DNA from: an uncultured bacterium
GTDB taxonomy: Bacteria > Armatimonadota > HRBIN16
Direction: 5' to 3'
Assembly (NCBI GenBank): GCA_964579145.1
Contig: CAZOGB010000006.1
Coordinates: 3,003 to 67,002, forward strand
DNA length: 64,000 nucleotides
Part shown: piece after piece, positions 1 through 64,000 of the stretch
How positions within the stretch are numbered: the first letter of the stretch is position 1
Layout of the letters: the number at the start of each line of letters is the position of its first letter
The notes under the pieces: model-generated
What the model saw: the letters and a program-made list of their open reading frames with translations, nothing else
Databases searched by the model: none
What the model was told of the DNA's origin: nothing
Program-made: the position numbers and the translations under genes

Positions 1-339
1 TTCTCGAGTTGTGGCAAAGCGGGGGAGTACCTGGTAGGACTGCTGCGCTGGTGGCTGAATGCGCGACCGGAGACGGTTCGGAGGGTGACAGGCAGACGCG
101 ATGCCTGGCCCATCTGGGACGAAATCGTAACCTCCCACCTGCTGGGTTTGACCGAGACGGAGTCCCTGCCTCGCCCTTACCTGCACGATAGTCTGGACTT
201 TGATTTCGCGCCGCGCGACGGTCACCCCCAGCCAACGATCGGGTGGATTCGGGCGGTGCGCGCGGATGCGTTATGGCAGGACTTCATCCGTTGTTTGCGC
301 GATGCATACGAAGGAGAGCATAGCCAGCAGGGAGGCTGA
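1..339 (+). CDS. Hypothetical protein, C-terminal fragment (5' end lies outside the window)
   Basis: Frame 1 is open from nt 1 to the TGA at 337-339 and translates to ...RDAYEGEHSQQGG*. No family was recognised. Confidence 0.35.
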   Translation, partial: FSSCGKAGEYLVGLLRWWLNARPETVRRVTGRRDAWPIWDEIVTSHLLGLTETESLPRPYLHDSLDFDFAPRDGHPQPTIGWIRAVRADALWQDFIRCLRDAYEGEHSQQGG

Positions 340-2233
340 TTGGCGCGTTTCGGGGGAGGCGTCCGCTCATGATACCGACAAAGGGCGGCTCCCCCGCTGG
401 ATCGTTGTTGCCCTGCTGAGTGTGCTGATTGCCCCAATCGTCTGCATCTGGACCTTCCGCAGTGAGATACTGTACCGCTCGGCGGACCTGGCTTCCAGCT
501 CTCTGCCCGTCGCGGCGGTGGTGTTCCTGCTCTTTCTCCTGCTGGTGCGCCGCCTCGTGCCCGCGCTGGGCAGACGGGAGGTATTGTGGCTATACGCGGT
601 GGTGGCGGGTACGGTGGGCATCTCCACCATGGGCATGGTGCAGTTTCTGGTGACGACGCTGGTAGCCCCTTTCTGGTTTGCCTCTGCGGGCAATCGCTGG
701 CAAGAGTTCTGGGCGCATATCCCGGCGTGGGCAGCGCCGCGCTCGCCAGAGGTGGTGAAAGGCTTCTTCGTGGGGCAGTCCAGCCTCTACTATCCGCAGG
801 TGTGGAGGGAGTGGCTGGTGCCGATCCTGGTATGGACGGGCTTCATCGGCGCGCTGCTGATGGCGCAGTTCTGCCTGGCGCGAGTCTTTTACGTGCACTG
901 GTCACAACGCGAGAAACTCACCTTCCCCATGCTTCAGCTGCCGCTGGTGCTGACCTCCCGGCGGTCGGGCGGAAGACCGTTGCTGTGGGCAGGCATCGCC
1001 CTCGCCGCAGGGGTGCAGACGTTGAACGCCCTGCACTATATGGTGCCTTCCGTGCCTGAGCTGCGCGTGCTCCCCACCGAGATTGGCAGCCGGCTTCCCC
1101 CGCCATGGAACGGCATCGGCACACTGTATCTGACCTTTTATCCCAGCGTTATCGGACTGTTTGCGCTCGTGCCGACGGGCATCCTGGTCTCCTGTGCCTT
1201 CTTCTTCGCGCTGGTGAAGGGCGAAAACCTGCTGGCAGGATGGTGGGGGCTGGGTGAAGCGGGTGGAGGCGGCTCAGGCTTCCCATACGCTGGGGAGCAG
1301 GCGCAGGGGGCGATTGTGGCGTTTGCGCTGGTGGTGGCGTGGTCGGCGCGAGGGCGGATCGGCGAGTCGTGGCGCAACCCGGGGGAACGGGTGTGGTGGC
1401 TGGTGTTTGCCGGTGCGTTTGCCGTGCTGGTCGGCTTCGGGACTGCGCTGGGATTACGGGTGGCTGCGGCGGTGGTGCTGTTTGCGGTCTTTTTCCTGTG
1501 CATGGTCAGCATCGGCTGGCTTCGGGCAGCGCTGGGTCCCATCTGGAACCCGGGCAACGACGTCGCGTGGTGGACTGGTGCGCTGGTGCGCTCGCCGATG
1601 CCCCTGTCTGAAGGCGTCGGGCTGGCGTACCTGCGATGGTTCTCATTCGGCGACTTTCGCGCACACGCCCTGCCCACCTATTCGGAGATGCTGAACCTTG
1701 CCGATACGGTGGGCATCCCCCGAAAGCCTTTTCTGACGTCGCTCGGTATTGCATCCTTATTGAGTATCCTCGCCAGCCTGTGGATCGCGCTGGATGTCTA
1801 TTACCGTTATGGTGCCGCCTCGGCGGTGACCGACCAGTGGCGCACCTACCAGGGCAGGCTGGCTTTTGACATTCTGCGCTCGCAGGTGGACGGTTTATCG
1901 CCTCAGCCGGGCGGGGCGCAACTGCTGGCGGCTGGATGGGGGGCGCTGCTGGTGATGCTGTTGCACATGGCGAGGAGGCAGTTTCTGTGGTTTCCCCTGC
2001 ATCCGGGCGGTTTCGTGATGGCGCAGAGCGGTGCGCTGGAATGGATGTGGCTGCCCATCGTGATTGCGGGCATCGCCAAGTCGCTTGTGCTGAGGGCGGG
2101 TGGGCTGCGGCTGTATGAGAGGGCGGTTCCGTTCTTCGTGGGGCTAATCGTGGGCGATTACGCGGTGTGCGGGGTGCTCGCGCTGGCAAGCTGGCTGTTC
2201 CGTATACCGCTCTACAAACCGTTTCCGGTGTGA
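302..2233 (+). CDS. Large polytopic membrane protein (paralog A of the protein at 24561..26492)
   Basis: A ~640-aa ORF with many hydrophobic helices. It shares motif blocks with the second copy: ERL(T/A)FP..QLPL, HPGGF/HPVGF and a conserved C-terminal segment FF(V/L)GLIVG(D/Q)Y. The only in-frame ATGs are at 266 and 302, so the gene overlaps the upstream gene end and the start is uncertain. Confidence 0.55.
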   Translation: MHTKESIASREADWRVSGEASAHDTDKGRLPRWIVVALLSVLIAPIVCIWTFRSEILYRSADLASSSLPVAAVVFLLFLLLVRRLVPALGRREVLWLYAVVAGTVGISTMGMVQFLVTTLVAPFWFASAGNRWQEFWAHIPAWAAPRSPEVVKGFFVGQSSLYYPQVWREWLVPILVWTGFIGALLMAQFCLARVFYVHWSQREKLTFPMLQLPLVLTSRRSGGRPLLWAGIALAAGVQTLNALHYMVPSVPELRVLPTEIGSRLPPPWNGIGTLYLTFYPSVIGLFALVPTGILVSCAFFFALVKGENLLAGWWGLGEAGGGGSGFPYAGEQAQGAIVAFALVVAWSARGRIGESWRNPGERVWWLVFAGAFAVLVGFGTALGLRVAAAVVLFAVFFLCMVSIGWLRAALGPIWNPGNDVAWWTGALVRSPMPLSEGVGLAYLRWFSFGDFRAHALPTYSEMLNLADTVGIPRKPFLTSLGIASLLSILASLWIALDVYYRYGAASAVTDQWRTYQGRLAFDILRSQVDGLSPQPGGAQLLAAGWGALLVMLLHMARRQFLWFPLHPGGFVMAQSGALEWMWLPIVIAGIAKSLVLRAGGLRLYERAVPFFVGLIVGDYAVCGVLALASWLFRIPLYKPFPV

Positions 2234-2243
2234 GGACACGCAT

Positions 2244-5039
2244 ATGGCAGATTTGTTTCCCCGTTTGCTTCATCCCGCTTACTGGTGCTGGCAGAATCAG
2301 CCAGCGGAGATGCTGGGGTGCTGGCACTGGACGGGAGCGGAAGACCTCAGCGAAGCGGTGCGCCGCACAGGAGCCAATGCCACCTCTCTGCACCTGCCTC
2401 TGCACCTGCTGAAGGACGAACGCGCTCGCTATGGTGTGCGTCCCTTGCCTGCGCCCCTGCAAATAGCCACCCCGCGCACAGGGGAGATAGAGTTTGATGC
2501 GCCTGCGGGATTGACTATGGTCTCCCTGCTGGTGACTACTTCCAATTCGCACGCGGTGGCAGAGGCGCAGCTATTCGCCGTCAAACCGGTTCGCGAGCGC
2601 ACGCCCCTGGCTCAGGCGCAGACGGAACCGCGTACTCAGCCTCACATCGTGCTGAAACTCGCAAAGCCTCTGCCTGCGGGAACGTATCGGGTGCATGTTC
2701 GGGTGCGGAGGTCGCACGCGCACGTCTGGCTGGCTCCGGCGACGCAGGAGGGTATCCTGTTCAGGGTGGGGTCTGTGACTCTTCGCGGCTGGGGTGTGGA
2801 TGGCACGTGGCGCGACGCACAGGGCAAGGAACATCCGTTTGTACGCGCCCACCGCCACGATACCCCCGTGCCGCTGGGAACCTCGCCCTTTGTGACGCTG
2901 GCACGGCTGGAGGTGGACGCTGGCGCAGGCATCGGTGAGCATAACAACGCCTTCTTCGTCGCCTACCCCGAATGGTTCTGGCAGATGCATCCGCAATCCG
3001 CGATGCGCGACCGCGACGGCAACCCCATTCGCGCTGGAGAGAACCCCTGGCCCGCTATGGATGATGCCGTGCTGACCGATGCCACGATACGGCAGATGCA
3101 TGAGGCGGTTCCCCTGCTCCGAAAGCAGAAGCGCGTGCGCTACTGGGTGCTTGGCGGCGAGCAGGGCTATCCCGACTACTTCGGCTTGCCAGAAGGCGAC
3201 TTTCGCCCGGAGTTTCTCGCCCATTACCGCGCATGGGTGGAGAGATGTACACCACGTGAGCGCGAAGAGACCGCCCGCTGGCGACGATTCCGCGAATCTG
3301 CGATGGCGGAGCGGTTCGCGCTGTATACGACGACCCTGCGTGCGTTGGATGCCACACGCCCCATCTTTATCCCCACGCACGGCAACCCCTTCGCGCTGGA
3401 CTTCCGCGTCAAAATGGGCTTCCCTATAGCCGACCTGGCGGGCGTGGCAGACGGCTTCGAAGCAGGTCCCATCTCCATTGACGACGACACAGAGCGATTG
3501 CACCGCCTGACGCTGGACCTGCAGAGCAGTTTCGGCGTATTGGTGGTGGCGCCTCGTCTGGCAAACAAGCAGTTAGACCTCCAGGCACGCGGCGGCGGCA
3601 GGAGCTTTTCTCCCAAGTCAGCGCGGCGGGCGGTGTATGAGGCGATAGGGATGGGCGTGTGGCACATTGGGCTGGTGCAGTGGCGCGGCGACCTGCCTGA
3701 TGGCGAATGGGGAATCAGGGACACTCCCGCCGAGGCGGAGTGCCGTCGCCTTTTCGAGGAGGTGAAGCGAACCTCGCCGTGGCTGGAGGGGTGTTCCCGG
3801 TTACATCCGCAGGTGGGCATCTACCTTGCTGACGCTACGTGGAGGCGCTGGTGGCAGGACCGCTGGACGCTGTTGTATGACCTTGCCTGCTCGCGAGGCT
3901 GGAACACGCTGTTTGTGCACTCTGCCCGCTGCGATGCCGAGCTGGCGCAGGACGTACCGGTGCTTCTCAGCGTGGACAATCCTATCGTAGACAGGCAGGC
4001 GCATCAGGCGCTGGGCGAGTATCTGCAGGCAGGAGGCAGGATAGTAGCAGTCGGTGCGCTGGGGGTTCAGGACGAGGCGGGCGAGGAATTGCCCGACCTG
4101 CCGGATGGAGTAACCCGCTTGCCCGATGACGCGCCCGGCTCGCCGGTTAAGGTGGTCCATCAAACCTCTACCAACAGGGGCGCGGCTACATGGTCCGCGA
4201 AAGTGCGTCCGCTACCTGCCGCGGGGATAGAGGAGCACCTCGAGCGGATGGCGTTACTGCGCCCTGTGATAGCGAACGATGCGGGGGGCAGGGAATGGGC
4301 GGAGGGCGTGGAGTGTCTGCCTCTGACGGATGGCACGAACCTGCTGGTGGTGCTTCTGAATCGCAGCGGTTCCCCTCGTAATGTGCAGGTAGCGATTGCG
4401 CCTCGTCTACTGGAGGGGGAACAGACCGGTTACCGCCTGCGCGATGCGGTGGATGGACGGGTTCTGGCGGGTGAGCTTCCTGCACGGGTGGATTTGCCGG
4501 CGCATGGAACCCGCCTGCTGGTGATAGAGCGGGTGGTAACCCCAGCGCAATGCGAAAAGGAGATGGAGAGCGCACAGCAGTGCCTCACCCGATGGCGTGC
4601 GGTGGGAGTGGACACATCTGTGATGGAGAGACATCTGCTCTCCGCACGCCGGCATCTCTCCGCACAGCGTCCCTCCAAAGCGTTCGCTCTGGCTCACACG
4701 GTCACTTCAAGCCTTGCGATTGTCGGCAAAGCCCGGCGCGAGGGAAACACTCTGCGGATACAGGCAACAGTCTGGCAGGTTGATGGCAAACCTGCCGAGG
4801 AAGTGCAGATTCGGGTGCGGGTGGTACCCGGCGCGTTCCGCTGGTGGAGGATGGAGCACGAGGGCAAAGGTTCCTTCTCTCTTATCGTGCGCGAGGATGC
4901 CCTGCCGCATTACTACCATCCGGCAGAGGCGAGGTACACGACCGCAGAGCGAGGGTGGACACTTGTGTTCGAGGCGCGTCTGGGTGCGTTGCGCGGCGGT
5001 CTCTGCTGGATCCCGGGTTCTCCATCAGGATACAGGTAA
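2244..5039 (+). CDS. Hypothetical 931-aa protein, possibly glycoside-hydrolase-like (the C-terminal region resembles the GH42-type trimerisation/class-I glutamine amidotransferase fold)
   Basis: ATG at 2244 lies 10 nt after the upstream stop with a GAGGA Shine-Dalgarno, suggesting co-transcription with the membrane protein. The segment GGRIVAVGALGVQDEAGEELPDLPDG is reminiscent of a GH42 trimerisation domain. The family assignment is weak. Confidence 0.55.
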   Translation: MADLFPRLLHPAYWCWQNQPAEMLGCWHWTGAEDLSEAVRRTGANATSLHLPLHLLKDERARYGVRPLPAPLQIATPRTGEIEFDAPAGLTMVSLLVTTSNSHAVAEAQLFAVKPVRERTPLAQAQTEPRTQPHIVLKLAKPLPAGTYRVHVRVRRSHAHVWLAPATQEGILFRVGSVTLRGWGVDGTWRDAQGKEHPFVRAHRHDTPVPLGTSPFVTLARLEVDAGAGIGEHNNAFFVAYPEWFWQMHPQSAMRDRDGNPIRAGENPWPAMDDAVLTDATIRQMHEAVPLLRKQKRVRYWVLGGEQGYPDYFGLPEGDFRPEFLAHYRAWVERCTPREREETARWRRFRESAMAERFALYTTTLRALDATRPIFIPTHGNPFALDFRVKMGFPIADLAGVADGFEAGPISIDDDTERLHRLTLDLQSSFGVLVVAPRLANKQLDLQARGGGRSFSPKSARRAVYEAIGMGVWHIGLVQWRGDLPDGEWGIRDTPAEAECRRLFEEVKRTSPWLEGCSRLHPQVGIYLADATWRRWWQDRWTLLYDLACSRGWNTLFVHSARCDAELAQDVPVLLSVDNPIVDRQAHQALGEYLQAGGRIVAVGALGVQDEAGEELPDLPDGVTRLPDDAPGSPVKVVHQTSTNRGAATWSAKVRPLPAAGIEEHLERMALLRPVIANDAGGREWAEGVECLPLTDGTNLLVVLLNRSGSPRNVQVAIAPRLLEGEQTGYRLRDAVDGRVLAGELPARVDLPAHGTRLLVIERVVTPAQCEKEMESAQQCLTRWRAVGVDTSVMERHLLSARRHLSAQRPSKAFALAHTVTSSLAIVGKARREGNTLRIQATVWQVDGKPAEEVQIRVRVVPGAFRWWRMEHEGKGSFSLIVREDALPHYYHPAEARYTTAERGWTLVFEARLGALRGGLCWIPGSPSGYR

Positions 5040-5110
5040 TTTTGCCGTGTAAAATGCCCTTCGGTCTGCCAACAATGTTCATAGTAAACCGTGTGAGGAA
5101 CGTGCTGGTC

Positions 5111-5335
5111 ATGCGTGGTCGCAGATGGACACCATTATTATTTCCTCGAAGCTGGCAGGTGGTTGTGGTAGAGGTGCCAGCTGACCAGATTGACCACATC
5201 TCGCGCCGGAACCAGCAGATATGGCGGCAGCTGATGCACATTGACCCCGAACTGGCGCGAGAGGTGGAGCCGTTCCTGAACTTCTGCCTCGCCAACGGCA
5301 ACGGTTCGGACAAGACCGCTCATAGCACACTGTAG
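5111..5335 (+). CDS. Possible small hypothetical protein (74 aa)
   Basis: ATG at 5111 with GAGGAA 12 nt upstream. It runs to the TAG at 5333-5335 and overlaps the priA 3' end convergently by 15 nt. No family was recognised. Confidence 0.2.
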   Translation: MRGRRWTPLLFPRSWQVVVVEVPADQIDHISRRNQQIWRQLMHIDPELAREVEPFLNFCLANGNGSDKTAHSTL

Positions 5336-7806
5336 GGGTCTACGTCTACCTGCAGTGTCCCCCCCTTCGGCGGGTGAAAACCGCTCAGCGCACCACGAAG
5401 CAGGTCGGGTAGTGCCTCCTGCTGGTAACACTTCACCAGACAGTGCCATCGCCACAAGCCGCGCAGTCGCGCAATGGGAGCCTGCACCGGTCCCAGCACC
5501 TCCGCATCCACACCTGCCGCCTCTATCTCCCGACGTATCCTTTCCGCTGCCTGCCGACACAGCTCTTCTGCCTTCGGCTCCTCGGGGTGGGTTGCCAGCA
5601 CGTTTGCCAGCCTGGAGAAGGGCGGATAGCGCAGCTCCTCCCGGTGGGCGATTTCGCGCTCGTAGAACTGAAGGTAGTCATGGGTGGATGCCGTCTGTAT
5701 CGCCTCGTGTTCGGGGTTGAATGTTTGCACCACCACTTCGCCCGGCTGGTGTGACCGTCCTGCCCTGCCTGCCACCTGCGTTAGCAGCTGGAACGCCCGT
5801 TCGGCGGCGCGGAAGTCGGGAATGTGCAGGGCGGTATCTGCGCTGACCACTCCTACCAGGGTTACTTTCGGGAAGTCCAGCCCTTTCGCCACCATCTGCG
5901 TGCCGATGAGCACGTCCGCCTCGTGCGCGCGGAACCGGGCAAGCAGGACATGGTGCGCCCCCTTGCGCGAGGTGGTGTCTCGGTCCATCCGAAGCAGGCG
6001 TGCTTCGGGAAACAGCCTCTGCACCTCTTCCTCCACGCGCTGTGTGCCCAGCCCGAAGGGAAGGATCTGTGTCGCTCCGCAGGAAGGACATCGCACCGGC
6101 ACGCTCTGGCGATAATCGCAGTGATGACAGCGCAGGGAGCCGTCCACCTTGTGGTAGGACAGAGATACCTCACACCGCAGGCATTTCACCACGTGACCGC
6201 ATTTCCGGCACATGACAAAAGAGGCGTACGCCCTGCGGTTGAGGAACAGGATGACCTGCTCGCCGCGCTTCAGTCGCTCGGCGATGGCTTCCGCCATCTG
6301 CTGGCTGAACACTCCTCCCTGCGCGCGCGGCGCCTCGCGCATGTCCACAATCTGCACAGTCGGCAGGGGGCGCCCCTCCACGCGAGTGGGCAGATGAAGC
6401 AGAGTATGCAGACCCTGCGTTGCCGCATAGAAGGTCTCCACTGATGGGGTGGCACTGCCCATCAGCAGAACTGCTCCCTCGCGCATGGCTCGCTGAAGGG
6501 CAACGGCGCGGGCATGGTAGCGTGGCGCGTGCTCCTGCTGTTTGTATGCGCCCTCGTGCTCCTCGTCTATCACAATCAAGCCAAGGTTATCTAACGGTGC
6601 AAACACGGCCGAGCGTGCGCCTACCACCACCCGTGCCCGCTGTTCTCGCGCCCTGCGCCACTCGTCAAACCGCTCACCGGCGGAGAGGGCGCTGTGCAGA
6701 ACCGCCACCAGATTGCCAAATCGTGACCTGACCGCTTCCACCACCTGCGCCGCGAGCGCGATTTCCGGCACCAGTATCAGCGCACTGCGCCCGCGAGAGA
6801 GCGTCATCGCCACCGCACGCAGGTACACCTCGGTCTTGCCGCTGCCCGTGACGCCGAACAGCAGGAAGCTGCGGTGCTCGTGTGACTCTATCGCTTCTCC
6901 AATGGCGTGCAGACAGCGTTCCTGGTCGGAGGTTACCTGCAGGTCAACGTCCACAACGGGCTTCCCCGTCCGCCCGAACGGCGAGCGGTACACGGGCGCG
7001 TCCACAATATCCACCACCCCGCGAGTCTGCAGGCTCTTCAGTGCGCTGGCAGACACTGCTACCTGATGCAGGAGTTCCGCCATCGGAAGCATCTCCTCTT
7101 CTGCCACCGCCAGCGCACGGAGCAGTGCCGCCTGTGCCGGGGCACGCGATGCACATGCATCTGCCAGCGATTGCGCCTGTTCCGGCGAGATGTTCAGGCG
7201 AACATGCTTCAGGGTGCGAACCCTGGCAGAGGCGGACTCCAGCACGTTTTTCCCTTCCACCAGCCCGCGGCGCTTCAGGCGATACAGCGCGGTGTTAAAA
7301 AGGGTCGCTCCCAGCCGCGCTTTCGCCGAGGCCTCCGGCATCTGTCCGCCCGCCTCCTGAAGCAGTTCCAGCAGACGACGCTCGGGGGCATTTGGGGGAA
7401 GCTCCCACAGCTCCTGCTGATGCACCAGCGGAGTCAGGCGAAGCACCCGCTGTACATGCGCCACCATCTCGGTGGGGGCGAGCAGTCGCACCGCTGCGGA
7501 CAGCCCGCACTGATATTCGCGTGCCAGCCACTCTGCCAGCGCGAGGCGTCCCTCGTCAATAGGAAGGGCGCCCTCCACCACGTCAGCGACAGGCTTCAGA
7601 CTCTTTGCCTCGCGAGCGTCCGCCAGATACCGCCGCACCACGTAACCCAGCACCTCCTGCCCGCTGAACGGCACGAGCACGCAACTGCCCACCTGCACCT
7701 GCGCCTCCAGCGTGCGCGGCAGAAGATACGTGAACATCTCCTGCAGGCTTGCAGGCAGGTCTACCACCACGTCCACCACCAGTTGTCCGAGCTCGCCAGC
7801 GTTCAA
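5320..7806 (-). CDS. priA: Primosomal protein N' (replication restart helicase PriA)
   Basis: Walker A LLFGVTGSGKTEVYL and DEEH helicase motifs, plus a C-terminal Cys4 zinc ribbon (CRKCGHVVKCLRC...CHHCDYRQSVPVRCPSCG). The 828-aa length is typical for PriA. Confidence 0.9.
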   Translation of the reverse strand: MNAGELGQLVVDVVVDLPASLQEMFTYLLPRTLEAQVQVGSCVLVPFSGQEVLGYVVRRYLADAREAKSLKPVADVVEGALPIDEGRLALAEWLAREYQCGLSAAVRLLAPTEMVAHVQRVLRLTPLVHQQELWELPPNAPERRLLELLQEAGGQMPEASAKARLGATLFNTALYRLKRRGLVEGKNVLESASARVRTLKHVRLNISPEQAQSLADACASRAPAQAALLRALAVAEEEMLPMAELLHQVAVSASALKSLQTRGVVDIVDAPVYRSPFGRTGKPVVDVDLQVTSDQERCLHAIGEAIESHEHRSFLLFGVTGSGKTEVYLRAVAMTLSRGRSALILVPEIALAAQVVEAVRSRFGNLVAVLHSALSAGERFDEWRRAREQRARVVVGARSAVFAPLDNLGLIVIDEEHEGAYKQQEHAPRYHARAVALQRAMREGAVLLMGSATPSVETFYAATQGLHTLLHLPTRVEGRPLPTVQIVDMREAPRAQGGVFSQQMAEAIAERLKRGEQVILFLNRRAYASFVMCRKCGHVVKCLRCEVSLSYHKVDGSLRCHHCDYRQSVPVRCPSCGATQILPFGLGTQRVEEEVQRLFPEARLLRMDRDTTSRKGAHHVLLARFRAHEADVLIGTQMVAKGLDFPKVTLVGVVSADTALHIPDFRAAERAFQLLTQVAGRAGRSHQPGEVVVQTFNPEHEAIQTASTHDYLQFYEREIAHREELRYPPFSRLANVLATHPEEPKAEELCRQAAERIRREIEAAGVDAEVLGPVQAPIARLRGLWRWHCLVKCYQQEALPDLLRGALSGFHPPKGGTLQVDVDPYSVL

Positions 7807-7932
7807 CGCCTCTCCTCACACGCAAATGCTCTGGCTTATTGTATCCCATCTCTGCCCCGAAGCAAAGGGCTGGTTCGGTGTAATGCATTCGGTGCAAAAA
7901 GCGTCTATAATAATGGTGAGAGGAGGAGAGGG

Positions 7933-9936
7933 ATGCGAGCCAAAATCCTTCTGACATCGCTCATACTCGGTATAGCAATGCTCATGCCGTTTTCGGCGGC
8001 GCAGGCGTCGGCGCAAGCGCCTGCGGCGCTGTCGGGAGCGGATTCGTCGCATCTCGCCTACACCGACGTATTCATGGGGCGCAATACGCGCGGACCTTAC
8101 CTGCTCTCGTGGAAGGGAGTGCGTCCGCGAAGCGAGCGTGTGGTGGTGGACGGGCGGACCCTGCGCCGCGATGAGGAGTACACCGTAGACTATAACGCCG
8201 GCACGCTGGTCTTCAACCAGCCTCTGCGCAATGGCAGTATGGCGCAGGTCACCTACGAGGTAGACCCCAAAACCGCTCAGCGCAACCCGCAAACTCTGCA
8301 GCTGCCGCTGGATATGGAACTGCTGAACGCGGCGCGCGGCAAACTCGCGCTGACGGGCAGCTACACGGCGCCACTGGGGCAGACGGGCAAGGAGACCACC
8401 CTGCTGGGGCTGACGGGCGAACTCCTGCCGGCGGGAAGCACCCAGATTTCTGCTACCTTCCTGACCGACGTCAACGCCCGGGCACGGCTGGAGGAGAAGA
8501 GCGGGGTACGCCTGCAGGCGACCTCCAAAAGCGACCTCGCCGAATGGACGCTGAGCTATCTGCATACGGGGCGCGCCTTCTCGGGCGCACCGGCGTGGAA
8601 GGTCAAACCCGATACCGAATCTTTCGGCTCCACGTTGAAGATAATGCTGGGTCAGCGATTGAACGTGTCGCTGGGCTACCAGCAGAGCGAAATGGGTGGA
8701 GCGCAGGCAGGCTCGACCTCTGCATCGCTGGCGTATAGCCTCTCGGAAGGCGTGCGTGCGGTAGTGTCCTACCTGAACCAGGAGAACCTGCTGGCGACCG
8801 TCACCACCACCTCAGCGGGCTTGAACGTGCAAAAGGGTGCCATCATCGCGGGCATTGAACGACGCATTCAGGAACAGCAGGGCGTTTTGCAGGGGCGTTC
8901 GGAGGTCACCACTGACCGTCTGACCGCGCAGGTGAACCTGGCGCCCAGCACGCAGGCGCAGGCGCTCTTAGAACAACAGCAAATCGCGGGGGCGCAGGGC
9001 ACGCTGGAGAAGTCCATCGCCTCGCTGGGCGTTACCACCTCGCCGTTGAAGTCGGTTCAACTGCGCACCGGCATTCGCTACGATGAGGTCGGCGCGAAAC
9101 AGCAGACGGAGCTGAGCCTGGGGCTGGAAGCGAAGCCATCATCGGCATACCGCCTGCTGGGCAATTACGTCCAGCGTGAGGGCGAGCTGGGCGAGCGCAC
9201 CACCGCCTCCAACGTGCGTGTGGTGACCAGCCCCAATCGGCTGCTGCAGGTCGAGACAGGTGCGTCGCTGGAGACGATTGGCGAACAGACGTCGTTGAAA
9301 CAGGATGTCCTGCTGGCCCTTCAGCCGCTTCAGGGTTTTCGTCTGGAAACGGGCTTGCAGGGGCAGTACGCGGGTGAGCAGGAAGGCTACGTGCGCACGC
9401 TGAGGGCGCAGCTGTCGCCCAGCCGCACGTGGCGATTGGAAGCCACCCATCGCCTGCGCCTGCTGGAGGGTAACGTCCCGCCGGAGACGTGGAACGTTAC
9501 GCTCAGCGTGGCTCCGTCTTCCTCCCTCAGCCTGACGGGCAGCTACACGCGCAATCCCGAAGATAACAAGGGCAACATCAAACAGCAGGAGCAGGCAGAC
9601 CTGAAGGTGCAGGCGCAGATGGACGCGCTGACCCTGCAGGGCAGTGTGGGCTTGCGGCGTGACCTGCTCAGCAACACCGGTATCACCCTCGCGGACATCG
9701 CGCTGGTGTATCGCCTCTCGCCGCTGGCGCAGGTGTTCACCGGCTACCGTCTGAATCGCCAGCAGACCACCAGCGAACTTGCTGCACACACCTACCGGCT
9801 GGGCTATCGCTATGCGTTCAGCGACGTGCTGAACATCAGCCTGGAGGGCAGGATGACCACCTATCAGCGCGACCGCATCTTCCAGCCCAACCAGACCGAG
9901 TACGAAGCCAGTCTGAAGCTGGGCGTGAGGTTCTAA
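7933..9936 (+). CDS. Secreted outer-membrane-like beta-barrel protein
   Basis: ATG at 7933 is preceded by AGGAGGAGAGGG. The N-terminal signal peptide is MRAKILLTSLILGIAMLMPFSAAQASA. The sequence alternates hydrophobic and polar residues throughout, and the C-terminus ...KLGVRF ends in an aromatic residue, as outer-membrane beta-barrels do. The listed ORF start at 6907 is rejected because that N-terminus is antisense to priA. Confidence 0.6.
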   Translation: MRAKILLTSLILGIAMLMPFSAAQASAQAPAALSGADSSHLAYTDVFMGRNTRGPYLLSWKGVRPRSERVVVDGRTLRRDEEYTVDYNAGTLVFNQPLRNGSMAQVTYEVDPKTAQRNPQTLQLPLDMELLNAARGKLALTGSYTAPLGQTGKETTLLGLTGELLPAGSTQISATFLTDVNARARLEEKSGVRLQATSKSDLAEWTLSYLHTGRAFSGAPAWKVKPDTESFGSTLKIMLGQRLNVSLGYQQSEMGGAQAGSTSASLAYSLSEGVRAVVSYLNQENLLATVTTTSAGLNVQKGAIIAGIERRIQEQQGVLQGRSEVTTDRLTAQVNLAPSTQAQALLEQQQIAGAQGTLEKSIASLGVTTSPLKSVQLRTGIRYDEVGAKQQTELSLGLEAKPSSAYRLLGNYVQREGELGERTTASNVRVVTSPNRLLQVETGASLETIGEQTSLKQDVLLALQPLQGFRLETGLQGQYAGEQEGYVRTLRAQLSPSRTWRLEATHRLRLLEGNVPPETWNVTLSVAPSSSLSLTGSYTRNPEDNKGNIKQQEQADLKVQAQMDALTLQGSVGLRRDLLSNTGITLADIALVYRLSPLAQVFTGYRLNRQQTTSELAAHTYRLGYRYAFSDVLNISLEGRMTTYQRDRIFQPNQTEYEASLKLGVRF

Positions 9937-10129
9937 GTCCCCGCCTGGCAGACGGGCATCCTCCACGTTAAAATCACCGCAGGGCTACGCATTTACGCTT
10001 GTCACCCTGGGCGGGCGAAGGAAATCAGGCTGCTTTGCCCGGTCAACGGCGCAGCTTTCGTTACAGGTAACAGCGATAGGATGGGCGAAGTAAGAAAAGG
10101 AAATCTATCTGACATGAGAGGATTGCGCT

Positions 10130-12757
10130 ATGCCGTTGATTCACACGACCATTCAACACACATCCGGTGTCCCGCTTGGGGGGATTGGCACTGGGTCGGT
10201 GGAGATACGCCCGGACGGGCTGTTTGGCGAGTGGCAGATATTCAACATGGGCGCGTGGTCGCCCCGCACGCCCGATGGGGTGCGCACCGAAGACCTGGTA
10301 CAGCCCGAAGACTTCGTATTTGTGCTGCGCGTCGCCATGCCGGACGGAGATGTGCAAATACGCTACCTTGCCCTGCGCGAAAGCCTGCACGAGCTGTACT
10401 CAGCGGGGTGGGCGCGCTCGGTCAGGGCAATCCAGTTCGAGGGCATGTTTCCAGTTGCCCGCCTGCAATACGTGGACGAGACACTGCCCGTCAGCGTCAG
10501 CGCAGAGATCTTCTCGCCGTTCATCCCGCTGGACAGTCGCGCCTCGGGCACACCGGGCTTTTACGTGCGCTTTCTCGTTCGGAACGAATCGGGGGATCCC
10601 GTTGACGTGTCTATTGCCGGCGTCCTGCGCAACATGGCTGGTATCGGGCAGGAAGGCAGAAAGGCACGCAACCTGCTTCAGCCGCTGGACAGGGGGATGG
10701 CGATTCGGTTGACGGCAGAGGACGTAAAGCCCGACCATCCCTCTACCGGCGATATGACCTTCGCGGTGACAGACGGGCAGGTGAGTTACATCACTGGCGG
10801 CTACCGCGAGGAGTACCGCTCCATGCTGTTCTGGCGGAATCGCTTCGGGCTGAAGCCCGTATCTGTTCTGCGCCGGTTCCGCGAGGAAGGCAGTCTGCCC
10901 AACCTTGCCCCGGAGACCGCTCCCGAACTTCCGGTGGACTTCAGTGCGTCCCGGCTCTCTCAACAGGAGCGCGAGGCGGTGCTCCAGCAACTCCTGCAAC
11001 ACTCCTTCATTTCCGATAAATACCATCGCCTTGCGCAGATTGATCCCCAGCTGGCGGCATCGGCTGAGTTTCTGGATGAGGTTGCGATGAACCTGCAAGA
11101 ACTGCGGGAGCGCGGCACCGAATGGGGCTACGCAGCGCTTTGCAGCCGTCAGCAGGTGGAACCCGAATGCGAGCGCGAAACGCTGTTCGTCGTCGGCTGG
11201 TTTTTCCCCAACCACGTCAGCCCCACCGGCGCCCGTATCGGACATCAGTACGAGCACTGGTTCGGCAGCTCGCTGGACGTGGTGAACTATCTGGTGCACA
11301 ACGCACCATCCCTGCGCGAGCGCACGCTGGACTTCGTGGATTCCATCTACGACTCCAGCCTGCCCGCCGAAGCCGCCGATGCCATCAGCGGACAGGTCTC
11401 CACGCTGACCAAGTGCACCTGGTGGACAAAGGAGGGGCATTTCGGCGTGTGGGAGGGGCTGGGATGCTGTGGTTTCCATACCACCGACATCACCTATCAG
11501 GGGTCGTTCCCCATCCTTGCGCTGTTCCCCGACCTGCAGAAGACGCAGATGAAACACGGCGCGAAGTTCCAGCGTGAGGACGGGCGCGTGCATCACTTCT
11601 TCACCCCCGACTTCAGCGCAGTCGACAACGGCTTTGACCGCGTGGACATGAACCCACAGTTTGTGATGCTGACGGCACGTGATTACCTGTGGACAGGCGA
11701 CCGGGAATACCTTCAGAGCCTCTATCCGCATGTGGTGCGTGCGATGGACAACACCCTTTTGCTGGACACAGATGGCGACGCTCTGCCCGACACCGATACC
11801 CGTCGCAACACCTACGACGTGTGGGATTTTCAGGGCAGCCCTTCTTATATCTGCAGTTTGTGGCTGGGGGCACTCAAAAGCGCGGTCAGGCTGGCGGAGG
11901 AGGCGGGCGACGCCGAGAACGCGCAACGGTGGCAGTCGCTTTACGAGCGTGGCGTACAGAGCTTCATCGCGAAGCTGTGGAACGGCGAGTATTTCGTGCT
12001 GTGGCGCGACGGGGACCTGGTGGACGAGTGCTGTATGAGCGACCAGCTCAGCGCGGAATGGTTCGTTGCGGTCAGCGGCTGGAAGCCCCTGATTCCTGAG
12101 GAGTATATCGACCGTGCGCTGGACGCCATCCTGCGTTATAACTTCCGGCAGGGAGAGGGTCTGCGCAACGCTTCGTATCCTCCGGGCAAGGCACACCGTC
12201 TTGCAGCATCAAGTAATCTGCAGGCAGAGGGGCTGTGGACGGGCATAGAGTACACCGTCGCCGCTCTGCTTATCGCGCGGGGCAGGCTGACCGAGGGCAT
12301 GGCAATCGTGCGCGACATTCACGACCGTCACCTGCGGGCGGGCAGATTCTGGAACCACGTGGAGTGCGGCAATCACTACTACCGGGCGATGTCGGCATGG
12401 ACCCTGCTGAACGCGCTCACCGGGTTCGGCTGGGACGCCACAAAGGGTGAACTGACCATTGCCCCATCGATCCATGCCATCGAAAGCAGTTACCCCTTCT
12501 TTACCTCGCTGGCGTGGGGCGTCTATTCGGAGAGCGCGGGCGCGGCAGGGAACAGGGTACGTATCGCCGTGGTGGAAGGAGACCTGCGCCTCTGTACCCT
12601 GCGCCTGCCGCGCTGGCGAGGCGGTAAGGACATCCGGGTCACTGTAGATGCGCAATCGCTCAACGCAGAGGCTCTCCCGGATGGTGAAGGTATTGCCGTT
12701 CGGTTCGCCGTGCCCGTTGTGCTGAGCGGCGGTCAGCAGATGACGGTCACGGGGTAA
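10130..12757 (+). CDS. Glycoside hydrolase family 116 protein (GBA2-like beta-glucosidase/glucosylceramidase)
   Basis: The N-terminal motif GVPLGGIGTGSVEIRPDG is characteristic of GH116/GBA2 N-terminal domains, followed by a large (alpha/alpha)6-type C-terminal region. ATG at 10130 has a GAGAGGA Shine-Dalgarno. Confidence 0.75.
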   Translation: MPLIHTTIQHTSGVPLGGIGTGSVEIRPDGLFGEWQIFNMGAWSPRTPDGVRTEDLVQPEDFVFVLRVAMPDGDVQIRYLALRESLHELYSAGWARSVRAIQFEGMFPVARLQYVDETLPVSVSAEIFSPFIPLDSRASGTPGFYVRFLVRNESGDPVDVSIAGVLRNMAGIGQEGRKARNLLQPLDRGMAIRLTAEDVKPDHPSTGDMTFAVTDGQVSYITGGYREEYRSMLFWRNRFGLKPVSVLRRFREEGSLPNLAPETAPELPVDFSASRLSQQEREAVLQQLLQHSFISDKYHRLAQIDPQLAASAEFLDEVAMNLQELRERGTEWGYAALCSRQQVEPECERETLFVVGWFFPNHVSPTGARIGHQYEHWFGSSLDVVNYLVHNAPSLRERTLDFVDSIYDSSLPAEAADAISGQVSTLTKCTWWTKEGHFGVWEGLGCCGFHTTDITYQGSFPILALFPDLQKTQMKHGAKFQREDGRVHHFFTPDFSAVDNGFDRVDMNPQFVMLTARDYLWTGDREYLQSLYPHVVRAMDNTLLLDTDGDALPDTDTRRNTYDVWDFQGSPSYICSLWLGALKSAVRLAEEAGDAENAQRWQSLYERGVQSFIAKLWNGEYFVLWRDGDLVDECCMSDQLSAEWFVAVSGWKPLIPEEYIDRALDAILRYNFRQGEGLRNASYPPGKAHRLAASSNLQAEGLWTGIEYTVAALLIARGRLTEGMAIVRDIHDRHLRAGRFWNHVECGNHYYRAMSAWTLLNALTGFGWDATKGELTIAPSIHAIESSYPFFTSLAWGVYSESAGAAGNRVRIAVVEGDLRLCTLRLPRWRGGKDIRVTVDAQSLNAEALPDGEGIAVRFAVPVVLSGGQQMTVTG

Positions 12758-12763
12758 TCTTCG

Positions 12764-12796
12764 ATAAAAATGGGCTGGGGGAAAATCCCCAGCCCA
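12764..12796 (-). terminator. Rho-independent terminator for the CHRD gene at 12809..13342 (also lies just after the GH116 gene)
   Basis: Perfect 10-bp stem tgggctgggg/ccccagccca with loop gaaaat. On the minus strand it is followed by TTTTTAT. Confidence 0.5.
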
Positions 12797-12808
12797 CTGC
12801 GTGAGCCT

Positions 12809-13342
12809 CTACTTGCGTCTGCGTCGCAGAGCCAGCAGACCCACACCAATGCCCAATCCTGCCATTGTTGCAGGCTCTGGCACAACCGGCAGAGCGGTAA
12901 TCTGTCCGCGGATTTCGCCGCCCGGGTAGGCGGTGGTGTGGACATTGATGTACGTGTTACCGCTGAGCAGGTTTGCCTCTTCCGCCGCGGGGAACGGTGC
13001 ACCGGTTATCACCTTCATCAGCTGTCCGCCCAGCACGGCGTAGCTGCTGCCGTTGCCGATGTTGAAAATGACTGGACCGTTCACCCCCGGGGGAGCGCTG
13101 TGGATGTGCGAGCCGGTAACATCGCCCTGCGACAACCCGGTGATGGAGATAGCCAGGTTGATGGTTTTCGTCACGTCATCGTAGCTGCCGAAGAGCACTC
13201 CGCTCGCACTGGTGGAAACAGGCGGTACCTCCTGCGAACCGGTCAGGGTCGCCTGCAGGTACCACAACCCTGCGCTCGATGGCAAAGCCATCAGGCTTAA
13301 CAATGCCATCAGCACAGCGAACCGAATACTGAGTTTCTTCAA
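12809..13342 (-). CDS. CHRD-domain protein with C-terminal PEP-CTERM sorting signal
   Basis: LTGSQEVPPV...GSHIHSAPPGVNGPVIF match CHRD-domain motifs. The C-terminus VPEPATMAGLGIGVGLLALRRRRK is a PEP-CTERM signal (PEP motif, TM segment, basic tail). The likely start is TTG at 13342, which gives MKKLSIRFAVLMALLSLMALPSSA after an AGGAGG Shine-Dalgarno, rather than the ATG at 13366 that sits upstream of the Shine-Dalgarno. Confidence 0.75.
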   Translation of the reverse strand: MKKLSIRFAVLMALLSLMALPSSAGLWYLQATLTGSQEVPPVSTSASGVLFGSYDDVTKTINLAISITGLSQGDVTGSHIHSAPPGVNGPVIFNIGNGSSYAVLGGQLMKVITGAPFPAAEEANLLSGNTYINVHTTAYPGGEIRGQITALPVVPEPATMAGLGIGVGLLALRRRRK

Positions 13343-13429
13343 ACGACTGCCCCTCCTTTCAGGCATCGGGTTTTGCGCATACCCCCCATTCTGGGATACC
13401 AGAGAAATCTGCCCTTTTCAACGAGAAAC

Positions 13430-13453
13430 AGCCTGCCCAATGTTGGGCAGGCT
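13430..13453 (-). terminator. Putative terminator hairpin after the CHRD gene at 13468..13989
   Basis: 11-bp stem agcctgcccaa/ttgggcaggct with loop tg. The minus-strand downstream sequence GTTTCTCGTTG is only moderately T-rich. Confidence 0.35.
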
Positions 13454-13467
13454 ATCTCTCCCATCCG

Positions 13468-13989
13468 TTAAGCACGCCGCCGTCGCAGGAACAACAAGCC
13501 AAGCCCTGTTGACAGTCCGACCAACGTGGCCGGCTCGGGCACAGGAATCAGCTGCCCCCGGATGTCCTTCGTACCGCCGGGAGTATGCACGCGGATGTAG
13601 GTATTGCCTGCCAGCAGGTCGGCTTCGTAGGCAGATGGGAACAATCCACCGGCGATAAATCGGGAGAATACTGTGCCGCTGCCTGACCAGGATGCCCCAC
13701 CGTCCAGGTCATAAATGGCAGGTCCGTTCGTGCCGGGCGCTCCCACATGGATCATTGCGCCAACTATCTCGCTCTGGGTCAGCCCAACCTCGTACACGGC
13801 GAGGTTAAACAGCTTGGATACGTCATCGTAGCTCATAATGGCCTGCCCAGTTGCCGGGCTACTGGTGGGCGGCACGACCTGACTGCCGGAGAGGTTCGCC
13901 GTGAGCACCCATACGGTAGCGCTGGATGGCAATGCCACCACCGCAAGCAGGGTCATGAGCACTCCTAAGCGCGTGCATAATCGAAGCAT
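13468..13989 (-). CDS. CHRD-domain protein with C-terminal PEP-CTERM sorting signal (tandem paralog)
   Basis: LSGSQVVPPT...GAMIHVGAPGTNGPAIY is a CHRD domain. The C-terminus PVPEPATLVGLSTGLGLLFLRRRRA is a PEP-CTERM signal. ATG at 13989 (MLRLCTRLGVLMTLLAVVALPSSA) is 6 nt after AAGGAGGAG. The ATG at 14007 lies before the Shine-Dalgarno. Confidence 0.75.
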   Translation of the reverse strand: MLRLCTRLGVLMTLLAVVALPSSATVWVLTANLSGSQVVPPTSSPATGQAIMSYDDVSKLFNLAVYEVGLTQSEIVGAMIHVGAPGTNGPAIYDLDGGASWSGSGTVFSRFIAGGLFPSAYEADLLAGNTYIRVHTPGGTKDIRGQLIPVPEPATLVGLSTGLGLLFLRRRRA

Positions 13990-14064
13990 ATTCGCTCCTC
14001 CTTTCATATCGTCATGGATGGTAAAAACTACTCCCGATGCGAGCTAAGCTCCCACCTTACTTGT

Positions 14065-14093
14065 AGTATACACCCTGTACAAAATGCTGTCAA
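14065..14093 (-). promoter_or_regulatory. Sigma-70-type promoter for the CHRD gene at 13468..13989
   Basis: On the minus strand the sequence reads TTGACA, then a 17-nt spacer gcattttgtacagggtg, then TATACT. The spacer contains TGTACAGG. Confidence 0.55.
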
Positions 14094-14161
14094 GCATTTT
14101 TCGCAGGTGCGGGAAAAAATTGTTGGAATTCACGCACGGGGCGAAATGGCTACGCCACGCT

Positions 14162-15043
14162 CTATCCTTTCACCGCTCCTAACTGGATGCCGCGCACCAG
14201 AAACCGCTGGGAGACCACAAACAGTATCACCAGCGGAATGATGTTCATCACGCTTGCCGCCATAATCAGGTTGGTCTGGCGTCCGTAGTTGGTGTCGAAG
14301 TAAAGCATGCCGATGGGCAGGGTGCGCAGGTGATCGCTCTTGATGAGGATGAGGGGCCAGAAGAACGAGCCGTAGTTGCCCATGAAGGTGAAAATGGCGA
14401 GCGTAATCAACCCGGCACGCGAGAGGGGCATGATAACGTCCCAGAATATCTGCCAGTGCGATGCGCCGTCTATTTTCGCCGCCTCGTCCAGCGAGGGCGG
14501 AATGGTGAGCATGAATTGACGCAGGAGGAACGTGCCGAACGCGCTGAACGCCGCAGGCACAATCAGCCCGATGTAGGAGTCCAGCAGGTGAAGCCACACC
14601 ATCAGCGAGTAGTTGGGGATCATGGTGACCACGCCCGGTATCATCAGCGTAGCAAGATAGAGGCGGAAGACCGTATCGCGCCCTTTCCACCGAAGACGGG
14701 CGAACGCATAAGCCGCCATGGCACTGGTGAGGCACTGCAGAAAGGTCACCCACGCGGCAATAAACACGCTGTTGAAGTAATAGCGGGCAAAGGGAATCTG
14801 CTCGAACACCCGCGCGTAGTTTTCGGGATGCCACACGGTGGGCAGGGGGTTAATCTGCTCGACCTCTTCCAGCGGCTTGAAGCTGGCAAGCACCATCCAC
14901 ACAAACGGCGCGAGCGAGGTCAACGCCATCAGCGTCAGCGCGAGGTGGCTGAGCATCCCCTTCACGAGCGAACGTCGCCCCCGCCCGCCGACGGGTGCTG
15001 TCTCCGCTCTGCCCAAAACTGCTCCCTGTGCCTCTTCTACCAT
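14162..15043 (-). CDS. Carbohydrate-type ABC transporter permease (MalG-like)
   Basis: EAA-loop region AAKIDGASHWQIFWDVIMPLSRAGLITLAIFTFMGNYGSFFWPLIL is typical of CUT1-family permeases. Six TM segments. Confidence 0.85.
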   Translation of the reverse strand: MVEEAQGAVLGRAETAPVGGRGRRSLVKGMLSHLALTLMALTSLAPFVWMVLASFKPLEEVEQINPLPTVWHPENYARVFEQIPFARYYFNSVFIAAWVTFLQCLTSAMAAYAFARLRWKGRDTVFRLYLATLMIPGVVTMIPNYSLMVWLHLLDSYIGLIVPAAFSAFGTFLLRQFMLTIPPSLDEAAKIDGASHWQIFWDVIMPLSRAGLITLAIFTFMGNYGSFFWPLILIKSDHLRTLPIGMLYFDTNYGRQTNLIMAASVMNIIPLVILFVVSQRFLVRGIQLGAVKG

Positions 15044-15050
15044 CGCAGGC

Positions 15051-16022
15051 TTAGTAGCTGACCTCCTTCGCGCCGAACTTCCAGTTAATTAACGTGACCA
15101 CGAAGATAATCGCAAACAGAATCCACGAGATAGCCGAAGCATAGCCAATCTGGAACTCCTCGAAGGCTTTGGTGTAGATGTAGTAGGTCAGGGTGGTGGT
15201 CGTGCCGGCGGGTCCGCCGCCGGTCATCACCCTTGCCTGTTCAAAGCCGCCCTGCAACCCGCCGATGAAGCTCATCACCACGATGAAGAAGGTGGTGGGC
15301 GCCAGCTGGGGCCAGGTGACGTTGCGGAAGACCGCCCATTTGCCCGCGCCGTCCAGCTGTGCGGCTTCAATCAGCTCCTGGGGCACGTTGGTCAGCGCCG
15401 CCAGATACAGAAGCATGTTGTTGCCTCCGATGGCAATCCAGATGCCCATGATAATCAGCGCGTCGCGTGCACCCAGCCCAAACTGTTTCATGCTCATGCG
15501 CACCTGCTCCACTTCCAGCCCCAGCAGGTTGGCGGTGGAAAGCAGCCACTCAGGCGCCTTCACCTTCAGCCCCAGCGCCTCGCTCACCGCGTTGATCATG
15601 GCGTTAATCGGACCGAAGTCGGGGTTGTACAATGCCTTCCAGAGAATCATCAACGCCACGCCGCTGGTGATGCTGGGCAGATAGAACAGCGTGCGGTACA
15701 CCACGATGCCCCGCAAACGCTGACTGAGCAGAATCGCCAGCGCCAGTGAGCCTGCAATCGCCACCGGCATGCCCAGCATCAGGTAGAGCGTGTTGATGAA
15801 ATAGAGCCAGAACTGGGTGTCGTGCATCAGATCGACGTAGTTACCGAAGCCTATCCACTGGAAGGGTACAGTGCGCTGGAGGTTCCAGTTCGAGAAGCTG
15901 ACCACCAGCGAGAACAGCACGGGTCCCGCCGTGAACACCGCGAAACCGAGAAAGTTCGGCAGGAGAAACAGCCACGCGATGGCACGTTCGTCCCTGGCTT
16001 TGCGGGCGGGCAGGACGCTCAT
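15051..16022 (-). CDS. Carbohydrate-type ABC transporter permease (MalF-like)
   Basis: [39 protein letters not shown]. Start is assigned to the ATG at 16022 ([12 protein letters not shown]...), which overlaps the stop of the upstream gene as ATGA. The listed longer ORF adds an arginine-rich, implausible N-terminus. Confidence 0.8.
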
Positions 16023-16501
16023 AGTTTGTAACCGAACCGGCGCAGAAGCTGCTTGCGTTCCTGAATGTCCTGCTCGGTCTCCACGCCTTTGGTCTTGATG
16101 CCGTCGATAACGCCCAGCACGCCTCGTCCCTGCTCGGTTTCGGCGACGATGACCTGCAGGGGGTTGGCGGTGGCGCAGAAGATACGACATACCTCGGGTA
16201 CCGCCTTCACCGCGTTGAGCACGTTAATTGGGAAGCCGTCCTTCAGGAAGATGATGAACACGTGCCCCGCCGACAAAAGCAGTGCGTTCTTCTTCGCGAG
16301 CTCTATCAGCTCCGCATCGTTGCCGCTGTAGCGCACCAGCGCAGGTCCCGACGACTCGCAGAAGGCAAGTCCAAACTTCAGGGATGGTGAAGACCCTGCC
16401 AGCACCTCATGCAGGTCTTCCACCGTCTTGATAAAGTGCGACTGTCCCAGGATCAGGTTGTAGGCGTTGGGATTTTCAATCTGTACGACATGGATCTCCA
16501 T
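16019..16501 (-). CDS. Adenosine-specific kinase family protein (Pfam Adenosine_kin-like)
   Basis: 160 aa. [34 protein letters not shown]...[21 protein letters not shown] matches the conserved N-terminal half of the adenosine-specific kinase family. The stop overlaps the next start (ATGA). Confidence 0.65.
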
Positions 16502-16575
16502 CTGTCAACCCTCCCGCGGTATGGATTCCGCCCTTCGATTCGCGCAGAGCGAGCGGACTCCTGCTGAGCCTCGGC

Positions 16576-17937
16576 TTACCGCTGAGCCTGCGCCTGCACC
16601 AGCGCGTGGTAGCGTTTGCGCAGTTCGGGGTCGCGCTGGATTGTCTTCTGAATCTCCTCGTTAATCTGGCGCGCGGCGGTGCGCAGGGCATCCGCTGCCG
16701 ATTTCTGGTTGCTCTTCACCAGGTCTAACTGCTTGTTCAGGATGCGCATGACGGTCTGCCCGTTGACGAAGGGGCTGATTTCGTCTGGCACGGCGTAGTT
16801 CATCGCGTCGCGCCACACGGCGTTGAAGTCCTCTTCCGGGTAGGCGGGGTCATGCAGGTATTTTTCGGTATACGAGTACTTCTTCACCGGCGCGAGGGCG
16901 TCCGCCTGATGGTTGATCAGCTCGTTATACTCTTTGCTGGCGAGGTACAGCACGAACTTCAGCGCGTGTTGTCGGCGTGGGCTGTTGCGGTTGATGAGAG
17001 ACGCGCGCCCATAGCCGCGGAAGACGCGATAGGGTCCGTGTGGCGATTCTACTGCGCCCAGCTTCAGTCCCTGATAGCTGCGCAGGGTACACAGCCACCA
17101 GCGACCGCCCAGCGCCATCGCGCCCTTCTTCGCGCCGAACCAGGTAATCGTGCCCGAACCCCAGCCTCCCTGCGTCGCCATCGCCGCCTCCTCCACCGGG
17201 CTGGGCATCACGCGATACTTATAGATGAGGTCCTGCATGAACTGCACCGCCGCAATCGCCTGCGGACTGTCGATGATACAGCGCGTGCCGTCGGGTGTGT
17301 ACAGCCGTCCGCCCCATTGCAGGACGAAATGATACCAGTTCCACCAGTCCATCAGAAAGCCGAATTGTACTGGTCTGCCGCTTCGGTCGCGGATGGTCAG
17401 TTTCCGGGCGACCTGCAGAAACTGTTCCCATGTCCACGGCCCTTTGGGATAGGGCACGTTGTATCGGTCGAAGATATCCTTGTGGAACCAGATGGCGTTG
17501 ACCGCCGCGTTAGTGGGAAAGCCGTACACGCGACCCTCGTGGATGATGTTGGGATGCACCGCCCGCCAGACGTCGTTTTCCACGTCGATGCCCGCCTTTT
17601 TGAGTTCGTCGGTGATGTCCCAGGCAATCCCGGAGCGCACGTAGGCAGAGAGTTGAAAACCGTCGTAACAGTCGAAGATGTCGGGTCCCACGCCTGCCAG
17701 CGACTGCACGATGACCTTCTCCATGCCGGTGTTGCTGGGGTCCAGACGCAGGTCATATTCGGGATGCAGTTTGTTGAACAGGGCAATCTGCTCGCGGCGG
17801 GCAGGGTTATCATCGCTGACCCACACCAGAGGGATTTTACCCTGGGCGGTGTCGCGCGGCTGGATACGCCACGCAACCAGCGAGAGCAGAACCAGTACCA
17901 CAAAAGTGCCTGCGAAGAAGTATTTCATGGGAATCAC
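16576..17937 (-). CDS. ABC transporter extracellular solute-binding protein (family 1, sugar-type)
   Basis: N-terminal signal/anchor MKYFFAGTFVVLVLLSLVA and SBP family-1 fold motifs (IPLVWVSDDNP...GVGPDIF). First gene of the operon with the permeases. Confidence 0.85.
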   Translation of the reverse strand: MIPMKYFFAGTFVVLVLLSLVAWRIQPRDTAQGKIPLVWVSDDNPARREQIALFNKLHPEYDLRLDPSNTGMEKVIVQSLAGVGPDIFDCYDGFQLSAYVRSGIAWDITDELKKAGIDVENDVWRAVHPNIIHEGRVYGFPTNAAVNAIWFHKDIFDRYNVPYPKGPWTWEQFLQVARKLTIRDRSGRPVQFGFLMDWWNWYHFVLQWGGRLYTPDGTRCIIDSPQAIAAVQFMQDLIYKYRVMPSPVEEAAMATQGGWGSGTITWFGAKKGAMALGGRWWLCTLRSYQGLKLGAVESPHGPYRVFRGYGRASLINRNSPRRQHALKFVLYLASKEYNELINHQADALAPVKKYSYTEKYLHDPAYPEEDFNAVWRDAMNYAVPDEISPFVNGQTVMRILNKQLDLVKSNQKSAADALRTAARQINEEIQKTIQRDPELRKRYHALVQAQAQR

Positions 17938-18466
17938 CCTTAGTTCCTATCTTTCTACTCCCGATAGCTTTCTCCTCTTACCCCAATGTCCGCCGCAATA
18001 ACCACCCCACAAAGTGAGCGAGTGCAGGAGTCTTTTTGTACCGAAGCCATAGGAAGGCGAGCGGAAAGCCAACCACTGCTCGCTTTTCTCGATGGACAAT
18101 GAGGCGTGTGCTACCGAGGGCGGCCAAGTATGTCCATTGCTTGCCTAGAGACGAGAGATCTGTTGGCAGAATAATAGGTATATCACTGTGTGTCACAGGG
18201 ATGTCGCCGCTTGGGGTTTGTACAGTGTAACTTCTGCTATTCCCTGTACAAGGATGGTCAGATGGAGCCTGATGTGCAGTCAGGAAGGGAAGGGCTTTGT
18301 CTAAACTCGAGATTGAATCCAACACGCTTCAAATCCTCGCTCCACTGTTGGAAGAGGAACAGTTGTTGACAGGGCATGGTCCAGTCCCATATGTCGAAAA
18401 CCAGTTGGCGTTCGTGGTTTTGACCCATTTTCATCCTCCGATAGGAAGAGCCTCCACGTATTGGGA

Positions 18467-18511
18467 CTGTAAAAGGAGTCCTCGTACCACCAACAGGGTG
18501 CGAGGACTCCT
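18467..18511 (-). terminator. Putative rho-independent terminator after the DUF1559 gene
   Basis: 11-bp stem aggagtcctcg/cgaggactcct with a 16-nt loop. The minus-strand downstream sequence is TTTACAG. Confidence 0.4.
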
Positions 18512-18524
18512 ATTCTGCCTGCCG

Positions 18525-19274
18525 TTACATGTCAGGACTCAGGAGGTGGGTAGAGACATAATCCTGAGCCTCTGCTTCAGAGTTCGCCATGTACCAGTTA
18601 TCCCAGGGATTGACCAATAACGGATAGTTATCCGTTAGGTTCCACATCAGGCGCGGGCGTACGGTCTGACTGGACTTCAATGCTTTTGCGTGTCCATCTA
18701 CGAATGTCCAGTTGATGGTCCCGCCGTGTGTTCGCAGAGGGTACCAGGTGTATCCGATGTACCACAGCCCGGCATCGAAGAGCTCGAAGGGCAGCTCTAC
18801 GATGATAATCTTAGACGCAGGCTCTTGGATGCCGGCAAGGGCGAAGGCGCTTTGTCCACTGCCGTATGTCCAGCCGAACACGTACGCGTTCATCGCGTAG
18901 CCTTTGGGGCGGGTGACTGTGCCCCAGCCTCCGGTACGTCCAACAGCCTCGTCTGGACGGGAAGGACAAACGAAGATCTGGTGATTCTTCACATAGGGCA
19001 TTAGCAGGTCGTACCAGATGATGAGGTCGATGCCCCAGTCACTTCGTCGTCCAACCCAGCGGTCATAGTTGGGCATAGGCAACATTTCGTCGTAGTCCTG
19101 CGTGTACATCACCATGCCAAGCCCAAGCTGCTTCGTGTTCGAGAGACAGGCGGACTTTCTGGCTTGTTCGCGTGCGCGTGCGAACACAGGGAACAGAATC
19201 GCTGCCAGTATCGCGATTATCGCGATAACCACCAGCAATTCGATCAGCGTGAAGCCCGAATCTGTGCGTTTCAT
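18525..19274 (-). CDS. DUF1559-domain protein with prepilin-type N-terminal cleavage/methylation signal
   Basis: [63 protein letters not shown] is a type IV pilin-like N-terminus (G|FTLIELLVV). The C-terminal motif is [18 protein letters not shown] at 19274 is preceded by AGGAGGA, and the ATG at 19292 lies upstream of that Shine-Dalgarno. Confidence 0.8.
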
Positions 19275-19323
19275 TGGTTTTTCCTCCTTCATTCGTCCGA
19301 GTTTTTGAGCGTTTCTGTCGCAC

Positions 19324-19488
19324 CTATCTGTGGTCGGGATGTGGCGTTGTTGCCTGCGAAGGCAACGGTGGTAGCCACGGTGGCTTTGCCGGCTCGTACA
19401 GGATGGTCTTGCGCCACACTATTACCGCGATAGCGAGCAACACGATAATCAGGGCAATCCCTATTCCGACGAACCTCTTTTGCTGCAT
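19324..19488 (-). CDS. Small single-TM proline-rich protein (54 aa)
   Basis: Absent from the ORF track because it is under 60 aa. [59 protein letters not shown] lies 7 nt upstream of the ATG at 19488, which is 16 nt after the lacI-family gene stop. Confidence 0.4.
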
Positions 19489-19504
19489 GTGTTTATCACC
19501 TCCC

Positions 19505-20515
19505 TCAGAGATGGGGTGCTGGACCTGTACTTTTCCTAATTACGAGGCTTGTTTGGAATCGACAGATCTGGATTGGTTCAACAGGAGACCGACGCAACGC
19601 CAAAACCATCTCAGCCGCCTTTTGTCCCAGTCCAAAAGCATCTATTCGTACGGTAGTAAGCGGTGGTTCCATCATACTTGCCATTGGCACATCATCATGC
19701 CCTACAATAGAGACTTGTTCTGGCACGCGTCGTCCCAGACTAACAGCGCTAAACATCGCACCAATCGCAAGGTCGTCTTTTCGGGCAAAAATCGCCGTGG
19801 GCGGGTTAGGTTGGGTGAGCAAGTGTCGAGCCGCCGTAGCACCCTCTGCCACAGTGAAGCCGGCAGTGACTACGTTACGTTCCTCAAGAGGCACCCCGTG
19901 CTTCTTCAGCGCCTCTCGGAACCACGTTGGGAAAAGATCATCTTCCCGAGTGCCAATAAAGCCGACACGTCGATGCCCCAAAGAGACCAGCAAATCCGCT
20001 ACTGCCTCCACCCCATGTTTCATGTCCGTTGTAATACATCCTACATAAGGCAAATCGGCTTCGGTGGGTGCTCCGTAAATCACAAAGGGTGTAGCAGGGT
20101 TGGCGAGCTGTTTGATATGCTCACGCACAGGGCTCCAGCCTTTTATCAGGATTACCCCATCTATTGCTGCCGAGCGTACCCATCTGAGCAAGGGAGAATC
20201 TGCACTGTCTAGACGAAACACGTTATCCAATAGTAAGCCGTAACCATGCATATGCAGGGTGGACTGAACGCCTCGTGCAAAGTCCGTGAGAAACAGGTCT
20301 GAAAGGATTTCCTGGTCGGTGTGGTGGAGGGCAATGATGTGGCTTCGTCCCGTGACGAGCTGCTGAGCATGGGGGTTTGGAGTATACCCCAGTTCTCTCA
20401 TGCGCCTCAGCACCATCTCGCGCGTTTTGGCGCTAACTCGCCCTCTGCCACTCAACACGTGCGACACGGTGGTAGGAGAAACTCCTATTAGTTTGGCAAA
20501 TTCCTTGATGCGCAT
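19505..20515 (-). CDS. LacI-family transcriptional regulator
   Basis: The N-terminal HTH MRIKEFAKLIGVSPTTVSHVLSGRGRVSAKTREMVLRRMRELGYTPN is followed by a periplasmic-binding-protein type-1 sugar-binding domain. Confidence 0.85.
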   Translation of the reverse strand: MRIKEFAKLIGVSPTTVSHVLSGRGRVSAKTREMVLRRMRELGYTPNPHAQQLVTGRSHIIALHHTDQEILSDLFLTDFARGVQSTLHMHGYGLLLDNVFRLDSADSPLLRWVRSAAIDGVILIKGWSPVREHIKQLANPATPFVIYGAPTEADLPYVGCITTDMKHGVEAVADLLVSLGHRRVGFIGTREDDLFPTWFREALKKHGVPLEERNVVTAGFTVAEGATAARHLLTQPNPPTAIFARKDDLAIGAMFSAVSLGRRVPEQVSIVGHDDVPMASMMEPPLTTVRIDAFGLGQKAAEMVLALRRSPVEPIQICRFQTSLVIRKSTGPAPHL

Positions 20516-20717
20516 ATTGTATTGAAAAATACAGTAACTTATAGGAAAATCGTTTTGGCAAATTCAATTGTATCCCAAACTCTTCTCTGTGTCAAGGGAT
20601 TAGCGTGATGTTTTCCAAAAAATCAGTAAAAGACTTGGTGGAAATCGGCTGGAGTACTCGGATGGTAATCTCGGGTATACTTTGCTGGGTAACATCTTAA
20701 TATCATCAGGAGGCTGT

Positions 20718-21131
20718 ATGCAGAGAACATTTGTGATGATTAAGCCCGATGGCGTTCAGCGTGGGCTGGTGGGAGAATGCATCCGCCGATTTGAACAGCG
20801 GGGACTGCGGCTGGTAGGGTTGAAGATGCTCGTCCCCTCGCGCGAGCTGGCAGAGCAACATTATGCCGTGCACCGCGAAAAGCCGTTCTACAATGACCTG
20901 GTAGAGTTCATCACCTCGGGACCGGTGGTGGCGATGGTGATTGAGGGACCGAACGCCATTCCGCTGGTGCGCACCATGATGGGGGCGCTGGACCCTCTGC
21001 AGGCACAGCCCGGTACCATCCGCGGCGATTTCACCTGCGACAAGCAGATGAACATCATTCACGGCTCGGACTCGCCCGAGACCGCCGAGAGCGAAATCGC
21101 CCTGTGGTTCAGGGCGGAGGAGCTGCTTTAG
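20718..21131 (+). CDS. ndk: Nucleoside diphosphate kinase
   Basis: [30 protein letters not shown]...NIIHGSDS carries the Ndk active-site His motif. AGGAGG lies 5 nt before the ATG at 20718. Confidence 0.9.
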
Positions 21132-21312
21132 CCCTGCTGGCGGGCTGAAGAAAGCCCTCACCCATGCCTTGGGAACGGTTGCCTCGCTCTCTGATTCAGG
21201 TTGAGGCAGAGGGACCAGAAGTAACACCCAGCTTGTACGACACTGACAGACAATGGGTGCAATATTTGGTAGAGAAGGCGGCGAAACTGCGCAAACGAAC
21301 ACAAAATATTGA

Positions 21313-21387
21313 TGGAGCGGGAGACGGGACTCGAACCCGCGACATCCAGCTTGGGAAGCTGGCGTTCTTCCGCTGAACTACTCCCGC
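21313..21387 (-). tRNA. tRNA-Gly (anticodon CCC)
   Basis: 75-nt cloverleaf GCGGGAG/CTCCCGC acceptor stem. Anticodon stem CCAGC/GCTGG with loop TTCCCAA gives anticodon CCC. T-arm is GCGGG-TTCGAGT-CCCGT, the discriminator is U, and CCA is encoded. Confidence 0.85.
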
Positions 21388-21402
21388 TCACTCTGCAATA
21401 GT

Positions 21403-21431
21403 ATTCTACATCCACTCTCCCGCGTTGTCAA
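21403..21431 (-). promoter_or_regulatory. Sigma-70-type promoter for tRNA-Gly
   Basis: On the minus strand: TTGACA, a 17-nt spacer, then TAGAAT. The predicted start is about 9 nt upstream of the tRNA 5' end. Confidence 0.6.
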
Positions 21432-21482
21432 GACTTCCGCGAGTGAATGTGCTTCGTTTTTTTTGAAAGACCCTCCCACCCC

Positions 21483-21512
21483 TTGACATTCGTGTACAGG
21501 CTGGTGTAGAAT
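21483..21512 (+). promoter_or_regulatory. Sigma-70-type promoter for the GntR/PBP1 regulator gene
   Basis: TTGACA at 21483-21488, an 18-nt spacer ttcgtgtacaggctggtg, then TAGAAT at 21507-21512. The spacer contains TGTACAGG. Confidence 0.55.
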
Positions 21513-21560
21513 ATAGGTACTACAATGTATTATATTGCATGATATTATTATGAGGAAAAT

Positions 21561-22694
21561 ATGGACGACCCGATACTTTACCGACAAATCTACCACGCGC
21601 TGAAAGCGGACATTGCAAGCGGACACTATCCGCCCGGCGCACAGCTGCCCACAGAAACGGAGCTGATGCACCGCTTCGGTGTCAGCCGGGTGACGGTCCG
21701 CCATGCCCTGGCGCTGCTCCAGCGGGAAGGGCTGGTGGTGCGTATCCCAGCAAAGGGCACCTTCGTGCGACACACCGACCAGCCGGCTCCCGCGCCAAAG
21801 CTAATTGCCCTGCTTGCGCTGGATGTGCAGCTGGACTTCTTTGGCAAGCTGGTTCGAGGGGCGGAACAGGAAGCAGCCGCACATGGCTACAAACTGCTGG
21901 TGCGCTCTACCGACAACGACGCCGACAAGGAACGCCAGTGCCTGCTGGAACTGCAATCGCACGTGGCGGGGTTTATCATCGCACCGGCCACAGGTAACCA
22001 GAACCACATGCACTATGGACAACTGCTGGTAAAGGGCGTTCCGTTCGTGTTTGTGGACCGCTACCTGCCCGAGTTCAACGTGGATAGAGTGACATCCGAC
22101 AACGTACAGGGGGGATACCTTGCCACACGCCACCTTCTGGAACTCGGACATCGCCGGATCGGGGTGATTTCCGCGCGAAAAGCCACCACCTGCACCGACC
22201 GGTTGCAGGGGTATCAACAGGCTCTTGAAGAGTTCGGTGTACCGTTTGACCCCGTGCTGATAGCACATGCCATCGGCAAGCGGCGCGACGGCTGGGATGA
22301 ATATCTGTACCAGGGCAGGATACAAACGGAGGCACTGCTCAAACTGCCTAACCCTCCAACTGCCCTGTTCGCGATGAACGACCTGCTTGCAGTCGGTGCG
22401 TTGAGATATTTGCGTGAGAGGGGTATCGCCGTGCCTGAAGAGATAGCGCTGGTCGGCTACGACGGCATCGAGCTGTCCGAACTGGTCAGCCCCAGCCTGA
22501 CCACAGTCAAACAGCAATCCCTGCGCATGGGCGCGGAAGCCGTACGGCTACTGGTGCGCCGCATTCGTCACCCGGAACAGCCTGCGCAACATGTGGTGCT
22601 GCCAGTAGACCTGCACGTTCGTGCATCCACTGTTGCGTCGACGGCGATAGTCCAACCCGTGATGACCGCAGCATCCCTAAAAGGAGGTGGTTAG
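21561..22694 (+). CDS. GntR-family HTH regulator fused to a LacI/PBP1-type sugar-binding domain (AraR-like architecture)
   Basis: The N-terminus YRQIYHALKADIASGHYPPGAQLPTETELMHRFGVSRVTVRHALALLQREGLV is a GntR winged HTH. The remainder is a periplasmic-binding-protein-like I effector domain. Confidence 0.8.
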   Translation: MDDPILYRQIYHALKADIASGHYPPGAQLPTETELMHRFGVSRVTVRHALALLQREGLVVRIPAKGTFVRHTDQPAPAPKLIALLALDVQLDFFGKLVRGAEQEAAAHGYKLLVRSTDNDADKERQCLLELQSHVAGFIIAPATGNQNHMHYGQLLVKGVPFVFVDRYLPEFNVDRVTSDNVQGGYLATRHLLELGHRRIGVISARKATTCTDRLQGYQQALEEFGVPFDPVLIAHAIGKRRDGWDEYLYQGRIQTEALLKLPNPPTALFAMNDLLAVGALRYLRERGIAVPEEIALVGYDGIELSELVSPSLTTVKQQSLRMGAEAVRLLVRRIRHPEQPAQHVVLPVDLHVRASTVASTAIVQPVMTAASLKGGG

Positions 22695-22787
22695 GCGAGC
22701 ATATCTTCTGTTACCTGTCCATGCCGTGCTGTGCGCTTTGAAACCCTGAAGTTATCCCTGAACGCTGTACCAGGAGGTGCAAGGAGC

Positions 22788-23774
22788 ATGTCTCGCAAGG
22801 CTTTCACGCTGATTGAGTTGCTGGTGGTTATCGCGATTATCGCGATTCTGGCGGCGATTCTGTTTCCCGTGTTCGCCCAGGCGCGGGAAAAGGCGCGCCA
22901 GGCAACCTGCACCAGCAACATGAAGAACATCGGAACTGCCTGGGCAATGTACGCGCAGGACTACGACGAGACCGGGTGTCCCATGTGGGTCAAGAGCAAC
23001 CTGACGCGGGGATGCTTCCCGGTGGTAGACCCGAACTTCCGCGCACCTTACACCGGCACGCCGTGGGGACAGTACTGGCCTGACCTCATCTATCCCTACG
23101 TGAAGTCAGGACGAGCGGCAAACTATGACGCACAGGGGCGCCCTGTCTCCAAAGGTAACCGCGGGGTGTTCACCTGCCCCACCGGAGATGCGCTGATTCC
23201 TGCTGTTGGTGGCGAGAGCGGGTGGGGTTCGCTGACCTACGGCATCAACCAGAGCAACATCAACGGCGACCCCATCAACCCGGAGAGCGCAGGAGCAGCA
23301 GCTGGAGGTGGACCGGATTTCCTGTGCGGACAGGACCCCGGTTGCCAGGGCTGGGGTTGGGGCTGTGCGAAGGGCGCTCAGCTCGCTCGGCTGACCCACC
23401 CGGCGGATTCTATCGTGTTTATGGAGGGACCGGTGGGCGCCGGACCCATGTTCGCCGAGTGCTGTGACATGAGCTCCTACCCGGGCGACCGTGCCACCAT
23501 CCTCGCGAAGATGGCGGCCGCGTATCCGGCGGAAGGCGGTTTCCCCGCGGGCTATCATCCCAACCGTCCGCTGAAGCGTGCCAAGACCGACCCCAACTTC
23601 TGGGTGATGGAAAACGGTCAGCTGAACGAGGACGGTACCGTCATGCCCGTTCAGCGCTCCAACGACCGCGCCATCCATCCGCATAACGGGGGTTCGAATT
23701 ACGTCTTCGCGGACGGGCATGTGAAGTTCCAGCGGGATACCTATATGCGTCAGCATACCGCCTCGTCTGACTAA
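22788..23774 (+). CDS. DUF1559-domain protein with prepilin-type N-terminal cleavage/methylation signal
   Basis: [61 protein letters not shown]. The C-terminal motif is [19 protein letters not shown] at 22788 follows AGGAGGTGCAAGGAG. Confidence 0.8.
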
Positions 23775-23836
23775 CGCGCAGGTGCTCTCCCTCCGCGTGA
23801 GGGGGAGCACCCTCTTCACAACGGGAGGTGTATCCG

Positions 23837-24139
23837 ATGCCTCAGACTATCTATCGAGGAAACAGAGCGCCAGAGCCGGGATGGCGCAGGGAAGTCAGCC
23901 CGGGTGTTGCCGTGCTGGCAGGAGTGATTCTGCTGGTTTTTATCCTGTTCCTTGTGCACCATTTCATCACGCCAGTAATTCCGCAGAAGCGCGTCAGTCA
24001 GGAGCAGGCGTGGCAGCAGAAGCAGCAGGAACTCCAGCAACGGTTGCCACAGGGCGGATGGGTCTCGCCCGCGCCCGGAATGCCGCCCGTGTACGTGCCC
24101 CCGAGCGGACAGGCTGGAACCATGGCGCAGGGACGTTAG
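23837..24139 (+). CDS. Small single-TM Gln/Pro-rich protein (100 aa)
   Basis: ATG at 23837 follows GGGAGGTG. One TM helix (VAVLAGVILLVFILFLVHHF) is followed by a Q-rich then P-rich tail (PAPGMPPVYVPPSGQ). Confidence 0.4.
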   Translation: MPQTIYRGNRAPEPGWRREVSPGVAVLAGVILLVFILFLVHHFITPVIPQKRVSQEQAWQQKQQELQQRLPQGGWVSPAPGMPPVYVPPSGQAGTMAQGR

Positions 24140-24560
24140 GAGCGCGGTGTTTCTGACGAATGGGTGAGCTTGAGAGCAGTTCTATCATCAAGATAAGCGA
24201 TGCATTTTCGAGACCCTTCGCTGTGCTCAGGCTGACAAAGGGGGATGCACATGAGTGTCACTAAATGTCATGCGAAAGAATATTTCTGTCATGATGAATA
24301 ACAGCAAAGCATCTCGTAGTTAAAAGACTCTGAGATTCTTCGCTTCGCTCAGAATGACATGGTAAGACGAACAAAACGCCAACAAATACCATGCTGAGCA
24401 CCAGCGACGCCCGTGTGACATCGGGTCTCAGGGTAACGAAACGGAGAGGCTGAAACCAGCGTTAGAATAGCCGCAGGAAGTGTTTCCCTGCCCAGCGAAT
24501 AGAGACACAGTGAAACCTGCCAGGACAGCACGCGAACTGAACACTGTGGGAGACCACTCA

Positions 24561-26492
24561 TTGTTCACGCCGGGAGGTGAGAAACGTGACCGCCATTTCA
24601 GTCTGCGAGCGGTACTGATTGGTTTCCTGTCCTCTCTGCTGATTGCCGCGCTGGACCCCTACGGACTGTATGTGATTCAGGGCTCCTACATGACCTTAGA
24701 CTACAGCACTCCGGCGGCGGTATTCCTCTTCTTCGTGCTGGTAGCGATAGTCAACAGGGTATGGAAACGCCTCAGCCCCCGTACGGCGCTTCAGCCCGCC
24801 GAACTCATCGTTGTTTACACCATGATGATTGTCGCCTGTGTGGTTCCCACGCTGGGGTTAACGGCGCAAATCCTGCCCGTGCTGGGGGCGGTGACCTATT
24901 TTGCGAATCCTGTCAACGGCTGGGAGCGTTTGATCCATCCCCATCTGAACCCCTCACTGGTGCCGCGCGACAGGGAGGCGATACGCCTCTTCTTCGAGGG
25001 CAAACCCGGGGCGTCAGTAGCATGGCAGGTGTGGTTACCGCCCCTTCTGGCATGGGCGCCTCTCATACTCGCCCTCTATTTCGTGATGATTTGCGTGATG
25101 GTGATATTCCGCCGGCAGTGGATGGAGCGCGAGCGTCTGGCGTTTCCGGTCACGCAGTTACCCTTGGAGATGGTGAATGAGGGGTCGCCGCTCCTGCGCA
25201 AGCCGCTGTTCTGGCTGGGGTTCGCCCTGCCGTTCGCGGTGGGCAGTTTGATTGCCCTGCACAACTACGCGCCCTCCGTGCCCGCACCCAGGCTCAATGT
25301 GTATGTGCCCCTTTTTCGCGAGACGGTGAACTGGAGCCTGCGCTTCAGCTTCCCCATGGTCGGCTTCTTCTACCTCGCCAACCTGGACGCGCTGTTCAGC
25401 CTGTGGTTCTTCAACCTATTGTTTATGGTGGTGCGGGGTTACCTGAACATCTACGGGGTGGAGATACACGAAGACCTCGGTGGAGCTTACGGCACGCCCT
25501 ACATTCCCTACAAGTATCTGGGCATGGGCGCGATGCTGATGCTGGTGGTGACAGGGTTATGGGCGGCGCGGGCACACCTGCGCGATGTGCTGAGGAAGTC
25601 GCTCGGCAGAGGCAGGGATGTGGACGACAGCGGCGAGATGTTAAGCTATCCCGTCGCCTTCTGGGGCACACTGCTGGGCTTGCTGGTGATGAGCGTCTGG
25701 ATATGGTGGTCGGGGTTGTCCTGGTGGGGCACGTGGCTGTATCTGCTGTTTATGATGGTGCTGTTTTTCGGTTTAACGCGGGTGGTGGCGGAAACCGGGC
25801 TGGCAGAGGCGGTGGCGGCGATGATAGCGCCTGTGTTCACGGTGGCGGCATTCGGCAGTGTGCCTTTCGGAGCGCGAGGGCTGACCGCGCTGGGGCTGAC
25901 GTGGGTCTATTCTGCCGATATCCGCACAACGGTCATGGCGTCCAGCATCCATAGCCTGTGCCTCGCCGAGCGTACGGGGGTACGTGCACGCCCGCTGTTC
26001 TGGGCAATGGCTCTGGCGATTGTGGTCAGCATCGTGGCGTCGGTGTGGGTAACGCTGGTGCTTGCTTACCAAAAAGGAGGCGTTAACCTGAACGGGTGGT
26101 TCTTCATTAACGGTCCGCAGTTCCCATACAAGTGGGTGGAAAGCAAGATAAACAACCCATCGGAACCCAGCCTCACCGGCTGGTTGCTGACCGGCTTCGG
26201 CGCGGCGGTGATGGGCTTCCTCAGCGCGATGCGTCAGCGGTTCGTGGGATGGCCTTTCCACCCCGTCGGGTTCTGCGTGGGCAGTACGTGGATTATGGAC
26301 GAGCTGTGGCTGACCTGTTTCATCGCATGGCTGTTGAAGTTTCTCATCCTGCGCTTTGGCGGACTGCGCTGGTTCCGGGCGTCCCTCCCCTTCTTCTTAG
26401 GGTTGATTGTAGGACAGTACACTTGCAACGGCTTCTGGCTGGTAATGGACTACTTCAGCGGGGCGAAGGGCAACCAGATTTTCTGGATATGA
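24561..26492 (+). CDS. Large polytopic membrane protein (paralog B of the protein at 302..2233)
   Basis: It shares the motif blocks ERERLAFPVTQLPL, HPVGF and FFLGLIVGQY with paralog A. The preferred start is the in-frame TTG at 24561, which lies 7 nt after GGGAGA. The GTG at 24480 has AGGAAG immediately adjacent, which is too close to act as a Shine-Dalgarno sequence. Confidence 0.55.
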   Translation: MFTPGGEKRDRHFSLRAVLIGFLSSLLIAALDPYGLYVIQGSYMTLDYSTPAAVFLFFVLVAIVNRVWKRLSPRTALQPAELIVVYTMMIVACVVPTLGLTAQILPVLGAVTYFANPVNGWERLIHPHLNPSLVPRDREAIRLFFEGKPGASVAWQVWLPPLLAWAPLILALYFVMICVMVIFRRQWMERERLAFPVTQLPLEMVNEGSPLLRKPLFWLGFALPFAVGSLIALHNYAPSVPAPRLNVYVPLFRETVNWSLRFSFPMVGFFYLANLDALFSLWFFNLLFMVVRGYLNIYGVEIHEDLGGAYGTPYIPYKYLGMGAMLMLVVTGLWAARAHLRDVLRKSLGRGRDVDDSGEMLSYPVAFWGTLLGLLVMSVWIWWSGLSWWGTWLYLLFMMVLFFGLTRVVAETGLAEAVAAMIAPVFTVAAFGSVPFGARGLTALGLTWVYSADIRTTVMASSIHSLCLAERTGVRARPLFWAMALAIVVSIVASVWVTLVLAYQKGGVNLNGWFFINGPQFPYKWVESKINNPSEPSLTGWLLTGFGAAVMGFLSAMRQRFVGWPFHPVGFCVGSTWIMDELWLTCFIAWLLKFLILRFGGLRWFRASLPFFLGLIVGQYTCNGFWLVMDYFSGAKGNQIFWI

Positions 26493-26560
26493 TATGGCAC
26501 AATATAGAGGGGAAGGGTATAATGCACCTGCAAACACTATCGGGGAGGTGAATAGCGTCC

Positions 26561-26929
26561 ATGCCCATCTATGAATACCGGTGTAATGCCTGCCGAAGGC
26601 GGTTCAGTGTGCTGGTGGGTGTGATTGCGGAGGATGACCCCCTGCAATGTCCCCGCTGTGGGAGTACCGATGCCACCCGGTTGATTTCGCGCTTCGCCCG
26701 CCTGCGCAACGAGGACGACATCATCGACGACATGCTGGACCCCGACAGGATCGGTGACCCCGAGGACCCGAAGACCATGCGCCGCTGGGTGAAGGAGATG
26801 GGCAAGGAGCTGGGCGAGGACTTCGCCGACGAGTTTGACGAGCTGCTGGTGGAGGAAGAGAAGAAAGCTGCCACGGGTGAGGGCGAAGCGAGCGGAGAGG
26901 GCGACGACGCAGGCGATGACCTGGTTTAA
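26561..26929 (+). CDS. FmdB-family zinc-ribbon protein (putative regulatory protein)
   Basis: MPIYEYRCNACRRRFSVLVGVIAEDDPLQCPRCGS carries the CxxC...CxxC zinc ribbon typical of the FmdB family, followed by a highly acidic tail. GGGAGGTGA lies 9 nt upstream. Confidence 0.8.
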   Translation: MPIYEYRCNACRRRFSVLVGVIAEDDPLQCPRCGSTDATRLISRFARLRNEDDIIDDMLDPDRIGDPEDPKTMRRWVKEMGKELGEDFADEFDELLVEEEKKAATGEGEASGEGDDAGDDLV

Positions 26930-28845
26930 CCCCCTTCTGCCAGCACGCGCACATCCCCCACCCGGCGCGTCAGGCGGATGCTGTCAAAATACTCTAACAG
27001 GGGTACCACAAACTTGCGACTGGAGCCGGTGAGGTCGCGGAACTCTCCAACGCTCAGCGAGCCCTTTTCTCGGATCGCCCGGCGCACCAGCTCCGCCAGA
27101 TCCTCCAGCACCTCCCGGTGGAAGAACAGCTCTTCCTCCAATCGCACCAGTTCTCCCATCTCCACCAGCACCTGTATCATCGCCCTCACGGCGTCGGGCG
27201 GCGCGCCTACCTGTTGAGCGATGATGGAGACCGGTGGCGGGGTTGCCTTCCCCTCGCGAATCGCCTGCGCGACGCGCTCTGCCAGACGCTTTTGACGTTC
27301 GTTGAGGCGAATAGTAAAATCTGCCAGCCGCACGACCGCCCCCTGCAGGGCAATCGCGCCCTCCTCCTGCCAGCGCGTCAGCAACGCCTCAAACAGGCGC
27401 GGGGACAGCCCCTTCGCTACGGTGGAGCGCAGCTCCTCGCGGGGTATTCCTGCACGCAGGGGGTTCTGTTGATGGTAACGTTGAAGAGTCTGCTTTGTTC
27501 GCTCCAGCAGGTCCTGCAGTACAGTGCCGGCAAACCACATATCGCCCACACGCCGAGCACGCCCTTCCCGCTCCAGCTGCTGAAGCAAGGTAGCAAGCTG
27601 GTGGGAACCGGTCTCGGCACAACGGGCAAGCTCCCCTGCGTCCAGACCGGCTGGAGACTGCGCCAGTATCGCCAGCACCTTTTGCGCCGGGTCGCCCTTC
27701 AGCAGTGAGTGCAGGCGTTCTATCACCGCAGGGTCAAATCGCCGGTGGCGCGGGGCGTGAGGCTCCAGCACAACGCCTCCACCGATGGTGAACATGGGCG
27801 AGTAGGTGCGGATGACAAAGCGGTCACCGCGTGCCGCAACCAGCGGCTTCTCCAGCCTTACCTGAACCATCCCCTGTGCGCCCGCTTCCAGTCGCTCGCT
27901 CTCCAGCAGGGAGACCCGTCCAATCACCTCTGCCGTGCCCAGATACACCCGTATCCGCGCTCTATGCGCCAGCCCCTTCGCCACGTCGGGAAGCAGAGTG
28001 ACCTGCGCGTCAAAAGCCTGCGTCGGACGGAACAGCCCGGGCGGCGCACACACCATCCCGCGTTCGACCTGCGCTTTCTCAACGCCTGGCAGGTTAATGG
28101 CGACCCGACTGCCCGCTACCGCCTCTTCTACTCTGCGCCCGTGCACCTGTATTTGTCGCGCCCGGGATTGCAGACCCGGCGGCAGCATTTCCACCGCATC
28201 CCCCACGCGCACCCTGCCGCTGACCAGCGTACCGGTCACCACCGTGCCCGCCCCAGCCAGTGTAAACACCCGGTCAATCGGCAGGCGGAACGGGGCATTC
28301 ACCTCCCGCGGGGGCACACGCTCCACCGCCTGTTGAAGAGCAGTCCGCAAATCGTCCAGCCCCTGCCCCGTTACCGCAGAGACCGGAATAATGGGCGAAT
28401 CGCTCAGCGGAGTGTCCCGCAGGAACTGCCTCACGTCGTCGGTCACCAGTTGAAGCCACTCCGCGTCCACGAGGTCGCACTTGGTCAGCGCCACCACGCC
28501 CGCCTTCACGTCCAGCAGGCGCAGGATGTCCAGATGCTCGCGCGTCTGCGGCATGATGCCTTCGTCCGCCGCTATGACCAACAGCACCACGTCCACGCCG
28601 CCTGCCCCCGCCAGCATGTTTTTGAGGAACCGCTCGTGCCCGGGCACATCCACAATACCGACCACCTGTCCGCTGGGCAGGCTCAGCGACGCGAAGCCCA
28701 GGTCTATCGTCATGCCGCGCTCCTGCTCTTCCTTCAGGCGGTCAGGATTGATGCCGGTCAGGGCGGTTATTAGCGTGGACTTGCCGTGGTCCACATGCCC
28801 TGCCGTACCGATAATCACGTGCTTTTCAGAGACTGGCGTATTCAT
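26926..28845 (-). CDS. selB: Selenocysteine-specific translation elongation factor SelB
   Basis: The GTPase domain has the motifs [18 protein letters not shown] and TKCDL. Extended C-terminal winged-helix domains bring the length to about 640 aa, typical of SelB. ATG at 28845 begins [17 protein letters not shown]. Confidence 0.9.
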
Positions 28846-29017
28846 CCGTGCCCTGCTCACGCATGATGTTCTCGCTAACAGTATACCGCCTGCTGGGCAT
28901 CGTGTGCGAGATGGTGGTTTGTCTCCTGCTGAAACACTTTGGCAGGTGATTGACATCCAGCGTCGCATCATGTTATGCTTACAGCAGGCGTGGGCTACTG
29001 CAAGGAGGCTTTAAGAC

Positions 29018-30757
29018 TTGGAAAACGCAAAACCGCTGGGCTACTTCGCCTTTGTGTTACATTCGCATATCCCGTACGTGCTGGCGCATGGGCGCAGTCC
29101 GCACGGCATGGACTGGCTTTCGGAAAGCGCTGCCGAGACCTATATCCCCCTGCTGAACACCTGTCATCGTTTGATTAAGGATGGTATCTCGCCGCAGTTT
29201 ACCATCGGTATCACCCCGGTGCTGGCGGAACAGCTGGCGCATCTTGCCTTTGCGGCGGAGTTTGAGGCTTGGCTGAAGGACAAAATCGCTGCGGCGGAGG
29301 TGAACCGCACGGAGTTCCTGCAGGAGAAGCAGATAGGCATGGCGGCGCTGGCGGACTACTGGCACCAGTTCTTCAGCAGGACGTTGAGCGATTTCCGCGA
29401 TCGCTATCGTTCGGATATCATTGGGGCGTTTCGCGACCTGCAGGACGCCGGACATATTGAGATTCTGACCAGCGCTGCGACGCACGGCTACCTGCCCTTG
29501 CTGGGAACCGATGAGGCGGTGCAGGCGCAGGTGAAACAGGGTGTGCAGACCTATAAACGGCTGTTCGGCAGGGCGCCGCGCGGTTTCTGGCTTCCTGAAT
29601 GCGCCTATCGCCCCCGCTATCGCTGGAACTACCCTGTGGATTTCGAAGGCAAGCCCGCTGAGCCCTGGCTTCGCAAAGGAGTGGAGGAGATACTCGCTGA
29701 AAACGGCCTTGAGTACTTCTTTATCGATTCGCACCTGCTTCGCGGTGGCGAGGCAATCGGCGTGTACGCCGAACGGTTTAAACCCCTGCGCGAGCTGTGG
29801 GAGCAGTTCAGCGTGCAGTACCGCCCGGAAGAGGCGGAAAAATCGCCTTACTGTGTGTATCTGGTCAACTCCTCCGACGAGCCCAAGCCACCCATCGCCG
29901 TCTTCACGCGCGACCCGCGCACCGGCGTGCAGGTCTGGAGCGCAGATTCGGGCTACCCGGGCGACGAGTACTATCTGGAGTTCCACAAGAAGCTGCCGCC
30001 CGGTGGCTTGCGCTACTGGCGCATCTCCCGCCCGAAGGACGACCTGGGCAAGAAACAGCCTTACGAGCTGGCAAAGGCATTCGAGCGCATCCAGGAACAC
30101 GCCAAACACTTCGTAGACCTCGCACATCAGGTGCTCAGCGAGCACGTGCAGTCCACCGGACAAAGCGGCATCATCACCGCCATGTACGATACCGAACTGT
30201 ACGGGCACTGGTGGTTCGAGGGTCCCGAGTGGCTGTACTGGGTGCGTCGGGGCATGGAGGCGCATCCCGAAATCCATCCAATCACCTGCGGGAAGTATCT
30301 GCACGAGCATCCTCCGCAGACGGTGATTCAACTGCCCGAAGGGTCATGGGGTGAAGGCGGGTACCACTGGGTGTGGCTGAACGAGTGGACCGAATGGACC
30401 TGGAGGCGCATCTACCCCGCCGAGCGTGAAATGGTGCGCCTGGCACGCCAGTACGGCGACCACCCGGAGGTACAAACCATCCTGAAGCAGATTGCCCGCG
30501 AACTTCTGCTGCTGCAATCCTCCGACTGGCAGTTTCTCATCAGCACATGGTCGGCACGGGATTACGCGGAACTGCGCGCGCAGTGGCACGCCGACCGTTT
30601 CCAGATGCTGGTGGCACTTCTGGAACGAGTAGCCCGGGGCGAGACGCCCTCCCCCGAAGAGTGGGGCGCACTGGGCGAGGCGGAGGAGCGCGACAACATC
30701 TTCCCGGACGTCGAGCCGAAATGGTGGGCACAGCTGGAGTTTCCACCCGGCGAGTAG
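29018..30757 (+). CDS. Glycoside hydrolase family 57 protein (1,4-alpha-glucan branching enzyme type)
   Basis: GYFAFVLHSHIPYV...GHIEILTSAATHGYLPLL is characteristic of GH57 branching enzymes. TTG start at 29018 with GGAGG about 9 nt upstream. Confidence 0.8.
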   Translation: MENAKPLGYFAFVLHSHIPYVLAHGRSPHGMDWLSESAAETYIPLLNTCHRLIKDGISPQFTIGITPVLAEQLAHLAFAAEFEAWLKDKIAAAEVNRTEFLQEKQIGMAALADYWHQFFSRTLSDFRDRYRSDIIGAFRDLQDAGHIEILTSAATHGYLPLLGTDEAVQAQVKQGVQTYKRLFGRAPRGFWLPECAYRPRYRWNYPVDFEGKPAEPWLRKGVEEILAENGLEYFFIDSHLLRGGEAIGVYAERFKPLRELWEQFSVQYRPEEAEKSPYCVYLVNSSDEPKPPIAVFTRDPRTGVQVWSADSGYPGDEYYLEFHKKLPPGGLRYWRISRPKDDLGKKQPYELAKAFERIQEHAKHFVDLAHQVLSEHVQSTGQSGIITAMYDTELYGHWWFEGPEWLYWVRRGMEAHPEIHPITCGKYLHEHPPQTVIQLPEGSWGEGGYHWVWLNEWTEWTWRRIYPAEREMVRLARQYGDHPEVQTILKQIARELLLLQSSDWQFLISTWSARDYAELRAQWHADRFQMLVALLERVARGETPSPEEWGALGEAEERDNIFPDVEPKWWAQLEFPPGE

Positions 30758-30764
30758 GCAGGGT

Positions 30765-32207
30765 ATGAGCACGCGAGAAACCGCCAACAACCCCTCCCCG
30801 TTGCGTGGTTTGCCCGCCGTGTCGCGCCTCCTGCAGGACGAGCGGATACAACAGGCGGTAGCGGAACATGGGCGTGACCTGGTGGTGGATTGTGCACGCG
30901 AGGTGCTGGAAGAGATACGCCGGAGATTGAAGAGCGGAGAGACACTTCCCGTCAACCTATCTTCGGTAGTCGGGGCGGTACTGCGGGAGGTTGGACGCTG
31001 GAGCACGCTGTCCCTGCGGCGGGCGATTAACGCCACTGGAGTGGTCCTGCACACAGGGCTGGGACGGGCGGTGCTTGCCGAGTCGGCGAGGCGGGCGGTC
31101 GCAGAGGTGGCAATGGGGCATTCCATGCTGGAGATTGACCGCGACACCGGCGAGCGCGGCGACCGCATCGAACATGTGCGCGACCTGCTGTGTCGGCTGA
31201 CTGGCGCGGAAGATGCCACCGTGGTGAACAACAACGCGGGGGCGGTTCTCCTGGCGGTTACCGTTCTGGCGCAGGGCAGAGAGGTGATTATCTCACGGGG
31301 GCAGCTGGTGGAGATTGGCGGTGCGTTCCGAATGCCAGACATCATCGCCCAGAGCGGTGCGAAGCTGGTGGAGGTCGGCACGACCAACCGCACTCGTCTC
31401 TCCGATTTCGAGCGGGCGATAACTCCCGAAACCGCGCTTATCCTGCGCTGTCATCCCAGCAACTTCCGCATCGTGGGATTTACCGAAGAGGTGTCCGCTG
31501 TCGAACTGGCATCCTTAGCGCATCGGCACGGACTGCACCTGCTGGACGACGTGGGCAGTGGCTGTCTGGTCAACACCGAGCAGTTCGGGCTGGAGCATGA
31601 GCCGACCCTGCAGGAGAGCGTGCAGGCGGGCAGTGATGTGGTGACCTGCAGCGGCGACAAACTGCTGGGCGGTCCGCAGGCGGGCATCATCCTGGGGCGC
31701 AGGGATATCGTTCAGCGCATCCGCAGGCATCCCCTGCACCGCGCGCTTCGGGTGGATAAGCTGACCCTGAGTGCGCTGGAAGCCACACTGCGCCTGTACC
31801 TGAACATGGAGACGGCTCTGCGCGAGATTCCCGTCCTGCGTGCGCTGGCGATGTCGGAGGGCGAAATCAGAAAGCGAGCCCAGCAGATAAAAGGGAGCCT
31901 GCAGAGAGCACTCCCTGCCGGGGCTATCACAGTGTCCTTGCGCGAAGGCGTGTCCGAGGTGGGCGGCGGAAGCCTGCCCGGTCAGCAGTTACCAACCGTA
32001 CTGGTCTGTTTGGGGAGTTCGCAGGTGGACGCTTCGCAGATGGCGCGTGCCCTGCGCTGGCAGGAGCCTGCTGTATTTGCGCGAATCGAACGCAATGAGG
32101 TGGTTCTTGACCCACGCACCGTGCTGCCGGAAGAGACCGATATGCTGGTACAGGCGGTGGCGCGCGCGGTCACTCAGTGTCTGAGGGGAGGGGCAAGCGA
32201 TGCATGA
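30765..32207 (+). CDS. selA: L-seryl-tRNA(Sec) selenium transferase
   Basis: The SelA N-terminal region (LRGLPAVSRLLQDERIQ) and the PLP-binding core NATGVVLHTGLGRA...CSGDKLLGGPQAGII. Lengths of about 470 aa are typical. Confidence 0.9.
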   Translation: MSTRETANNPSPLRGLPAVSRLLQDERIQQAVAEHGRDLVVDCAREVLEEIRRRLKSGETLPVNLSSVVGAVLREVGRWSTLSLRRAINATGVVLHTGLGRAVLAESARRAVAEVAMGHSMLEIDRDTGERGDRIEHVRDLLCRLTGAEDATVVNNNAGAVLLAVTVLAQGREVIISRGQLVEIGGAFRMPDIIAQSGAKLVEVGTTNRTRLSDFERAITPETALILRCHPSNFRIVGFTEEVSAVELASLAHRHGLHLLDDVGSGCLVNTEQFGLEHEPTLQESVQAGSDVVTCSGDKLLGGPQAGIILGRRDIVQRIRRHPLHRALRVDKLTLSALEATLRLYLNMETALREIPVLRALAMSEGEIRKRAQQIKGSLQRALPAGAITVSLREGVSEVGGGSLPGQQLPTVLVCLGSSQVDASQMARALRWQEPAVFARIERNEVVLDPRTVLPEETDMLVQAVARAVTQCLRGGASDA

Positions 32208-32781
32208 TGCCGTCGATCGGGCTGTGAACGATACCGTCAGGGCCCTGGTGCGCGTGGCGGCGATGCGTGAGAAGGGCGCAGACCGTCACAGTGCGCGAGT
32301 GGCGGTTCTGGCTGTGGCGACCGGCGAGAAACTGGGCATGAGCGACGAGGAACTGCTGGTGCTGCGTCGCGCGGCGGAACTGCACGACATTGGCAAGGTG
32401 GCGATATCCGACAGCATTCTGGGCAAGCTGGGAAGTTTGACCGATGAAGAGATAAAGATTATGCGCCAGCACGCGACGCTCGCGCTGGAGATTCTGGGCG
32501 CAGTACAGGCTCTGCAACCGACCCTTCCGCTGATCAAACACCACCACGAACGCTGGGACGGCACCGGCTACCCCGACGCGCTGGCAGGGGAGCAGATACC
32601 GCTCGGCGCCCGCATTATCGCCGTGGCGGAGGTATACGATATCCTTACCCACGGCGCACCGTGGAAAGAGCCTCTTAGCGTTGAAGAGGCGAAAGCCGAA
32701 CTCCTGCGCTGTGCGGGCACGCAGTTTGATCCTCGCGTGGTGGAAGCGTTTCTGCAGATATGCGATTTAATGTGCGATTGA
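32200..32781 (+). CDS. HD-GYP domain phosphohydrolase (putative c-di-GMP phosphodiesterase), stand-alone
   Basis: HD motif (ELHDIGK) and HHERWDGTGYP. The start overlaps the selA 3' end by 8 nt. Confidence 0.8.
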   Translation: MHDAVDRAVNDTVRALVRVAAMREKGADRHSARVAVLAVATGEKLGMSDEELLVLRRAAELHDIGKVAISDSILGKLGSLTDEEIKIMRQHATLALEILGAVQALQPTLPLIKHHHERWDGTGYPDALAGEQIPLGARIIAVAEVYDILTHGAPWKEPLSVEEAKAELLRCAGTQFDPRVVEAFLQICDLMCD

Positions 32782-32841
32782 TGCCCGGTCCGGTGTTGCC
32801 TGTACGCCAGCAGAGCGAGTATCATTAAGTACCGAGCCTGA

Positions 32842-33954
32842 ATGATGACAGCACAACCATCCAAAAAGTGGCGTGTTTTACAGGTGGTATCCAGCTCGGC
32901 GACGTCGGGCGCCGAGAGGCATATTGTGATTCTCTCCAGAACACTGCAAAAACAGGGACACCAGGTGCTGACCGTTTGCCCACAGGATGGCTGGCTCCCG
33001 AAGGAACTGCAGAGCGCAGGCGTGCACACCCTGCCTGTGGCGATGCGCGGCGCAGGCTCGCTGGTGACCTTTCTGCGTCTGGTACGTCTGGTGCGCCGAC
33101 AGCGGATAGACATTATCCACACACACCTCACCCGCGCGGCATACTATGGTCTGCTGCTGGGCTTGCTCACGCGCAAACCGGTGGTATCTACCGTGCATGT
33201 GTTCACCTCCGACCCCGCCTATCGCTGGCTTTCGCGTCTGGGCAATCCCTTAATCGCGGTTTCCGAGGCGGTGCGATGCTGGCTGATCGAGCACGGCGTG
33301 CCTGCCAGTGAGGTACAAACCGTGTACAACGCCACCGATTTCGTCTCTCTGAACGGCTCGGCGGCACAGGCGTCCCGCGAGGTGCGTCACGAGTTCGCCC
33401 TTCCGCCCAGCAGTAACCTCATCGGTGTGTTCGCAAAGGTCTCGCCTATCAAGGGGCAGGACCTGCTGATAGAGAGCCTGCCGCAGGTGCTTCGTGCCCA
33501 TCCCAACACCTATGTGCTGTTCGTGGGAAGCACCGATAGCGCGTTTGCGGAGCGTACCCGACGGCGTGCGCGCCAGCTGAAGGTGGAGGAGCACGTGCTG
33601 TTCACCGGTTTACGCACGGACGTGGCGAGGCTGATGCAGGCGGTGGACATCGTGGCGATGCCGTCGCGCTCGGAAACGTTCGGCATGGCGGCGCTGGAGG
33701 CGATGGCGCTGGGCAAGCCGGTGGTTGCCACACGGGTAGGGGGACTGCCTGAGCTGGTGCGCGACGGGGAGACCGGGGTGCTGGTAGACCTGACCACCGC
33801 CTCACTGTTGCACGCGCTGAACGAACTGCTGACCCGCGCCGACCTGCGAGCGCATCTCGGCGAAAACGCACGCAGCTTCTCCCACCGCTACTATACGCCC
33901 GAACGCATGGTGCGTGACATCGAAGCGGTGTACGCCCGTGCACTGGCTGTCTGA
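32842..33954 (+). CDS. Glycosyltransferase family 4
   Basis: GT-B fold with the GT4 C-terminal E..(x7)E region (RSETFGMAALEAMALGKPVVATRVGGLPELV). Confidence 0.8.
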   Translation: MMTAQPSKKWRVLQVVSSSATSGAERHIVILSRTLQKQGHQVLTVCPQDGWLPKELQSAGVHTLPVAMRGAGSLVTFLRLVRLVRRQRIDIIHTHLTRAAYYGLLLGLLTRKPVVSTVHVFTSDPAYRWLSRLGNPLIAVSEAVRCWLIEHGVPASEVQTVYNATDFVSLNGSAAQASREVRHEFALPPSSNLIGVFAKVSPIKGQDLLIESLPQVLRAHPNTYVLFVGSTDSAFAERTRRRARQLKVEEHVLFTGLRTDVARLMQAVDIVAMPSRSETFGMAALEAMALGKPVVATRVGGLPELVRDGETGVLVDLTTASLLHALNELLTRADLRAHLGENARSFSHRYYTPERMVRDIEAVYARALAV

Positions 33955-33956
33955 AC

Positions 33957-34652
33957 ATGGTGTCCGTGCTGATGTACCATAACGTGGGTGAGCGGGAACG
34001 CCATCTCAACATTTCGCCGCAGGCTCTGTACAGGCAGTGCCGCCTGCTTCAGGCGATGGGCTTCCGCGCCATTACCCTGAGCGAACTGCAGGAGCACCTG
34101 CGTTCCGGCAGTCTCCCGCGTCGCGCGGTGGTGTTCACCTTCGACGACGCCCTGCTCGGCGTATACCAGTACGCTCTGCCCATTCTTCAGCGGTTCGGGT
34201 GGCGTGCGACGGTGTTTGCGGTTAGCGGGAAGCTGGGGGGAGTAACCGACTGGGCGCCCCGTCATCGCCACCGGGTGATGGGTCGCAAGCACCTTGTCGA
34301 TCTGCACCGACAGGGATGGGAAATCGGCGCACACACCCTCACCCATCCTTACCTGACCCGACTGTCGCCAGAAGACGCCTGGCGAGAGATTGCGCAGTGC
34401 AAGGATGACCTGCAGGAGCTGACGGGCGCAGAGGTTCTCGCTTTTTGCTATCCATACGGTGACCTCAACGAACAGATAGTGCAGACCGTGCGTGCCTGCG
34501 GCTACCAATCTGCCTGCACCATCCGTAAAGGGCTCGTGCGTGTCGGGGATGACCCGCTACTGCTTCCGCGTGTGCCCGTTGCCTATAGCGATGGCGCACT
34601 GGGCTTACTATACCGTCTGTGGCGGGCGTGGAGGTATACACGGCTTGGATAA
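33957..34652 (+). CDS. Polysaccharide deacetylase family protein (NodB homology domain)
   Basis: VFTFDDAL...HTLTHPYL motifs of CE4/NodB deacetylases. Starts 3 nt after the GT4 stop. Confidence 0.75.
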   Translation: MVSVLMYHNVGERERHLNISPQALYRQCRLLQAMGFRAITLSELQEHLRSGSLPRRAVVFTFDDALLGVYQYALPILQRFGWRATVFAVSGKLGGVTDWAPRHRHRVMGRKHLVDLHRQGWEIGAHTLTHPYLTRLSPEDAWREIAQCKDDLQELTGAEVLAFCYPYGDLNEQIVQTVRACGYQSACTIRKGLVRVGDDPLLLPRVPVAYSDGALGLLYRLWRAWRYTRLG

Positions 34653-34950
34653 GCCTATCGCCCAATTTCAGCACCTGTCCGTCTACCTCAACCTTCACAC
34701 CCGTCAAAAGATGCAACACATCCGCCGGCAGATACACCCGACCGCGAATGTTGAGAACCGGCGCACCCAACCGATGCGTCAAACCGTCGCGTAAGAGCAC
34801 ATCGCTGCCAACGCGCGCACGCCATCGCTGACTGCCGTAATGGGCATCAAAATCCAGCACGTCCCCTGTGTGCGCATCCACGCCGATAATCTTCCCCAGT
34901 GAGGTATTGGTTTATTTACAGCTTGCATACCTTTTAACCCCTTTGGGCTT

Positions 34951-35127
34951 CAGCCGTCCATAACCTGCTTCAGCAGGTTTTGCCACGTGTTGCCTGCGAT
35001 TTCTAATCGCGAGGTTGCCTTACAAACATCCCTGCAACTAGAAGTTGCGGGCTACCCATGACGAAGCCTCCTGCGGAGGCTAACCTGCGCCAGCAGGTTT
35101 CGCCCGGTGTAGCCTGCGATTTCCAAT
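34951..35127. repeat. Intergenic array of small palindromic repeat units (two copies of the ~58-bp unit plus two extra hairpins)
   Basis: The first unit is taacctgcttcagcaggttttgccacgtgttgcctgcgatttctaatcgcgaggttgcc. The second is gctaacctgcgccagcaggtttcgcccggtgtagcctgcgatttccaatcgcaggggcag. Each contains aacctgc...gcaggtt and cctgcgatt...aatcgcagg inverted repeats. Between them lie palindromes gcaactagaagttgc and gcctcctgcggaggc. Confidence 0.6.
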
Positions 35128-35176
35128 CGCAGGGGCAGTACAAAACGAGGGGATCGATTAACCGAAACGAAGCGTG

Positions 35177-35205
35177 TTGACCTACTTTGTGAGAAAAGGT
35201 ATAAT
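35177..35205 (+). promoter_or_regulatory. Sigma-70-type promoter for rex
   Basis: TTGACC, a 17-nt spacer, then TATAAT (35200-35205). Confidence 0.6.
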
Positions 35206-35266
35206 TTTGCTTAGTTATGCTATATTTACAAACCCGTCAGTACGAGAGGAGTGTTGTTCAAGGAAG

Positions 35267-35962
35267 ATGACAAATCGCAAAAAGACGGAATCGAGCAATC
35301 ATCGCGTACCCATTCCCACGCTCGAGCGCATGGCAACCTATCTGCGTCTGCTCAGTGATCTGGAGGCTGCGAAGGTTCACACCGTCTCCTCTGCCGAGAT
35401 TGAGGAACAGACGGGCATCAACGCCGCGCAGTTTCGCAAAGACCTCTCCTATTTCGGCGAGTTCGGCAAGCCGGGGGTTGGGTACAGAGTCAGTGAACTG
35501 CACCAGCGGATTGCCCGTATCCTCAAAATCCACCGCGAACAGCCCATGTTGCTGGTCGGCGCGGGCAACCTGGGGTCTGCGCTGGTAGGGTATCCCGGAC
35601 TGCGTGAACACAAGTTCATTATCGCCGCGGTGTTTGATAACAACTATGCCAAGATAGGCAGGCTGTTGTGGGACCACGAGATTCTGGACGTGAACCGGCT
35701 CAAAGAGGTCAACGAGCGCATCCGGGCACGCATCGGCATCATCGCCGTTCCAGCCAGCGCAGCGCAGGAGGTCGCAGACAGGCTGGTGGAGGCGGGGGTC
35801 AAAGCCATTCTGAACTTTGCGCCAACCATCCTGCGCGTCCCCGAAGGGGTGACGGTGCGTAACGTCTCGTTCCTGCAGGAGCTGGCGGTGCTGTCGTACC
35901 ATCTGGAGCACGAGGAAGAGCACGCTGGCGCATGGTCTGCCCACCAGATTGACGGCGTATGA
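35267..35962 (+). CDS. rex: Redox-sensing transcriptional repressor Rex
   Basis: IPTLERMATYLRLL...FGEFGKPGVGYRV...LLVGAGNLGSALVGY carries a winged helix plus a Rossmann NADH-binding domain typical of Rex. ATG at 35267 follows AAGGAAG. Confidence 0.85.
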   Translation: MTNRKKTESSNHRVPIPTLERMATYLRLLSDLEAAKVHTVSSAEIEEQTGINAAQFRKDLSYFGEFGKPGVGYRVSELHQRIARILKIHREQPMLLVGAGNLGSALVGYPGLREHKFIIAAVFDNNYAKIGRLLWDHEILDVNRLKEVNERIRARIGIIAVPASAAQEVADRLVEAGVKAILNFAPTILRVPEGVTVRNVSFLQELAVLSYHLEHEEEHAGAWSAHQIDGV

Positions 35963-36858
35963 TGTGGCGATCCCTGCAGGTATCACCAGAGGAACTGCGC
36001 TGTGATGTCACTCTGGTGTGCGGGCAGTCCTTTCGCTGGAAGCCGTTGAACGCGAATACATGGCGCGGCGTGCTCGGTTCGTACGTGGTGACCCTGCGCC
36101 AAACCGAAGACGACGTACTGTACCAGTGCATCCCGGAAGCCGACATTACGAACCTCCTGCGCGACTATTTTCAGCTGCACGTCCCCCTCGCGCTGCTGTA
36201 TCGGCAGTGGCAGAGGGCGGATAGCCGTTTTGCATGGGTCGCCCCCGCCTTCCCGGGCTTGCGCGTGCTTCGCACCGACCCCGTGGAGTGCCTCTTCAGC
36301 TTCCTCTGCTCCAGCGCGAACAATATCGCACGCATTACCCGCATGGTGAACAACCTGTGCGCTCGCTATGGGCAACCGCTGGCAGAGGTGGACAGTGTAG
36401 TTTACCATCGGTTTCCATCGGTTGACGCACTGGCGCGAGCATCGGAAGAGGAACTGTTCGCGCTGGGGTTCGGTTACCGGGCGCGGGTGCTGGTGCGGGC
36501 GGCAGGGGAACTGGCCCAGCGGGGAGAGGAATGGCTGTTGCGCCTGCGAGAGGTCTCTTACGAGGAAGCCCATCATGCGCTGGTCACCTTGCCCGGCGTG
36601 GGGCACAAAATCGCCGATTGCGTGTGTCTGTTCTCGCTGGACAAGCCGCAGGCAATCCCGGTGGACACGCACGTGTGGCAGATTGCCCGGCGCGACTATC
36701 TGCCGGAGCTGAACGGGCGGAGCCTGACGGAGCGGGTGTACTGGCAGGTTGGCGATTTCTTCCGGGCGCGGTTTGGCGATTACGCGGGCTGGGCGCACAA
36801 CGTGCTCTTCGCCGCCGAACTATCCGCTTTTCGAAAGCGGGTGATGGATTCAAGATAA
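35959..36858 (+). CDS. ogg1: 8-oxoguanine DNA glycosylase/AP lyase, OGG1 type
   Basis: The helix-hairpin-helix-GPD motif LPGVGHKIADCVCLFSL...D (the catalytic Lys/Asp region) and the OGG1 N-terminal domain. The start overlaps the rex stop as ATGA. Confidence 0.8.
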   Translation: MMWRSLQVSPEELRCDVTLVCGQSFRWKPLNANTWRGVLGSYVVTLRQTEDDVLYQCIPEADITNLLRDYFQLHVPLALLYRQWQRADSRFAWVAPAFPGLRVLRTDPVECLFSFLCSSANNIARITRMVNNLCARYGQPLAEVDSVVYHRFPSVDALARASEEELFALGFGYRARVLVRAAGELAQRGEEWLLRLREVSYEEAHHALVTLPGVGHKIADCVCLFSLDKPQAIPVDTHVWQIARRDYLPELNGRSLTERVYWQVGDFFRARFGDYAGWAHNVLFAAELSAFRKRVMDSR

Positions 36859-36923
36859 TCGTAACTAGCTCCCCGGCTCTGTCAGTGTGAGACTGGGGTT
36901 TCAAATCTCTCAGACCTGCAGAG

Positions 36924-36980
36924 GCTAACCTGCGCCAGCGGGTTTTGTTCTGTGTTGCCTGCGCCCTCCAGTCGAAAGGT
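36924..36980. repeat. Diverged copy of the palindromic intergenic repeat unit
   Basis: gctaacctgcgccagcgggttttgttctgtgttgcctgcgccctccagtcg is the same 5' half as the units at 35069 and 41936. It lies between convergent genes. Confidence 0.5.
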
Positions 36981-37015
36981 TCGGAGTGAGAGGACACCCT
37001 GCCGCCGTTTGCTAT

Positions 37016-37456
37016 CTATCGGGATTCTTCATTTTGCAGGTCGAAACTGCGAACTGTGTTCACCAGGCGCTGTACCAGCGGCGGATCAAGCTCCTCGAAA
37101 CTCTTGCTGATGCCCGTTGCTACCAGATAGCAATCCGAGTACGGCAGGTAATCCACCACGTTTTCGGGCGTAATGCCACTGGCGATTGCCAGCGGAAAGT
37201 CGCCTAATGCGGTTTTCATCCTCCTGATCTTCTCGACACTGGCTGCTATCCCTGTGCCAGCACCGCTGGTGGTCACAACATCCATAAACGCGCGGGCGCG
37301 AACGGCTGCAGATTCTAAGTGGTTAATCAGAAAAACGCCGTCTGCTTGCGCTTCCATCGCAATGGCAACATTTCGCAACATCTGTTTCAGAGACGCCACA
37401 TGCACCACAGGGAGAACCACATGCCCTCTCGGAAAAACCTCTCTGAATCTGGACAT
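37016..37456 (-). CDS. Short BtpA/SgcQ-like phosphate-binding (TIM-barrel-like) protein
   Basis: 146 aa. HVVLPVVHV...GADGVFLIN...VVTTSGAGTGIAASVEKIRR...PLAIASGITPENV resembles BtpA-family motifs but is about half the usual length. The start is supported by GGAGGTG 7 nt upstream. Confidence 0.4.
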   Translation of the reverse strand: MSRFREVFPRGHVVLPVVHVASLKQMLRNVAIAMEAQADGVFLINHLESAAVRARAFMDVVTTSGAGTGIAASVEKIRRMKTALGDFPLAIASGITPENVVDYLPYSDCYLVATGISKSFEELDPPLVQRLVNTVRSFDLQNEESR

Positions 37457-37575
37457 ATCACTACACCTCCATTGCTCTTGTTCGTATTTAACAGATTATA
37501 ACACAACAGTCACGCAGGGTTTTCCACATGCTCTGGTACAATAATGCTCAGAAAGTCTTCAGAGAGGTGGTGCAG

Positions 37576-38046
37576 ATGAGCGTTTTGGAAGGACAACCGG
37601 CTCCCGACTTTGCGCTTCCGACAGCAGACGGCAACACCATCCGCCTTTCGGACCTGCGTGGCAAAAGGGTGGTGCTCTATTTCTATCCCAAAGACGACAC
37701 GCCCGGCTGTACGAAGGAAGCGTGCTCCTTTCGCGATAACCTGGGTGCACTGCAGGGGATGGGCGTGGTGGTGCTGGGCGTCAGCCCCGATAGTGTCGCC
37801 TCGCACCAGAAGTTTGCTCAAAAATACGGGCTGACGTTTCCCCTGCTGGCAGATGAGGGCGCACAGGTCGCCACCACCTATGGCGTGTGGAAGGAGAAAC
37901 AGCAGTACGGCAGGCGTTACATGGGCATCGAGCGCACCACCTTTATCATCGACGAAGAGGGCATCGTGCGCCGGGTGTTCCCGAAAGTAAAAGTGGACGG
38001 TCACGTCGAAGAGGTAATGGAGGCGATTCGCGCTCTGGAGGCATAG
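37576..38046 (+). CDS. bcp: Thiol peroxidase Bcp (peroxiredoxin Q type)
   Basis: VLYFYPKDDTPGCTKEACSFRD is the peroxiredoxin active site with the resolving Cys 5 residues downstream. ATG at 37576 follows GAGAGGTGG. Confidence 0.85.
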   Translation: MSVLEGQPAPDFALPTADGNTIRLSDLRGKRVVLYFYPKDDTPGCTKEACSFRDNLGALQGMGVVVLGVSPDSVASHQKFAQKYGLTFPLLADEGAQVATTYGVWKEKQQYGRRYMGIERTTFIIDEEGIVRRVFPKVKVDGHVEEVMEAIRALEA

Positions 38047-38048
38047 CG

Positions 38049-38648
38049 ATGAGACGTTACGCACTGCTGGTGATTGCCCTGCTGTCTCTCTGGCAGACGG
38101 CATGGGCGCAGGCTCCCAAGATACCCGACGCGGTGCAGAAGGCGAACGAGGTACTGATGGCGCTGGCAGATATCGACCTTCTGCTGGTGCTGACCTCCTT
38201 AAAGCTGGACAAAGAGCAGATGGGCAAAATCAAGCCTCTGCTGGAACAGGCACAGAGCGACCTGCTTCGCATGGAGGAACGCAACGCACAGGCTTTGCTG
38301 AGCCTCCGTGACGAGGTGATGTCCGCGAGGAAAGAGGCGCTGAAGGGCAAAACACCCCCGGAAGAACTGCGCAAGAAACTGCAAGAGGCGGATAATGCCG
38401 CCGCGCAGCTGCGCCTCAAAACGATTGACCAGGTGGTACGCACCCTGTGGGCGAAGCTGGATGGCATCCTTTCGGATACTCAGAAACAGACCATCGCCAA
38501 CCAGGCACGCGAGATGATGCGCAGTCTGCGCCGCCCCAACGCCGACAAAGCGAGCCGCAAGGAGCTTGGCGAGTTCTTCACCCAGGAGGTTTTGCTCGCT
38601 CCCCGCACCCTGCCCTTGCTGGAGGAATTACAAAAGGGAACTGAATGA
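38049..38648 (+). CDS. Secreted periplasmic alpha-helical protein (possibly Spy/CpxP-like)
   Basis: Signal peptide MRRYALLVIALLSLWQTAWA. Helical, K/E/Q-rich mature region with the LSDTQKQ motif. ATG at 38049 lies immediately after the bcp stop. Confidence 0.5.
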   Translation: MRRYALLVIALLSLWQTAWAQAPKIPDAVQKANEVLMALADIDLLLVLTSLKLDKEQMGKIKPLLEQAQSDLLRMEERNAQALLSLRDEVMSARKEALKGKTPPEELRKKLQEADNAAAQLRLKTIDQVVRTLWAKLDGILSDTQKQTIANQAREMMRSLRRPNADKASRKELGEFFTQEVLLAPRTLPLLEELQKGTE

Positions 38649-39895
38649 GCCACATCGCCACCGAACCGTCGGTCGTGCGCCGCAACATCATCGCCATTAT
38701 CGGCGATGTGGCGTTCTTCATGGTGGGGTTTTCGTGTTTCGACGCCACCACCGTGATGCCACAGTTCCTGCGCGAGCTGGGAGCCTCGCCCGGACTGATA
38801 GGGGTTATCAGCGGACTGCGATTGCTGGCGCTGTTCGCTCCTCAGCCGTACGTGGCACACTGCATTCACGGAAGGAGGCGCGTGAAATCGTTTCTGGTTA
38901 CTGCCTGCATAGTCGGCAGGCTTCCCATGTTCGTGCTGTTTCTGCTCGTATGGTTTTTCGGTCATAATCACACGCTGGCGCTGTGGGCTTTCGTCTTTTT
39001 CTCCCTGCTCTTTATCGCCTCGGATGGATTCAGCATCGTGCCGTGGACGGAAATCATCGGCAAGTCCATCCCCGAAACCATCCGCGGACGCTTTTTTGGA
39101 GCCATGCAGACCGTCTCCTCGCTGGCTGCGCTGATAGCGCCCGTGCTGGTCAGCAAGATACTCAGCGTCCGTTCGTTAGAGTTTCCTCGCAACTACGCGG
39201 TGCTTATCCTACTGATGGCGACGGGACTGTTCCTCTCGCTGGTGATGCTGTTGTTGATTCGCGAACCCGACAGCCACCCCCAGGAAGACCCCGACCGCAG
39301 TTTTGGGGAGCATCTGCGCCGAATCCCCACGCTGTGGCGTCACGACCCTGCCCTGCGCTGGGTGCTGACCACGCAGTTCCTGCTGGCGGGTGGCGGAGTG
39401 GCTTCCAGCTTCTATGTGCTGTACGCCCGCGAGCGGTTCGGCCTGCCCGAATCGTATGTGGCGATTTACCTGACCGCCCAGACCGTGGGCGCAGTCATCA
39501 CGGGACCGCTGTGGGGAGGGATGGCGGACCGCTTTGGAGCGGTACGTGCCCTGAAGGTAGTGGTCTCGCTGGCGATAGTGCCTCCCCTAGCGGCGCTGTT
39601 GATGCCCGTTGCCTGGGGGTTTGTGCTGGTTTTCGGTTGCCTAGGCGCGCTCAACTGGAGCCTGTGGAACGCCTTTACCAATACCATTCTCTCCATCGCG
39701 CCTCCAGCCGAGCGCCCCACCTATATCGCCCTGCAGAACTTCATGAACCTGCCAGCCTCCATCGCGCCCTTTGTTGGTGGTTTGATAGTCGGCTGGGCAG
39801 GCTATCCCGCGGCATTTGTTACCACCGCCGTGATGGTGACGCTGGGCGCACTGAGTGCCCGACGCATCCCGCAGGCACGCCCCGTGGGCAGGTGA
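38645..39895 (+). CDS. MFS transporter
   Basis: 12 predicted TM helices. The start overlaps the upstream stop (ATGA). Confidence 0.8.
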   Translation: MSHIATEPSVVRRNIIAIIGDVAFFMVGFSCFDATTVMPQFLRELGASPGLIGVISGLRLLALFAPQPYVAHCIHGRRRVKSFLVTACIVGRLPMFVLFLLVWFFGHNHTLALWAFVFFSLLFIASDGFSIVPWTEIIGKSIPETIRGRFFGAMQTVSSLAALIAPVLVSKILSVRSLEFPRNYAVLILLMATGLFLSLVMLLLIREPDSHPQEDPDRSFGEHLRRIPTLWRHDPALRWVLTTQFLLAGGGVASSFYVLYARERFGLPESYVAIYLTAQTVGAVITGPLWGGMADRFGAVRALKVVVSLAIVPPLAALLMPVAWGFVLVFGCLGALNWSLWNAFTNTILSIAPPAERPTYIALQNFMNLPASIAPFVGGLIVGWAGYPAAFVTTAVMVTLGALSARRIPQARPVGR

Positions 39896-39898
39896 ACC

Positions 39899-41827
39899 CT
39901 AACCATGCACCCAGCGCAATGCCTCCGCGTCGGGTAGGGGAGATGGCGAGACTGTCACCGTCGGCGCAAAGGCAGATAGAGGCAACCGCCGCGCCTCCTC
40001 GTCCGAAAGGTGATGCACCAGCACTCGCGCGGGATATGCCAGCACCGCCGCTGTTGCCCAGTCTCCCAGCCTGCGAATGCCCGGCACCCACACGTTCTGC
40101 AGGAAAAAGCCATTACTGCCGTCACAGCCGTTCAGGTCAGCCACCACTGCGTGCATGCCTCGCTCGCAGGATCCCGCCAGCAATGCCCACCAGCCTGCTC
40201 CCTCCACGCCAACCAGCGACACCTGCCGAATGCCCCGTTGAGAGCGCAGGAACGCCAGCGCGGTCAGCGTGTCCTGAACCTGCCACTGCATATCGGTGCG
40301 GTTAAAGGTTTCCGGGAAGTTTCCCTTCAGTTCGCGCCTGCCGAACCGCCGCAGATGGTCGCCCGTGCCGAATGGGTCTGCGGTCACCACTGTGTAACCA
40401 GCCGACAACCAGTCGCGAAGTTCCTGTTCACGCTCTAGCCACGCCTGCGTACCGCCCGGATGCAGTAACAGCACGGCTTTTCCCGTGCGTCCACCATCTG
40501 GCTCAAAGAGTCCAGCGAACAATACCTCGCGCGTGACACGTCGCCGAAGCGCAAAATATCCGTGCGGAACGGGAGCATTTCTCCGTTCTGTGCTGAGCAC
40601 CTCTACTTGCGCGGGCGTGACCGTCTCCACCGCAAGCGTGTGCTTCCATGCAGTGCCTATCCACCGTCGGAAGGCAGGGATGCCGCCTGTCGAGCGCGGG
40701 AAGTGAGAGCGTAACAGCTCCGCATCGCGCTGGCGCAGGGATTCCAGCACCGCCTCTCCGCGCGCAAAGCCCGGGGGCAGGGTTCCATCGGGAAAGACGC
40801 GTACCTTCTCGGGATGGTCTACGGTGAACGGAGGCTCGTGGTCGGGCGCCTCTACTCCCAGCCACCTGCCGAAAAAGGCGTACACCGCCTCGCGGCTGGC
40901 GCGGTTATAGTTATGATCTGCCTCATAGCGCACCGCCGATATCCGCGCCTCCGCACCCAGCAAAGCGTATATCGCCCGGGCAGCGGGGTACTCCTCTTCC
41001 ATGGTGTGGTTCGTCCAGTCGCCGGTGGCGGCGACCAGGAGGAGCGGGCGCGGCGCGGCGAGCGCGGCAATCTCCACGTTGTTGGTGGGTTCCAGCCTCA
41101 GTCCCGGCGCGTTCTCACAGAAACAGCCACCCTGATAGTGCGCGGATACCATGCACACCGGCGCCGCTGCTGATACACGACTGTCCACTGCCGTCAGCAG
41201 GAAGGTCTGAGTGCCCCCGCCGGACGAGCCGGTGCACCCGATGCGTTTGCTGTCCACATCTTTCAGCGAGAGCAGGAAATCCAGAGCGCGGATGCTGTTC
41301 CACAACTGCAGGCGCAGGAGATGAATACCCCACAGTTCCCACTCCTTCGAGATGCGCTGGTGGGGCAACTGCAGGCTATCGTTGTAACCGACCATATCGT
41401 ACGAGAACGCGATGTAGCCCTGTCGCGCGAGGTTGACGCTTAGCCCCGCATAGGAGGTGGCATTGTTGTCATTGGGATCGTTTTCCAATCTGCCGTTCCT
41501 GGCATGTCCGTGGGGGCACAGCACCGCGGGGAAGGGGGGCTTTCTGCCTACCGGGCGATACAGGTTACCCGTGCACAGGAAGCCCGGAAAGCTCTGGAAA
41601 TACACTTTCTGCACGCTGTAGTCCGCGTGCTCGATACGTCCAAAAACCTGTGCCTTCAACGGCGTGCGAGGCGGCAGGGGAAGCAGTCCTGCGCTGCTGA
41701 GGATATGTTCTCTCAACCACCGCGCCCGCGCCTCCCACTGCTGGCGGGAAGTATAAGCGGGCGTGGGCAGGTGCATCTCTCCATGCCGGACGTTGGTCAC
41801 CCGCTCATCACGCAACGGAGCCTGCAT
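39899..41827 (-). CDS. Alpha/beta hydrolase family protein (acetylxylan-esterase-like, two-domain)
   Basis: The nucleophile elbow is GCTGSSGGG within an alpha/beta-hydrolase core. Start is reassigned to the ATG at 41827 (MQAPLRDE...) with GGAGGA 6 nt upstream. The listed start at 42043 would translate the intergenic repeat element. Confidence 0.65.
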   Translation of the reverse strand: MQAPLRDERVTNVRHGEMHLPTPAYTSRQQWEARARWLREHILSSAGLLPLPPRTPLKAQVFGRIEHADYSVQKVYFQSFPGFLCTGNLYRPVGRKPPFPAVLCPHGHARNGRLENDPNDNNATSYAGLSVNLARQGYIAFSYDMVGYNDSLQLPHQRISKEWELWGIHLLRLQLWNSIRALDFLLSLKDVDSKRIGCTGSSGGGTQTFLLTAVDSRVSAAAPVCMVSAHYQGGCFCENAPGLRLEPTNNVEIAALAAPRPLLLVAATGDWTNHTMEEEYPAARAIYALLGAEARISAVRYEADHNYNRASREAVYAFFGRWLGVEAPDHEPPFTVDHPEKVRVFPDGTLPPGFARGEAVLESLRQRDAELLRSHFPRSTGGIPAFRRWIGTAWKHTLAVETVTPAQVEVLSTERRNAPVPHGYFALRRRVTREVLFAGLFEPDGGRTGKAVLLLHPGGTQAWLEREQELRDWLSAGYTVVTADPFGTGDHLRRFGRRELKGNFPETFNRTDMQWQVQDTLTALAFLRSQRGIRQVSLVGVEGAGWWALLAGSCERGMHAVVADLNGCDGSNGFFLQNVWVPGIRRLGDWATAAVLAYPARVLVHHLSDEEARRLPLSAFAPTVTVSPSPLPDAEALRWVHG

Positions 41828-41897
41828 CTTCTGTCCTCCCCCGAAGGATACAATGATGGAGGTGTGATACGTTGATAGGGGATGTTTTTCCTGCTGA

Positions 41898-42040
41898 GCA
41901 CTATTTTGGAGTGCTGAAGCTTGCTTCAGCAGACCCTTAACCTGCGTGAGCAGGTTTCGTTCTGTGTAGCCTGCGATTTCCAATTGCAAGGGCAGAATCT
42001 TTGGACCGCTGCAGCACGGCTTCAGCAATCCATAAACCTG
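41898..42040. repeat. Palindromic intergenic repeat cluster (same family as 34951..35127)
   Basis: Three pieces in order. First, the gctgaagcttgcttcagc hairpin. Second, the unit cttaacctgcgtgagcaggtttcgttctgtgtagcctgcgatttccaattgcaagggcag. Third, gctgcagcacggcttcagc. Confidence 0.6.
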
Positions 42041-42046
42041 CACTGT

Positions 42047-43114
42047 TCACTCATCCCCAATTGCGCCGAAGTTGCGCACCAGAATACCGAAGTCGAACAG
42101 GGTGACCTCTTCATCCCCGTCCAGGTCGGCATTTGGGTTCCAACCGCTGTCACCGGGCATCGTGCCAAAGGCAGACACCAGCTGCCCGAAGTCAAACAGC
42201 GTCACCTCGTTATCGCCGTCGATGTCCCCGTTGGTCAGCGTGAAGTTCGCTATGGTATCGCCCGTGATGGAGACGTCCGTCAGCGTCTGTCTCAGCCAGT
42301 GAGAAGCCTTCGCGGACAGGTCGTAGGTGCCGCGCAGGAGAGTCTGGAACGAGTATCTGCCCTCCCCATCAAGGTTGACCACGTGCGTTTCCATGGCGTC
42401 GGTGCTTCCCGGATTGCGTATCTCCATAGTGACCGGTATGCCTGTTAGGTCGCCCTCGTAGTCCCTCAATTCCACTGTGCCGCTGATGGTGACGGTTGCT
42501 CTGCCTTCAATGGTGAAGGCAAGGTCCTGTTCGGTGAGCCAGCCTCCGCCCACTGGGTTGCCCCCAAAGCCCCAGCCGCCGCCCGGGTTGTGCAGGTAGA
42601 ACGGCTCGCCGAGCGTGGGGCTGGTGCGAAGCCAGAACCACTGTCCGCCGTCATTGCCCGTGCCGTCGTTGTTGAGGTCAAAGGGACGCTGAACCCATGC
42701 GCTCAGGTAATAGGTGCCGGGCGGCAGATAGAAGCCGTTCAGTTCAAACACCAGGTCCGCCCGCCTCCGCAGGGGCCACTCTCCCGGCTCCAGCACCACC
42801 TCCGTGCCCATCGCCACCACGTCTATCACATCTACATGCGGCGCAGGCGAGATGGACAGATACACCCCCAGGTTATAGGTGGGGTCGCCCTGCTCACTGC
42901 CGTAAACCGTTACATGGTCAATCCACCAGCCGGGTTCAGGCACGGTGAAATCATCAAACAGCCAGACCGAATAGATGCGGTTTGCGGTGTCGGTGAAATC
43001 CTGAGCGGGACTGCCCCGGCTGACGCCATCCCAGGGCTGGTCCCACAGCACATCGGCGCGAAGTACGGAGACACCAAATGCCAGCGCCAGCAACAGCGAT
43101 GCAAGCCACTTCAT
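42047..43114 (-). CDS. Secreted protein with C-terminal dockerin-type calcium-binding repeats
   Basis: Signal peptide MKWLASLLLALAFGVSVLRA. Two tandem dockerin-like segments: DIDGDNEVTLFDFGQLVSAF and DLDGDEEVTLFDFGILVRNF. Confidence 0.65.
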   Translation of the reverse strand: MKWLASLLLALAFGVSVLRADVLWDQPWDGVSRGSPAQDFTDTANRIYSVWLFDDFTVPEPGWWIDHVTVYGSEQGDPTYNLGVYLSISPAPHVDVIDVVAMGTEVVLEPGEWPLRRRADLVFELNGFYLPPGTYYLSAWVQRPFDLNNDGTGNDGGQWFWLRTSPTLGEPFYLHNPGGGWGFGGNPVGGGWLTEQDLAFTIEGRATVTISGTVELRDYEGDLTGIPVTMEIRNPGSTDAMETHVVNLDGEGRYSFQTLLRGTYDLSAKASHWLRQTLTDVSITGDTIANFTLTNGDIDGDNEVTLFDFGQLVSAFGTMPGDSGWNPNADLDGDEEVTLFDFGILVRNFGAIGDE

Positions 43115-43142
43115 ACAAACCTCCTCCTTTCTCCCAAACCTG

Positions 43143-43535
43143 TCAGGGTTTGATGGAATCGAAGTATCTCCTCACCGGCTGGCGGTATTCGGGAGGAACG
43201 GTTTCACGCTGGAGGGCGCTTTCCGCCGCCCGCCGGTACTGGATGTACACGTCGTAGCTGGGCGTTCCACTGCTCACCGCATCAGGAGCGCCTCGCGTGA
43301 CAAAGGCAGGTGTCTCGCTGGGCCCGCTGGCAACGCCGGGAACCTGCGTGAACTTGCCACCCTTGACGTTCAAACGCGCCGTATCTTTGTCCTGCTGGGC
43401 GCGGTATTCCAGCTTCTCCAGTTTGGGACCGGTGGCAGGCAGTCCTGGTCCACCGCCGAAGCGCTTCTCATACGAGTTCATCGCTACGGGCAGTCCACCC
43501 ATCTCGCTCTTCAGCGCGGCAAGCAACGCTGCCAT
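43143..43535 (-). CDS. 130-codon ORF in-frame with and immediately downstream of the 403-codon ORF (possible C-terminal continuation)
   Basis: ATG at 43535 has no Shine-Dalgarno. It is in the same frame as 43581..44792, separated only by one TGA plus 15 open codons. See findings. Confidence 0.4.
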   Translation of the reverse strand: MAALLAALKSEMGGLPVAMNSYEKRFGGGPGLPATGPKLEKLEYRAQQDKDTARLNVKGGKFTQVPGVASGPSETPAFVTRGAPDAVSSGTPSYDVYIQYRRAAESALQRETVPPEYRQPVRRYFDSIKP

Positions 43536-43580
43536 TTCTGCCCACTGGCGCGCATCCAGCGCGCACGCCCCTGCGGACAG

Positions 43581-44792
43581 TCAGGTACCTCCCGCCTTCT
43601 GAATCCATTTCACCGCCTGCTGGAGGTCACCGATTTTGAGGTTTTTCAACGCCTCCTGCAGCTCCTTAGCGGCGGCATCCAGCTGCGTGCCCTGCAGAGC
43701 CTGCGCCAGCTGGCGCATTAGCTCCTCCAGCTTTTTGCGCTCTTCGGGGGAGAGATTGTTCCACTGCTTGGCAATCTGGTTCAACAGTTCGCCCAGCTTC
43801 TGCATATCCTGCTGGGATAGCGCGAGAGCCATTTGCAGTGCTATCTCGCTGGCGAAGGGTGTGGACGATTGCAGTCGGTTTTGCTGGGCGTTTCGGACGG
43901 AGGTGGGGGTGTTCTGTCCACCTTTTGTGTTGATGGAGGCGGTTTTCAGGGTGGCGCCAAGCTCTCGCTCCAGCTTCGCTTGCTGGATTTGCTGTTGCAC
44001 TGCGCGAGCGCTCAGAAACTCGTTCGCGGCACGCTGTATCGGCTTGCCCGAGTTCGCCTGCGCCAGCCTGCGCTGTTGCTCCTCCGCCTCGCGCTGCAGA
44101 CGCGACATCTTCACCAGCGCTTCGCGCTTGCTCAGGCGGGCGCGCTTCATCTGCTTCGCCAGCGATTCCAGCTGGGCGGCAAGCCGACGCATCTTTTCCC
44201 TGTCCTGTCCCGTTGCCTGCTTGCGCCACTCTTTCGCCAGCTGCTCCGCGCGTTCGCCTGCCTGGCGCATCGCTTGCTTCTGCTGACGCACCTGCGGCGA
44301 CTGGAACCATGCAAGGTCTGGAGCGAACCACAGGAAAACGGCTAATGCGGTGACCGCCAGCGCACCCCAGAAGGCACGAGGCAGGGGAACCCTCGCCAGA
44401 TTATGCAGATTCAACGATTGGGCATAGCTCTCGGCATCCTGCATCTGCAGAAGCTCCATTTCGCCCTGCGCCTCGCGGCGGGACAGCCAGTGCACGGTGC
44501 TCAATCGCTCCTTCGTCTGCGCCTTCCGATCTAACCACAGGGCGACCTGCTCCTCGCTCAACCGGCGCGTTGCCCCGAACGCCAGTCCAGCCAGCGCGAG
44601 AGCAAGCGTGACGCCCACAGGGTAGGCGTAGTGAACGTCCCACTGCAGTGCCCATGCCAGCGCAAGCCACAACGCGCTTGCCACCGCACCCGCAAACCAT
44701 CCCCCGCATATTCCGCGCAGAATATAGCTTGCCCGGGCGCGCCTGATGGTGTATCGGATAGCCTTCTGCCACGTCGTGGATGGCTCGGTCAA
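43581..44792 (-). CDS. Membrane-anchored coiled-coil protein of unknown function
   Basis: TTG start at 44792 with GAGGGGG 8 nt upstream. Three N-terminal TM helices, then a long Q/E/K/R-rich predicted coiled coil. It ends at a TGA. Confidence 0.55.
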   Translation of the reverse strand: MTEPSTTWQKAIRYTIRRARASYILRGICGGWFAGAVASALWLALAWALQWDVHYAYPVGVTLALALAGLAFGATRRLSEEQVALWLDRKAQTKERLSTVHWLSRREAQGEMELLQMQDAESYAQSLNLHNLARVPLPRAFWGALAVTALAVFLWFAPDLAWFQSPQVRQQKQAMRQAGERAEQLAKEWRKQATGQDREKMRRLAAQLESLAKQMKRARLSKREALVKMSRLQREAEEQQRRLAQANSGKPIQRAANEFLSARAVQQQIQQAKLERELGATLKTASINTKGGQNTPTSVRNAQQNRLQSSTPFASEIALQMALALSQQDMQKLGELLNQIAKQWNNLSPEERKKLEELMRQLAQALQGTQLDAAAKELQEALKNLKIGDLQQAVKWIQKAGGT

Positions 44793-44864
44793 CCGTATCG
44801 CCCCCTCTGTACTCCTTTGCTTCAGTTTACACTCTATTAGCAGGACATTGCAAGCGGTCTGGTT

Positions 44865-44999
44865 CTATTCCAGCGAGGCGTAGCGCAGACGACGGGCAAC
44901 TCCTAACATCTGGCTCGCCGTCAGGCTCTCTTTGCCTGCATACGCCCGCTGGCGGTCGTTGCGGTCGAAAAGCTGGCGTAGTTGCTGACGCCTGTCCAT
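44865..44999 (-). CDS. Possible 44-aa basic protein, first gene of the operon
   Basis: Absent from the ORF track. ATG at 44999 is 6 nt after AGGGGGA. MDRRQQLRQLFDRNDRQRAYAGKESLTASQMLGVARRLRYASLE. It lies 72 nt upstream of the 403-codon ORF. Confidence 0.3.
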   Translation of the reverse strand: MDRRQQLRQLFDRNDRQRAYAGKESLTASQMLGVARRLRYASLE

Positions 45000-45180
45000 G
45001 CAGTATCCCCCTTATCCCTTGCCGGGCACGTGGTTTGTCCACGAAACAACCTTTCTCCTGCTCATGAAGAGAGGGAAAACAGTTTGACTTTCAGAAAGGT
45101 AAGCGGGGGCAAGCAGGAATCGGTGTGCGGGACATATAATTAGTGATGCAAAGCATTACGGGTACAGGGGGCGATGTATT

Positions 45181-46260
45181 GTGGAATGCGAAACCTTCTC
45201 GATTCTGGCGAAGGTGTCCGACATCACGGTGGAGCGTCATATCCCCTTCAACGTGATGTTCGAGCTGACGCACCGCTGTAACACGCGCTGTAAGCACTGC
45301 TACCAGCACCATCCCAAACGCGCGGACGGCGAGCTGAGCACCGAAGAGTGGTGCCGGGTGATGGATGACCTGGCAGAAGCAGGCACGCTGTATTTGACGC
45401 TTACCGGCGGGGAGGTGCTGCTGCGCAAGGACTTTTTTGAGATTGCCCGCTACGCCCGCAAGAAACGCTTCGCGCTGAAGATATACACCAACGGCACGCT
45501 GATTACGCCCGCTGTTGCCCAGAAGATTGCCGACCTGCGCCCCTTCACGGTGGAAATCAGCGTGTACGGCTCCAACGCGGAAACGCACGACGCCATGACA
45601 CAGGTGAAGGGCAGTTTTGACCGGGTCATCCGCGCGGTGAGGTTGCTCGTTGGGCTGGGTCAGCGTGTGATCCTGAAGTGCCCGCTGGCAACCTCCAGCT
45701 TCGGCCAGTACGAGGACATCATGCAGATGGCACAGGATCTCGGCGCGGAATATCGCTTCGACCCGACCATCGCACCCATGAACGACGGCGACATGTGCCC
45801 TACGAACCTGCGCATCGGCGTGGAGGAACTGATGAAGCTGTACGACGACGAGCGCGTGTTTAAGAAAAAAGGTCTACCCTCCATGGGACCGAACGACAAA
45901 GTGAAGATGTGCGACGCCGGGCGCAACAGTCTGGCGATTAACCCGTGGGGCGAGGTTTATCCCTGCGTGCAGATGCTCATCCCCTGCGGCAACGTGCGCG
46001 AAAAGTCCATCCTGGAGATATGGTATGGCTCGCGCGAGCTGCGCCACCTGCGAAACATCACTCCTGACGACCTGGCGCAATGCCAGAGCTGTGACGTGAA
46101 GCAGTATTGCAGTCGCTGTCCCGGCCAGGCTCTACTGGAGGATGGCAGCTTGACCGGCTGTCAGAGCAGAGCGAGGGTCATTGCCCGTATCCGCAAACGC
46201 CTGGCGGAACAGCAGGCGTCCCAGCAGGGCGGCAGTAACCTCCTGCGCGTGGTGGCTTAG
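45181..46260 (+). CDS. Radical SAM protein with C-terminal SPASM domain (peptide/cofactor maturase type)
   Basis: CNTRCKHC is the CxxxCxxC radical SAM cluster motif. The C-terminal Cys-rich SPASM region is CDAGRNSLAINPWGEVYPCVQ...CQSCDVKQYCSRCPG. GTG start with AGGGGG about 10 nt upstream. Confidence 0.85.
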   Translation: MECETFSILAKVSDITVERHIPFNVMFELTHRCNTRCKHCYQHHPKRADGELSTEEWCRVMDDLAEAGTLYLTLTGGEVLLRKDFFEIARYARKKRFALKIYTNGTLITPAVAQKIADLRPFTVEISVYGSNAETHDAMTQVKGSFDRVIRAVRLLVGLGQRVILKCPLATSSFGQYEDIMQMAQDLGAEYRFDPTIAPMNDGDMCPTNLRIGVEELMKLYDDERVFKKKGLPSMGPNDKVKMCDAGRNSLAINPWGEVYPCVQMLIPCGNVREKSILEIWYGSRELRHLRNITPDDLAQCQSCDVKQYCSRCPGQALLEDGSLTGCQSRARVIARIRKRLAEQQASQQGGSNLLRVVA

Positions 46261-46320
46261 AGACACGACGTTCCAGGATGGCTCCCGCCGCCCGTTTCAT
46301 CGCCGGTTTCAGCCGTTCGG

Positions 46321-47592
<1,272 letters not shown>

Positions 47593-47627
47593 TCAGATAG
47601 TATGCTTTTATCGCGAGAGACCGCGTT

Positions 47628-48683
47628 CTACGCGGTTCCCACTTGATTGTCCTTGCGCACCGGGTCCACGATGACCCCGTCGAACACCGCGGCGTTGGAC
47701 TTCACACGACAGCCCTTGCCCACCACACAGCGTACCAGCATCGTGTCGCGCATGACCACTGCCCCTTCCCATAGAATGCTCTCCTGAACGGTGGCGTTGT
47801 CTTCCACCACGCAGTTATCGCCCAGCACGGTGTATTCCAGCACCTTCGCGCCCGGACCGATTTCGCAGTTGTTGCCAATCACCACCGGGTAGCCAATTTC
47901 GGCGGTGGGGTCTATCTTGACATCCTTGCCAATCCACACGTATTTACGCCTCTCGGGATAGGGAATGCACAGGGACACTCTGCCCTGCATGGCGTCCACG
48001 TGCGTCTGCTGATAGGTGCGCAGGTTGCCCACGTCCTTCCAGTAAGAAGAGGTGAGGAAGCCGTAGAAGGGGCGTCGCTGTTCCAGCAAAAGAGGCAGAA
48101 GGTTCGCCCCGAAGCCATAGGTCACCCCGCGCGGAATCAGGTCAAATATCTCCGGCTCGAACACGTACACGCCCGTGTTCGCCGCGTTGGAAAAGATGAC
48201 CTCGCCGCGCGGTTTCTCTAAGAATCGCGTGATGCGTCCGCGCTCGTTCAACAGGGCGATACCGTACTCCGACGGGTCATCCACCAGAGACAGGGCGATG
48301 GTGGCAATCGCACGCTTCTCTTTATGGTAGCGCAGGAGGCGGGTGAGGTCCAGGTCGGTGATGTCGTCGCCGCCGATGACGATAAAGGTGTCGTCAAAGA
48401 AGTGCTCGCACCGTTTGACGCTACCGGCATCACCCCACAGGCGGTCTTCCTTGGAGTAGTGGATACGCACTCCCCACTTCGAGCCGTCACCAAAGTGGCT
48501 TTCAATCTGGTCGCCCAGATAATACAGGTTGACCATAATCTCGGTGAAGCCGTGCCGTTTCAGCAGTTCCACAATATGCTCCATGACCGGACGGTTCACG
48601 ATGGGCACCATCGGCTTGGGCACGTTTCGGGTAAGCGGGTCGAGGCGTGACCCCACTCCTGCTGCCAGAATCATCGCTTTCAT
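47628..48683 (-). CDS. Sugar-phosphate nucleotidyltransferase with C-terminal left-handed beta-helix
   Basis: MKAMILAAGVGSRLDPLTRNVPKPMVPIVNRPVMEHIV is the NTP-transferase G-loop. Hexapeptide repeats follow. The start overlaps the DegT stop as ATGA. Confidence 0.8.
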   Translation of the reverse strand: MKAMILAAGVGSRLDPLTRNVPKPMVPIVNRPVMEHIVELLKRHGFTEIMVNLYYLGDQIESHFGDGSKWGVRIHYSKEDRLWGDAGSVKRCEHFFDDTFIVIGGDDITDLDLTRLLRYHKEKRAIATIALSLVDDPSEYGIALLNERGRITRFLEKPRGEVIFSNAANTGVYVFEPEIFDLIPRGVTYGFGANLLPLLLEQRRPFYGFLTSSYWKDVGNLRTYQQTHVDAMQGRVSLCIPYPERRKYVWIGKDVKIDPTAEIGYPVVIGNNCEIGPGAKVLEYTVLGDNCVVEDNATVQESILWEGAVVMRDTMLVRCVVGKGCRVKSNAAVFDGVIVDPVRKDNQVGTA

Positions 48684-49807
48684 GATGGATGTTCCTCCTC
48701 GAATCGCCGCACCATCGCGGCAACGTAGTGAATTTGCTCCTCACGGAGGTCGGGATGCACGGGCAGGGAGAGCACCTCGTTCGCGGCGCGTTCCGCATGG
48801 GGGAAATCTCCCTGCTGATAGCCCAGATTTTGGTACGCCTCCTGCAGGTGCAGGGGAAGCGGATAATAGACAGCGGTAGCGATACCGTGTTCCTTGAGAT
48901 ATTGCTGCAACGCATCGCGCTGGTGGTAGCGGATGGTGAACTGGTGGTAGGTATGCAGGTTGCCCGGCGCGGTTTTGGGCAATATCGCCTGCGTGTCCTG
49001 CAGCAGATTCAGATAGAGGCGGGCGTTGTGGCGGCGACGTTCGTTCCACCCGTCCAGATAGCGCAGTTTCACGCGCAGAATCGCCGCCTGTATCTCGTCC
49101 AGGCGACTGCAGTAGCCGGGCACTTTGTAGAAGTAGGCTCCACCTTCTGCCCCATGTCCCCGCAACCGCTTGACGCTTCGGGCAATCTCTTCGTCATTCG
49201 TCAGCACGATGCCGCCGTCACCGAACGCGCCCAGGTTCTTGGTGGGGTAAAAGCTCATCGCCGTGGCGTGACCGACCGCCGCCACCGGAACACCGTTTTG
49301 CTGGGCGCCGATGGCTTGCGCTGAGTCGTTCACCAGATACACGTTGTGCGCTTGGGCGATGCGCCACAATGCCTCGCGGTCGGTCATCTGTCCAAACAGG
49401 TCCACCGGTAACAGCGCGCGGGTGCGCACGGTAATCGCTCGCTCAATCGCTGAGACATCGATATTATAGGTATCCGGGTCGATATCCACATACACCGGTC
49501 TGGCGCCCAGCCGAACGATGACCTCGGTGGTGGCGCCGAAGGTAAAGGGCGTGGTAATCACCTCGTCGCCCGGTCCGATGCCCAGCGCCGCCAGCGATAG
49601 CTCCAGCGCGTCGGTGCCGGACGCCACGCCGATGCCGAACCTCGCCCCGCAATAGGCAGCGACCTCTTCCTCCAGACGCTGAACATTCTCCCCCAGAATA
49701 AATCGCCCGCTTTCCAGCACGCGAGCAACCGCTGTGTCTATCTCCTGACGCAGTGCCTGATACTGCGCCTGAAGGTCCACCATCGGTACCTGTATTGTTT
49801 CGCCCAT
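48680..49807 (-). CDS. DegT/DnrJ/EryC1/StrS-family PLP-dependent sugar aminotransferase
   Basis: VDLQAQYQALRQEIDTAV...ILGENVQRLEEEVAAYCG and the conserved active-site Lys region. Confidence 0.85.
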   Translation of the reverse strand: MGETIQVPMVDLQAQYQALRQEIDTAVARVLESGRFILGENVQRLEEEVAAYCGARFGIGVASGTDALELSLAALGIGPGDEVITTPFTFGATTEVIVRLGARPVYVDIDPDTYNIDVSAIERAITVRTRALLPVDLFGQMTDREALWRIAQAHNVYLVNDSAQAIGAQQNGVPVAAVGHATAMSFYPTKNLGAFGDGGIVLTNDEEIARSVKRLRGHGAEGGAYFYKVPGYCSRLDEIQAAILRVKLRYLDGWNERRRHNARLYLNLLQDTQAILPKTAPGNLHTYHQFTIRYHQRDALQQYLKEHGIATAVYYPLPLHLQEAYQNLGYQQGDFPHAERAANEVLSLPVHPDLREEQIHYVAAMVRRFEEEHPS

Positions 49808-49818
49808 TCAGTTCCCTC

Positions 49819-50922
49819 TTACCAGTTTGTTCCTAAACGGCTTTCGCGCTGGATGCATGTTCCCGCTGCGATGACCGCGTCCATAATGCGGCAGCCCGCG
49901 GAGATGACCACATCGCGGTCGCAGATGACGCGGGTCAGGTCTGCTCCTTCTTCTACCTTCACCCCTTCGAGCAGAACACAATCCTCCAGCACGCTTCCCC
50001 GCGCGACATGACAGCCCGCGCCAATCACCACCGTACCGCGCAGGTGCACACCCTCCTCAATCACTGCATTTTCACCCACGTGCACGGTCGCTCCTGCGTC
50101 CAGCGTGGCTCGTACCTCTGCTCCTTTCATGCACCACAAGCCTTCCGCCTGCGGTGTGCCGGGCGGAGCCACCTTCGCGCGTCCCCGCAGGAGGTCGTTA
50201 GTCACTCTCCAGTAGTGGCTGGGTCCTGCCACGTCTACCCAGTAGCCATCGGCGGGAACGCCGTACAAGCCCTCGCCGCGCTCGATCATGCGCGGATAGA
50301 TTTCCCGCTCGATAGATACCATGCGCCCTTCGGGGATGCTCTCTATCACTTCCGGCTCCAGCACATAGAAGCCCGCGTTAATGTAATCCCAGCCCGTTTG
50401 CTCGATGTTCGGGTTGGCGGCGAGCGCTTTTTTCTGCTCTTCTGTTGGCTCTCGCCATGCCAGAACCCTGCCGTCGGCGTCCAGGTCAATCACACCGTAG
50501 GGATTCGGACTGGGTACCGCCTTCAGCGTAATGGTGGCTTGCGCCCCACGCTGGCGGTGCTGGGCAATAATCGCGCTCAGGTCAAAGTCGGTGACAACAT
50601 CGCCGTTGAACACGACCACCGCTTCCCGCCTCCACAGGCTCTTTGCAGCGTTGCGAATGGCGCCCGCCGTGCCCAGAGGCTGGTCTTCCCTGGCATAACG
50701 CATCTTCACCCCGAAGCGACTGCCGTCGCCAAAGTGGTTCTCTATCGCCTCCGCCATATAGTTGGTGGCGAACACAATCTCGTCCACGCCATGCGCCTTT
50801 AACAAAGCCACCTGATACTCCAGCAGGGGACGGTTGAGAATGGGCATAAGAGGTTTCGGACGAGTGTAGGTGAGCGGACGGAAACGGGTACCAAACCCAC
50901 CAGCAATGATAATCCCTTGCAT
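49819..50922 (-). CDS. Sugar-phosphate nucleotidyltransferase with C-terminal left-handed beta-helix
   Basis: MQGIIIAGGFGTRFRPLTYTRPKPLMPILNRPLLEY. ATG at 50922 has GGAGGTGA 7 nt upstream. The longer listed ORF adds an implausible N-terminus. Confidence 0.8.
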   Translation of the reverse strand: MQGIIIAGGFGTRFRPLTYTRPKPLMPILNRPLLEYQVALLKAHGVDEIVFATNYMAEAIENHFGDGSRFGVKMRYAREDQPLGTAGAIRNAAKSLWRREAVVVFNGDVVTDFDLSAIIAQHRQRGAQATITLKAVPSPNPYGVIDLDADGRVLAWREPTEEQKKALAANPNIEQTGWDYINAGFYVLEPEVIESIPEGRMVSIEREIYPRMIERGEGLYGVPADGYWVDVAGPSHYWRVTNDLLRGRAKVAPPGTPQAEGLWCMKGAEVRATLDAGATVHVGENAVIEEGVHLRGTVVIGAGCHVARGSVLEDCVLLEGVKVEEGADLTRVICDRDVVISAGCRIMDAVIAAGTCIQRESRLGTNW

Positions 50923-51076
50923 GGCATCACCTCCTATGCGCTGTCCAGCGTTTTTTGGGGAAAAGCCCTCACAAATTATACTCAGCGGATAAACCTTTTG
51001 TAAAGGTGAAGGGGATGGATGCCCTGCGCGGATTTCTGATAAAATAACAGCGAGACGAACGCACGGAGGTCTGTTG

Positions 51077-52528
51077 ATGGCGGAGTGGGAAGCCTGTATC
51101 GGCATGGAGGTCCATGCGGAACTGTTAACCGATAGCAAGATGTTCTGTTCCTGTGCCAATGCCTTCGGCGGCGAGCCGAACACGCGCTGTTGCCCGGTGT
51201 GTACCGGAATGCCCGGTTCCCTGCCGGTGATGAACAGGAAGGCGGTGGAGATGGTTCTGCGCACCGCGCTGGCGCTCAACTGCGAAATCTCCATGACCTC
51301 TATCTTCCATCGCAAAAACTATTTCTATCCCGACCTGCCCAAGAACTATCAGATTTCGCAGTACGGCGACACGCCCATCGGCAAGCGAGGCTGGCTGGAT
51401 GTGCCGGTGGATGGACGCATCGTGCGGGTGCATATCCGCCGGGTACACCTGGAGGAGGACACCGGCAAGCTGTTCCACCTGCCCACCGGCGAGAGCGCGG
51501 TGGATTACAATCGCAGCGGCGTGCCGCTGATGGAGATTGTTACCGAGTTCCCACCCGATATGCACACGGCGGAGGAGGCGCGAGATTACCTGCAGACCCT
51601 TCGCAACGTGCTGGTGTATCTGGGCGTGTGCGATGGGCGCATGGAACAGGGTAGCCTGCGCTGTGAACCCAACCTGTCGGTGCGCCCGAAGGGAAGCGAT
51701 ACCTTCGGCGTCAAGACGGAGCTGAAGAACCTCAACTCCTTCCGCGCGGTGCAGAGGGGCATTGAATACGAGATCCAGCGACATATCGCCGTGCTGGAAT
51801 CGGGTGGTAAGGTGGTGCAGGAGACGCGCGGCTGGAACGACGAGCGTGGCGCGAGCTTCCCCATGCGCACCAAAGAGTACGAGCAGGACTACCGCTACTT
51901 CCCCGAACCCGACCTCGTGCCGGTACAGTTCAGCGAGGAGTGGATTGAGCAGGTGCGCGCTTCCCTGCCCGAACTGCCTCTGGCGAAGCGTCAGCGGTTC
52001 ATGGAGCAGTACGCCCTGCCCGAATACGACGCCACCCTGCTGGTGGAGAGCCGCGCCACCGCCGACTACTTTGAAGAGGTGGTGAAACTGGGCGCGGAGC
52101 CGAAAGCGGTGGCGAACTGGATGAACGGCGACCTTGCGAGGTTGATGAACGCCGCGGGCATTGAGGATATTCGCGACTGCAAGGTAACCCCCCGACACCT
52201 GCGCGACCTCATCGGGCTGGTGCAGAAGGGCACGGTCACCGGAAGCGTCGCCAAGCAGGTGCTGGAAGAGGTGTTCAACACGGGAGTCGACCCGGCGCAG
52301 GTGGTGCAGGCGAAGGGACTGACGCAGGTAAGTGACACCGACCAGCTGCGAGCATGGGTTCAGCAGGCGATTGCCGAAAACCCCGACGCTGCCGAGAAGG
52401 TGCGCAACGGCAAACTGCAAACCCTGCAGTTTCTGGTGGGGCAGGTGATGAAACTCAGCCGCGGGCGCGCCAATCCCAACGAGGTACGCCGACTCATCGC
52501 CGAGGAACTGGGTGTGCAGGTGGAGTAG
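51077..52528 (+). CDS. gatB: Asp-tRNA(Asn)/Glu-tRNA(Gln) amidotransferase subunit B
   Basis: [14 protein letters not shown]...[22 protein letters not shown] is the characteristic GatB N-terminus. ATG at 51077 is 7 nt after GGAGG. Confidence 0.9.
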
Positions 52529-52538
52529 GGGAAACGGT

Positions 52539-53141
52539 TCAGGCAATCAGTCCCCACAGGCGAAGCAGTTCCACAATCGTGGGCTTTGGCTGCTGCCACA
52601 ACCACTCCACTCGAAGCCAAAGCCCCTCCAGCACCCTGCTGTGGTATTCCCCTTCCGAAGCCATCAGCACAGCGCGATACGCCCCGTCTTCCGCCAGCTG
52701 GTAGAACTCCGCGCGTCTGCGCTCGGGGTCTATCAGCCAGTATTCCCGCACGCCAGCCGACTCGTACTCGTAGAACTTCTCCCCGCGGTCGCGGGCGCGG
52801 CTTTCCGGGCTGATAACCTCCACCACCAGGTCTGCCGCGCCGTCAAGGTAGGTGCTTTTCAACCGGTGCAGGTTGGCGTTGGACACATACAGGATGTCGG
52901 GGGAACGGCTGGAGTTCGCCAAACGCATCTGGAATGGAGCAAAAACAACCTCACCCGCCGACGTAGAGTGGGCAAAGGTGAAAATGGCCTATAGAAGAAA
53001 CAACCCAACCTCCTGATGGATGCATGAGACCGGAGGCAATATCTCCACCCTGCCGTTAACCCACTCCGAGTGAGTATCTTCGTCCAGCCAGTCGTGGAAC
53101 TGCTCGAAGGTCATCTTTTCCGGCGGCGCCTGCTTCTGCAT
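52539..53141 (-). pseudogene. Uma2-family (DUF820) endonuclease gene interrupted by one in-frame amber codon
   Basis: The reading frame from the ATG at 53141 (MQKQAPPEKMTFEQFHDWL...HQEVGLFLL) continues in the same frame into ...AIFTFAHSTSAGEVVFAPFQMRLANSS...EYWLIDPERR. The only interruption is a TAG at 52989-52991. The total is 200 codons, which fits the Uma2 family. Confidence 0.6.
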
Positions 53142-53160
53142 AGCAACCACCTCTGTGATG

Positions 53161-54132
53161 TTAAGACACGTCCTGGGGTAGCGTAATGCTATCCAGTCGC
53201 GCTCCCATTTTGGCGACCACCTGCGCGGCGCAGTAGGCAGCTATCCTGCCCGATGCCTCCAGACTCTGCCCATGACACAACCCATACAGCAACCCCGCGG
53301 CGAACATGTCGCCCGCACCGGTGGCGTCTATCGCCTGAACGCGAAACGCGGGGATGTGGTAGACGGTCTGCTTCTGCCGAATCAGCGCGCCGCGGCTGTC
53401 CATCGTCACCACCGCGATGTCGCAGTAGTCCGCCAGCAGGCGCGAGGCGTCGTAGGGGTTATCGGTGCCGCTCAGCTCCTGTACCTCCGCCTCATTGCCA
53501 ATCAGCACGTCCACATGCTGTTCCAGCAGACGCTGAAAGTCTGCCCGGTGCCGACGCACGCAAAAAGTGTCCGACAGGCTAAATGCCACCCGCACGCCCG
53601 CTCTGTTCGCCTCGCTCATCGCGTGAAGCACCGACTGTTTCTGCGACTCGGTGTCCCACATGTAGCCGGTGATGTACAGATAGCGGCTCTGGCGCAGGTC
53701 ATCAATGTTCACCTCGTCGGGGCGCAGTTGCTGGCTGGCTCCCAGGTAGGTGCACATGGTGCGCTGGGCGTCTGGGGTTAACAGGACGAAAGAAACGCCG
53801 GTGCTTCCCTCGCCCACAGCCAGATTGGGCTTGACCCCCTTCTCACTGAGACTGCGCCGGTAGATGGCGCCGTGCTCATCGTCGGCTATTTTGCTGGTAT
53901 AGCAGGCAGAACCGCCCAGCAGTGCCACGCCAATCATCGTGTTTGCGCCTGAACCGCCCGCCTCCGAGTGCACCACCTGCCCGGCAAGGTACTGCATCAG
54001 CCGGCGCCGGTGTTCCTCGTCGATGAGAAACATCCCACCCTTTTGCAAACCCAGTGCATCAATCAGTTCGTCCTCTACCTTCGCCTGAAGGTCTACCAGC
54101 GCATTGCACATGCCGAACACGTCAAAGGTCAT
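53161..54132 (-). CDS. PfkB-family carbohydrate/nucleoside kinase (adenosine-kinase-like)
   Basis: FDVFGMCNALVDL...GGSGANT...DATGAGDMFAAGLLYG are the ribokinase-family signatures. The ATG at 54132 is preferred (GAGG 6 nt upstream). A GTG at 54144 is an alternative. Confidence 0.8.
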   Translation of the reverse strand: MTFDVFGMCNALVDLQAKVEDELIDALGLQKGGMFLIDEEHRRRLMQYLAGQVVHSEAGGSGANTMIGVALLGGSACYTSKIADDEHGAIYRRSLSEKGVKPNLAVGEGSTGVSFVLLTPDAQRTMCTYLGASQQLRPDEVNIDDLRQSRYLYITGYMWDTESQKQSVLHAMSEANRAGVRVAFSLSDTFCVRRHRADFQRLLEQHVDVLIGNEAEVQELSGTDNPYDASRLLADYCDIAVVTMDSRGALIRQKQTVYHIPAFRVQAIDATGAGDMFAAGLLYGLCHGQSLEASGRIAAYCAAQVVAKMGARLDSITLPQDVS

Positions 54133-54315
54133 TCCTTGCCTCACCCATACTTCGCCAGTGTTGCATTCGCAGTGTCTTTTTCACCATTTGCCTTCCCTTA
54201 CCCTGTTGTTCCACGAATTGGGGGAGACGAGTGCCCCTTCAGGGTGAAAAGCCTTAGAGATATGAAATCGTTGACAAAGTGCAGGCGCTTTGGATAGGAT
54301 GCAACACTTGGCAAA

Positions 54316-54470
54316 GCCTGCTGACGCAGGTATGGATTGCTGAAGCCATGCTTCAGCGCCCAAAACCACCTTTTACTCTCTGCCCTTGCGACTAGAAGTC
54401 GCAGGCAACACACAATAAAACCCGCTGACGCAGGCTAAGGGGTTGCTGAAGCAAGCTTCAGCACTCCAAA
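54316..54470. repeat. Palindromic intergenic repeat cluster (same family)
   Basis: Five hairpins in order: cctgctgacgcagg, gctgaagccatgcttcagc, tgcgactagaagtcgca, ccgctgacgcagg and gctgaagcaagcttcagc. These match units seen at 34951..35127 and 41898..42040. Confidence 0.6.
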
Positions 54471-54532
54471 GAGTTCAGCCTCCGCCCCAAGTTCAAGGGA
54501 AGGGCGTGGTGGGGACACCGAGTTGCGCAGGG

Positions 54533-55252
54533 CTACTGCAACCGGGAAAACACCGCCTTCGCCGCTCGCTTGAGCGCAGGGGGAACCTGAATGTAACTCA
54601 AACGGTCGTACACGAAGTGAAGCAACAGCACATATCGACTCCGCAGACGGTCGGAACGGGTGTTGCTAGCCACCTTCTGACCGTAGCTGATGGAGTGGAC
54701 AAACCCCACCCCACGAAAGTGACTTGAGCGATACAGCGACTCTCGCGCCACCCGACGCGGACCATCCCAGCGGATGGTGTCGTGCATCAGCAGGTATCCC
54801 CCCTCCACCAGCTTGGGAAACCACAGGTTAAAGTCCTGACGCACCGCCTCGTAGCGGTGGTCGCCATCAATGAACAGCAGTTCCACCGGCTGATGGAAAG
54901 AGGGCGCCGCTTCCGCTGAGGTGGTCAGCAGGGGGTGCACCAGCCCTTCCACGCCCGCCCGGCGCAGGTTGTTCATGAACTCTTCGTAAGTCCATATCTG
55001 CCCGTCGCCGGTCGTGCGGTGCTCTGCCGAGCCCGTGTGCGGGTCAATGGCGTATACGGGCACACCGGCCCCTGCCTCTGCTCCCTTTGCCAGCCAGATG
55101 GTGGATTTTCCCTTGAACGAGCCTATCTCCACAATCACCCCGCGCCCGGTGCACCCACGGGCGAGACGGTAGAGCAGTTCCCCCTCTTCACGGGTCAACC
55201 AGCCCTCTACCGTCTCGGTGAGCGCAAACACCTGCGCCAGGGTGTCGTTCAA
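54533..55252 (-). CDS. Class I SAM-dependent methyltransferase (TylF/MycF-like O-methyltransferase fold)
   Basis: VIVEIGSFKGKSTIWLA is the motif I glycine-rich loop. LLFIDGDHRYEAVRQD is also present. TTG start with GGAGGA about 10 nt upstream. Confidence 0.7.
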   Translation of the reverse strand: MNDTLAQVFALTETVEGWLTREEGELLYRLARGCTGRGVIVEIGSFKGKSTIWLAKGAEAGAGVPVYAIDPHTGSAEHRTTGDGQIWTYEEFMNNLRRAGVEGLVHPLLTTSAEAAPSFHQPVELLFIDGDHRYEAVRQDFNLWFPKLVEGGYLLMHDTIRWDGPRRVARESLYRSSHFRGVGFVHSISYGQKVASNTRSDRLRSRYVLLLHFVYDRLSYIQVPPALKRAAKAVFSRLQ

Positions 55253-55259
55253 TCCTGCC

Positions 55260-55997
55260 TCATCCTCCGACGTGCTCCATCACGAACTGAAGCACCTGCT
55301 GGATGTGTTCGTCCCAGTAGTCCCAGGTGTGCGCGCCCGGGAACTCGTGATAGAGATGCGGAATGCCCAGCGAGAGCAGATGCGCGTGGAAGGCGCGGTT
55401 GTCCTCAATCAGAAAGTCCTCCACGCCGCAGTCCAGCCACAACGCGGGCAACTGTGCTCGGTCTACCTGTTGTATCAGCGCAAACAGGTCTTTATCCGAG
55501 CCCTGCGGGTTCTCACCGAAGATGCGCTTGAAATCCGCAGGCATCTCATCGGTCATCGGCTTGTGCCCAATCCCCACCGCGCCCGACAGGCTCGCTGAAG
55601 CAACGAACAGGTCGGGGTTGTGCAGGGCGAGGCTCAGTGCGCCGTAACCGCCCATCGACAGCCCCGCTATGGCGCGATGCCGACGCTCCCTGCTGGCAGG
55701 AAATAGCCGCTCCGTCTGCCCGAGCACGTCTTTGATGATGTGGTCCCCGTAAGCGTCGCCGTTCAGTCCGTTGGTATACCATCCCCTGCCGCCATCGGGC
55801 ATCACCACGATCAGGGGCAGGTCGCGCACATACCACTCGATGCGACTGCGCCTCAGCCATATCGAAGCGTCATCCGAAAGCCCATGCAACAGATACAGCA
55901 CGGGAAAGGGTCCATCGCCCGAATCGGGCAGGACCACAAACATCTCCGATGCTTTACCCAGCGACTGACTGAAGAACCGTACCTGACAAAGCGCCAT
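55260..55997 (-). CDS. Esterase-family protein (putative esterase, esterase D/CE1-like)
   Basis: LYLLHGLSDDASIW...IAGLSMGGYGAL is the GxSxG nucleophile elbow. Confidence 0.75.
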   Translation of the reverse strand: MALCQVRFFSQSLGKASEMFVVLPDSGDGPFPVLYLLHGLSDDASIWLRRSRIEWYVRDLPLIVVMPDGGRGWYTNGLNGDAYGDHIIKDVLGQTERLFPASRERRHRAIAGLSMGGYGALSLALHNPDLFVASASLSGAVGIGHKPMTDEMPADFKRIFGENPQGSDKDLFALIQQVDRAQLPALWLDCGVEDFLIEDNRAFHAHLLSLGIPHLYHEFPGAHTWDYWDEHIQQVLQFVMEHVGG

Positions 55998-56018
55998 CCG
56001 TTGAACCTCCTGTGACCT

Positions 56019-58106
56019 TCAGTAGTTACTCCCTTGCAAGAGGGGTTTGCCCCTGACCTTGCGATACTGGTCCCGATAGAGACCTATCTTTTCTATCGGT
56101 ATTGGCTGGAAGCCCATCTTGAACGCCGGCGAATCCTTGCGCAGGCGGATGCCGTTTGGGGTGACCTCCACTCCCGCATCGCCTTCGGTGATGTTATCCC
56201 GAATGGTGACAATTCGGTCGTTCAGGTTGTCGTAGAGGTCTATCCACCGCCCGCCCACGCTGATGTTGCGCACGATTTTGTTGCCTTTCGGCACGGCAGG
56301 CTCGTCGTTCAGGATGTTCACCAGCTCGGGGTATCGTTCGCTCCACGGCGGTTGCTGGTAGGGCACGGCTTTTAACCTGTCCATCAGCGTGCTGTCGCGC
56401 CCGTCGAACCAGAAGCTCGCCCAGCCCATCCCGCGGGCGTCCACATGCACCGACGGCTCGCACTCCACGAAGATATTGTTCTCCACTGTGTTATCGCGCC
56501 CGCCGCCAATCATCGCCGCGCGACCAGCCCGATAGAACAGGTTGCCGAAAACGGTAATCCCGCAGGTGCAGTCATCCAGATACACCGCCATCACATCCAG
56601 AAAGCCTTCGCCCTGCAGTTTTCGCCCGATATCGTGGAAGTAGTTGTAGCGGACGACGGTGCCGCGCTGCGTCAGGTCACGCCCCATGTAGAACGCGCCC
56701 GCGTCGCCGGTCTCGGTGCAGACGTGGTGGATTTCGTTGAACTCTATCAGGTGGTCGTTCCCGCCCAGCAGGATGGCGGTGTGGGGAGCATCGTACATCA
56801 GGTTATGCGCCACGCGCACTCCAACGCCGCCCACCAGCACCGCCGGGCGATAGGTGCGGCTCCAGCGGTTGAAGCGAGTAAACAGGCAGTTCAGCACCTC
56901 GTGCTTGCACGGAGTGAGCATGTTGCGGTCGCCGCCAGAGACCTGTACCCCACCGTCCCCCAGGTCCATAAAGTCGCAGGAGACCACTTTGTGCGCAACG
57001 CCGCCGGTGATGATCACTCCCACCGTGCCGATATTGCGGAAGGTACAGCCCGCTATCGTCACGCGAGCGCCGCCCTGCACCTCCACGCCCACGCCGCGGC
57101 ACACCTCAAAAGTGACACCCTGTATCTTCACGTGCGATACCCCGTTCAGGGCAACCAGCGGCGTCTCCAGCAGGGAGACCATCAGCTCGCCTGAACCCTC
57201 GTCGGGCGGATAGAAGTACAGCATGCCCGTGTCACGGTCAAGATACCACTCGCCCGGCGCGTCCAGCTCCTCCAGCAGGTTCAGCACGCGGAACCGCTTG
57301 CCTGCCGTATAACCGTACACGCCATGCGGTTCGGCGGTGACGATTTCGCCTCTGTCGGGGTCTATGGATACCACCTTTTCGTAGCTGTCCGCCCAGTCCC
57401 ATGTCCAGTAGCCATGCACCCACACATCCTTCGCCTGCGCCCATCGCTTCAGGCGCGGGTCATCGCAGGTAAAGCGTCCGCCCTGCTGTCCCGCGGGCGT
57501 GGCGGCAATGCGCAACCACCCTTCGTTGGGATACTGCGCCAGACGCATCGGTTTGCCAGCGTAAAACACCTCCAGCCCCGCAGGAATGGTAGCGGACAGC
57601 CCAAACCCGCGCCGACGCATCTGCCCAAAGTCGCGGATGCCCTGAGCACGCAGGTCATAACAGCGCACCTTCTCCCGCGCCTCCGGCGACAGTTTCTCCA
57701 GAATCGCCGGGTCGGTGACGGGCTTGCCGCCTTCGACACGCCTGCCGCCGATGATGCGCACTTTCTCGTTCCTGTACGCGCTGTACACGATAGGCAATTC
57801 GGCGGTTCCGCTGTCTTCCGCGCTCAGCGTGAAAGTTTGGGTGAGAGAGTAGGTTCCCCCGCGCAGGTACACGGTCACACCGCCCTTTGGTAGTTTGCCC
57901 TCGCGTTTCATCTGGCGGATGGCGTCACGAGCGCGCTCCAGCGTGGCAAAGGGACCGTCCGTGCGCTGGCGGTTCGGCGCAGACAGCCTGCCCAACCACG
58001 AGTCGTTGCCCTGGGGAGAGATGTACAGGTTCATTGGTTTCGCTCCTGCCTGCCCGACGAACGCGAGCAGGGATATGCTCACTCCTGCGTACAGCCATGC
58101 CCGCAT
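56019..58106 (-). CDS. Secreted right-handed parallel beta-helix repeat protein (pectate-lyase-fold, DUF1565-like)
   Basis: ATG at 58106 gives the signal peptide MRAWLYAGVSISLLAFVGQAGA. Repeated beta-helix rungs follow (NNIFVEC..., GNLFYRAG..., VHVDARG...). The listed 867-aa ORF has 172 implausible extra N-terminal residues. Confidence 0.7.
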   Translation of the reverse strand: MRAWLYAGVSISLLAFVGQAGAKPMNLYISPQGNDSWLGRLSAPNRQRTDGPFATLERARDAIRQMKREGKLPKGGVTVYLRGGTYSLTQTFTLSAEDSGTAELPIVYSAYRNEKVRIIGGRRVEGGKPVTDPAILEKLSPEAREKVRCYDLRAQGIRDFGQMRRRGFGLSATIPAGLEVFYAGKPMRLAQYPNEGWLRIAATPAGQQGGRFTCDDPRLKRWAQAKDVWVHGYWTWDWADSYEKVVSIDPDRGEIVTAEPHGVYGYTAGKRFRVLNLLEELDAPGEWYLDRDTGMLYFYPPDEGSGELMVSLLETPLVALNGVSHVKIQGVTFEVCRGVGVEVQGGARVTIAGCTFRNIGTVGVIITGGVAHKVVSCDFMDLGDGGVQVSGGDRNMLTPCKHEVLNCLFTRFNRWSRTYRPAVLVGGVGVRVAHNLMYDAPHTAILLGGNDHLIEFNEIHHVCTETGDAGAFYMGRDLTQRGTVVRYNYFHDIGRKLQGEGFLDVMAVYLDDCTCGITVFGNLFYRAGRAAMIGGGRDNTVENNIFVECEPSVHVDARGMGWASFWFDGRDSTLMDRLKAVPYQQPPWSERYPELVNILNDEPAVPKGNKIVRNISVGGRWIDLYDNLNDRIVTIRDNITEGDAGVEVTPNGIRLRKDSPAFKMGFQPIPIEKIGLYRDQYRKVRGKPLLQGSNY

Positions 58107-58235
58107 CGGTAGTTCGCTCCTGTGATGTTGCTCTGCTCTGTATTTTCGTGAGCGGTGGTCGTTTCCCTGCGCGAATCCCTGCCCTGCGGGCGTGTATCTA
58201 ACTCTGTGGAAAAACGCACGAAGGACGAGGTGGCT

Positions 58236-58481
58236 ATGAACACTCAGCCGAGAGTTATCGTCTTCTCGACGCCGAACTGCCCTTACTGTAACATGGCGAA
58301 ACGGTATTTGCGCGAGCGGGGCATCCGCTTCCGCGATGTGGATGTGAGCCGCGACCCTGCGGCGGCGCGCGATATGGTGCGCCGGTCGGGACAGCAGGGC
58401 GTGCCGGTGATCGACATCAACGGCAAGATAGTGGTCGGCTTTGACAGAGCCAAAATCAACCAGCTGCTGGGACTGAAATAA
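58236..58481 (+). CDS. Glutaredoxin-like protein (NrdH/YruB type)
   Basis: [19 protein letters not shown] has a CPYC active site. It is 81 aa long. ATG at 58236 follows GAGGTGG. Confidence 0.8.
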
Positions 58482-58501
58482 ACAAGGAGGGAGAAGGAAC
58501 C

Positions 58502-58786
58502 ATGAGCAACACCACACCACCCATTCAACCGCTGGGTTCGCGCGTGCTGATTCAACCGATGGAGGAAGAGTCGCGCACGGCGGGCGGCATCTTCCTGCCC
58601 GACACCGCCAAAGAGAAGCCACAACTCGGTCTGGTGGTTGCAGTGGGCGATGATGAAGAGATAAAGGTGAAGGCCGGGGATAAGGTGATATTCCCCAAGT
58701 ACACCGGCACCGAGTTTCGCTACAACGGCACCGACTACCTGATTATGGAGGCGAGCGATATTCTGGCGAAGCTCACCGAAGGCTAA
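58502..58786 (+). CDS. groES: Co-chaperonin GroES
   Basis: [42 protein letters not shown] is a canonical GroES sequence. Confidence 0.9.
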
Positions 58787-58798
58787 GGAGGTGAGACG

Positions 58799-59785
58799 AT
58801 GGATTTGGACTTCCAGATAACCCCACCGGCAGCGGACGAGGAGGAGATTTACGACGTGGCGATTATCGGCGGCGGTCCCGCGGGCGCCACTGCTGCCATT
58901 TACACTGCTCGTGCCAACCTGAAGACGCTGGTGATCGATAAAGGCATCGCCAACGGTGCGCTGGGTATCACCAGCAAGATAGCCAATTACCCGGGCATTC
59001 CGGGCGAGATAAGCGGTGAAGAACTCGTGCGCCGGATGCGCCAGCAGGCGGAATCGTTCGGGGCAAAGTTTGTGCAGGATAGGATTCAGACGACCGACCT
59101 GCAGTCCGACCCCAAACTGCTGTTTGGCAACGCCGGAACCTACTCCGCGAAGACGGTAATCATCGCAACGGGTTCAATGGGGCGCGGCAACCGCGTTCCC
59201 GGTGAGGACCGCCTGTTGGGCAGGGGCGTTTCATACTGCGCCACCTGCGACGCCGCCTTTTTCCGCGACGAGGAGGTGGCTGTGGTCGGCAGCAGCGAAG
59301 AGGCGGTGGAGGAGGCGCTGTTCCTGACGCAGTTCGCCAGCAAGGTGCACTTCCTTTGCCCCAAAAAGGAGATACACGCCAGCCCTGAGCTGGCGGAGGA
59401 TCTGACCGCTCACCCGAAGGTGGTCATGTACTGGGGCGTTGCCCTGCGTGAGGTGCTGGGCGAGCAGCGGGTGGAAGCGATTCGCTACCGCACGCCCATC
59501 GGCACGGAGGAGACCCTGCCCGTCGCCGGCGTGTTTATCTATTTGCAGGGCGCGCATCCGATTACCGACTTCCTCGGCGGGCAGTTACCGCTCAGCGAAG
59601 GCGGATGCCTGATGGTCGACTCGGAGTATCAAACCGCCATTCCGGGCGTCTACGCGGTCGGCGACGTGTTGTGCAACCATGTGAAGCAGGCGGTGGTCGC
59701 TGCGGCAGAGGGCGCCATCGCAGCAATGGCTGTGGAGAAACACCTGCGCGGACGCAAAAAGCTGGTGGTGGACTGGTCAAAGTAA
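58799..59785 (+). CDS. trxB: Thioredoxin-disulfide reductase
   Basis: FAD motif YDVAIIGGGPAGATAA, redox-active CATC and an NADPH-binding GxGxxA. Confidence 0.9.
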   Translation: MDLDFQITPPAADEEEIYDVAIIGGGPAGATAAIYTARANLKTLVIDKGIANGALGITSKIANYPGIPGEISGEELVRRMRQQAESFGAKFVQDRIQTTDLQSDPKLLFGNAGTYSAKTVIIATGSMGRGNRVPGEDRLLGRGVSYCATCDAAFFRDEEVAVVGSSEEAVEEALFLTQFASKVHFLCPKKEIHASPELAEDLTAHPKVVMYWGVALREVLGEQRVEAIRYRTPIGTEETLPVAGVFIYLQGAHPITDFLGGQLPLSEGGCLMVDSEYQTAIPGVYAVGDVLCNHVKQAVVAAAEGAIAAMAVEKHLRGRKKLVVDWSK

Positions 59786-59931
59786 CCTCTGCTCCAGTTC
59801 AACAACGCCCCCGCTCTCGGGGGCTATTTTTTTGGCCGCCTCGCAACCGGTCATGCAAAACACAGGAGTCTCATCGGTCGCGCAGAAACTTCTGTACCGT
59901 TCCAGCGTCTGTATCAGTGGAGGTGAAACGC

Positions 59932-60456
59932 ATGACCACTATCGGAGACGTGCTTGCCGTGACAGGCATGGTCGTCACGGTTGTGCTTTCCACGTGGGCT
60001 CTGGTCATTACGGTGTCCATCCTGTTCAGCAGGCGGACGGTGCGTGCGCAGGCGCGGATAGAACAAACTCCCGTGAAAACCATCCTGCTGGGCGCGGTGA
60101 TCACGCTGATACTGGGCTTCATTGTAGTTGCATTGCTTCAGCAACCAGCCCCGCCTGGCAAGCTGCTCGGGTGGGTAATCTACCTGCTGATGCTGGTTGC
60201 GACGGCAATCGGTTTAAGCGGATTGGCGGGATTGCTGGCACAGCATCTGGTGCAAATGGAGCCGTCGCTGTCGCCCTATGGTGCGCTCAGCCGGGCGGCG
60301 TTCCTTTGCGTGGTTGCTATGCTGTTGCCCATCCTCGGCTGGTTTGTGGTAGCGCCGCTGACACTGTTCGCCTCGCTGGGAGCGGGCACGCAGGCGATTC
60401 TGGAACGGGCGCCAGCGGTCGCCCCCTCACAGCCGACCAACGCCACCGCCACTTAG
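59932..60456 (+). CDS. Hypothetical integral membrane protein
   Basis: ATG at 59932 follows GGAGGTGA. Four or five TM helices. No family was recognised. Confidence 0.5.
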   Translation: MTTIGDVLAVTGMVVTVVLSTWALVITVSILFSRRTVRAQARIEQTPVKTILLGAVITLILGFIVVALLQQPAPPGKLLGWVIYLLMLVATAIGLSGLAGLLAQHLVQMEPSLSPYGALSRAAFLCVVAMLLPILGWFVVAPLTLFASLGAGTQAILERAPAVAPSQPTNATAT

Positions 60457-60471
60457 CCCGGGAGCCGAACG

Positions 60472-61908
60472 GTGAAACTGAGCCGACGGGAGTGTCTTCA
60501 GCTCGCGCTGGGGGTGGGGATAGGGACGCTATACGGCTGTCAAACGCCTCTGCGCAGAGCGTTCGCGCCGCGTCCTCCCCTGCACGCCCTGTCATCTGTG
60601 CGCGACCTGCCAGCCGCCAGCCGATGGCTGAATCGCGTTACCTTTGGTGTCACGCCCTCCGAGCTGGACCGGCTGGCGGAACTGGGCAAAATCGCCTATC
60701 TGGAACAGCAACTGCACCCCAACGATGCCGGCGAAGAGTGGACGCTACGCCTGCGCCTGCGGGGCTTTGACATCTTTCACGCGCCGCCCGCCGAGCTGGC
60801 AGACCTGCCCTACCCCGAGGTGTTGAGGCAACTGCAACAGCACGCCATCCTCCGCGCCGTGTACAGCAAATGGCAGCTGCAGGAGCGCATGGTGGAGTTC
60901 TGGCGCGACCACTTCAACGTGTACGCGCTGAAGGCGAACTGTGCGTATTTCCTGCCCCAGTTTGAGCAGGAGGTTCTGCGCAGGCACGCTCTGGGCAGGT
61001 TTCCCGACCTGCTGAAAGCCACCGCGCACAGCCCGGCGATGCTGTACTATCTGGATAATCACGTAAATCGCCGCGGCGTGCCCAACGAGAATTATGCCCG
61101 CGAACTGATGGAACTGCATACCCTCGGCGTACATGGCGGATACACCCAGAAGGACGTGCAGGAGGTCGCCCGCTGTTTCACCGGCTGGACGGTGGAAAAC
61201 CGCTTCCTGCGCGCACGCGGCAGGTTTCGCTTTGACCCCGCCTTGCATGATACCCTGCCAAAGCGTGTGCTCGGTCAAACGATTGTGGGGGGCGACCAGA
61301 AGGACGGGGAACAGGTGCTGGAACTGCTCGCTCTGCATCCATCCAACGCCAGACATCTGTGCCGAAAGCTGTGTCTGTACTTCATGGCGCACGCCCCGAA
61401 GGAGGCTGTTGAAGGGTTGAGCCGGGTCTACCTGAACACGGGCGGCGACATCGGCGCGGTGCTTCGCGAACTTTTGCTCTCCGAACAGCTTTTGCAATCG
61501 CCGCCCGTTTTCAAACGCCCCTTCGACTACATGGTATCCGCCCTGCGTGCGCTGTATGCCCTGACCGACGGTAACCTTCCCCTGCAGGAGCGCCTGAAGA
61601 AGATGGGACAGCCTCTGTACCAGTGGCCCCTGCCAGACGGCTATCCGCATGGCGAAGAGGCATGGAAGGGAACCCTGCTGGCGAGATGGAACTTTGCCAT
61701 ATCGCTGTGTGCGAATCAGATACGTGGCACTTGGGTGGACCTGCGGATGCTGGCGGGCACAGAGAAACCGACAGAGACCCTGCTGCAGACGGTCTTCTGC
61801 CTGCCTCCAGACGCACCGAGCCTGCGCTCCCTCCGCGAGAGGCTGAGCGGTACGCTGGCACAACAGGCAGCGTTGATTCTGGCATCACCACAGTTCCAGT
61901 GGCGATAG
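60472..61908 (+). CDS. DUF1800-family protein
   Basis: A Tat/Sec-like N-terminus (RRECLQLALGVGIGTL) followed by conserved DUF1800 blocks (HFNVY...YLDNHVN...ELMELHTLGV). GTG start. Confidence 0.8.
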   Translation: MKLSRRECLQLALGVGIGTLYGCQTPLRRAFAPRPPLHALSSVRDLPAASRWLNRVTFGVTPSELDRLAELGKIAYLEQQLHPNDAGEEWTLRLRLRGFDIFHAPPAELADLPYPEVLRQLQQHAILRAVYSKWQLQERMVEFWRDHFNVYALKANCAYFLPQFEQEVLRRHALGRFPDLLKATAHSPAMLYYLDNHVNRRGVPNENYARELMELHTLGVHGGYTQKDVQEVARCFTGWTVENRFLRARGRFRFDPALHDTLPKRVLGQTIVGGDQKDGEQVLELLALHPSNARHLCRKLCLYFMAHAPKEAVEGLSRVYLNTGGDIGAVLRELLLSEQLLQSPPVFKRPFDYMVSALRALYALTDGNLPLQERLKKMGQPLYQWPLPDGYPHGEEAWKGTLLARWNFAISLCANQIRGTWVDLRMLAGTEKPTETLLQTVFCLPPDAPSLRSLRERLSGTLAQQAALILASPQFQWR

Positions 61909-61923
61909 CGTGGGAGGGAAGAG

Positions 61924-63225
61924 ATGTTACGAGACGAACCGATGGACGACCACTCACCCGCGAGGCGTCAGATACTGTTAACCGGCGTTTCCGCTGTGCT
62001 GGGCTGGTTCCTGGGTGGAGGCAGTGCGCTGGCACAAATCGCCTTCAAACCCGTTCCCGCCGAGCGACGGGGCGACGTGCTGGTCTGCCTGTTCCTGCGC
62101 GGCGGAGCGGATGGCTTGAATATGGTGATTCCTTACGGGGAGGACGCCTACTATCGCAATCGCCCTTCACTGGCGATCCCAGCCCCTCACGACCGTCGAC
62201 GTCCCGCTGGCGAACGCGCGATAGCATTGAACGACTTTTTTGCCCTGCATCCCGCGCTCAAACCGCTGTATCCGCTGTTTGCGGAAGGCAAACTGGCAAT
62301 CGTGCACGCCTGCGGTTCGGCAGAGAGGTCGCGGTCGCATTTCGAAGCCATGTCCGCGATGGAGCGGGGCGTTGCCGAAGCGAAGGCAGGCGTCGTCAGC
62401 GGCTGGATTGCACGCCATCTGCTGAGCGTGCCGCGCAAAGGCTGCTCTCCCCTCCGAGCGGTGGCTTTTGGCAACGTGCTTCCCGAATCCCTGCGCGGCA
62501 GCACCGATGCGGTGGTACTCCAGACCCTTTCCGATTTCCGGCTTGCGATGCCCAAAACGATGGGTATTACTCAGGCGGAAGAACTTCGGCACATCCTTCG
62601 GGAACTGTACGCCGGTCAGGGCAGGGATGAGGTGGCGCAGGCGGCTCAGGATACCCTGCAGGTGCTGGAGACGCTGCGGCGCGTCGACCCCACGCGCTAT
62701 CGCCCCGCAAACGGCGCGGTTTACCCCGATAGCGACCTGGGACGCGGCTTGAAGCAGGTTGCTGCGCTGATCAAGGCGCAAGTAGGGCTGGAGGTCGCGT
62801 GTCTGGACAAGGGCGGCTGGGATACCCACGTGGCGGAGGGCAGTACCGCGGGCTGGATGCCTGCAAACCTGAGCGACCTGGCGCAGAGCCTCTCCGCTTT
62901 CGCCCGCGACATGGGCGAGGGGATGAAACAGGTGACCCTTGTGGCGATGACCGAGTTCGGCAGGCGGGTGCGCGAGAACAGCGGTTTAGGAACCGACCAC
63001 GGACGCGCCGGGGTGATGTGGCTGATGGGTGGCGGTATACCCGGCGGCAAAGTGCATGCTCGCTGGCCCGGACTGGAGCCGCACCAGCTGGAGGAGCCGG
63101 GCGACCTGCGCGTGACTACCGATTACCGCGAGGTGCTCGCCGAGGTAGTGCGCAAACGGCTGGGCAATCCCAACATCGCGCAGGTGTTTCCCGGATTCCC
63201 TCAGCCCAGGGTGACCAGAGGATAG
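61924..63225 (+). CDS. DUF1501-family protein (sulfatase/phosphatase-like fold)
   Basis: The twin-arginine-like N-terminus is followed by the DUF1501 core (LVCLFLRGGADGLNMVIP...TEFGRR...NSGLGTDHGRAGVMWLMGGGI). It is the usual partner of DUF1800. Confidence 0.8.
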   Translation: MLRDEPMDDHSPARRQILLTGVSAVLGWFLGGGSALAQIAFKPVPAERRGDVLVCLFLRGGADGLNMVIPYGEDAYYRNRPSLAIPAPHDRRRPAGERAIALNDFFALHPALKPLYPLFAEGKLAIVHACGSAERSRSHFEAMSAMERGVAEAKAGVVSGWIARHLLSVPRKGCSPLRAVAFGNVLPESLRGSTDAVVLQTLSDFRLAMPKTMGITQAEELRHILRELYAGQGRDEVAQAAQDTLQVLETLRRVDPTRYRPANGAVYPDSDLGRGLKQVAALIKAQVGLEVACLDKGGWDTHVAEGSTAGWMPANLSDLAQSLSAFARDMGEGMKQVTLVAMTEFGRRVRENSGLGTDHGRAGVMWLMGGGIPGGKVHARWPGLEPHQLEEPGDLRVTTDYREVLAEVVRKRLGNPNIAQVFPGFPQPRVTRG

Positions 63226-63279
63226 AGCATCTCGGCTCAACGGGAGGTTCGCCATCCAGGAGGGGTGCATTGCAAACCT

Positions 63280-63545
63280 AACCCCCAGCCCCTTCCCTGC
63301 GAGGGAAGGGGAGATTCACCTCTCCCCGCGTCGGGGAGAGGTTGGGAGAGGGGTTTCCTCTCTGGAGGGCGAGGCTCCCGCCGAGCTGTTTGAGGTGTCA
63401 GCCCCCCTGTTGTCCCCCCGCAAGCAGGGGGACATTCCCTCTCCTTGTGGGAAAGGGTCAGGATGAGGGCTTCTTTCGACACTCCTCTCCCCGCGTCGGG
63501 GAGAGGTCGGGAGAGAGGTTTTCCTCCCCGCCTGCGGGGAGGTCA
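63280..63545. repeat. Cluster of five GC-rich hairpins in a convergent intergenic region
   Basis: Five hairpins: cccttccc-tgcga-gggaaggg, ctctcccc-gcgtc-ggggagag (twice, each followed by gt(t/c)gggagag(g)ggttt), tccccc-gcaagca-ggggga, and ctcccc-gcctgc-ggggag. Confidence 0.55.
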
Positions 63546-63586
63546 GGTGGGGCTGTCCTGCGTCGGGAAGATGGTTCAGACTGACA

Positions 63587-64000
63587 TCAGCGACGCTTGC
63601 CAGCCCCGATGAAGGCGCGAAGCTTGCGCTGTTGCTCCGGGGTGAGGTTCCGATAGATTTCGCCCCAGTTGCGGCGTCTCAGCTCCATCAGCCTCTGCCA
63701 CTTCTGCCAGGGCGTCAGCGCGGGGTTCGCCCAGATGCGCCGGCGTGCCTCCTGCGCTTTGCTCAGCCCCAGCGCTCTGGCGATTTTGCCCGCGCGATAC
63801 GCCCGTGCCATCTGCCAGCGATGCCACGCCCAACGGCGCAGACGTTCCCATTTTGTGCGCTGTTCGGGCGTCAATACGGAGCTGACCTCCTGACGGGTAT
63901 TGCGCCGCAGCTCTCGCAGGCGAGCACGCTTCTCCTCTGGCTTCAGGGAGTTATCGTTGCGGATTTTCTGTGCCTGCTCGCGGGCGTTCTGCCAGATGCT
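63587..64000 (-). CDS. LTXXQ-motif (Spy/CpxP-like) family protein, 5'-partial (N-terminus lies beyond the window end)
   Basis: Repeated VLTPEQRTKW, ALTPWQKWQR and NLTPEQQRKL units. The frame is open through nt 64000. Confidence 0.6.
   Translation of the reverse strand, partial: SIWQNAREQAQKIRNDNSLKPEEKRARLRELRRNTRQEVSSVLTPEQRTKWERLRRWAWHRWQMARAYRAGKIARALGLSKAQEARRRIWANPALTPWQKWQRLMELRRRNWGEIYRNLTPEQQRKLRAFIGAGKRR

Follow-up and report, generated by a model that had tools for sequence, protein, structure and literature searches.

The window, by which we mean the whole 64-kb stretch of DNA that was analyzed, comes from the genome of a heat-loving member of the Armatimonadota and contains two neighboring putative operons, each with a sugar-sensing repressor, a DUF1559 pilin-like protein, and a tiny membrane protein (Table 1). 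The only prepilin-type open reading frames (ORFs) found in the window by motif scan were DUF1559-1 and DUF1559-2, and the only PBP1-type regulators found by phmmer were the two that accompany them. All six ORFs in the original prediction were confirmed at their coordinates and, by Pfam and NCBIfam searches, with their domains. Its start codons agree with the gene calls of relatives, which give the same lengths for the two DUF1559 proteins and small ORF 2 (249, 328, and 100 amino acids).

The original prediction also described these genes as one three-gene module present twice, a description that did not hold. The order is regulator-small-DUF1559 in module 1 and regulator-DUF1559-small in module 2, the helix-turn-helix (HTH) domain of the regulator is of the LacI type in the former and the GntR (AraR-like) type in the latter, and the two DUF1559 proteins share 37% identity, mainly within the N-terminal helix. 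The proposed common architecture of the small proteins survives only in outline: both combine a single hydrophobic helix with a Pro-rich tail and neither matched any family, but the two are not detectably homologous to each other (BLASTP E value of 0.35; hhalign probability of 31% over 11 transmembrane [TM] columns).

Table 1. Features of the two modules and their surroundings, with positions in the window
Feature	Position	Strand	Evidence and remarks
Two permeases	~15051-16022 and 14162-15043	-	Pfam BPD_transp_1
Adenosine-kinase-like protein	16019-16501	-	Pfam Adenosine_kin; within the ABC-transporter genes (14162..17937)
Solute-binding protein (SBP)	16576-17937	-	Pfam SBP_bac_1; sugar ABC-transporter gene, intact
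GH35/42-like glycosidase gene remnant	17978..18434	-	~1.3 kb lost relative to L007; junction at 18229-18312
GC-rich hairpin	18471..18514	-	Inverted repeat 3' of DUF1559-1; 18-nt arms, 89% complementary; TTTT tail
DUF1559-1, 249 aa	18525..19274	-	Leader G|FTLIELLVV; Pfam N_methyl 1.4e-9, SBP_bac_10 1.3e-10; H-X9-DG motif
Small ORF 1, 54 aa	19324..19488	-	Basic N terminus, one TM helix, KPPWLPPLP tail
LacI-family regulator, 336 aa	19505..20515	-	Pfam LacI PF00356 2e-14, Peripla_BP_3 PF13377 5e-32, Peripla_BP_1 PF00532 1e-16
Candidate LacI-type operator	20544..20560	-	TGCCAAAACGATTTTCC; directly 3' of the -10 box; imperfect palindrome in the window
Module 1 sigma-70-like promoter	20567..20595	-	TTGACA-17-TACAAT; 11/12 matches in consensus scan; 52 nt 5' of the lacI start codon
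ndk	20682-21131		
tRNA-Gly(CCC)	21313-21387		
Module 2 sigma-70-like promoter	21483..21512	+	TTGACA-18-TAGAAT; 11/12 matches in consensus scan; TGTACAGG within spacer
AT-rich block, candidate operator of the GntR/PBP1 regulator	21513..21550	+	Between the -10 box and the Shine-Dalgarno sequence
GntR-HTH + PBP1 regulator, 377 aa	21561..22694	+	AraR-type architecture; Pfam GntR, Peripla_BP_1/3/4
DUF1559-2, 328 aa	22788..23774	+	Leader A|FTLIELLVV; Pfam N_methyl 9.3e-8, SBP_bac_10; H-X9-DG C terminus
Small ORF 2, 100 aa	23837..24139	+	MPQxI N terminus, one TM helix, FITPxxPxR, WQ, PGMPPVYVPP tail
DUF6785/DUF6784 polytopic membrane protein, 670 aa	24480..26492	+	Pfam DUF6785 1e-123, DUF6784 7e-30

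Conservation of the two modules

The module 1 regulator falls below the cutoff of every NCBIfam equivalog (RbsR, CytR, PurR, CcpA, and others), and its gene has a GC3 value of 0.51 compared with 0.67 to 0.8 in the adjoining genes. Its orthologs occupy the equivalent position in the related loci L007, L008, and L009, where the order lacI-small-DUF1559-hairpin-GH35/42-like glycosidase is kept at 97, 81, and 69% identity, respectively. DUF1559-1 itself has a 97% identical counterpart in a Chthonomonadetes metagenome-assembled genome. The hairpin that follows it recurs at the same position in all three loci with unrelated sequences; it had been predicted to be a terminator, and while the structure is real, its tail is only TTTT and it is missing from the output of the terminator scan, leaving it a candidate terminator or attenuator.

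The glycosidase gene is intact in L007, L008, and L009 (547 to 570 amino acids), and the SBP and permease genes come next in L007 and L008, with the same transporter gene order as in the window, but not in L009. To judge from this gene order, module 1 stands as regulatory unit at the head of a locus for a glycosidase and a sugar ABC transporter. In the window, however, the segment corresponding to positions 10962 to 12256 of L007 is missing (BLASTN against L007), and what remains of the coding sequence includes a 58-amino-acid ORF (18258-18434) that matches the N terminus of the L007 glycosidase. Since no signal peptide is present on the glycosidase of L007 or L008 and its gene has been deleted here, yet DUF1559-1 is intact, the role of DUF1559-1 cannot be linked to this enzyme alone.

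In module 2, the regulator matches GntR (PF00392, 3.8e-24) over residues 6 to 69 and the sugar-binding families PF13377 (2e-42), PF00532 (5e-28), and PF13407 within residues 82 to 357. In AraR of Bacillus subtilis, a winged HTH of the GntR family is joined to a sugar-binding domain of the LacI/GalR type, and the module 2 regulator shares precisely this chimeric layout and has an autoregulated-looking promoter; unlike AraR, it reaches the cutoff of no NCBIfam equivalog, and the AraR-like TTGTACGTACAA dyad is absent from its promoter. An 80% identical ortholog precedes the DUF1559 gene of L090, and a regulator of the same architecture stands at the same position in L092. DUF1559-2 has ~60 ortholog clusters at 38 to 89% identity (two shorter ones are higher), and all those with names belong to the Armatimonadota. 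Its orthologs are found with a GntR/PBP1 regulator (L090 and L092), with a LacI regulator (L003 and L006), or with no PBP1 regulator (L002, L005, and L091), and the regulator is thus facultative in this group. The four genes GntR/PBP1-DUF1559-small-DUF6785 stand in the same order in L092, although what lies upstream of them differs, and the module 2 block probably ends with the DUF6785 gene. A literature search found no papers on DUF6785.

The small ORFs are conserved in relatives, as had been proposed. Small ORF 1 is kept in L007, L008, and L009 (93, 57, and 43% identity, with invariant VLL..A...WR and KPP.LPPL), and just one other 50%-identity cluster was found among 1.8 billion representatives. 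Small ORF 2 has 22 homolog clusters of 91 to 142 amino acids, mostly ~100, of which the named ones are hypothetical proteins of the Armatimonadota, and a small ORF lies 3' of the DUF1559-2 ortholog in nine of nine loci examined (L002 to L006 and L090 to L093). Substitutions are concentrated at third codon positions in both (21/11/35 at positions 1/2/3 for small ORF 1 against L008; 20/14/56 for small ORF 2 against L090). By this pattern, both are real genes under purifying selection, each confined to a narrow lineage. Neither the glycosidase/ABC-transporter locus headed by module 1, with its deleted glycosidase, nor the conservation of module 2 together with DUF6785 had been noticed in the original prediction.

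Promoters and candidate operators

The strong promoters of both modules sit only 5' of the regulators, and consensus and terminator scans found neither a promoter nor a terminator between the regulator and the DUF1559 gene in either module. The intergenic gaps within the modules are 16, 49, and 93 nt and contain Shine-Dalgarno sequences; that of small ORF 1, GGGAGGTG, lies within the 16-nt gap after lacI, and that in the 93-nt gap between the module 2 regulator and DUF1559-2 is the only conserved part of the gap. Because each regulator has its own strong promoter and nothing resembling a promoter or terminator precedes the DUF1559 gene, we infer that regulator and DUF1559 gene are cotranscribed in an autoregulated operon.

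The candidate LacI-type operator is the sole conserved block in the otherwise diverged upstream regions of four orthologous loci, with one copy per locus, and in the module 1 locus it is found solely at the lacI-small-DUF1559 promoter. The L008 version, TGCAAAAACGATTTTGCA, is a 16/18 palindrome. Module 1 resembles LacI/GalR repressor systems in having a regulator composed of a LacI HTH and a PBP1 domain and a dyad-like candidate site of the TGCAAAA-N4-TTTTGCA type just after the -10 box, but it differs in that no enzyme gene comes first: the first structural genes that the regulator would control encode a miniprotein and a pilin-like protein.

A different element, TGTACAGG, had been named as a mark of promoters that the regulators might bind. 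It occurs five times in the window against ~1 expected, twice within strong-promoter spacers (those of the GntR-type regulator and of a CHRD gene) and once, at 18243, inside the deletion-junction DNA. No copy is present at the lacI promoter, and at the orthologous module 2 promoter of L092 the -35 and -10 boxes are kept but the element is not; a role as an operator shared by the two modules is not supported. When the intergenic DNA of the window is compared with that of L092, where the small protein is 75% identical, the AT-rich block 3' of the module 2 -10 box is the part best conserved; a search for a clear dyad within it found none. This block may be the operator of the GntR/PBP1 regulator.

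The DUF1559 family and its genomic neighborhoods

DUF1559 proteins form a very large paralogous family of the Planctomycetota, Verrucomicrobiota, Lentisphaerota, and Armatimonadota (PF07596, SBP_bac_10; TIGR04294). Both window proteins carry an N_methyl leader with Glu at position +5 (PF07963, 1.4e-9 and 9.3e-8; TIGR02532 above the cutoff). The leader G|FTLIELLVV originally read in both is correct for module 1, but module 2 has Ala in place of Gly at position -1 (KA|FTLIELL). Each protein scores 42.2 bits against the DUF1559 domain (gathering score, 23.3), with only the first 30 to 65 profile positions aligned. The predicted C-terminal HxGG...DGH motif was recovered as H-X9-DG in both sequences, its H, D, and H positions being invariant in a 27-sequence alignment, though TIGR04294 matches only DUF1559-2 (29.4 bits; cutoff, 19). 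By these sequence criteria, both proteins are members of the DUF1559/H-X9-DG prepilin-type family. In a planctomycete, DUF1559 proteins are expressed and membrane associated (PMC8567305). No function has been assigned to the family (PMC10632474, PMC8567305), and the searchable literature yielded no connection between it and PBP1-type sugar repressors and glycosidases.

Two more familiar identities were considered, and the comparisons support neither. Against the GspG/PulG model TIGR01710, the proteins score 32.8 and 34.7 bits (cutoff, 88.85), and the N-terminal helix alone aligns; matches to PDB sequences likewise span residues 1 to 60 only. The DUF1559 genes do not lie in a gsp/pil cluster: Pfam found no type II secretion or type IV pilus machinery, prepilin peptidase, ATPase, platform protein, or secretin among the 36 window ORFs scanned. 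For a periplasmic solute-binding protein, the identity that the name SBP_bac_10 implies, no SBP match was found by sequence or by Foldseek. The AF2 model of the DUF1559-1 head domain is of high confidence (pLDDT of 92), and Foldseek matched it to neither pilin heads nor any other fold in the PDB.

A survey of the neighborhoods of this family covered 80 DUF1559 loci of other genomes; their ranking followed similarity to DUF1559-1, and their ORF calls were naive. DUF1559 genes are statistically associated with PBP1-type regulators and glycosidases. Seven of the eight Pfam-confirmed PBP1 regulators are codirectional with a DUF1559 gene and zero to one genes upstream of it, a position held by 8.8% of all non-DUF1559 genes (odds ratio of ~80; Fisher P = 2.4e-7). 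Preferential adjacency in other genomes, on which the original prediction had staked its case, was therefore found. The proposed sugar-responsive control of DUF1559 genes gains from this strongly nonrandom adjacency and from the apparent cotranscription, but in a restricted form, as a PBP1 regulator accompanies only ~10% of the sampled DUF1559 genes. Both LacI-HTH and GntR-HTH versions occur, in the Armatimonadota and Lentisphaerota; Peripla_BP_3, tied with Peripla_BP_1, is the commonest upstream-neighbor family; and in L061 and L066 the regulator ORF directly adjoins or overlaps that of DUF1559. The genes after regulator-DUF1559 units, usually for exported glycosidases, are GH92, GH78, alpha-galactosidase, DUF4838, GH42-like, LamG, and GH43, and export signals were judged by eye to be present in 7 of 10 Pfam-scanned large neighbors. 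Neighbors in general are diverse, with 64 Pfam families among 61 upstream neighbors and 64 among 64 downstream neighbors, and T2SSF accounts for 1 of 61. A small TM neighbor accompanies 6.8% of DUF1559 genes versus 2.0% of other genes and is subfamily specific. The recurrence of repressor-DUF1559-glycosidase units in other phyla makes the large DUF1559 family testable as sugar inducible.

Possible roles of the DUF1559 proteins

We consider it fairly probable that the two modules are independent, autoregulated, sugar-responsive operons in which the DUF1559 protein is a locus-specific pseudopilin serving the adjacent glycan-acquisition genes. In each, the strong promoter of the PBP1-type repressor gene would also drive the genes for a DUF1559 protein and a small, bitopic membrane protein rich in Pro. 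When the cognate sugar is absent, the repressor would occupy an operator at or beside the promoter; binding of the sugar by the PBP1 domain would release it, allowing the DUF1559 protein and its small partner to be made. The N-terminal helix would insert the DUF1559 protein into the cytoplasmic membrane, and a prepilin peptidase would cleave it before Phe. It would then be a pseudopilin subunit, dedicated to the locus, of a type II secretion or type IV pilus-like machine whose genes lie elsewhere, and would either aid export of the neighboring glycosidase or keep substrate at the envelope. Module 2 would be a conserved unit with the gene for the DUF6785 membrane protein at its end. In the pullulanase secreton of Klebsiella, pulA and pulC-O, including the gene for the PulG pseudopilin, are induced by maltose through MalT. 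The modules resemble that system in placing a prepilin-leader protein and a glycosidase under predicted sugar control. They differ in lacking secretin, ATPase, and platform genes at the locus, in having a LacI- or AraR-type regulator rather than MalT, and in the DUF1559 proteins themselves, which fall below the GspG cutoff and have a head that Foldseek finds unrelated to solved pilin heads.

A rather unlikely alternative is that, under the same PBP1 regulation, the DUF1559 proteins are not secretion pseudopilins but membrane-anchored or pilus-displayed glycan- or solute-binding proteins, feeding the ABC system in module 1 and DUF6785 in module 2. Archaeal bindosome-type systems with a role in sugar acquisition offer a parallel, with a pilin-type N terminus encoded beside sugar ABC-transporter genes. 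Membrane transport genes do come after both modules, DUF1559-1 and the ABC transporter have outlasted the glycosidase gene, and the apparently cytoplasmic glycosidase of L007 and L008 fits uptake followed by hydrolysis. A hairpin after an SBP gene is an arrangement that raises SBP expression above that of the permeases, and the hairpin after DUF1559-1 recalls it. However, the archaeal system has canonical SBP folds, whereas no periplasmic binding protein fold resembles the confidently modeled DUF1559 head; a canonical SBP_bac_1 protein is already encoded in module 1, and no ligand site can be indicated on the DUF1559 proteins.

It is improbable, in our view, that the regulators act on the catabolic and transport genes of the loci while the DUF1559 and small proteins have no substrate-specific role, being general envelope components that happen to share the transcription units, or passengers. 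The great number of DUF1559 genes, their very varied contexts, the lack of a regulator beside most of them, and the retention of the small partner in the DUF1559-2 orthogroup while the regulator comes and goes would all suit such a reading; against it, the sole LacI-type operator of the module 1 locus lies at the lacI-small-DUF1559 promoter, five of the eight survey regulators stand directly before the DUF1559 gene and not before a glycosidase, and regulators with either type of HTH are placed in this way in two phyla. Mere chance adjacency is disfavored as highly improbable: LacI-type regulators and DUF1559 genes alike abound in Armatimonadota genomes, each family is large, and the window itself offers only two pairs, but these are the only two members of each family in 64 kb, with a rough chance of both pairings of ~0.005, orthologous synteny persists down to 69% identity, and the survey association is far from random.

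A broader and doubtful reading is that the huge DUF1559 expansions seen in the Armatimonadota and in PVC-group phyla serve as banks of pilin-like adaptors that are substrate specific and sugar inducible, each connected with a sensor of its own and with glycosidases or a transporter, forming a pilus- or pseudopilus-based counterpart of polysaccharide utilization loci (PULs). The analogy to the PULs of the Bacteroidota is functional only: no SusC/SusD homolog was reported in the neighbor scans, and the phyla and envelope machinery differ, but there too a compact unit of sensor or regulator, surface or envelope protein, and exported glycosidases recurs many times per genome. If this reading is correct, such adaptor banks would be built on a head domain without a solved structural relative, to which some lineages add dedicated Pro-rich bitopic miniproteins.

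Composition of the two units

All elements named in the original prediction were recovered by the ORF list, tRNA scan and profile searches (see the table below), and an Rfam scan of the region returned the tRNA only. A motif scan of the 64-kb window identified the two DUF1559 proteins as its only prepilin-type ORFs, and phmmer identified the two associated regulators as its only PBP1-type regulators. Because these are the sole two members of each family in 64 kb, their pairing is unlikely to have arisen by chance (roughly 0.005). The proposal that a single module is present twice did not survive comparison of the units, as the gene order differs and the products of the small ORFs have no homology detectable by BLASTP or hhalign. 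DUF1559-1 and DUF1559-2 are 37% identical, mainly in the N-terminal helix, and the two regulators are 29% identical in the PBP1 domain only. The FTLIELL leader is present in both DUF1559 proteins, but the Gly predicted to precede it is found in module 1 only, with Ala at this position in module 2. The two units share one parts list and are not a duplicated module. The region of module 1 (18000-21000) has a G+C content of 0.50-0.56 compared with a window mean of 0.61, and the GC3 of lacI is 0.51 compared with 0.67-0.80 for neighboring genes.

Features of the two units and their surroundings (window positions)
Feature	Position	Strand	Basis or remark
Glycosidase remnants, 5' and 3'	17978-18434		deletion junction 18229-18312; 5' remnant of 58 aa, 18258-18434
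DUF1559-1 protein	18525-19274	minus	ORF list, profile searches
Small ORF 1, 54 aa	19324-19488	minus	ORF list
LacI-HTH/PBP1 regulator	19505-20515	minus	ORF list, profile searches
Promoter of lacI	20595-20567	minus	11/12 consensus
ndk	20682-21131		between the two divergent units
tRNA-Gly	21313-21387		between the two divergent units; tRNA scan
Promoter of tRNA-Gly			11/12 consensus
Promoter of GntR-type regulator	21483-21512	plus	11/12 consensus; TGTACAGG in spacer
GntR-HTH/PBP1 regulator	21561-22694	plus	ORF list, profile searches
DUF1559-2 protein	22788-23774	plus	ORF list, profile searches
Small ORF 2, 100 aa	23837-24139	plus	ORF list
Promoter of CHRD genes	14065-14093		11/12 consensus; TGTACAGG in spacer

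Both small ORFs appear to be genuine, conserved genes, as had been predicted. Small ORF 1 retains VLL..A...WR and KPP.LPPL across four loci, the MPQxI, TM helix, WQ and GMPP motifs of small ORF 2 are common to nine loci, and third positions dominate the substitutions by codon position (21/11/35 for small ORF 1 and 20/14/56 for small ORF 2). Searches of Pfam and NCBIfam returned sub-threshold noise alone (HemY_N, MIGRI). Small ORF 2 has 22 homologue clusters, mostly of about 100 aa; an exhaustive search of 1.8 billion representatives with the 54-aa protein turned up just one further 50%-identity cluster, and so a wider family could not be built. By these searches, both small-protein families are narrow. 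Both small proteins have an N-in orientation, a single TM helix and a short periplasmic tail rich in Pro, an architecture that would fit a membrane-anchored partner of the cognate DUF1559 protein or a factor in its assembly. In a wider survey, small hydrophobic ORFs followed 6.8% of DUF1559 genes versus 2.0% of other genes (p = 0.017), an enrichment too weak for a small TM neighbor to be a general feature of DUF1559 genes, which argues that the miniprotein partner is a trait of subfamilies rather than of the family.

Orthologous loci

A protein of a Chthonomonadetes metagenome-assembled genome (MAG) shares 97% identity with DUF1559-1, and three relatives retain module 1 (loci L007, L008 and L009, at 97, 81 and 69% identity, respectively). 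In all three, the order is lacI, a 53- to 54-aa ORF, DUF1559 and a GH35/42-like glycosidase of 547 to 570 aa, followed by SBP_bac_1 and ABC permease genes in L007 and L008 and by unrelated genes in L009. BLASTN showed that the glycosidase gene in the window is short of about 1.3 kb relative to L007; given this deletion, we regard module 1 as heading a glycan-use locus that no longer has its enzyme in this strain. The 83-bp deletion junction holds an inverted pair, TTGTACAG...CTGTACAA (18218-18251). In the sugar ABC operon, a gene of the PF04008 adenosine-specific kinase family (16019-16501) separates the SBP gene from the permease genes, as it does in L007; L008 has no such gene at that spot. 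Between this operon and a GH116 beta-glucosidase gene (10130-12757) lie genes for two tandem CHRD-domain proteins (12809-14007), one with a PEP-CTERM sorting signal. A REP-like, dispersed, GC-rich palindromic repeat, CCTCTCCCCGCGTCGGGGAGAGG, occupies several intergenic places in the window genome (63318-63521) and in the relative (L007 1134-1251, 5509-5547 and 7542-7780).

Homologues of DUF1559-2 occur in Armatimonadota, Capsulimonadales and Armatimonas among them. The predicted synteny of regulator, DUF1559 gene and miniprotein was borne out in part: a small ORF lies directly after the DUF1559-2 orthologue in nine of nine loci (L002 to L006 and L090 to L093), but the regulator varies or is missing, being of the GntR/PBP1 type in L090 (80% identical) and L092, of the LacI type in L003 and L006, and absent from L002, L005 and L091. 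L092, which comes from a 1.6-Mb contig in an Armatimonadota MAG assembly, has the same series as the window (GntR/PBP1 regulator, DUF1559, small ORF, DUF6785/6784, Zn-ribbon and SelB) with a different upstream context. By its position, the DUF6785 membrane protein (24480-26492) is probably part of the module 2 unit. This 670-aa protein is one of two polytopic DUF6785/DUF6784 paralogues in the window; the other (200-2233, 677 aa) is followed by a 931-aa protein without a Pfam family. Our literature search found no functional study of DUF6785. In other Armatimonadota, genes for FG-GAP/UnbV_ASPIC proteins (about 570 to 670 aa), TPR proteins and an unannotated protein of ~350 aa recur beside the DUF1559-2 orthogroup (L002, L003, L005, L006 and L013, on either side of the DUF1559 genes), and the DUF6785 protein replaces such neighbors in the lineage of the window. 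The DUF1559-2 orthologue of L091, one of the loci lacking a regulator, is split into ORFs of 216 and 122 aa (7485-8482) by a frameshift or an assembly error. Downstream of module 2, a GH57 branching-enzyme-like gene has genes of the selenocysteine machinery, SelB and SelA (26926-28971 and 30765-32207), on either side; no tRNA-Sec came up in the window.

Transcription signals and candidate operators

A consensus scan of 13.8-24.6 kb found four promoters with 11/12 matches, none of them between either regulator and its DUF1559 gene. Intergenic gaps in the units are 16, 49 and 93 nt, and conservation in the 93-nt gap is limited to the Shine-Dalgarno sequence. From the short gaps and the lack of an internal promoter, we infer that each regulator is cotranscribed with its DUF1559 gene. 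A GC-rich hairpin lies 3' of DUF1559-1, and hairpins of unrelated sequence occupy the same position in L007, L008 and L009, which suggests a terminator or attenuator that raises DUF1559 expression over that of downstream genes.

Upstream of lacI, the four orthologous loci have a single conserved block in common, located just past the -10 box, once per locus (TGCCAAAACGATTTTCC in the window and TGCAAAAACGATTTTGCA in L008, a 16/18 palindrome). This block has the expected look of a LacI-type autoregulatory operator and is a candidate for one; no second LacI operator was found before the glycosidase or ABC genes. In L006, where a LacI gene is found in front of the DUF1559-2 orthologue, two copies of TTTGCAAAAATCG occur upstream of that LacI gene (4400-4450) and resemble a half-site of this candidate. 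In module 2, the stretch of the promoter region conserved in L092 is an AT-rich block from the -10 box to the Shine-Dalgarno sequence. TGTACAGG was rejected as a common operator: the motif is missing at the lacI promoter, the orthologous promoter of L092 does not retain it, and the copy at 18243 lies in deletion-junction DNA. Further copies precede regulators in L006 and L081, where the promoter context is not convincing. Within the window, its presence in the spacers of the CHRD and GntR/PBP1 promoters, both of them strong and sigma-70-like, may still mark a shared regulatory site, albeit one not conserved in L092.

Regulator linkage and possible roles of DUF1559

DUF1559 is abundant in Armatimonadota, Verrucomicrobiota and Lentisphaerota as well and, to our knowledge, is among the largest families of proteins to which no function is assigned. 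Its likeness to pilins and pseudopilins by sequence is confined to the N-terminal helix, and the DUF1559 proteins of the window miss the GspG model by a wide margin. The 68 paralogues of Planctopirus limnophila form its largest paralogue group and include two essential members (PMC10632474). Tuwongella immobilis has 91 members, of which 25 were detected in membrane fractions, and signal-peptide genes often flank its DUF1559 genes (PMC8567305); some members in Rhodopirellula respond to stress (PMC2754498). Literature searches (DUF1559, H-X9-DG, PF07596) found no functional study and no paper that connects DUF1559 to either LacI-type regulators or glycosidases.

The regulator link was surveyed with a profile of 27 DUF1559 proteins scanned against one genome per species, which returned 80 loci (907 genes by naive ORF calls) from Armatimonadota, Verrucomicrobiota, Lentisphaerota, Planctomycetota and others; the gene calling is rough, overlapping ORFs displaced the index gene in 12 loci, and loci are ranked by similarity to DUF1559-1. 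jackhmmer gave nine PBP1-regulator candidates, eight of them confirmed by Pfam (six with LacI and two with GntR HTH domains). Seven of these eight are codirectional with a DUF1559 gene and separated from it by at most one gene, versus 8.8% of non-DUF1559 genes (odds ratio about 80, Fisher p = 2.4e-7), and the predicted preferential adjacency thus extends to other genomes. The eighth comes after a DUF1559 gene and before a GH43 gene. No Pfam family is commoner among upstream neighbors than Peripla_BP_3 and Peripla_BP_1, which tie at 3/61. The units occur in three loci of Armatimonadota, three confirmed loci of Lentisphaerota and one unclassified MAG, with a further unit in the Lentisphaerota locus L061 whose regulator was unconfirmed by Pfam; none was seen in surveyed loci titled Verrucomicrobia/Verrucomicrobiota or Planctomycetota. 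About a tenth of the surveyed DUF1559 genes are linked to such a regulator. Large genes within or after the units encode GH92, GH78 rhamnosidase, alpha-galactosidase, DUF4838, GH42-like and LamG proteins, and signal peptides, judged by eye, are present in 7 of 10 Pfam-scanned large neighbors.

The best-supported reading is that of two autoregulated, sugar-responsive operons, both within glycan-acquisition loci. The regulators would sense sugars, since PBP1 domains have this established role in the LacI/GalR and AraR families. The first structural products of each operon would be the DUF1559 pilin-like protein and its small bitopic partner; the DUF1559 subunit would be processed by prepilin peptidase, work in a T2SS- or T4P-like machine whose genes lie elsewhere, and serve export of the adjacent glycosidase or substrate capture at the envelope. 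We favor such a locus-specific pseudopilin. A bindosome-like binding role of DUF1559 has to be taken seriously as an alternative: this strain keeps DUF1559-1 and the ABC transporter intact while the glycosidase is gone, and in two relatives the module 1 glycosidase has no signal peptide. That DUF1559 is a passenger, or that the regulator and DUF1559 genes are adjacent by chance, is less likely, because the arrangement recurs in a position-specific manner across phyla.

The components are of known kinds (LacI-/AraR-type repressors and DUF1559 family members), and the recurrent wiring of regulator to DUF1559 to glycosidase or transporter is apparently undescribed so far. A subset of DUF1559 genes hard-wired to LacI-/AraR-type sugar sensors, with exported glycosidases downstream, offers a concrete experimental handle that makes an old family of "unknown function" testable, and the theme to which it points is glycan acquisition. 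The phyla rich in DUF1559 are major polysaccharide degraders; no SusC/SusD homologues turned up in the loci examined.

Follow-up and report, generated by a model that had tools for sequence, protein, structure and literature searches.

The four loci analysed here contain members of a genuine repeat family: small intergenic sequences that form hairpins and occur throughout the genome. The repeats belong to the well-known REP/BIME type and are not a new kind of element; the family itself is previously undescribed and is confined to one thermophile-related lineage of Chthonomonadia (Armatimonadota). The loci lie in a window of 64,000 nucleotides (the whole stretch of DNA that was analysed, from an uncultured bacterium), which we compared mainly with its sister genome Ch118. 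As a whole explanation, we consider it probable (roughly 0.7) that these are non-coding, non-autonomous REP/BIME repeats that were spread in trans by a RAYT, turn over by deletion, and may have effects on the host.

The basic unit is about 95 nt long and consists of three short, near-perfect stem-loops, A, B, and C, in DNA that can fold as a single strand. Hairpin A is GCTGAAGC-N2/3-GCTTCAGC with a GGAGT extension, hairpin B is AACCTGC-N4-GCAGGTT, and in hairpin C a 5' GT(A/T)G stays unpaired, next to a stem of 9 bp (CCTGCGAYT / ARTCGCAAGG) with one bulged A and a loop of 3 nt; GCTGAAGC, AACCTGC, and CCTGCGATT mark A, B, and C, respectively. Units come in two flavours, F1 and F2, which share this plan and differ compensatorily in their stems, B2 being AGCCTCC/GGAGGCT and C2 being CCCGCAACT/AGTTGCAGGG. 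F2 is almost always inverted relative to F1, so that clusters read F1> <F2 F1> <F2. Hairpin C is a canonical REP: C1 and C2 (26–28 nt) fall within the 20–40 bp of the imperfect, stem-loop-forming REP palindrome, and the hairpins are present in predicted DNA folds. Of about 150 C1 copies, 80 carry GTAG and 55 carry GTTG as the tetranucleotide 5' of the stem; of about 90 C2 copies, 67 carry GTAG there. With GTTG instead of GT[AG]G in 37% of C1 copies, the tag is less strict than the REP consensus; degenerate tags are known from several REP families (PMC3733652).

The 35-nt core pattern CCTGCNNNAGCNGGTTTYNNNNNGTGTWGCCTGCG has five matches with zero mismatches in the window (34964+, 35084+, 36929+, 41941+, and 54400-), where none is expected (0 in 100 shuffles of the window). 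Searching the window by nhmmer with models of F1 and F2 gave nothing at E<0.1 beyond the four loci, which contain the following features.

34946–34958, plus strand: locus 1, 3' half of an A-type hairpin (GCTTCAGCCGTCCA), the truncated left edge of the cluster, inside the nhmmer F1 match 34947–35016.
34961–35014, plus strand: locus 1, F1 core unit (pattern match, module map, both hairpins in the DNA fold), with B1 at 34961–34980 (stem AACCTGC/GCAGGTT) and a GTTG-tagged C1 REP hairpin at 34987–35014.
35030–35083, minus strand: locus 1, inverted F2 core unit (module map, nhmmer F2 E = 4e-16, fold), with a GTAG-tagged C2 REP hairpin at 35030–35056 and B2 (AGCCTCC/GGAGGCT) at 35061–35083; this C2 and the preceding C1 form a dimer, bodies inward and GTAG outward.
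35081–35134, plus strand: locus 1, second F1 core unit (pattern match, module map, fold), with B1 at 35081–35102 and a GTAG-tagged C1 at 35107–35134.
36926–36979, plus strand: locus 2, decayed F1 core unit (pattern match, module map), B1 intact and terminator-like with a T-rich tail, C1 hairpin destroyed.
41905–41991, plus strand: locus 3, complete F1 unit (nhmmer E = 5.5e-29, pattern match), with A1 at 41905–41931, B1 at 41938–41959, and a GTAG-tagged C1 at 41964–41991.
42008–42034, minus strand: locus 3, inverted and slightly degenerate A2 hairpin (module map), which in the predicted fold joins A1 in a stem that encloses B1 and C1 (-31.7 kcal/mol, z = -5.2).
54297–54364, minus strand: locus 4, truncated F1 unit, the sixth of the window (nhmmer F1 match, model positions 5–73, E = 8e-11), with an A-type hairpin of the CAT-loop flavour at 54331–54357, B1 at about 54312–54331, and a linker, without C1.
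54384–54470, minus strand: locus 4, complete inverted F1 unit (minus-strand pattern match, nhmmer E = 8e-26, fold z = -5.4), with C1 at 54384–54411, B1 at 54413–54434, and A1 at 54444–54470.

A preliminary description of this DNA had placed every motif of the four loci correctly but listed them as independent units; they are modules, in forward or inverted orientation, of a single three-hairpin, two-flavour unit. Its unit of about 58 bp, counted at four copies, is present as five core units, with the sixth truncated (54297–54364, minus strand); the fifth lies inverted at 54384–54434, which makes locus 4 a minus-strand copy of the element. The GCTGAAGC hairpin does have three perfect copies, with loops of 2–3 nt (TT, CAT) rather than the 4 nt assigned to it, and one further degenerate copy at 42008–42026. 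The motif tgcRactagaagtYgca occurs at two sites as reported, where it represents the opposite-strand reading of hairpin C (C2 at 35030–35056; C1 at 54384–54411) and not a motif of its own, and cctgctgacgcagg, also listed separately, turned out to be hairpin B1 inverted.

The hairpins are under evident constraint. Stem cells are paired in 99.1% of cases, as compared to 21–45% when the partners are slid, and stems are more than 95% Watson–Crick, with compensatory changes: one C1 pair changes from T:A to C:G in 10 of 45 copies, and in both B and C the differences between F1 and F2 come as paired changes. For predicted DNA folds, z ranges from -4.9 to -5.7, the decayed locus 2 apart, whose fold is not better than shuffles (z = +0.42). 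Single stem changes on the F1 strand yield G:T 59 times and A:C 24 times (p = 1.5e-4), as against 45 and 36 changes of these two types in unpaired columns.

The window and Ch118 together contain 63 clusters, whose medians are 6 modules and 211 nt (maxima, 15 modules and 500 nt); modules per site range from 2 to 15, and the window and the Ch118 loci comprise 96 C1 and 66 C2 modules. The two flavours alternate strictly within clusters. The adjacencies are B1>C1> (85), A1>B1> (50), B2>C2> (42), C1><C2 (37), <A2 B1> (24), C1> <A2 (23), and <B2 A1> (20). In the 37 C1> <C2 doublets, the arms are separated by a spacer of 14–27 nt and, in predicted folds, each forms its own hairpin. In BIMEs, as defined in PMC2817692, REPs of different subtypes are clustered at regular spacing, alternate in orientation, and have conserved motifs between them; the module maps and adjacency counts reveal this arrangement here, namely alternating REP subtypes joined by conserved motifs. 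The REP/BIME likeness that the preliminary description had remarked on is thus borne out by the GTAG-tagged hairpin together with the alternating grammar. Because the units alternate in orientation and their spacers are conserved modules, not unique sequences, a CRISPR array was rejected.

Outside the window, exact matches to the core number 61, at 53 loci spread over many contigs, and all lie in a single genome among 185,579 species representatives, the Chthonomonadia MAG Ch118, which is about 92–95% identical to the window. The repeat is also found on an independent metagenome assembly contig (FMJZ01), and a more distant relative (78% protein identity) has a diverged version with CCCACGA/TCGTGGG stems behind ATAG. 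The genome-wide search that had been proposed earlier therefore places the units at 60 or more dispersed sites of the sister genome, which rules out mere local duplications. Rfam gave nothing at the gathering threshold nor at E <= 1, in agreement with the earlier statement that no known family is matched. The only tRNA that ARAGORN found in the window is a tRNA-Gly (21313–21387) away from the repeats, and plasmids, phages, and viral contigs have no matches to the repeat; a CRISPR- or tRNA-derived origin, raised earlier as a point to check, is thereby answered in the negative. It is extremely improbable that the repeats are an artefact, a local duplication, or sequence derived from a CRISPR, tRNA, prophage, or plasmid: nothing speaks for it beyond the superficial resemblance of short hairpin repeats to such sequences, while dozens of contigs of an independent genome carry them, as does the independent assembly. 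Our literature searches found no description of REPs for Armatimonadota.

The hallmarks of REPs according to three papers (PMC3733652; PMC2817692; PMC6006769) are a hairpin tagged with GT[AG]G, dimers in inverted orientation, heterodimers, spacers that are themselves structured, and the alternation seen in BIMEs. The BIMEs of E. coli and other enterobacteria (Y, Z1, and Z2 REPs; the GTAG-3 family, Di Nocera et al. 2013) share with our family a GTAG-tagged imperfect palindrome with a bulged stem, at least two REP subtypes that alternate in orientation and form only heterodimers, additional conserved motifs between REPs, clusters of varying unit number, extragenic location, and high copy number. 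There is no sequence similarity, however, and here the inter-REP motifs are two further perfect hairpins (A and B), which makes a three-hairpin unit, the REP has a shorter stem (9 bp) and loop (3 nt) than in E. coli, divergent regions with promoters harbour many of the clusters, and no cognate RAYT was found in 965 kb of repeat-flanking DNA. Like the REPINs of Pseudomonas fluorescens (Bertels & Rainey 2011), the family has a recurrent doublet of inverted REPs with a short spacer, is lineage-specific and vertically inherited, and diversifies in relatives. In contrast to REPINs, the arms of the doublet are systematically different flavours, so that each arm folds alone rather than as one long hairpin, and units also chain into long arrays. 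Further GTAG-tagged REP families that cluster or have structured spacers, such as the Stenotrophomonas SMAGs and GTAG-23 of Thermomicrobium roseum (PMC3733652), resemble our repeats in the tag, a stem of 6–9 bp, minimal loops, tolerance of G:T, dimer spacers with small stem-loops, and restriction to a species or genus, whereas our repeats have another sequence, occur in the phylum Armatimonadota, commonly carry a GTTG tag, and show a different location bias.

Clusters change by unit-level deletion and recombination, and they are located at indels and at a synteny break between the window and Ch118. Cluster 4 has orthologues in Ch118 (L036) and on the FMJZ01 contig (L077), and the orthologous clusters are distinguished by an entire F2 unit of 67 nt and an indel of 14 nt. 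Cluster 1 is represented in Ch118 by a 30-nt remnant, in place of which the window has a segment of about 500 nt (34658–35155). Part of this segment is a gene fragment:

34657–34906: gene fragment fused to the left of cluster 1.

The fragment shares about 90% identity with a gene, likewise next to a cluster, at a different Ch118 locus (L010), and synteny with Ch118 breaks 80 nt before cluster 2. Both resolvable differences between the genomes resemble deletions, not insertions, and no clean insertion event is among them.

All copies in the window lie between genes, as noted earlier; their placement mostly at convergent or tandem gene ends holds for the window but not genome-wide, where 47 clusters, classified with rough gene calls from our own codon-usage model, comprise 25 tandem, 19 divergent, and 3 convergent cases. 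Classical REPs prefer convergent and unidirectional regions (PMC3733652), whereas these clusters do not, genome-wide, keep to such regions downstream of coding sequence. The share of clusters in divergent regions, 19 of 47 against 27% of intergenic nucleotides, is a modest enrichment based on rough gene calls (p = 0.027). In tandem pairs, the clusters lie at a median of about 40–47 nt past the upstream stop and 83–127 nt before the next start. A promoter is present in 20 of the 63 cluster-to-start gaps, and no promoter-like sites were found inside clusters. An example of a cluster just upstream of a promoter is cluster 1, 43 nt downstream of which lies the following site:

35177–35205, plus strand: rex promoter, Sigma70-like TTGACC-17-TATAAT (11/12), conserved in Ch118.

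B1 with its T-rich tail scores terminator-like, and about 40 nt past the stops of tandem pairs it could terminate transcription weakly or protect 3' ends. The roughly 40% of clusters in divergent regions would lie upstream of promoters and outside the transcript of any neighbour; they are probably tolerated selfish DNA, or may act only at the DNA level (e.g., as a cruciform or by absorbing supercoils).

The paired stems with their compensatory changes and strand-specific tolerance of G:T, the terminator-like B1, the spacing past stop codons, the divergent-region enrichment just upstream of strong promoters, and the distribution of promoters around clusters would all fit host-selected functional elements that are not mobile DNA. 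They would be 3'-UTR/terminator modules, or DNA-level sites (cruciform/topology elements, or binding sites for nucleoid proteins or gyrase), that punctuate an operon-poor genome, and Chthonomonas genomes are indeed reported to be non-operonic (PMC4959169). We consider this unlikely, as clusters are gained or lost between genomes of about 93% identity while neighbouring genes are kept, decayed copies such as locus 2 persist, the number of modules per site varies widely, and copies in divergent regions cannot serve the mRNA of a neighbour. The divergent enrichment is modest and tied to rough gene calls, and function and selfish spread can coexist, as in E. coli REPs.

For the favoured REP/BIME reading, we infer that copy-and-paste of hairpin-forming single strands spread the family to 60 or more intergenic sites, the most likely agent being a RAYT/TnpA-REP (REP-associated HUH tyrosine transposase) that would act in trans on the GTAG-tagged hairpin. 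The preliminary description had suggested looking for an associated RAYT; neither a RAYT nor a Y1-transposase gene turned up in the 965 kb by tblastn with E. coli RayT, an HMM from 120 RayTs, or a scan for HUH, W[QE], and Y..NP motifs. These searches covered at least 1 kb on both sides of 39 of the 61 exact Ch118 sites, and published REPtrons have the RAYT gene within about 1 kb of its REPs (PMC6006769). This outcome, the lack of a clean insertion event, the location bias, and the looser tag count against the favoured reading. There is a small probability that the system is REP-like and RAYT-independent, driven by an unrecognised enzyme or by recombination alone and kept mainly upstream of promoters and between divergent genes, in a genome poor in operons, through action at the DNA level. 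The three-hairpin, two-flavour module would then be a cruciform, supercoil sink, or insulator, not an mRNA 3'-end element.

That no RAYT turned up nearby would also suit MITE-like elements moved by a conventional, non-RAYT transposase, with A modules as TIRs of about 20 bp (TGGAGTGCTGAAGC... / ...GCTTCAGCACTCCA) bracketing a B-C cargo. At loci 3 and 4, the minimum-energy fold of 'A1> B1> C1> <A2' indeed pairs A1 with A2 in a long closing stem about B and C, and the 23 C1> <A2 adjacencies make this arrangement common. MITEs and palindrome-associated elements derived from IS200/IS605 are likewise small, non-coding, hairpin-rich, dispersed, and non-autonomous. In contrast to them, our family shows no single TIR-bounded unit with target-site duplications; inspection of unit edges by eye alone revealed no such duplication. 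Most B-C units lack a bracketing A pair and stand in alternating chains, a grammar unlike that of MITEs, rather than as discrete TIR-bounded insertions. The 0.96 Mb of repeat-flanking DNA yielded no parent IS or TnpA/TnpB, clusters there have no recurrent transposase neighbour of any kind, and the GTAG-tagged hairpin is specific to REP/RAYT; a MITE-like origin is accordingly quite improbable.

The recurrent neighbours of clusters are prepilin-type and LacI-type genes. At locus 3, the hydrolase ORF 39899–42043 runs through the repeat, and its N-terminus had rightly been suspected of being mistranslated: the real start is 41827, from which an identical 642-aa protein is called in a public assembly. 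Among the next 20 homologues listed, 19 align over 99–100% (72–82% identity, 638–653 aa), and the remaining one is a 417-aa fragment.

The four loci do carry the motifs listed in the preliminary description, and all of these motifs are parts of one repeat unit of about 95 nt. A 35-nt core pattern, which runs from the 'aacctgc' hairpin through the linker into the first part of the 'cctgcgatt' hairpin, has five mismatch-free matches in the window, against none expected from shuffles. The four copies of the core unit claimed earlier are therefore real, but the count is five; the fifth lies on the minus strand, so that locus 4 holds an inverted copy of this element. The copies and their neighbouring genes are as follows.

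34951-35127, locus 1: core matches at 34964 (+) and 35084 (+); flanked by genes for a polysaccharide deacetylase and Rex, with the rex promoter 43 nt downstream of the locus
36924-36980, locus 2: core match at 36929 (+); between the convergent OGG gene and a truncated BtpA-like ORF
41898-42040, locus 3: core match at 41941 (+); flanked by genes for a dockerin-domain protein and an esterase/hydrolase
54316-54470, locus 4: core match at 54400 (-); flanked by genes for a methyltransferase and a PfkB kinase
54297-54364, minus strand: truncated unit, the sixth in the window, found with nhmmer

Searching the window by nhmmer with models of both sequence flavours gave no significant match (E<0.1) beyond the four loci. 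Two other repeats that also match comparison loci, 19168-19256 and 22798-22924, were placed outside the REP-like family since they lie in coding sequence, where they specify the N-terminal methylation motif of prepilin-type proteins from a large paralogous family.

Alignment of 66 copies with their flanks, together with a module map across the collected DNA made by blastn-short, resolved the unit into three stem-loops, A, B and C. Each occurs in two flavours, F1 and F2, which share the same plan and differ in their paired bases.

Modules of the repeat unit.
A1: TTTGGAGT-GCTGAAGC-TT-GCTTCAGC-A
B1: AACCTGC-N4-GCAGGTT, then a T-rich linker, TYGYYNNGT
C1: GT(A/T)G directly before CCTGCGAYT-TCC-ARTCGCAAGG; 9-bp stem with one bulged A
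A2: loop CAT
B2: AGCCTCC-GCA-GGAGGCT
C2: GTAG-CCCGCAACT-TCC-AGTTGCAGGG

Two of the motifs listed earlier are modules read backwards: 'tgcRactagaagtYgca' is C in reverse, and cctgctgacgcagg is B1 in reverse. F2 modules are almost always inverted relative to F1, and the order of modules obeys a strict grammar, as seen from the adjacency counts over the window and its sister genome, the MAG Ch118.

Module adjacencies (> forward, < inverted).
B1>C1>: 85
A1>B1>: 50
B2>C2>: 42
C1><C2: 37, with a spacer of 14-27 nt
<A2 B1>: 24
C1><A2: 23
<B2 A1>: 20

Across the 63 clusters of the two genomes, the median size is 6 modules and 211 nt, and the maximum 15 modules and 500 nt.

Because these repeats show the defining properties of REPs, we assign them to a new REP/BIME family, with a probability of roughly 0.85. 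Like REPs arranged as BIMEs or REPIN-like doublets (PMC3733652; PMC2817692), the Chthonomonadia family has a GTAG-tagged bulged hairpin, two subtypes whose pairing is always inverted, conserved structured motifs between the REPs within variable arrays, and lineage specificity with diversification through paired stem changes. A MITE of the TIR type is a rival reading of the same repeats, which we consider less probable than the REP/BIME assignment. We found no description of REPs for Armatimonadota in the literature searched, and a GTAG-tagged REP/BIME family would extend their known distribution to this phylum (class Chthonomonadia). The architecture of three hairpins in two flavours is unusually explicit in this family.

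The stems are well preserved. Standard pairs occupy 99.1% of the stem cells in 45 distinct full F1 units, as compared to 21-45% when the partners are slid, and one C1 pair has changed from T:A to C:G in 10 copies; more than 95% of pairs are Watson-Crick when all modules are taken together. Where an F1 stem has a single change, the outcome on the F1-forward strand is G:T 59 times versus A:C 24 times (p = 1.5e-4), while the matching transition classes in unpaired columns number 45 versus 36. This is modest evidence that constraint acts on the folding of one particular strand, as single-stranded DNA or RNA. Folded as single-strand DNA, the window loci have z-scores of -4.9 to -5.7; the locus 2 copy, which has lost hairpin C, folds no better than shuffles. 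For units of the type A1 B1 C1 <A2, folding predicts a closing stem between A1 and the inverted A2 that would enclose hairpins B and C. A structural element selected purely by the host is a further rival reading of the repeats, and here too we favour a REP/BIME family.

The repeat family is real, well defined and lineage-specific. The preliminary description had marked the occurrence of the units elsewhere as a point to check, and among 185,579 species-representative genomes the 35-nt pattern hit only one, the MAG 'Chthonomonadia bacterium Ch118' (JABUFA01), which has 61 exact matches in 53 stretches. The window comes from a close relative of the Ch118 assembly and not from Ch118 itself, with syntenic stretches 91-95% identical; a Logan contig from SRR11582147 encodes a protein identical to one window protein. 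A metagenome scan with a looser 27-nt pattern returned 54 stretches, of which 51 belong to ENA assembly FMJZ01; at 99.75% identity to Ch118, FMJZ01 does not count as independent evidence. The stretches from other metagenome projects (L054, L059, L092) are devoid of modules and probably match the 27-nt pattern by chance. Beyond these genomes, a diverged homologue of the B-C unit lies at L113:1103-1215 (also in L114 and L115), in a relative with 78% identity in the orthologous hydrolase. There the B stem is unchanged (AACCTGC/GCAGGTT), the C hairpins read ATAG-CCCACGA...TCGTGGG with paired changes, and two inverted ATAG-tagged hairpins (CCCAC...GTGGG) surround both a shared B hairpin and an extra ATCCG/CGGAT hairpin. 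No repeat version was present in 21 kb of a relative at 80% identity, and covariance-model matches in L110 and L111 are chance ones that fall within the OGG gene. The earlier remark that the units match no familiar family was borne out: the repeats had no match in Rfam at E <= 1, among tRNAs, in BLAST against plasmids and phages, or in viral contig scans. An artefact or a known element is excluded as an explanation.

Comparison of clusters 1, 2 and 4 with Ch118 reveals that cluster content varies between these ~93%-identical genomes and that the clusters lie at points of rearrangement, namely at indels and one synteny break. Cluster 4 is orthologous in Ch118, where it has an additional 67-nt F2 (B2-C2) unit; the window retains only the first arm of this unit, and a 14-nt indel is found besides. 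Next to cluster 4, Ch118 carries an insert of ~450 nt with a small ORF, which is absent from the window. An orphan sigma70-like promoter (TTGACA-17-TAGGAT) at window 54270-54300 is directed into cluster 4, and the same promoter precedes the ~450-nt insert in Ch118 (L036). The Ch118 ortholog of window 25495-36846 has zero modules; at the site of cluster 1 it holds 30 nt including CACTCCAT, the tail of an A module, which looks like a deletion remnant. Cluster 1 itself is fused to a gene fragment of ~250 nt (34657-34906) that the orthologous Ch118 site lacks. Apart from an internal deletion of ~245 nt, the fragment shares ~90% identity with part of a gene that lies at another cluster-bearing Ch118 locus (L010 1212-1736). 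Synteny with Ch118 stops at 36846, 80 nt short of cluster 2. Beyond this end, directly adjoining cluster 2, a truncated BtpA-like ORF of 146 aa (37016-37456) aligns with the Pfam profile (254 positions) only at 152-252, and is probably what is left of a gene at a rearrangement junction. No clean new insertion was found in the comparison of the window with Ch118.

Gene context was counted in the window and Ch118 using our own codon-usage gene-call model with start trimming. Of 47 clusters with both flanks, 19 lie between divergent genes, 25 between tandem and 3 between convergent ones. At the same loci, 16% of adjacent gene pairs are divergent and account for 27% of intergenic nucleotides, so that clusters are in excess there relative to both the pair share (p = 5e-5) and the nucleotide share (p = 0.027). 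The location thus differs from that of published REP families, which are mainly between convergent and unidirectional genes (PMC3733652), and fits the non-operonic genome organisation reported for Chthonomonas (PMC4959169). Between tandem genes, clusters lie at median distances of ~40-47 nt past the upstream stop and 83-127 nt ahead of the next start. A strong sigma70-like promoter stands immediately past the cluster in 20 of 63 cluster-to-start gaps; no promoter-like site was found inside the 14 kb of cluster sequence scanned. Clusters following a stop codon would likely act as weak terminators or 3'-end hairpins, and B1 with its T-rich tail has a terminator-like score; those upstream of promoters are likely neutral or have DNA-level effects. 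Beside locus 2, the 8-oxoguanine glycosylase at 35959-36858 is of the OGG1 type and 42-58% identical to animal and fungal OGG1, which in its hit list rank above all bacterial homologues outside the Armatimonadota lineage.

No gene for a RAYT (TnpA-REP) or other Y1-type transposase was found in up to 965 kb of repeat-flanking DNA, with at least 1 kb on both sides covered for 39 of the 61 Ch118 sites. Within 0.89-0.96 Mb of flanking DNA, negative results came from a RAYT motif regular expression, tblastn with E. coli RayT (the query being 99% identical to a real RayT), an HMM from 120 enterobacterial RayTs, which adds little sensitivity because its training set is low in diversity, and a relaxed scan for HUH, W[QE] and Y..NP following the motif table of PMC6006769. 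Multi-copy proteins beside clusters were only prepilin-type (DUF1559-like) proteins, LacI regulators and spurious ORFs across the repeats, with no hidden transposase among them; the prepilin-type family has 12 members in Ch118 loci, and its genes often adjoin repeat clusters. Since a RAYT normally occurs as a single copy with its own REPs flanking it within ~1 kb (PMC6006769), this absence counts somewhat against a classical REPtron, i.e., a RAYT gene with its flanking REPs. We give even odds to the inferred mechanism of spread, in which a RAYT would act in trans on hairpins of single-stranded DNA. The divergent-region, promoter-proximal bias and the lack of a RAYT in the flanking DNA searched are noteworthy features; if both hold in complete genomes, the family would help to separate DNA-level from RNA-level roles of REPs.

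The repeats also have practical consequences. They mislead annotation by wrongly extending ORFs, as suspected earlier for the hydrolase N-terminus translated through locus 3: the 714-aa ORF is an artefact, and the actual product has 642 aa with its start at 41827. They matter for assembly as well. A short-read contig of 5459 nt (L112) ends within cluster 3 (L112:1-27), and three short Ch118 contig-end pieces (L006, L010, L021) each carry one cluster, that of L010 abutting the end of the piece. As the repeats probably break up assemblies, MAGs probably understate their copy numbers.

The lineage may hold more than one REP-like family. At window 63276-63551 there is a second, unrelated GC-rich palindromic family with several consecutive hairpins (e.g., CCTCTCCCCGCGTCGGGGAGAGG, CCCTTCCCTGCGAGGGAAGGGG and CCTCCCCGCCTGCGGGGAGG), which is also found in Ch118 loci L005, L017, L030, L033 and L043.

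Follow-up and report, generated by a model that had tools for sequence, protein, structure and literature searches.

The locus and the predicted read-through product

The gene under study lies on the reverse strand at 43143..44792 of the window, which is the whole 64-kb stretch of DNA that was analysed. It has a TTG start at 44792, a single in-frame UGA and a final stop TGA at 43145..43143. Read through the UGA, it is a complete candidate selenoprotein gene of 549 aa. The 403-codon ORF upstream of the UGA (44792..43581, reverse strand) was confirmed from the sequence, with the TTG start and with its end at the TGA 43583..43581. A Shine-Dalgarno-like GAGGGGG (44801..44807, reverse strand) was read directly from the sequence 8 nt 5' of the TTG start, and this stretch is identical in L001. 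The TGA is followed by 15 open codons (LSAGACALDARQWAE) and then by an in-frame ATG at 43535, and the downstream 130-codon ORF ends at 43143. Residues 1-549 are matched by orthologs in a single frame, and the Cys-form homologs without interruption are 499-547 aa long.

The three transmembrane helices of the original prediction correspond to hydrophobic segments at residues 28-49, 56-74 and 139-163, as detected by hydropathy. Hydropathy and charge counts together define a membrane-anchor region (44304..44711, reverse strand), in which the three segments are arranged around a charged loop of ~65 aa. A WFAPD motif is invariant at the third segment. The UGA (43581..43583, reverse strand) would encode selenocysteine as residue 404. 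The Cys that had been noted six residues past it is Cys410 (codon TGC, 43563..43565, reverse strand), which is kept in every close form, whether Sec or Cys, and is a candidate resolving partner of Sec404 (U-x5-C). In every TGA form the read-through frame ends with a conserved C-terminal family tail (…YDVYIQYRRAAESALQRETVPPEYRQPVRRYFDSIKP; 43146..43259, reverse strand). The same tail is the C-terminus of 70 of the 147 distant representatives.

The window also encodes both SelA and SelB, as had been claimed, and the domain matches confirmed both. The selenocysteine synthase gene selA (30765..32207, forward strand; PF03841, E=4.9e-145, and PF12390) is 10.9 kb away. The gene of the Sec-specific SECIS-binding elongation factor, selB (26926..28971, reverse strand), is 14.2 kb away, and its product contains GTP_EFTU, SelB-wing_2, SelB-wing_3 and SelB beta-barrel domains. 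Neither tRNA-Sec nor selD was found within the 64-kb window. Directly downstream of the UGA-containing gene, in nearly all Armatimonadota loci, lies a partner gene for a 355-aa secreted protein, which in the window is at 42047..43114 (reverse strand) and matches carboxypeptidase-regulatory-like and dockerin domains of Pfam. It probably belongs to the same operon. A 44-aa ORF had been proposed to head this operon. The ORF does exist, but it is no dedicated leader: it is what an in-frame deletion has left of a 349-aa gene, of which the closest relative has an intact copy. For the same reason it was rejected as an operon leader and as a RiPP-like precursor that would serve the radical SAM/SPASM gene next to it.

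The bare pattern of two ORFs joined by a TGA is not beyond chance, since 17 TGA codons with at least 120 open codons on both sides occur in this GC-rich window and the folding energy of the downstream hairpin is ordinary for its composition (z = -0.46; 57 of 200 shuffles folded equally well). Stability of the hairpin alone is therefore no argument. TGA terminates 8 of the 19 confirmed genes of the window, so the genetic code is standard and a reassignment of UGA was ruled out.

Cysteine occupies the UGA column in uninterrupted orthologs

The TGA occupies one and the same column in 13 distinct orthologs from Armatimonadota, which are 66-92% identical and come from independent assemblies. An ortholog lies on the 1.6-Mb contig BPGT01000001.1 (GCA_026003175.1). 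In these TGA forms the frame is open and the protein is conserved on both sides of the TGA. Conservation is higher downstream of the TGA than upstream of it, with 80-94% identity over the C-terminal 145 residues. At the UGA column, the close homologs without interruption all have Cys (TGT or TGC). With the distant relatives described below, the TGA is common to at least 20 divergent genes.

The same arrangement might be read as two genes, in which the 403-aa protein ends at a true UGA stop, the C-terminal protein is made by re-initiation or translational coupling, and the uninterrupted forms are fusions. Gene callers annotate the split in every public record that we examined, as a ~400-aa 'hypothetical protein' and an orphan ORF of ~140 aa. 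An ATG follows the TGA directly in L006, L009 and L030, and the ATG of the window is 16 codons downstream. However, the first codon after the TGA in most lineages is CTG, ACG, GAG, CAA, ATT, AAG or AAA, none of which is a usable start. The codons directly after the TGA vary only synonymously among the TGA forms (Ser as TCC, TCG or TCT; Gly as GGA, GGC, GGG or GGT), and therefore the apparent spacer is translated. All 15 codons before the window ATG are conserved at the protein level with purely synonymous variation, and this ATG indeed has no Shine-Dalgarno sequence, as the original prediction stated. Orthologs that stop at this point and carry an independently initiated downstream gene are not the pattern; coding conservation begins with the first post-TGA codon, usually a non-start. 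A fusion would also leave unexplained why the junction residue is always Cys and why selection on a SECIS-type hairpin is confined to genes in which the codon is TGA. We consider the two-gene reading very unlikely.

A probable bacterial SECIS hairpin is kept in the TGA forms

The hairpin that had been noticed after the UGA is present in the sequence, with GCGCGC (43564..43559), UGGAU (43558..43554) and GCGCGC (43553..43548). Its core (43548..43564, reverse strand) is a stem of six G-C pairs capped by the apical loop UGGAU and is identical in all TGA forms. The loop begins 22 nt past the UGA (19 nt in the 8-bp register), and the stem has 6-8 bp. An extended stem-loop of 43 nt (43538..43580, reverse strand; about -27 kcal/mol) begins directly after the UGA; conservation is weaker in its lower stem than in the core.

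Among the TGA forms, 0 of 612 comparisons showed a synonymous difference in codons +5..+13, versus 43% in the rest of the gene, and these codons form the lowest 9-codon window of the gene in this respect. In the Cys forms the same codons vary synonymously at 0.43. The core folds with -12.4 kcal/mol in every TGA form, while in the Cys forms it has decayed to between -3 and -10 kcal/mol. These results indicate that the hairpin is kept specifically in the TGA forms.

The bSECIS model (PMC13188914) describes a loop of 3-9 nt, a stem of 4-16 bp, a G in the first two loop positions, a spacing of 16-37 nt and an MFE of at most -7.5 kcal/mol. The window hairpin, at about -12 kcal/mol, satisfies all of these constraints and fits the bacterial SECIS consensus. 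All of the 11 UGA sites that were tested pass, as does that of L038, which was read directly from its fold. In comparison, background positions pass at 3-12% per gene, and none of the eight genuine TGA stops used as controls passes. The loop UGGAU has no closing N1-N2 pair; such a pair exists in most, though not all, bSECIS loops. An Rfam scan at gathering and permissive thresholds gave no match to SECIS or any other family, which is expected because bacterial SECIS elements are gene-specific.

Distant relatives share the UGA with different hairpins

The gene belongs to a large, unnamed superfamily that is present at least in Armatimonadota and Planctomycetota, and at least 1,000 sequence clusters match its profile. 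Seven distant relatives (L030-L036, L038) have a TGA followed by 121-227 open codons that end in the same C-terminal tail. Their hairpins differ in sequence, yet pass the bSECIS constraints. Across eight lineages the hairpins share a small, G-first apical loop located 16-23 nt from the UGA. The hairpins of L030 and L038 are in register with that of the window, with the same loop and with compensatory changes on both sides of four stem pairs, in a comparison of only four sequences.

Most distant Sec forms have a partner Cys 2-6 residues from U, which gives UxxC in L030 and L038 and CxxU in L034. In the distant long forms the U column was mapped by local BLAST around the site; a mapping from the N-terminal profile end was dropped, since the helical repeats vary and put it out of register. 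For the L030, L034 and L035 subfamilies, the closest long forms have Cys at the U column or within one residue of it. Within the available sample, no Cys aligned to the UGA was found for the L032, L033 and L036 subfamilies, and Gly takes this column in the long forms closest to L032. No Cys was observed in the region in 30 of 70 distant long forms. The site is thus not essential to the whole superfamily. About 30% of the superfamily cluster representatives look Sec-type, with a 'GGT-U' site; others have Cys, and some have neither.

The data also contain an evolutionary series of states at this site: Sec forms, a case in which Cys has recently replaced Sec and the SECIS survives as a fossil, older Cys forms whose SECIS has decayed, a variant with four Cys, and forms devoid of Cys.

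In the distant relatives, the gene is downstream of an ABC-2 transporter gene and directly upstream of MoxR, DUF58 and BatA/VWA genes. The adjacency to MoxR, DUF58 and BatA/VWA was observed in L030, L031, L034, L035, L038 and the P0050 contig, and is absent in the window and the other Armatimonadota loci.

The UGA might be bypassed without Sec, through a near-cognate tRNA (Trp or Cys) or other recoding, or the hairpin might serve as a pause for membrane insertion. Stable structures 3' of a stop codon can in general stimulate read-through. Against such a bypass, the hairpins of the eight lineages share the features that define SECIS elements, homologs have specifically Cys at the aligned position, SelA and SelB are encoded in the genome, and the partner Cys forms UxxC and CxxU motifs in relatives. 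We therefore assign it very little probability. The other alternative of the original prediction, a recent nonsense mutation (fresh pseudogene), or equally a sequencing error in this genome, has next to no chance of being correct: a lone in-frame stop in an otherwise intact gene does resemble a young pseudogene, and 17 similar junctions arise by chance in the window, but the same TGA in the 13 Armatimonadota sequences from independent assemblies and in seven distant relatives, the stronger conservation of the downstream part and the 44 of 147 distant cluster representatives that end at the same GGT-type motif refute a lesion private to one lineage.

Comparison with known families and folds

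Pfam and NCBIfam gave nothing significant for both halves of the gene, for residues 320-549 with Cys at the Sec site, for three Cys-form homologs or for ten distant long forms. The product resembles DUF4175 (PF13779) in being a long bacterial membrane-anchored helical protein, with a faint local match in the helical region. Membership in this family was rejected: the match reached 10.5 bits (E=0.15) over 45 residues against a gathering threshold of 27.3 bits, and none of the ten distant long forms matched. These Pfam and NCBIfam scans thus gave no significant match to any of the 119 prokaryotic selenoprotein families listed in PMC13188914, for each of which the catalogue names an InterPro-based model (Pfam or NCBIfam/TIGRFAM for most, CDD or PANTHER for a few).

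The AlphaFold2 model of a Cys form was all-helical with modest confidence (pLDDT 61.5). At this confidence the motif is placed within a helix, and residues i and i+6 would not touch. Searches of the PDB, by Foldseek for structures and by profile for sequences, returned nothing beyond generic helical bundles and designed coiled coils, and these matches are therefore uninformative on function. Neither a thioredoxin-like fold nor a recognisable redox domain was found in the protein. In this respect the original statement that it has no classical redox selenoprotein architecture stands, but some relatives carry a classical UxxC or CxxU at the site.

Like other bacterial selenoprotein genes, of which E. 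coli fdhF is the prototype (PMC13188914), the gene has an in-frame UGA, an intragenic 3' stem-loop and a G in the first two loop positions. SelA and SelB in the genome and the interchange of Sec and Cys in homologs are shared as well. Unlike the fdhF-type prototype, the protein is related neither to FdhA nor to any catalogued family, and its SECIS sequence is family-specific. The predicted thiol-disulfide selenoproteins of the envelope (DsbA-like, DsbG-like and thiol:disulfide interchange protein; UxxC; PMC13188914) similarly have Sec near a Cys in a predicted extracytoplasmic part. In contrast to them, the protein described here has no thioredoxin fold, is of an all-helical, membrane-anchored coiled-coil type and has the spacing U-x5-C in the window. 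TsoA (LULAXC motif, NF045695; PMC13188914) is superficially similar, with U followed by Leu, Ala and a nearby Cys, where our protein reads T-U-L-S-A-G-A-C. However, the spacing is U-x3-C in TsoA and U-x5-C here, and the NCBIfam scan, which included NF045695, gave no match for the two halves, for residues 320-549 with Cys at the Sec site or for the Cys forms.

Discussion

In our judgement it is highly probable, from comparative sequence evidence, that the TGA at 43583..43581 encodes selenocysteine and is followed by a bacterial SECIS element, and that the two ORFs encode one 549-residue membrane protein. Of the two possibilities left by the original prediction, a selenoprotein or a fresh pseudogene, the first is supported. 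The comparative evidence decides between them, that is, Cys at the UGA column, TGA across divergent lineages and selection on the hairpin only in the TGA forms.

Insertion of Sec at residue 404 would proceed as follows. SelA would make Sec-tRNA(Sec). SelB, loaded with GTP and this tRNA, would bind the SECIS hairpin and bring the tRNA to the ribosome paused at the UGA, and translation would run for 145 more codons. The product would consist of an N-terminal three-helix anchor, a long helical coiled coil, the Gly-flanked Sec404-x5-Cys410, a low-complexity linker and the conserved C-terminal tail. By the positive-inside rule, the C-terminal two thirds are predicted to be periplasmic. Sec and the nearby Cys may be linked as a redox-active selenylsulfide, or may bind a metal, within an envelope complex; as a function, we favour a redox-active Sec/Cys pair carried by an envelope protein.

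The neighbourhood of the distant relatives resembles the Bat or MoxR-DUF58-VWA 'aerotolerance' clusters. Bat proteins (Bacteroides fragilis batA-E) have been proposed to act on the periplasmic redox state, although this function itself is unproven (PMC3557215). The likeness lies in the adjoining MoxR, DUF58 and BatA/VWA genes; the protein is none of BatA-E, it has no VWA or TPR domain, and the window lineage has no MoxR/Bat neighbours. Since in these relatives an ABC-2 exporter gene precedes the gene and MoxR-DUF58-BatA follow it, the family could be the missing redox component of Bat-type systems. The UGA might also allow selenium to switch the product between a truncated form of 403 residues and the full-length protein. 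Taken together, the wider proposal is that the protein is the first to be recognised from a widespread, undescribed superfamily of membrane-anchored proteins with a non-thioredoxin fold and a Sec/Cys centre in a Gly-rich hinge, possibly the redox-active part missing from Bat-type systems and possibly switched at the UGA. This proposal is tentative, and we consider it somewhat improbable as a whole.

The selenoprotein family has apparently not been described before. It would add an unusual architecture, which combines a membrane anchor with a coiled coil and lacks a thioredoxin fold, and its host phylum, Armatimonadota, is not treated in any of the selenoprotein papers that we consulted. It would also expose a systematic annotation error, in which pipelines cut the Sec genes of the superfamily in two. 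The biochemical role of the ABC-2 and MoxR-DUF58-BatA clusters has been unclear since 1999, and a Sec/Cys redox site there would offer a testable handle on these envelope systems.

A UGA junction and hairpin in the window

The original prediction described an ORF of 403 codons running from TTG 44792 (-) to TGA 43583..43581, and this was borne out when read from the sequence, with GAGGGGG at 44807..44801 (-) preceding the start. After the TGA, 15 codons are open (LSAGACALDARQWAE) up to ATG 43535, and the frame continues to 43143; the read-through product of 44792..43143 (-) has 549 residues. The predicted GCGCGC-UGGAU-GCGCGC element was found in the mRNA 3' of the UGA (43564..43548, -), and it can be extended to a 43-nt stem-loop whose first base directly follows the UGA. 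SelA and SelB were both confirmed by strong Pfam matches. With ORF, junction, hairpin and SelA/SelB all in place, the initial observation was correct.

The selB (26926..28971, -) and selA (30765..32207, +) genes are divergently arranged within 26926..32207, and a GH57 branching-enzyme gene (29018..30757) lies between them. The tRNA-Sec gene (selC) and selD were not found within the 64-kb window, nor was fdhA or any other known selenoprotein gene detected there. UGA terminates 8 of the 19 confirmed window genes, so the genetic code is standard.

The GC-rich window contains 17 TGA codons with at least 120 open codons on either side, and the folding energy of the hairpin is ordinary for its base composition (z = -0.46). 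The pattern of a TGA junction plus a hairpin is, taken alone, not beyond chance expectation.

Conservation of the UGA in Armatimonadota

With the read-through product as query, a protein search detected 33 relatives, all apparently from Armatimonadota. About 24 of them are ~403 aa long and end at the same point as the 403-codon ORF, while seven (499-547 aa) span both ORF parts. The ortholog alignment suggested in the original prediction placed Cys at the UGA column in all seven long forms, which also share a Cys six residues past it.

At the DNA level, 23 related loci from species-level genomes and metagenomes were compared. In 13 distinct genes, whose N-terminal parts are 66-92% identical, TGA occurs at exactly the same codon. 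The frame is open and the protein conserved on either side of the TGA, and the C-terminal 145 residues (80-94% identical) are better conserved than the N-terminal part. The codons right after the TGA showed synonymous variation only (Ser TCC/TCG/TCT, Gly GGA/GGC/GGG/GGT), indicating that they are translated in the TGA forms themselves. The shared TGA, the conserved flanks and this synonymous-only variation together exclude an untranslated spacer after the TGA, and also the fresh pseudogene that had been offered as the alternative to a selenoprotein.

Selection on the hairpin RNA

According to a 2026 review (PMC13188914), the consensus bacterial SECIS (bSECIS) has an apical loop of 3-9 nt on a stem of 4-16 bp, and its model includes a G in the first two loop positions, a UGA-loop distance of 16-37 nt and an MFE <= -7.5 kcal/mol. 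The window's element lies within all four constraints (loop UGGAU, six to eight pairs, about -12 kcal/mol), with a UGA-loop spacing of 22 nt (19 nt in the 8-bp register). The published constraints were coded as a scan of UGA sites and control positions. All 11 tested UGA sites passed. Elsewhere in frame in these genes, 3-12% of positions passed, and none of the eight genuine TGA stops of Pfam-confirmed window genes did. Among 17 chance-like TGA junctions, only the one at 43583..43581 and one shadow-frame site passed.

The sole other TGA in the window between long open stretches with a bSECIS-like hairpin (GUUGCCGC-GAUGGU-GCGGCGAU, -12.2 kcal/mol) is at 48743..48741 (-). The site is 20 codons upstream of where a nucleotidyl-transferase gene starts and overlaps, in an alternate frame, the 3' end of a DegT-type aminotransferase gene; its hairpin is probably due to chance.

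When the 13 TGA forms were compared pairwise, none of 612 comparisons at codons +5 to +13 showed a synonymous difference, versus 0.43 in the rest of the gene, which makes these codons the most constrained 9-codon window in the whole gene. In six full-length Cys forms the same codons reached 0.43 versus 0.31 elsewhere, with the peptide unchanged. The core hairpin folds at -12.4 kcal/mol in the majority of TGA forms (locus L009: -13.3) and at -3 to -10 kcal/mol in a set of Cys forms. These results showed selection on the hairpin as an RNA element, and specifically in the TGA forms. At locus L025 (224..1786, protein P0001), TGC (Cys) occupies the Sec position and the hairpin is fully intact, identical to the L009 type; apparently, Sec was replaced by Cys very recently here and the SECIS remains as a 'fossil'. 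Two loci with TGT (L026 and L027) have lost the hairpin.

Distant members of the superfamily

When a profile built from the 403 N-terminal columns was run against 1.84 billion cluster representatives, 1,093 proteins matched at E <= 1e-3. Among the 147 distant representatives that were listed, a GGT-type motif (...GGT in 25; others GGG, AGT, AST, CFG) closes 44, which lack the C-terminal family tail, 70 carry the tail ...IPxxYRxQVKDYFDSIKP uninterrupted, and none has both. DNA was examined for seven distant short forms (L030/L031, L032-L036, L038). All seven end in TGA, followed by 121-227 more open codons and then the family tail. Each has a hairpin with a G-first loop (UGGAU, GGC, CGGG, GGUCU, GUC, GGU) 16-23 nt past the UGA; the stem sequences differ. 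The joint chance, as the product of background pass rates over the seven sequence-distinct hairpin types scored, is ~2e-8. The hairpins of L030 and L038 line up in register with that of the window, having the loop in common and four stem pairs changed on both sides (pairing 87.5%, best at zero slide); with four sequences only, this compensatory-pair count gives modest support.

In nearly all forms, a partner Cys lies close to Sec. The arrangement is U-x5-C for the window's protein, UxxC for L030 and L038, CxxU for L034, and C-x4-6-U for L032, L033, L035 and L036. For the L030, L034 and L035 types, the closest uninterrupted relatives carry Cys either at the UGA column or beside it. In L032 (4001..5938), Sec is within a short insertion (...HTNECLQPGGT-U...). 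Its nearest uninterrupted relatives have no insertion and Gly at the aligned column, and no Cys counterpart of the Sec site was found for this subfamily in the sample. Since, in addition, 30 of the 70 distant long forms lack any Cys in the region around the site, the site is frequent but not universal in the superfamily.

Protein architecture and gene neighbourhood

Pfam and NCBIfam gave no match for either half of the protein, for residues 320-549 with Cys placed at the Sec position, for the Cys forms, or for any of ten distant long forms; the sole Pfam trace is a faint DUF4175 match (E = 0.15). Hydropathy gave three membrane segments (residues 28-49, 56-74 and 139-163). As the N-terminus carries six K/R residues, the positive-inside rule would place the C-terminal ~390 residues outside the cytoplasm. 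Sec404 and Cys410 are the only redox-capable residues outside the membrane. AlphaFold2 predicted an all-helical structure for a Cys form (pLDDT 61.5), in which 432-510 is disordered and two helices lie at the C-terminus, and PDB sequence and fold searches returned generic helical bundles only. One Cys-form clade (L015-L021, L023; P0003-P0006) has C-x4-C-x2-C-x5-C where Sec forms have W-x4-G-x2-U-x5-C. The two extra Cys thus occur exactly where Sec is absent, which hints at a different chemistry, perhaps metal binding or a double disulfide.

The constant neighbour in Armatimonadota is a secreted, Cys-free protein of 355 aa (42047..43114, -) that has carboxypeptidase-regulatory-like and dockerin domains. 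Its gene is directly downstream in nearly all loci, Sec and Cys forms alike, and it is therefore a likely operon partner. The 44-aa ORF (44865..44999, -), previously placed at the head of the operon, is not a leader gene but a deletion remnant: the closest relative has an intact 349-aa gene in its place (L001 4879..5928; weak GH9/GH88-like matches), and in the window an in-frame deletion of about 915 bp fuses the first ~16 codons of this gene to the last ~28. The C-terminal peptide of the ORF is conserved in L005, L010, L012 and L019. A radical SAM/SPASM-domain gene (45181..46260, +) lies divergently upstream of the selenoprotein gene, a position kept only in the closest relative (L001/L008).

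At distant Sec-form loci, an ABC-2 transporter flanks the gene on one side and a MoxR AAA+ ATPase on the other. The array ABC-2 (permease, ATPase, permease)-gene-MoxR was found in L030, L033, L034, L035, L038 and the contig of protein P0050, and it is absent from the window's lineage. MoxR is followed by DUF58 and BatA/VWA genes in L034 and by a rhomboid gene in L038. An action of Bat-type clusters on the periplasmic redox state has long been proposed but is unproven (PMC3557215).

A probable new selenoprotein family

Our results strongly support that UGA 404 is recoded as Sec. In the proposed mechanism, SelB with GTP and Sec-tRNA(Sec) would bind the hairpin and the complex would decode UGA 404 as Sec; this is the canonical bacterial mechanism. 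The 549-residue protein would have its anchor in the inner membrane. Within a Gly-flanked hinge, the Sec/Cys pair might form a selenylsulfide redox or metal-binding site in an envelope complex, a role that we propose tentatively.

The window's protein family is absent from the 2026 review's table of 119 selenoprotein families and subfamilies (PMC13188914), and the models behind these families gave no match to the protein. The family is also not described in the deep-Sep paper, the BSepDB paper or the one paper found to mention both selenoproteins and Armatimonadetes, and public records label the gene pieces 'hypothetical protein'. Given the canonical recoding and this absence from catalogue and literature, we rate the protein as representing a selenoprotein family that is new but relies on standard decoding.
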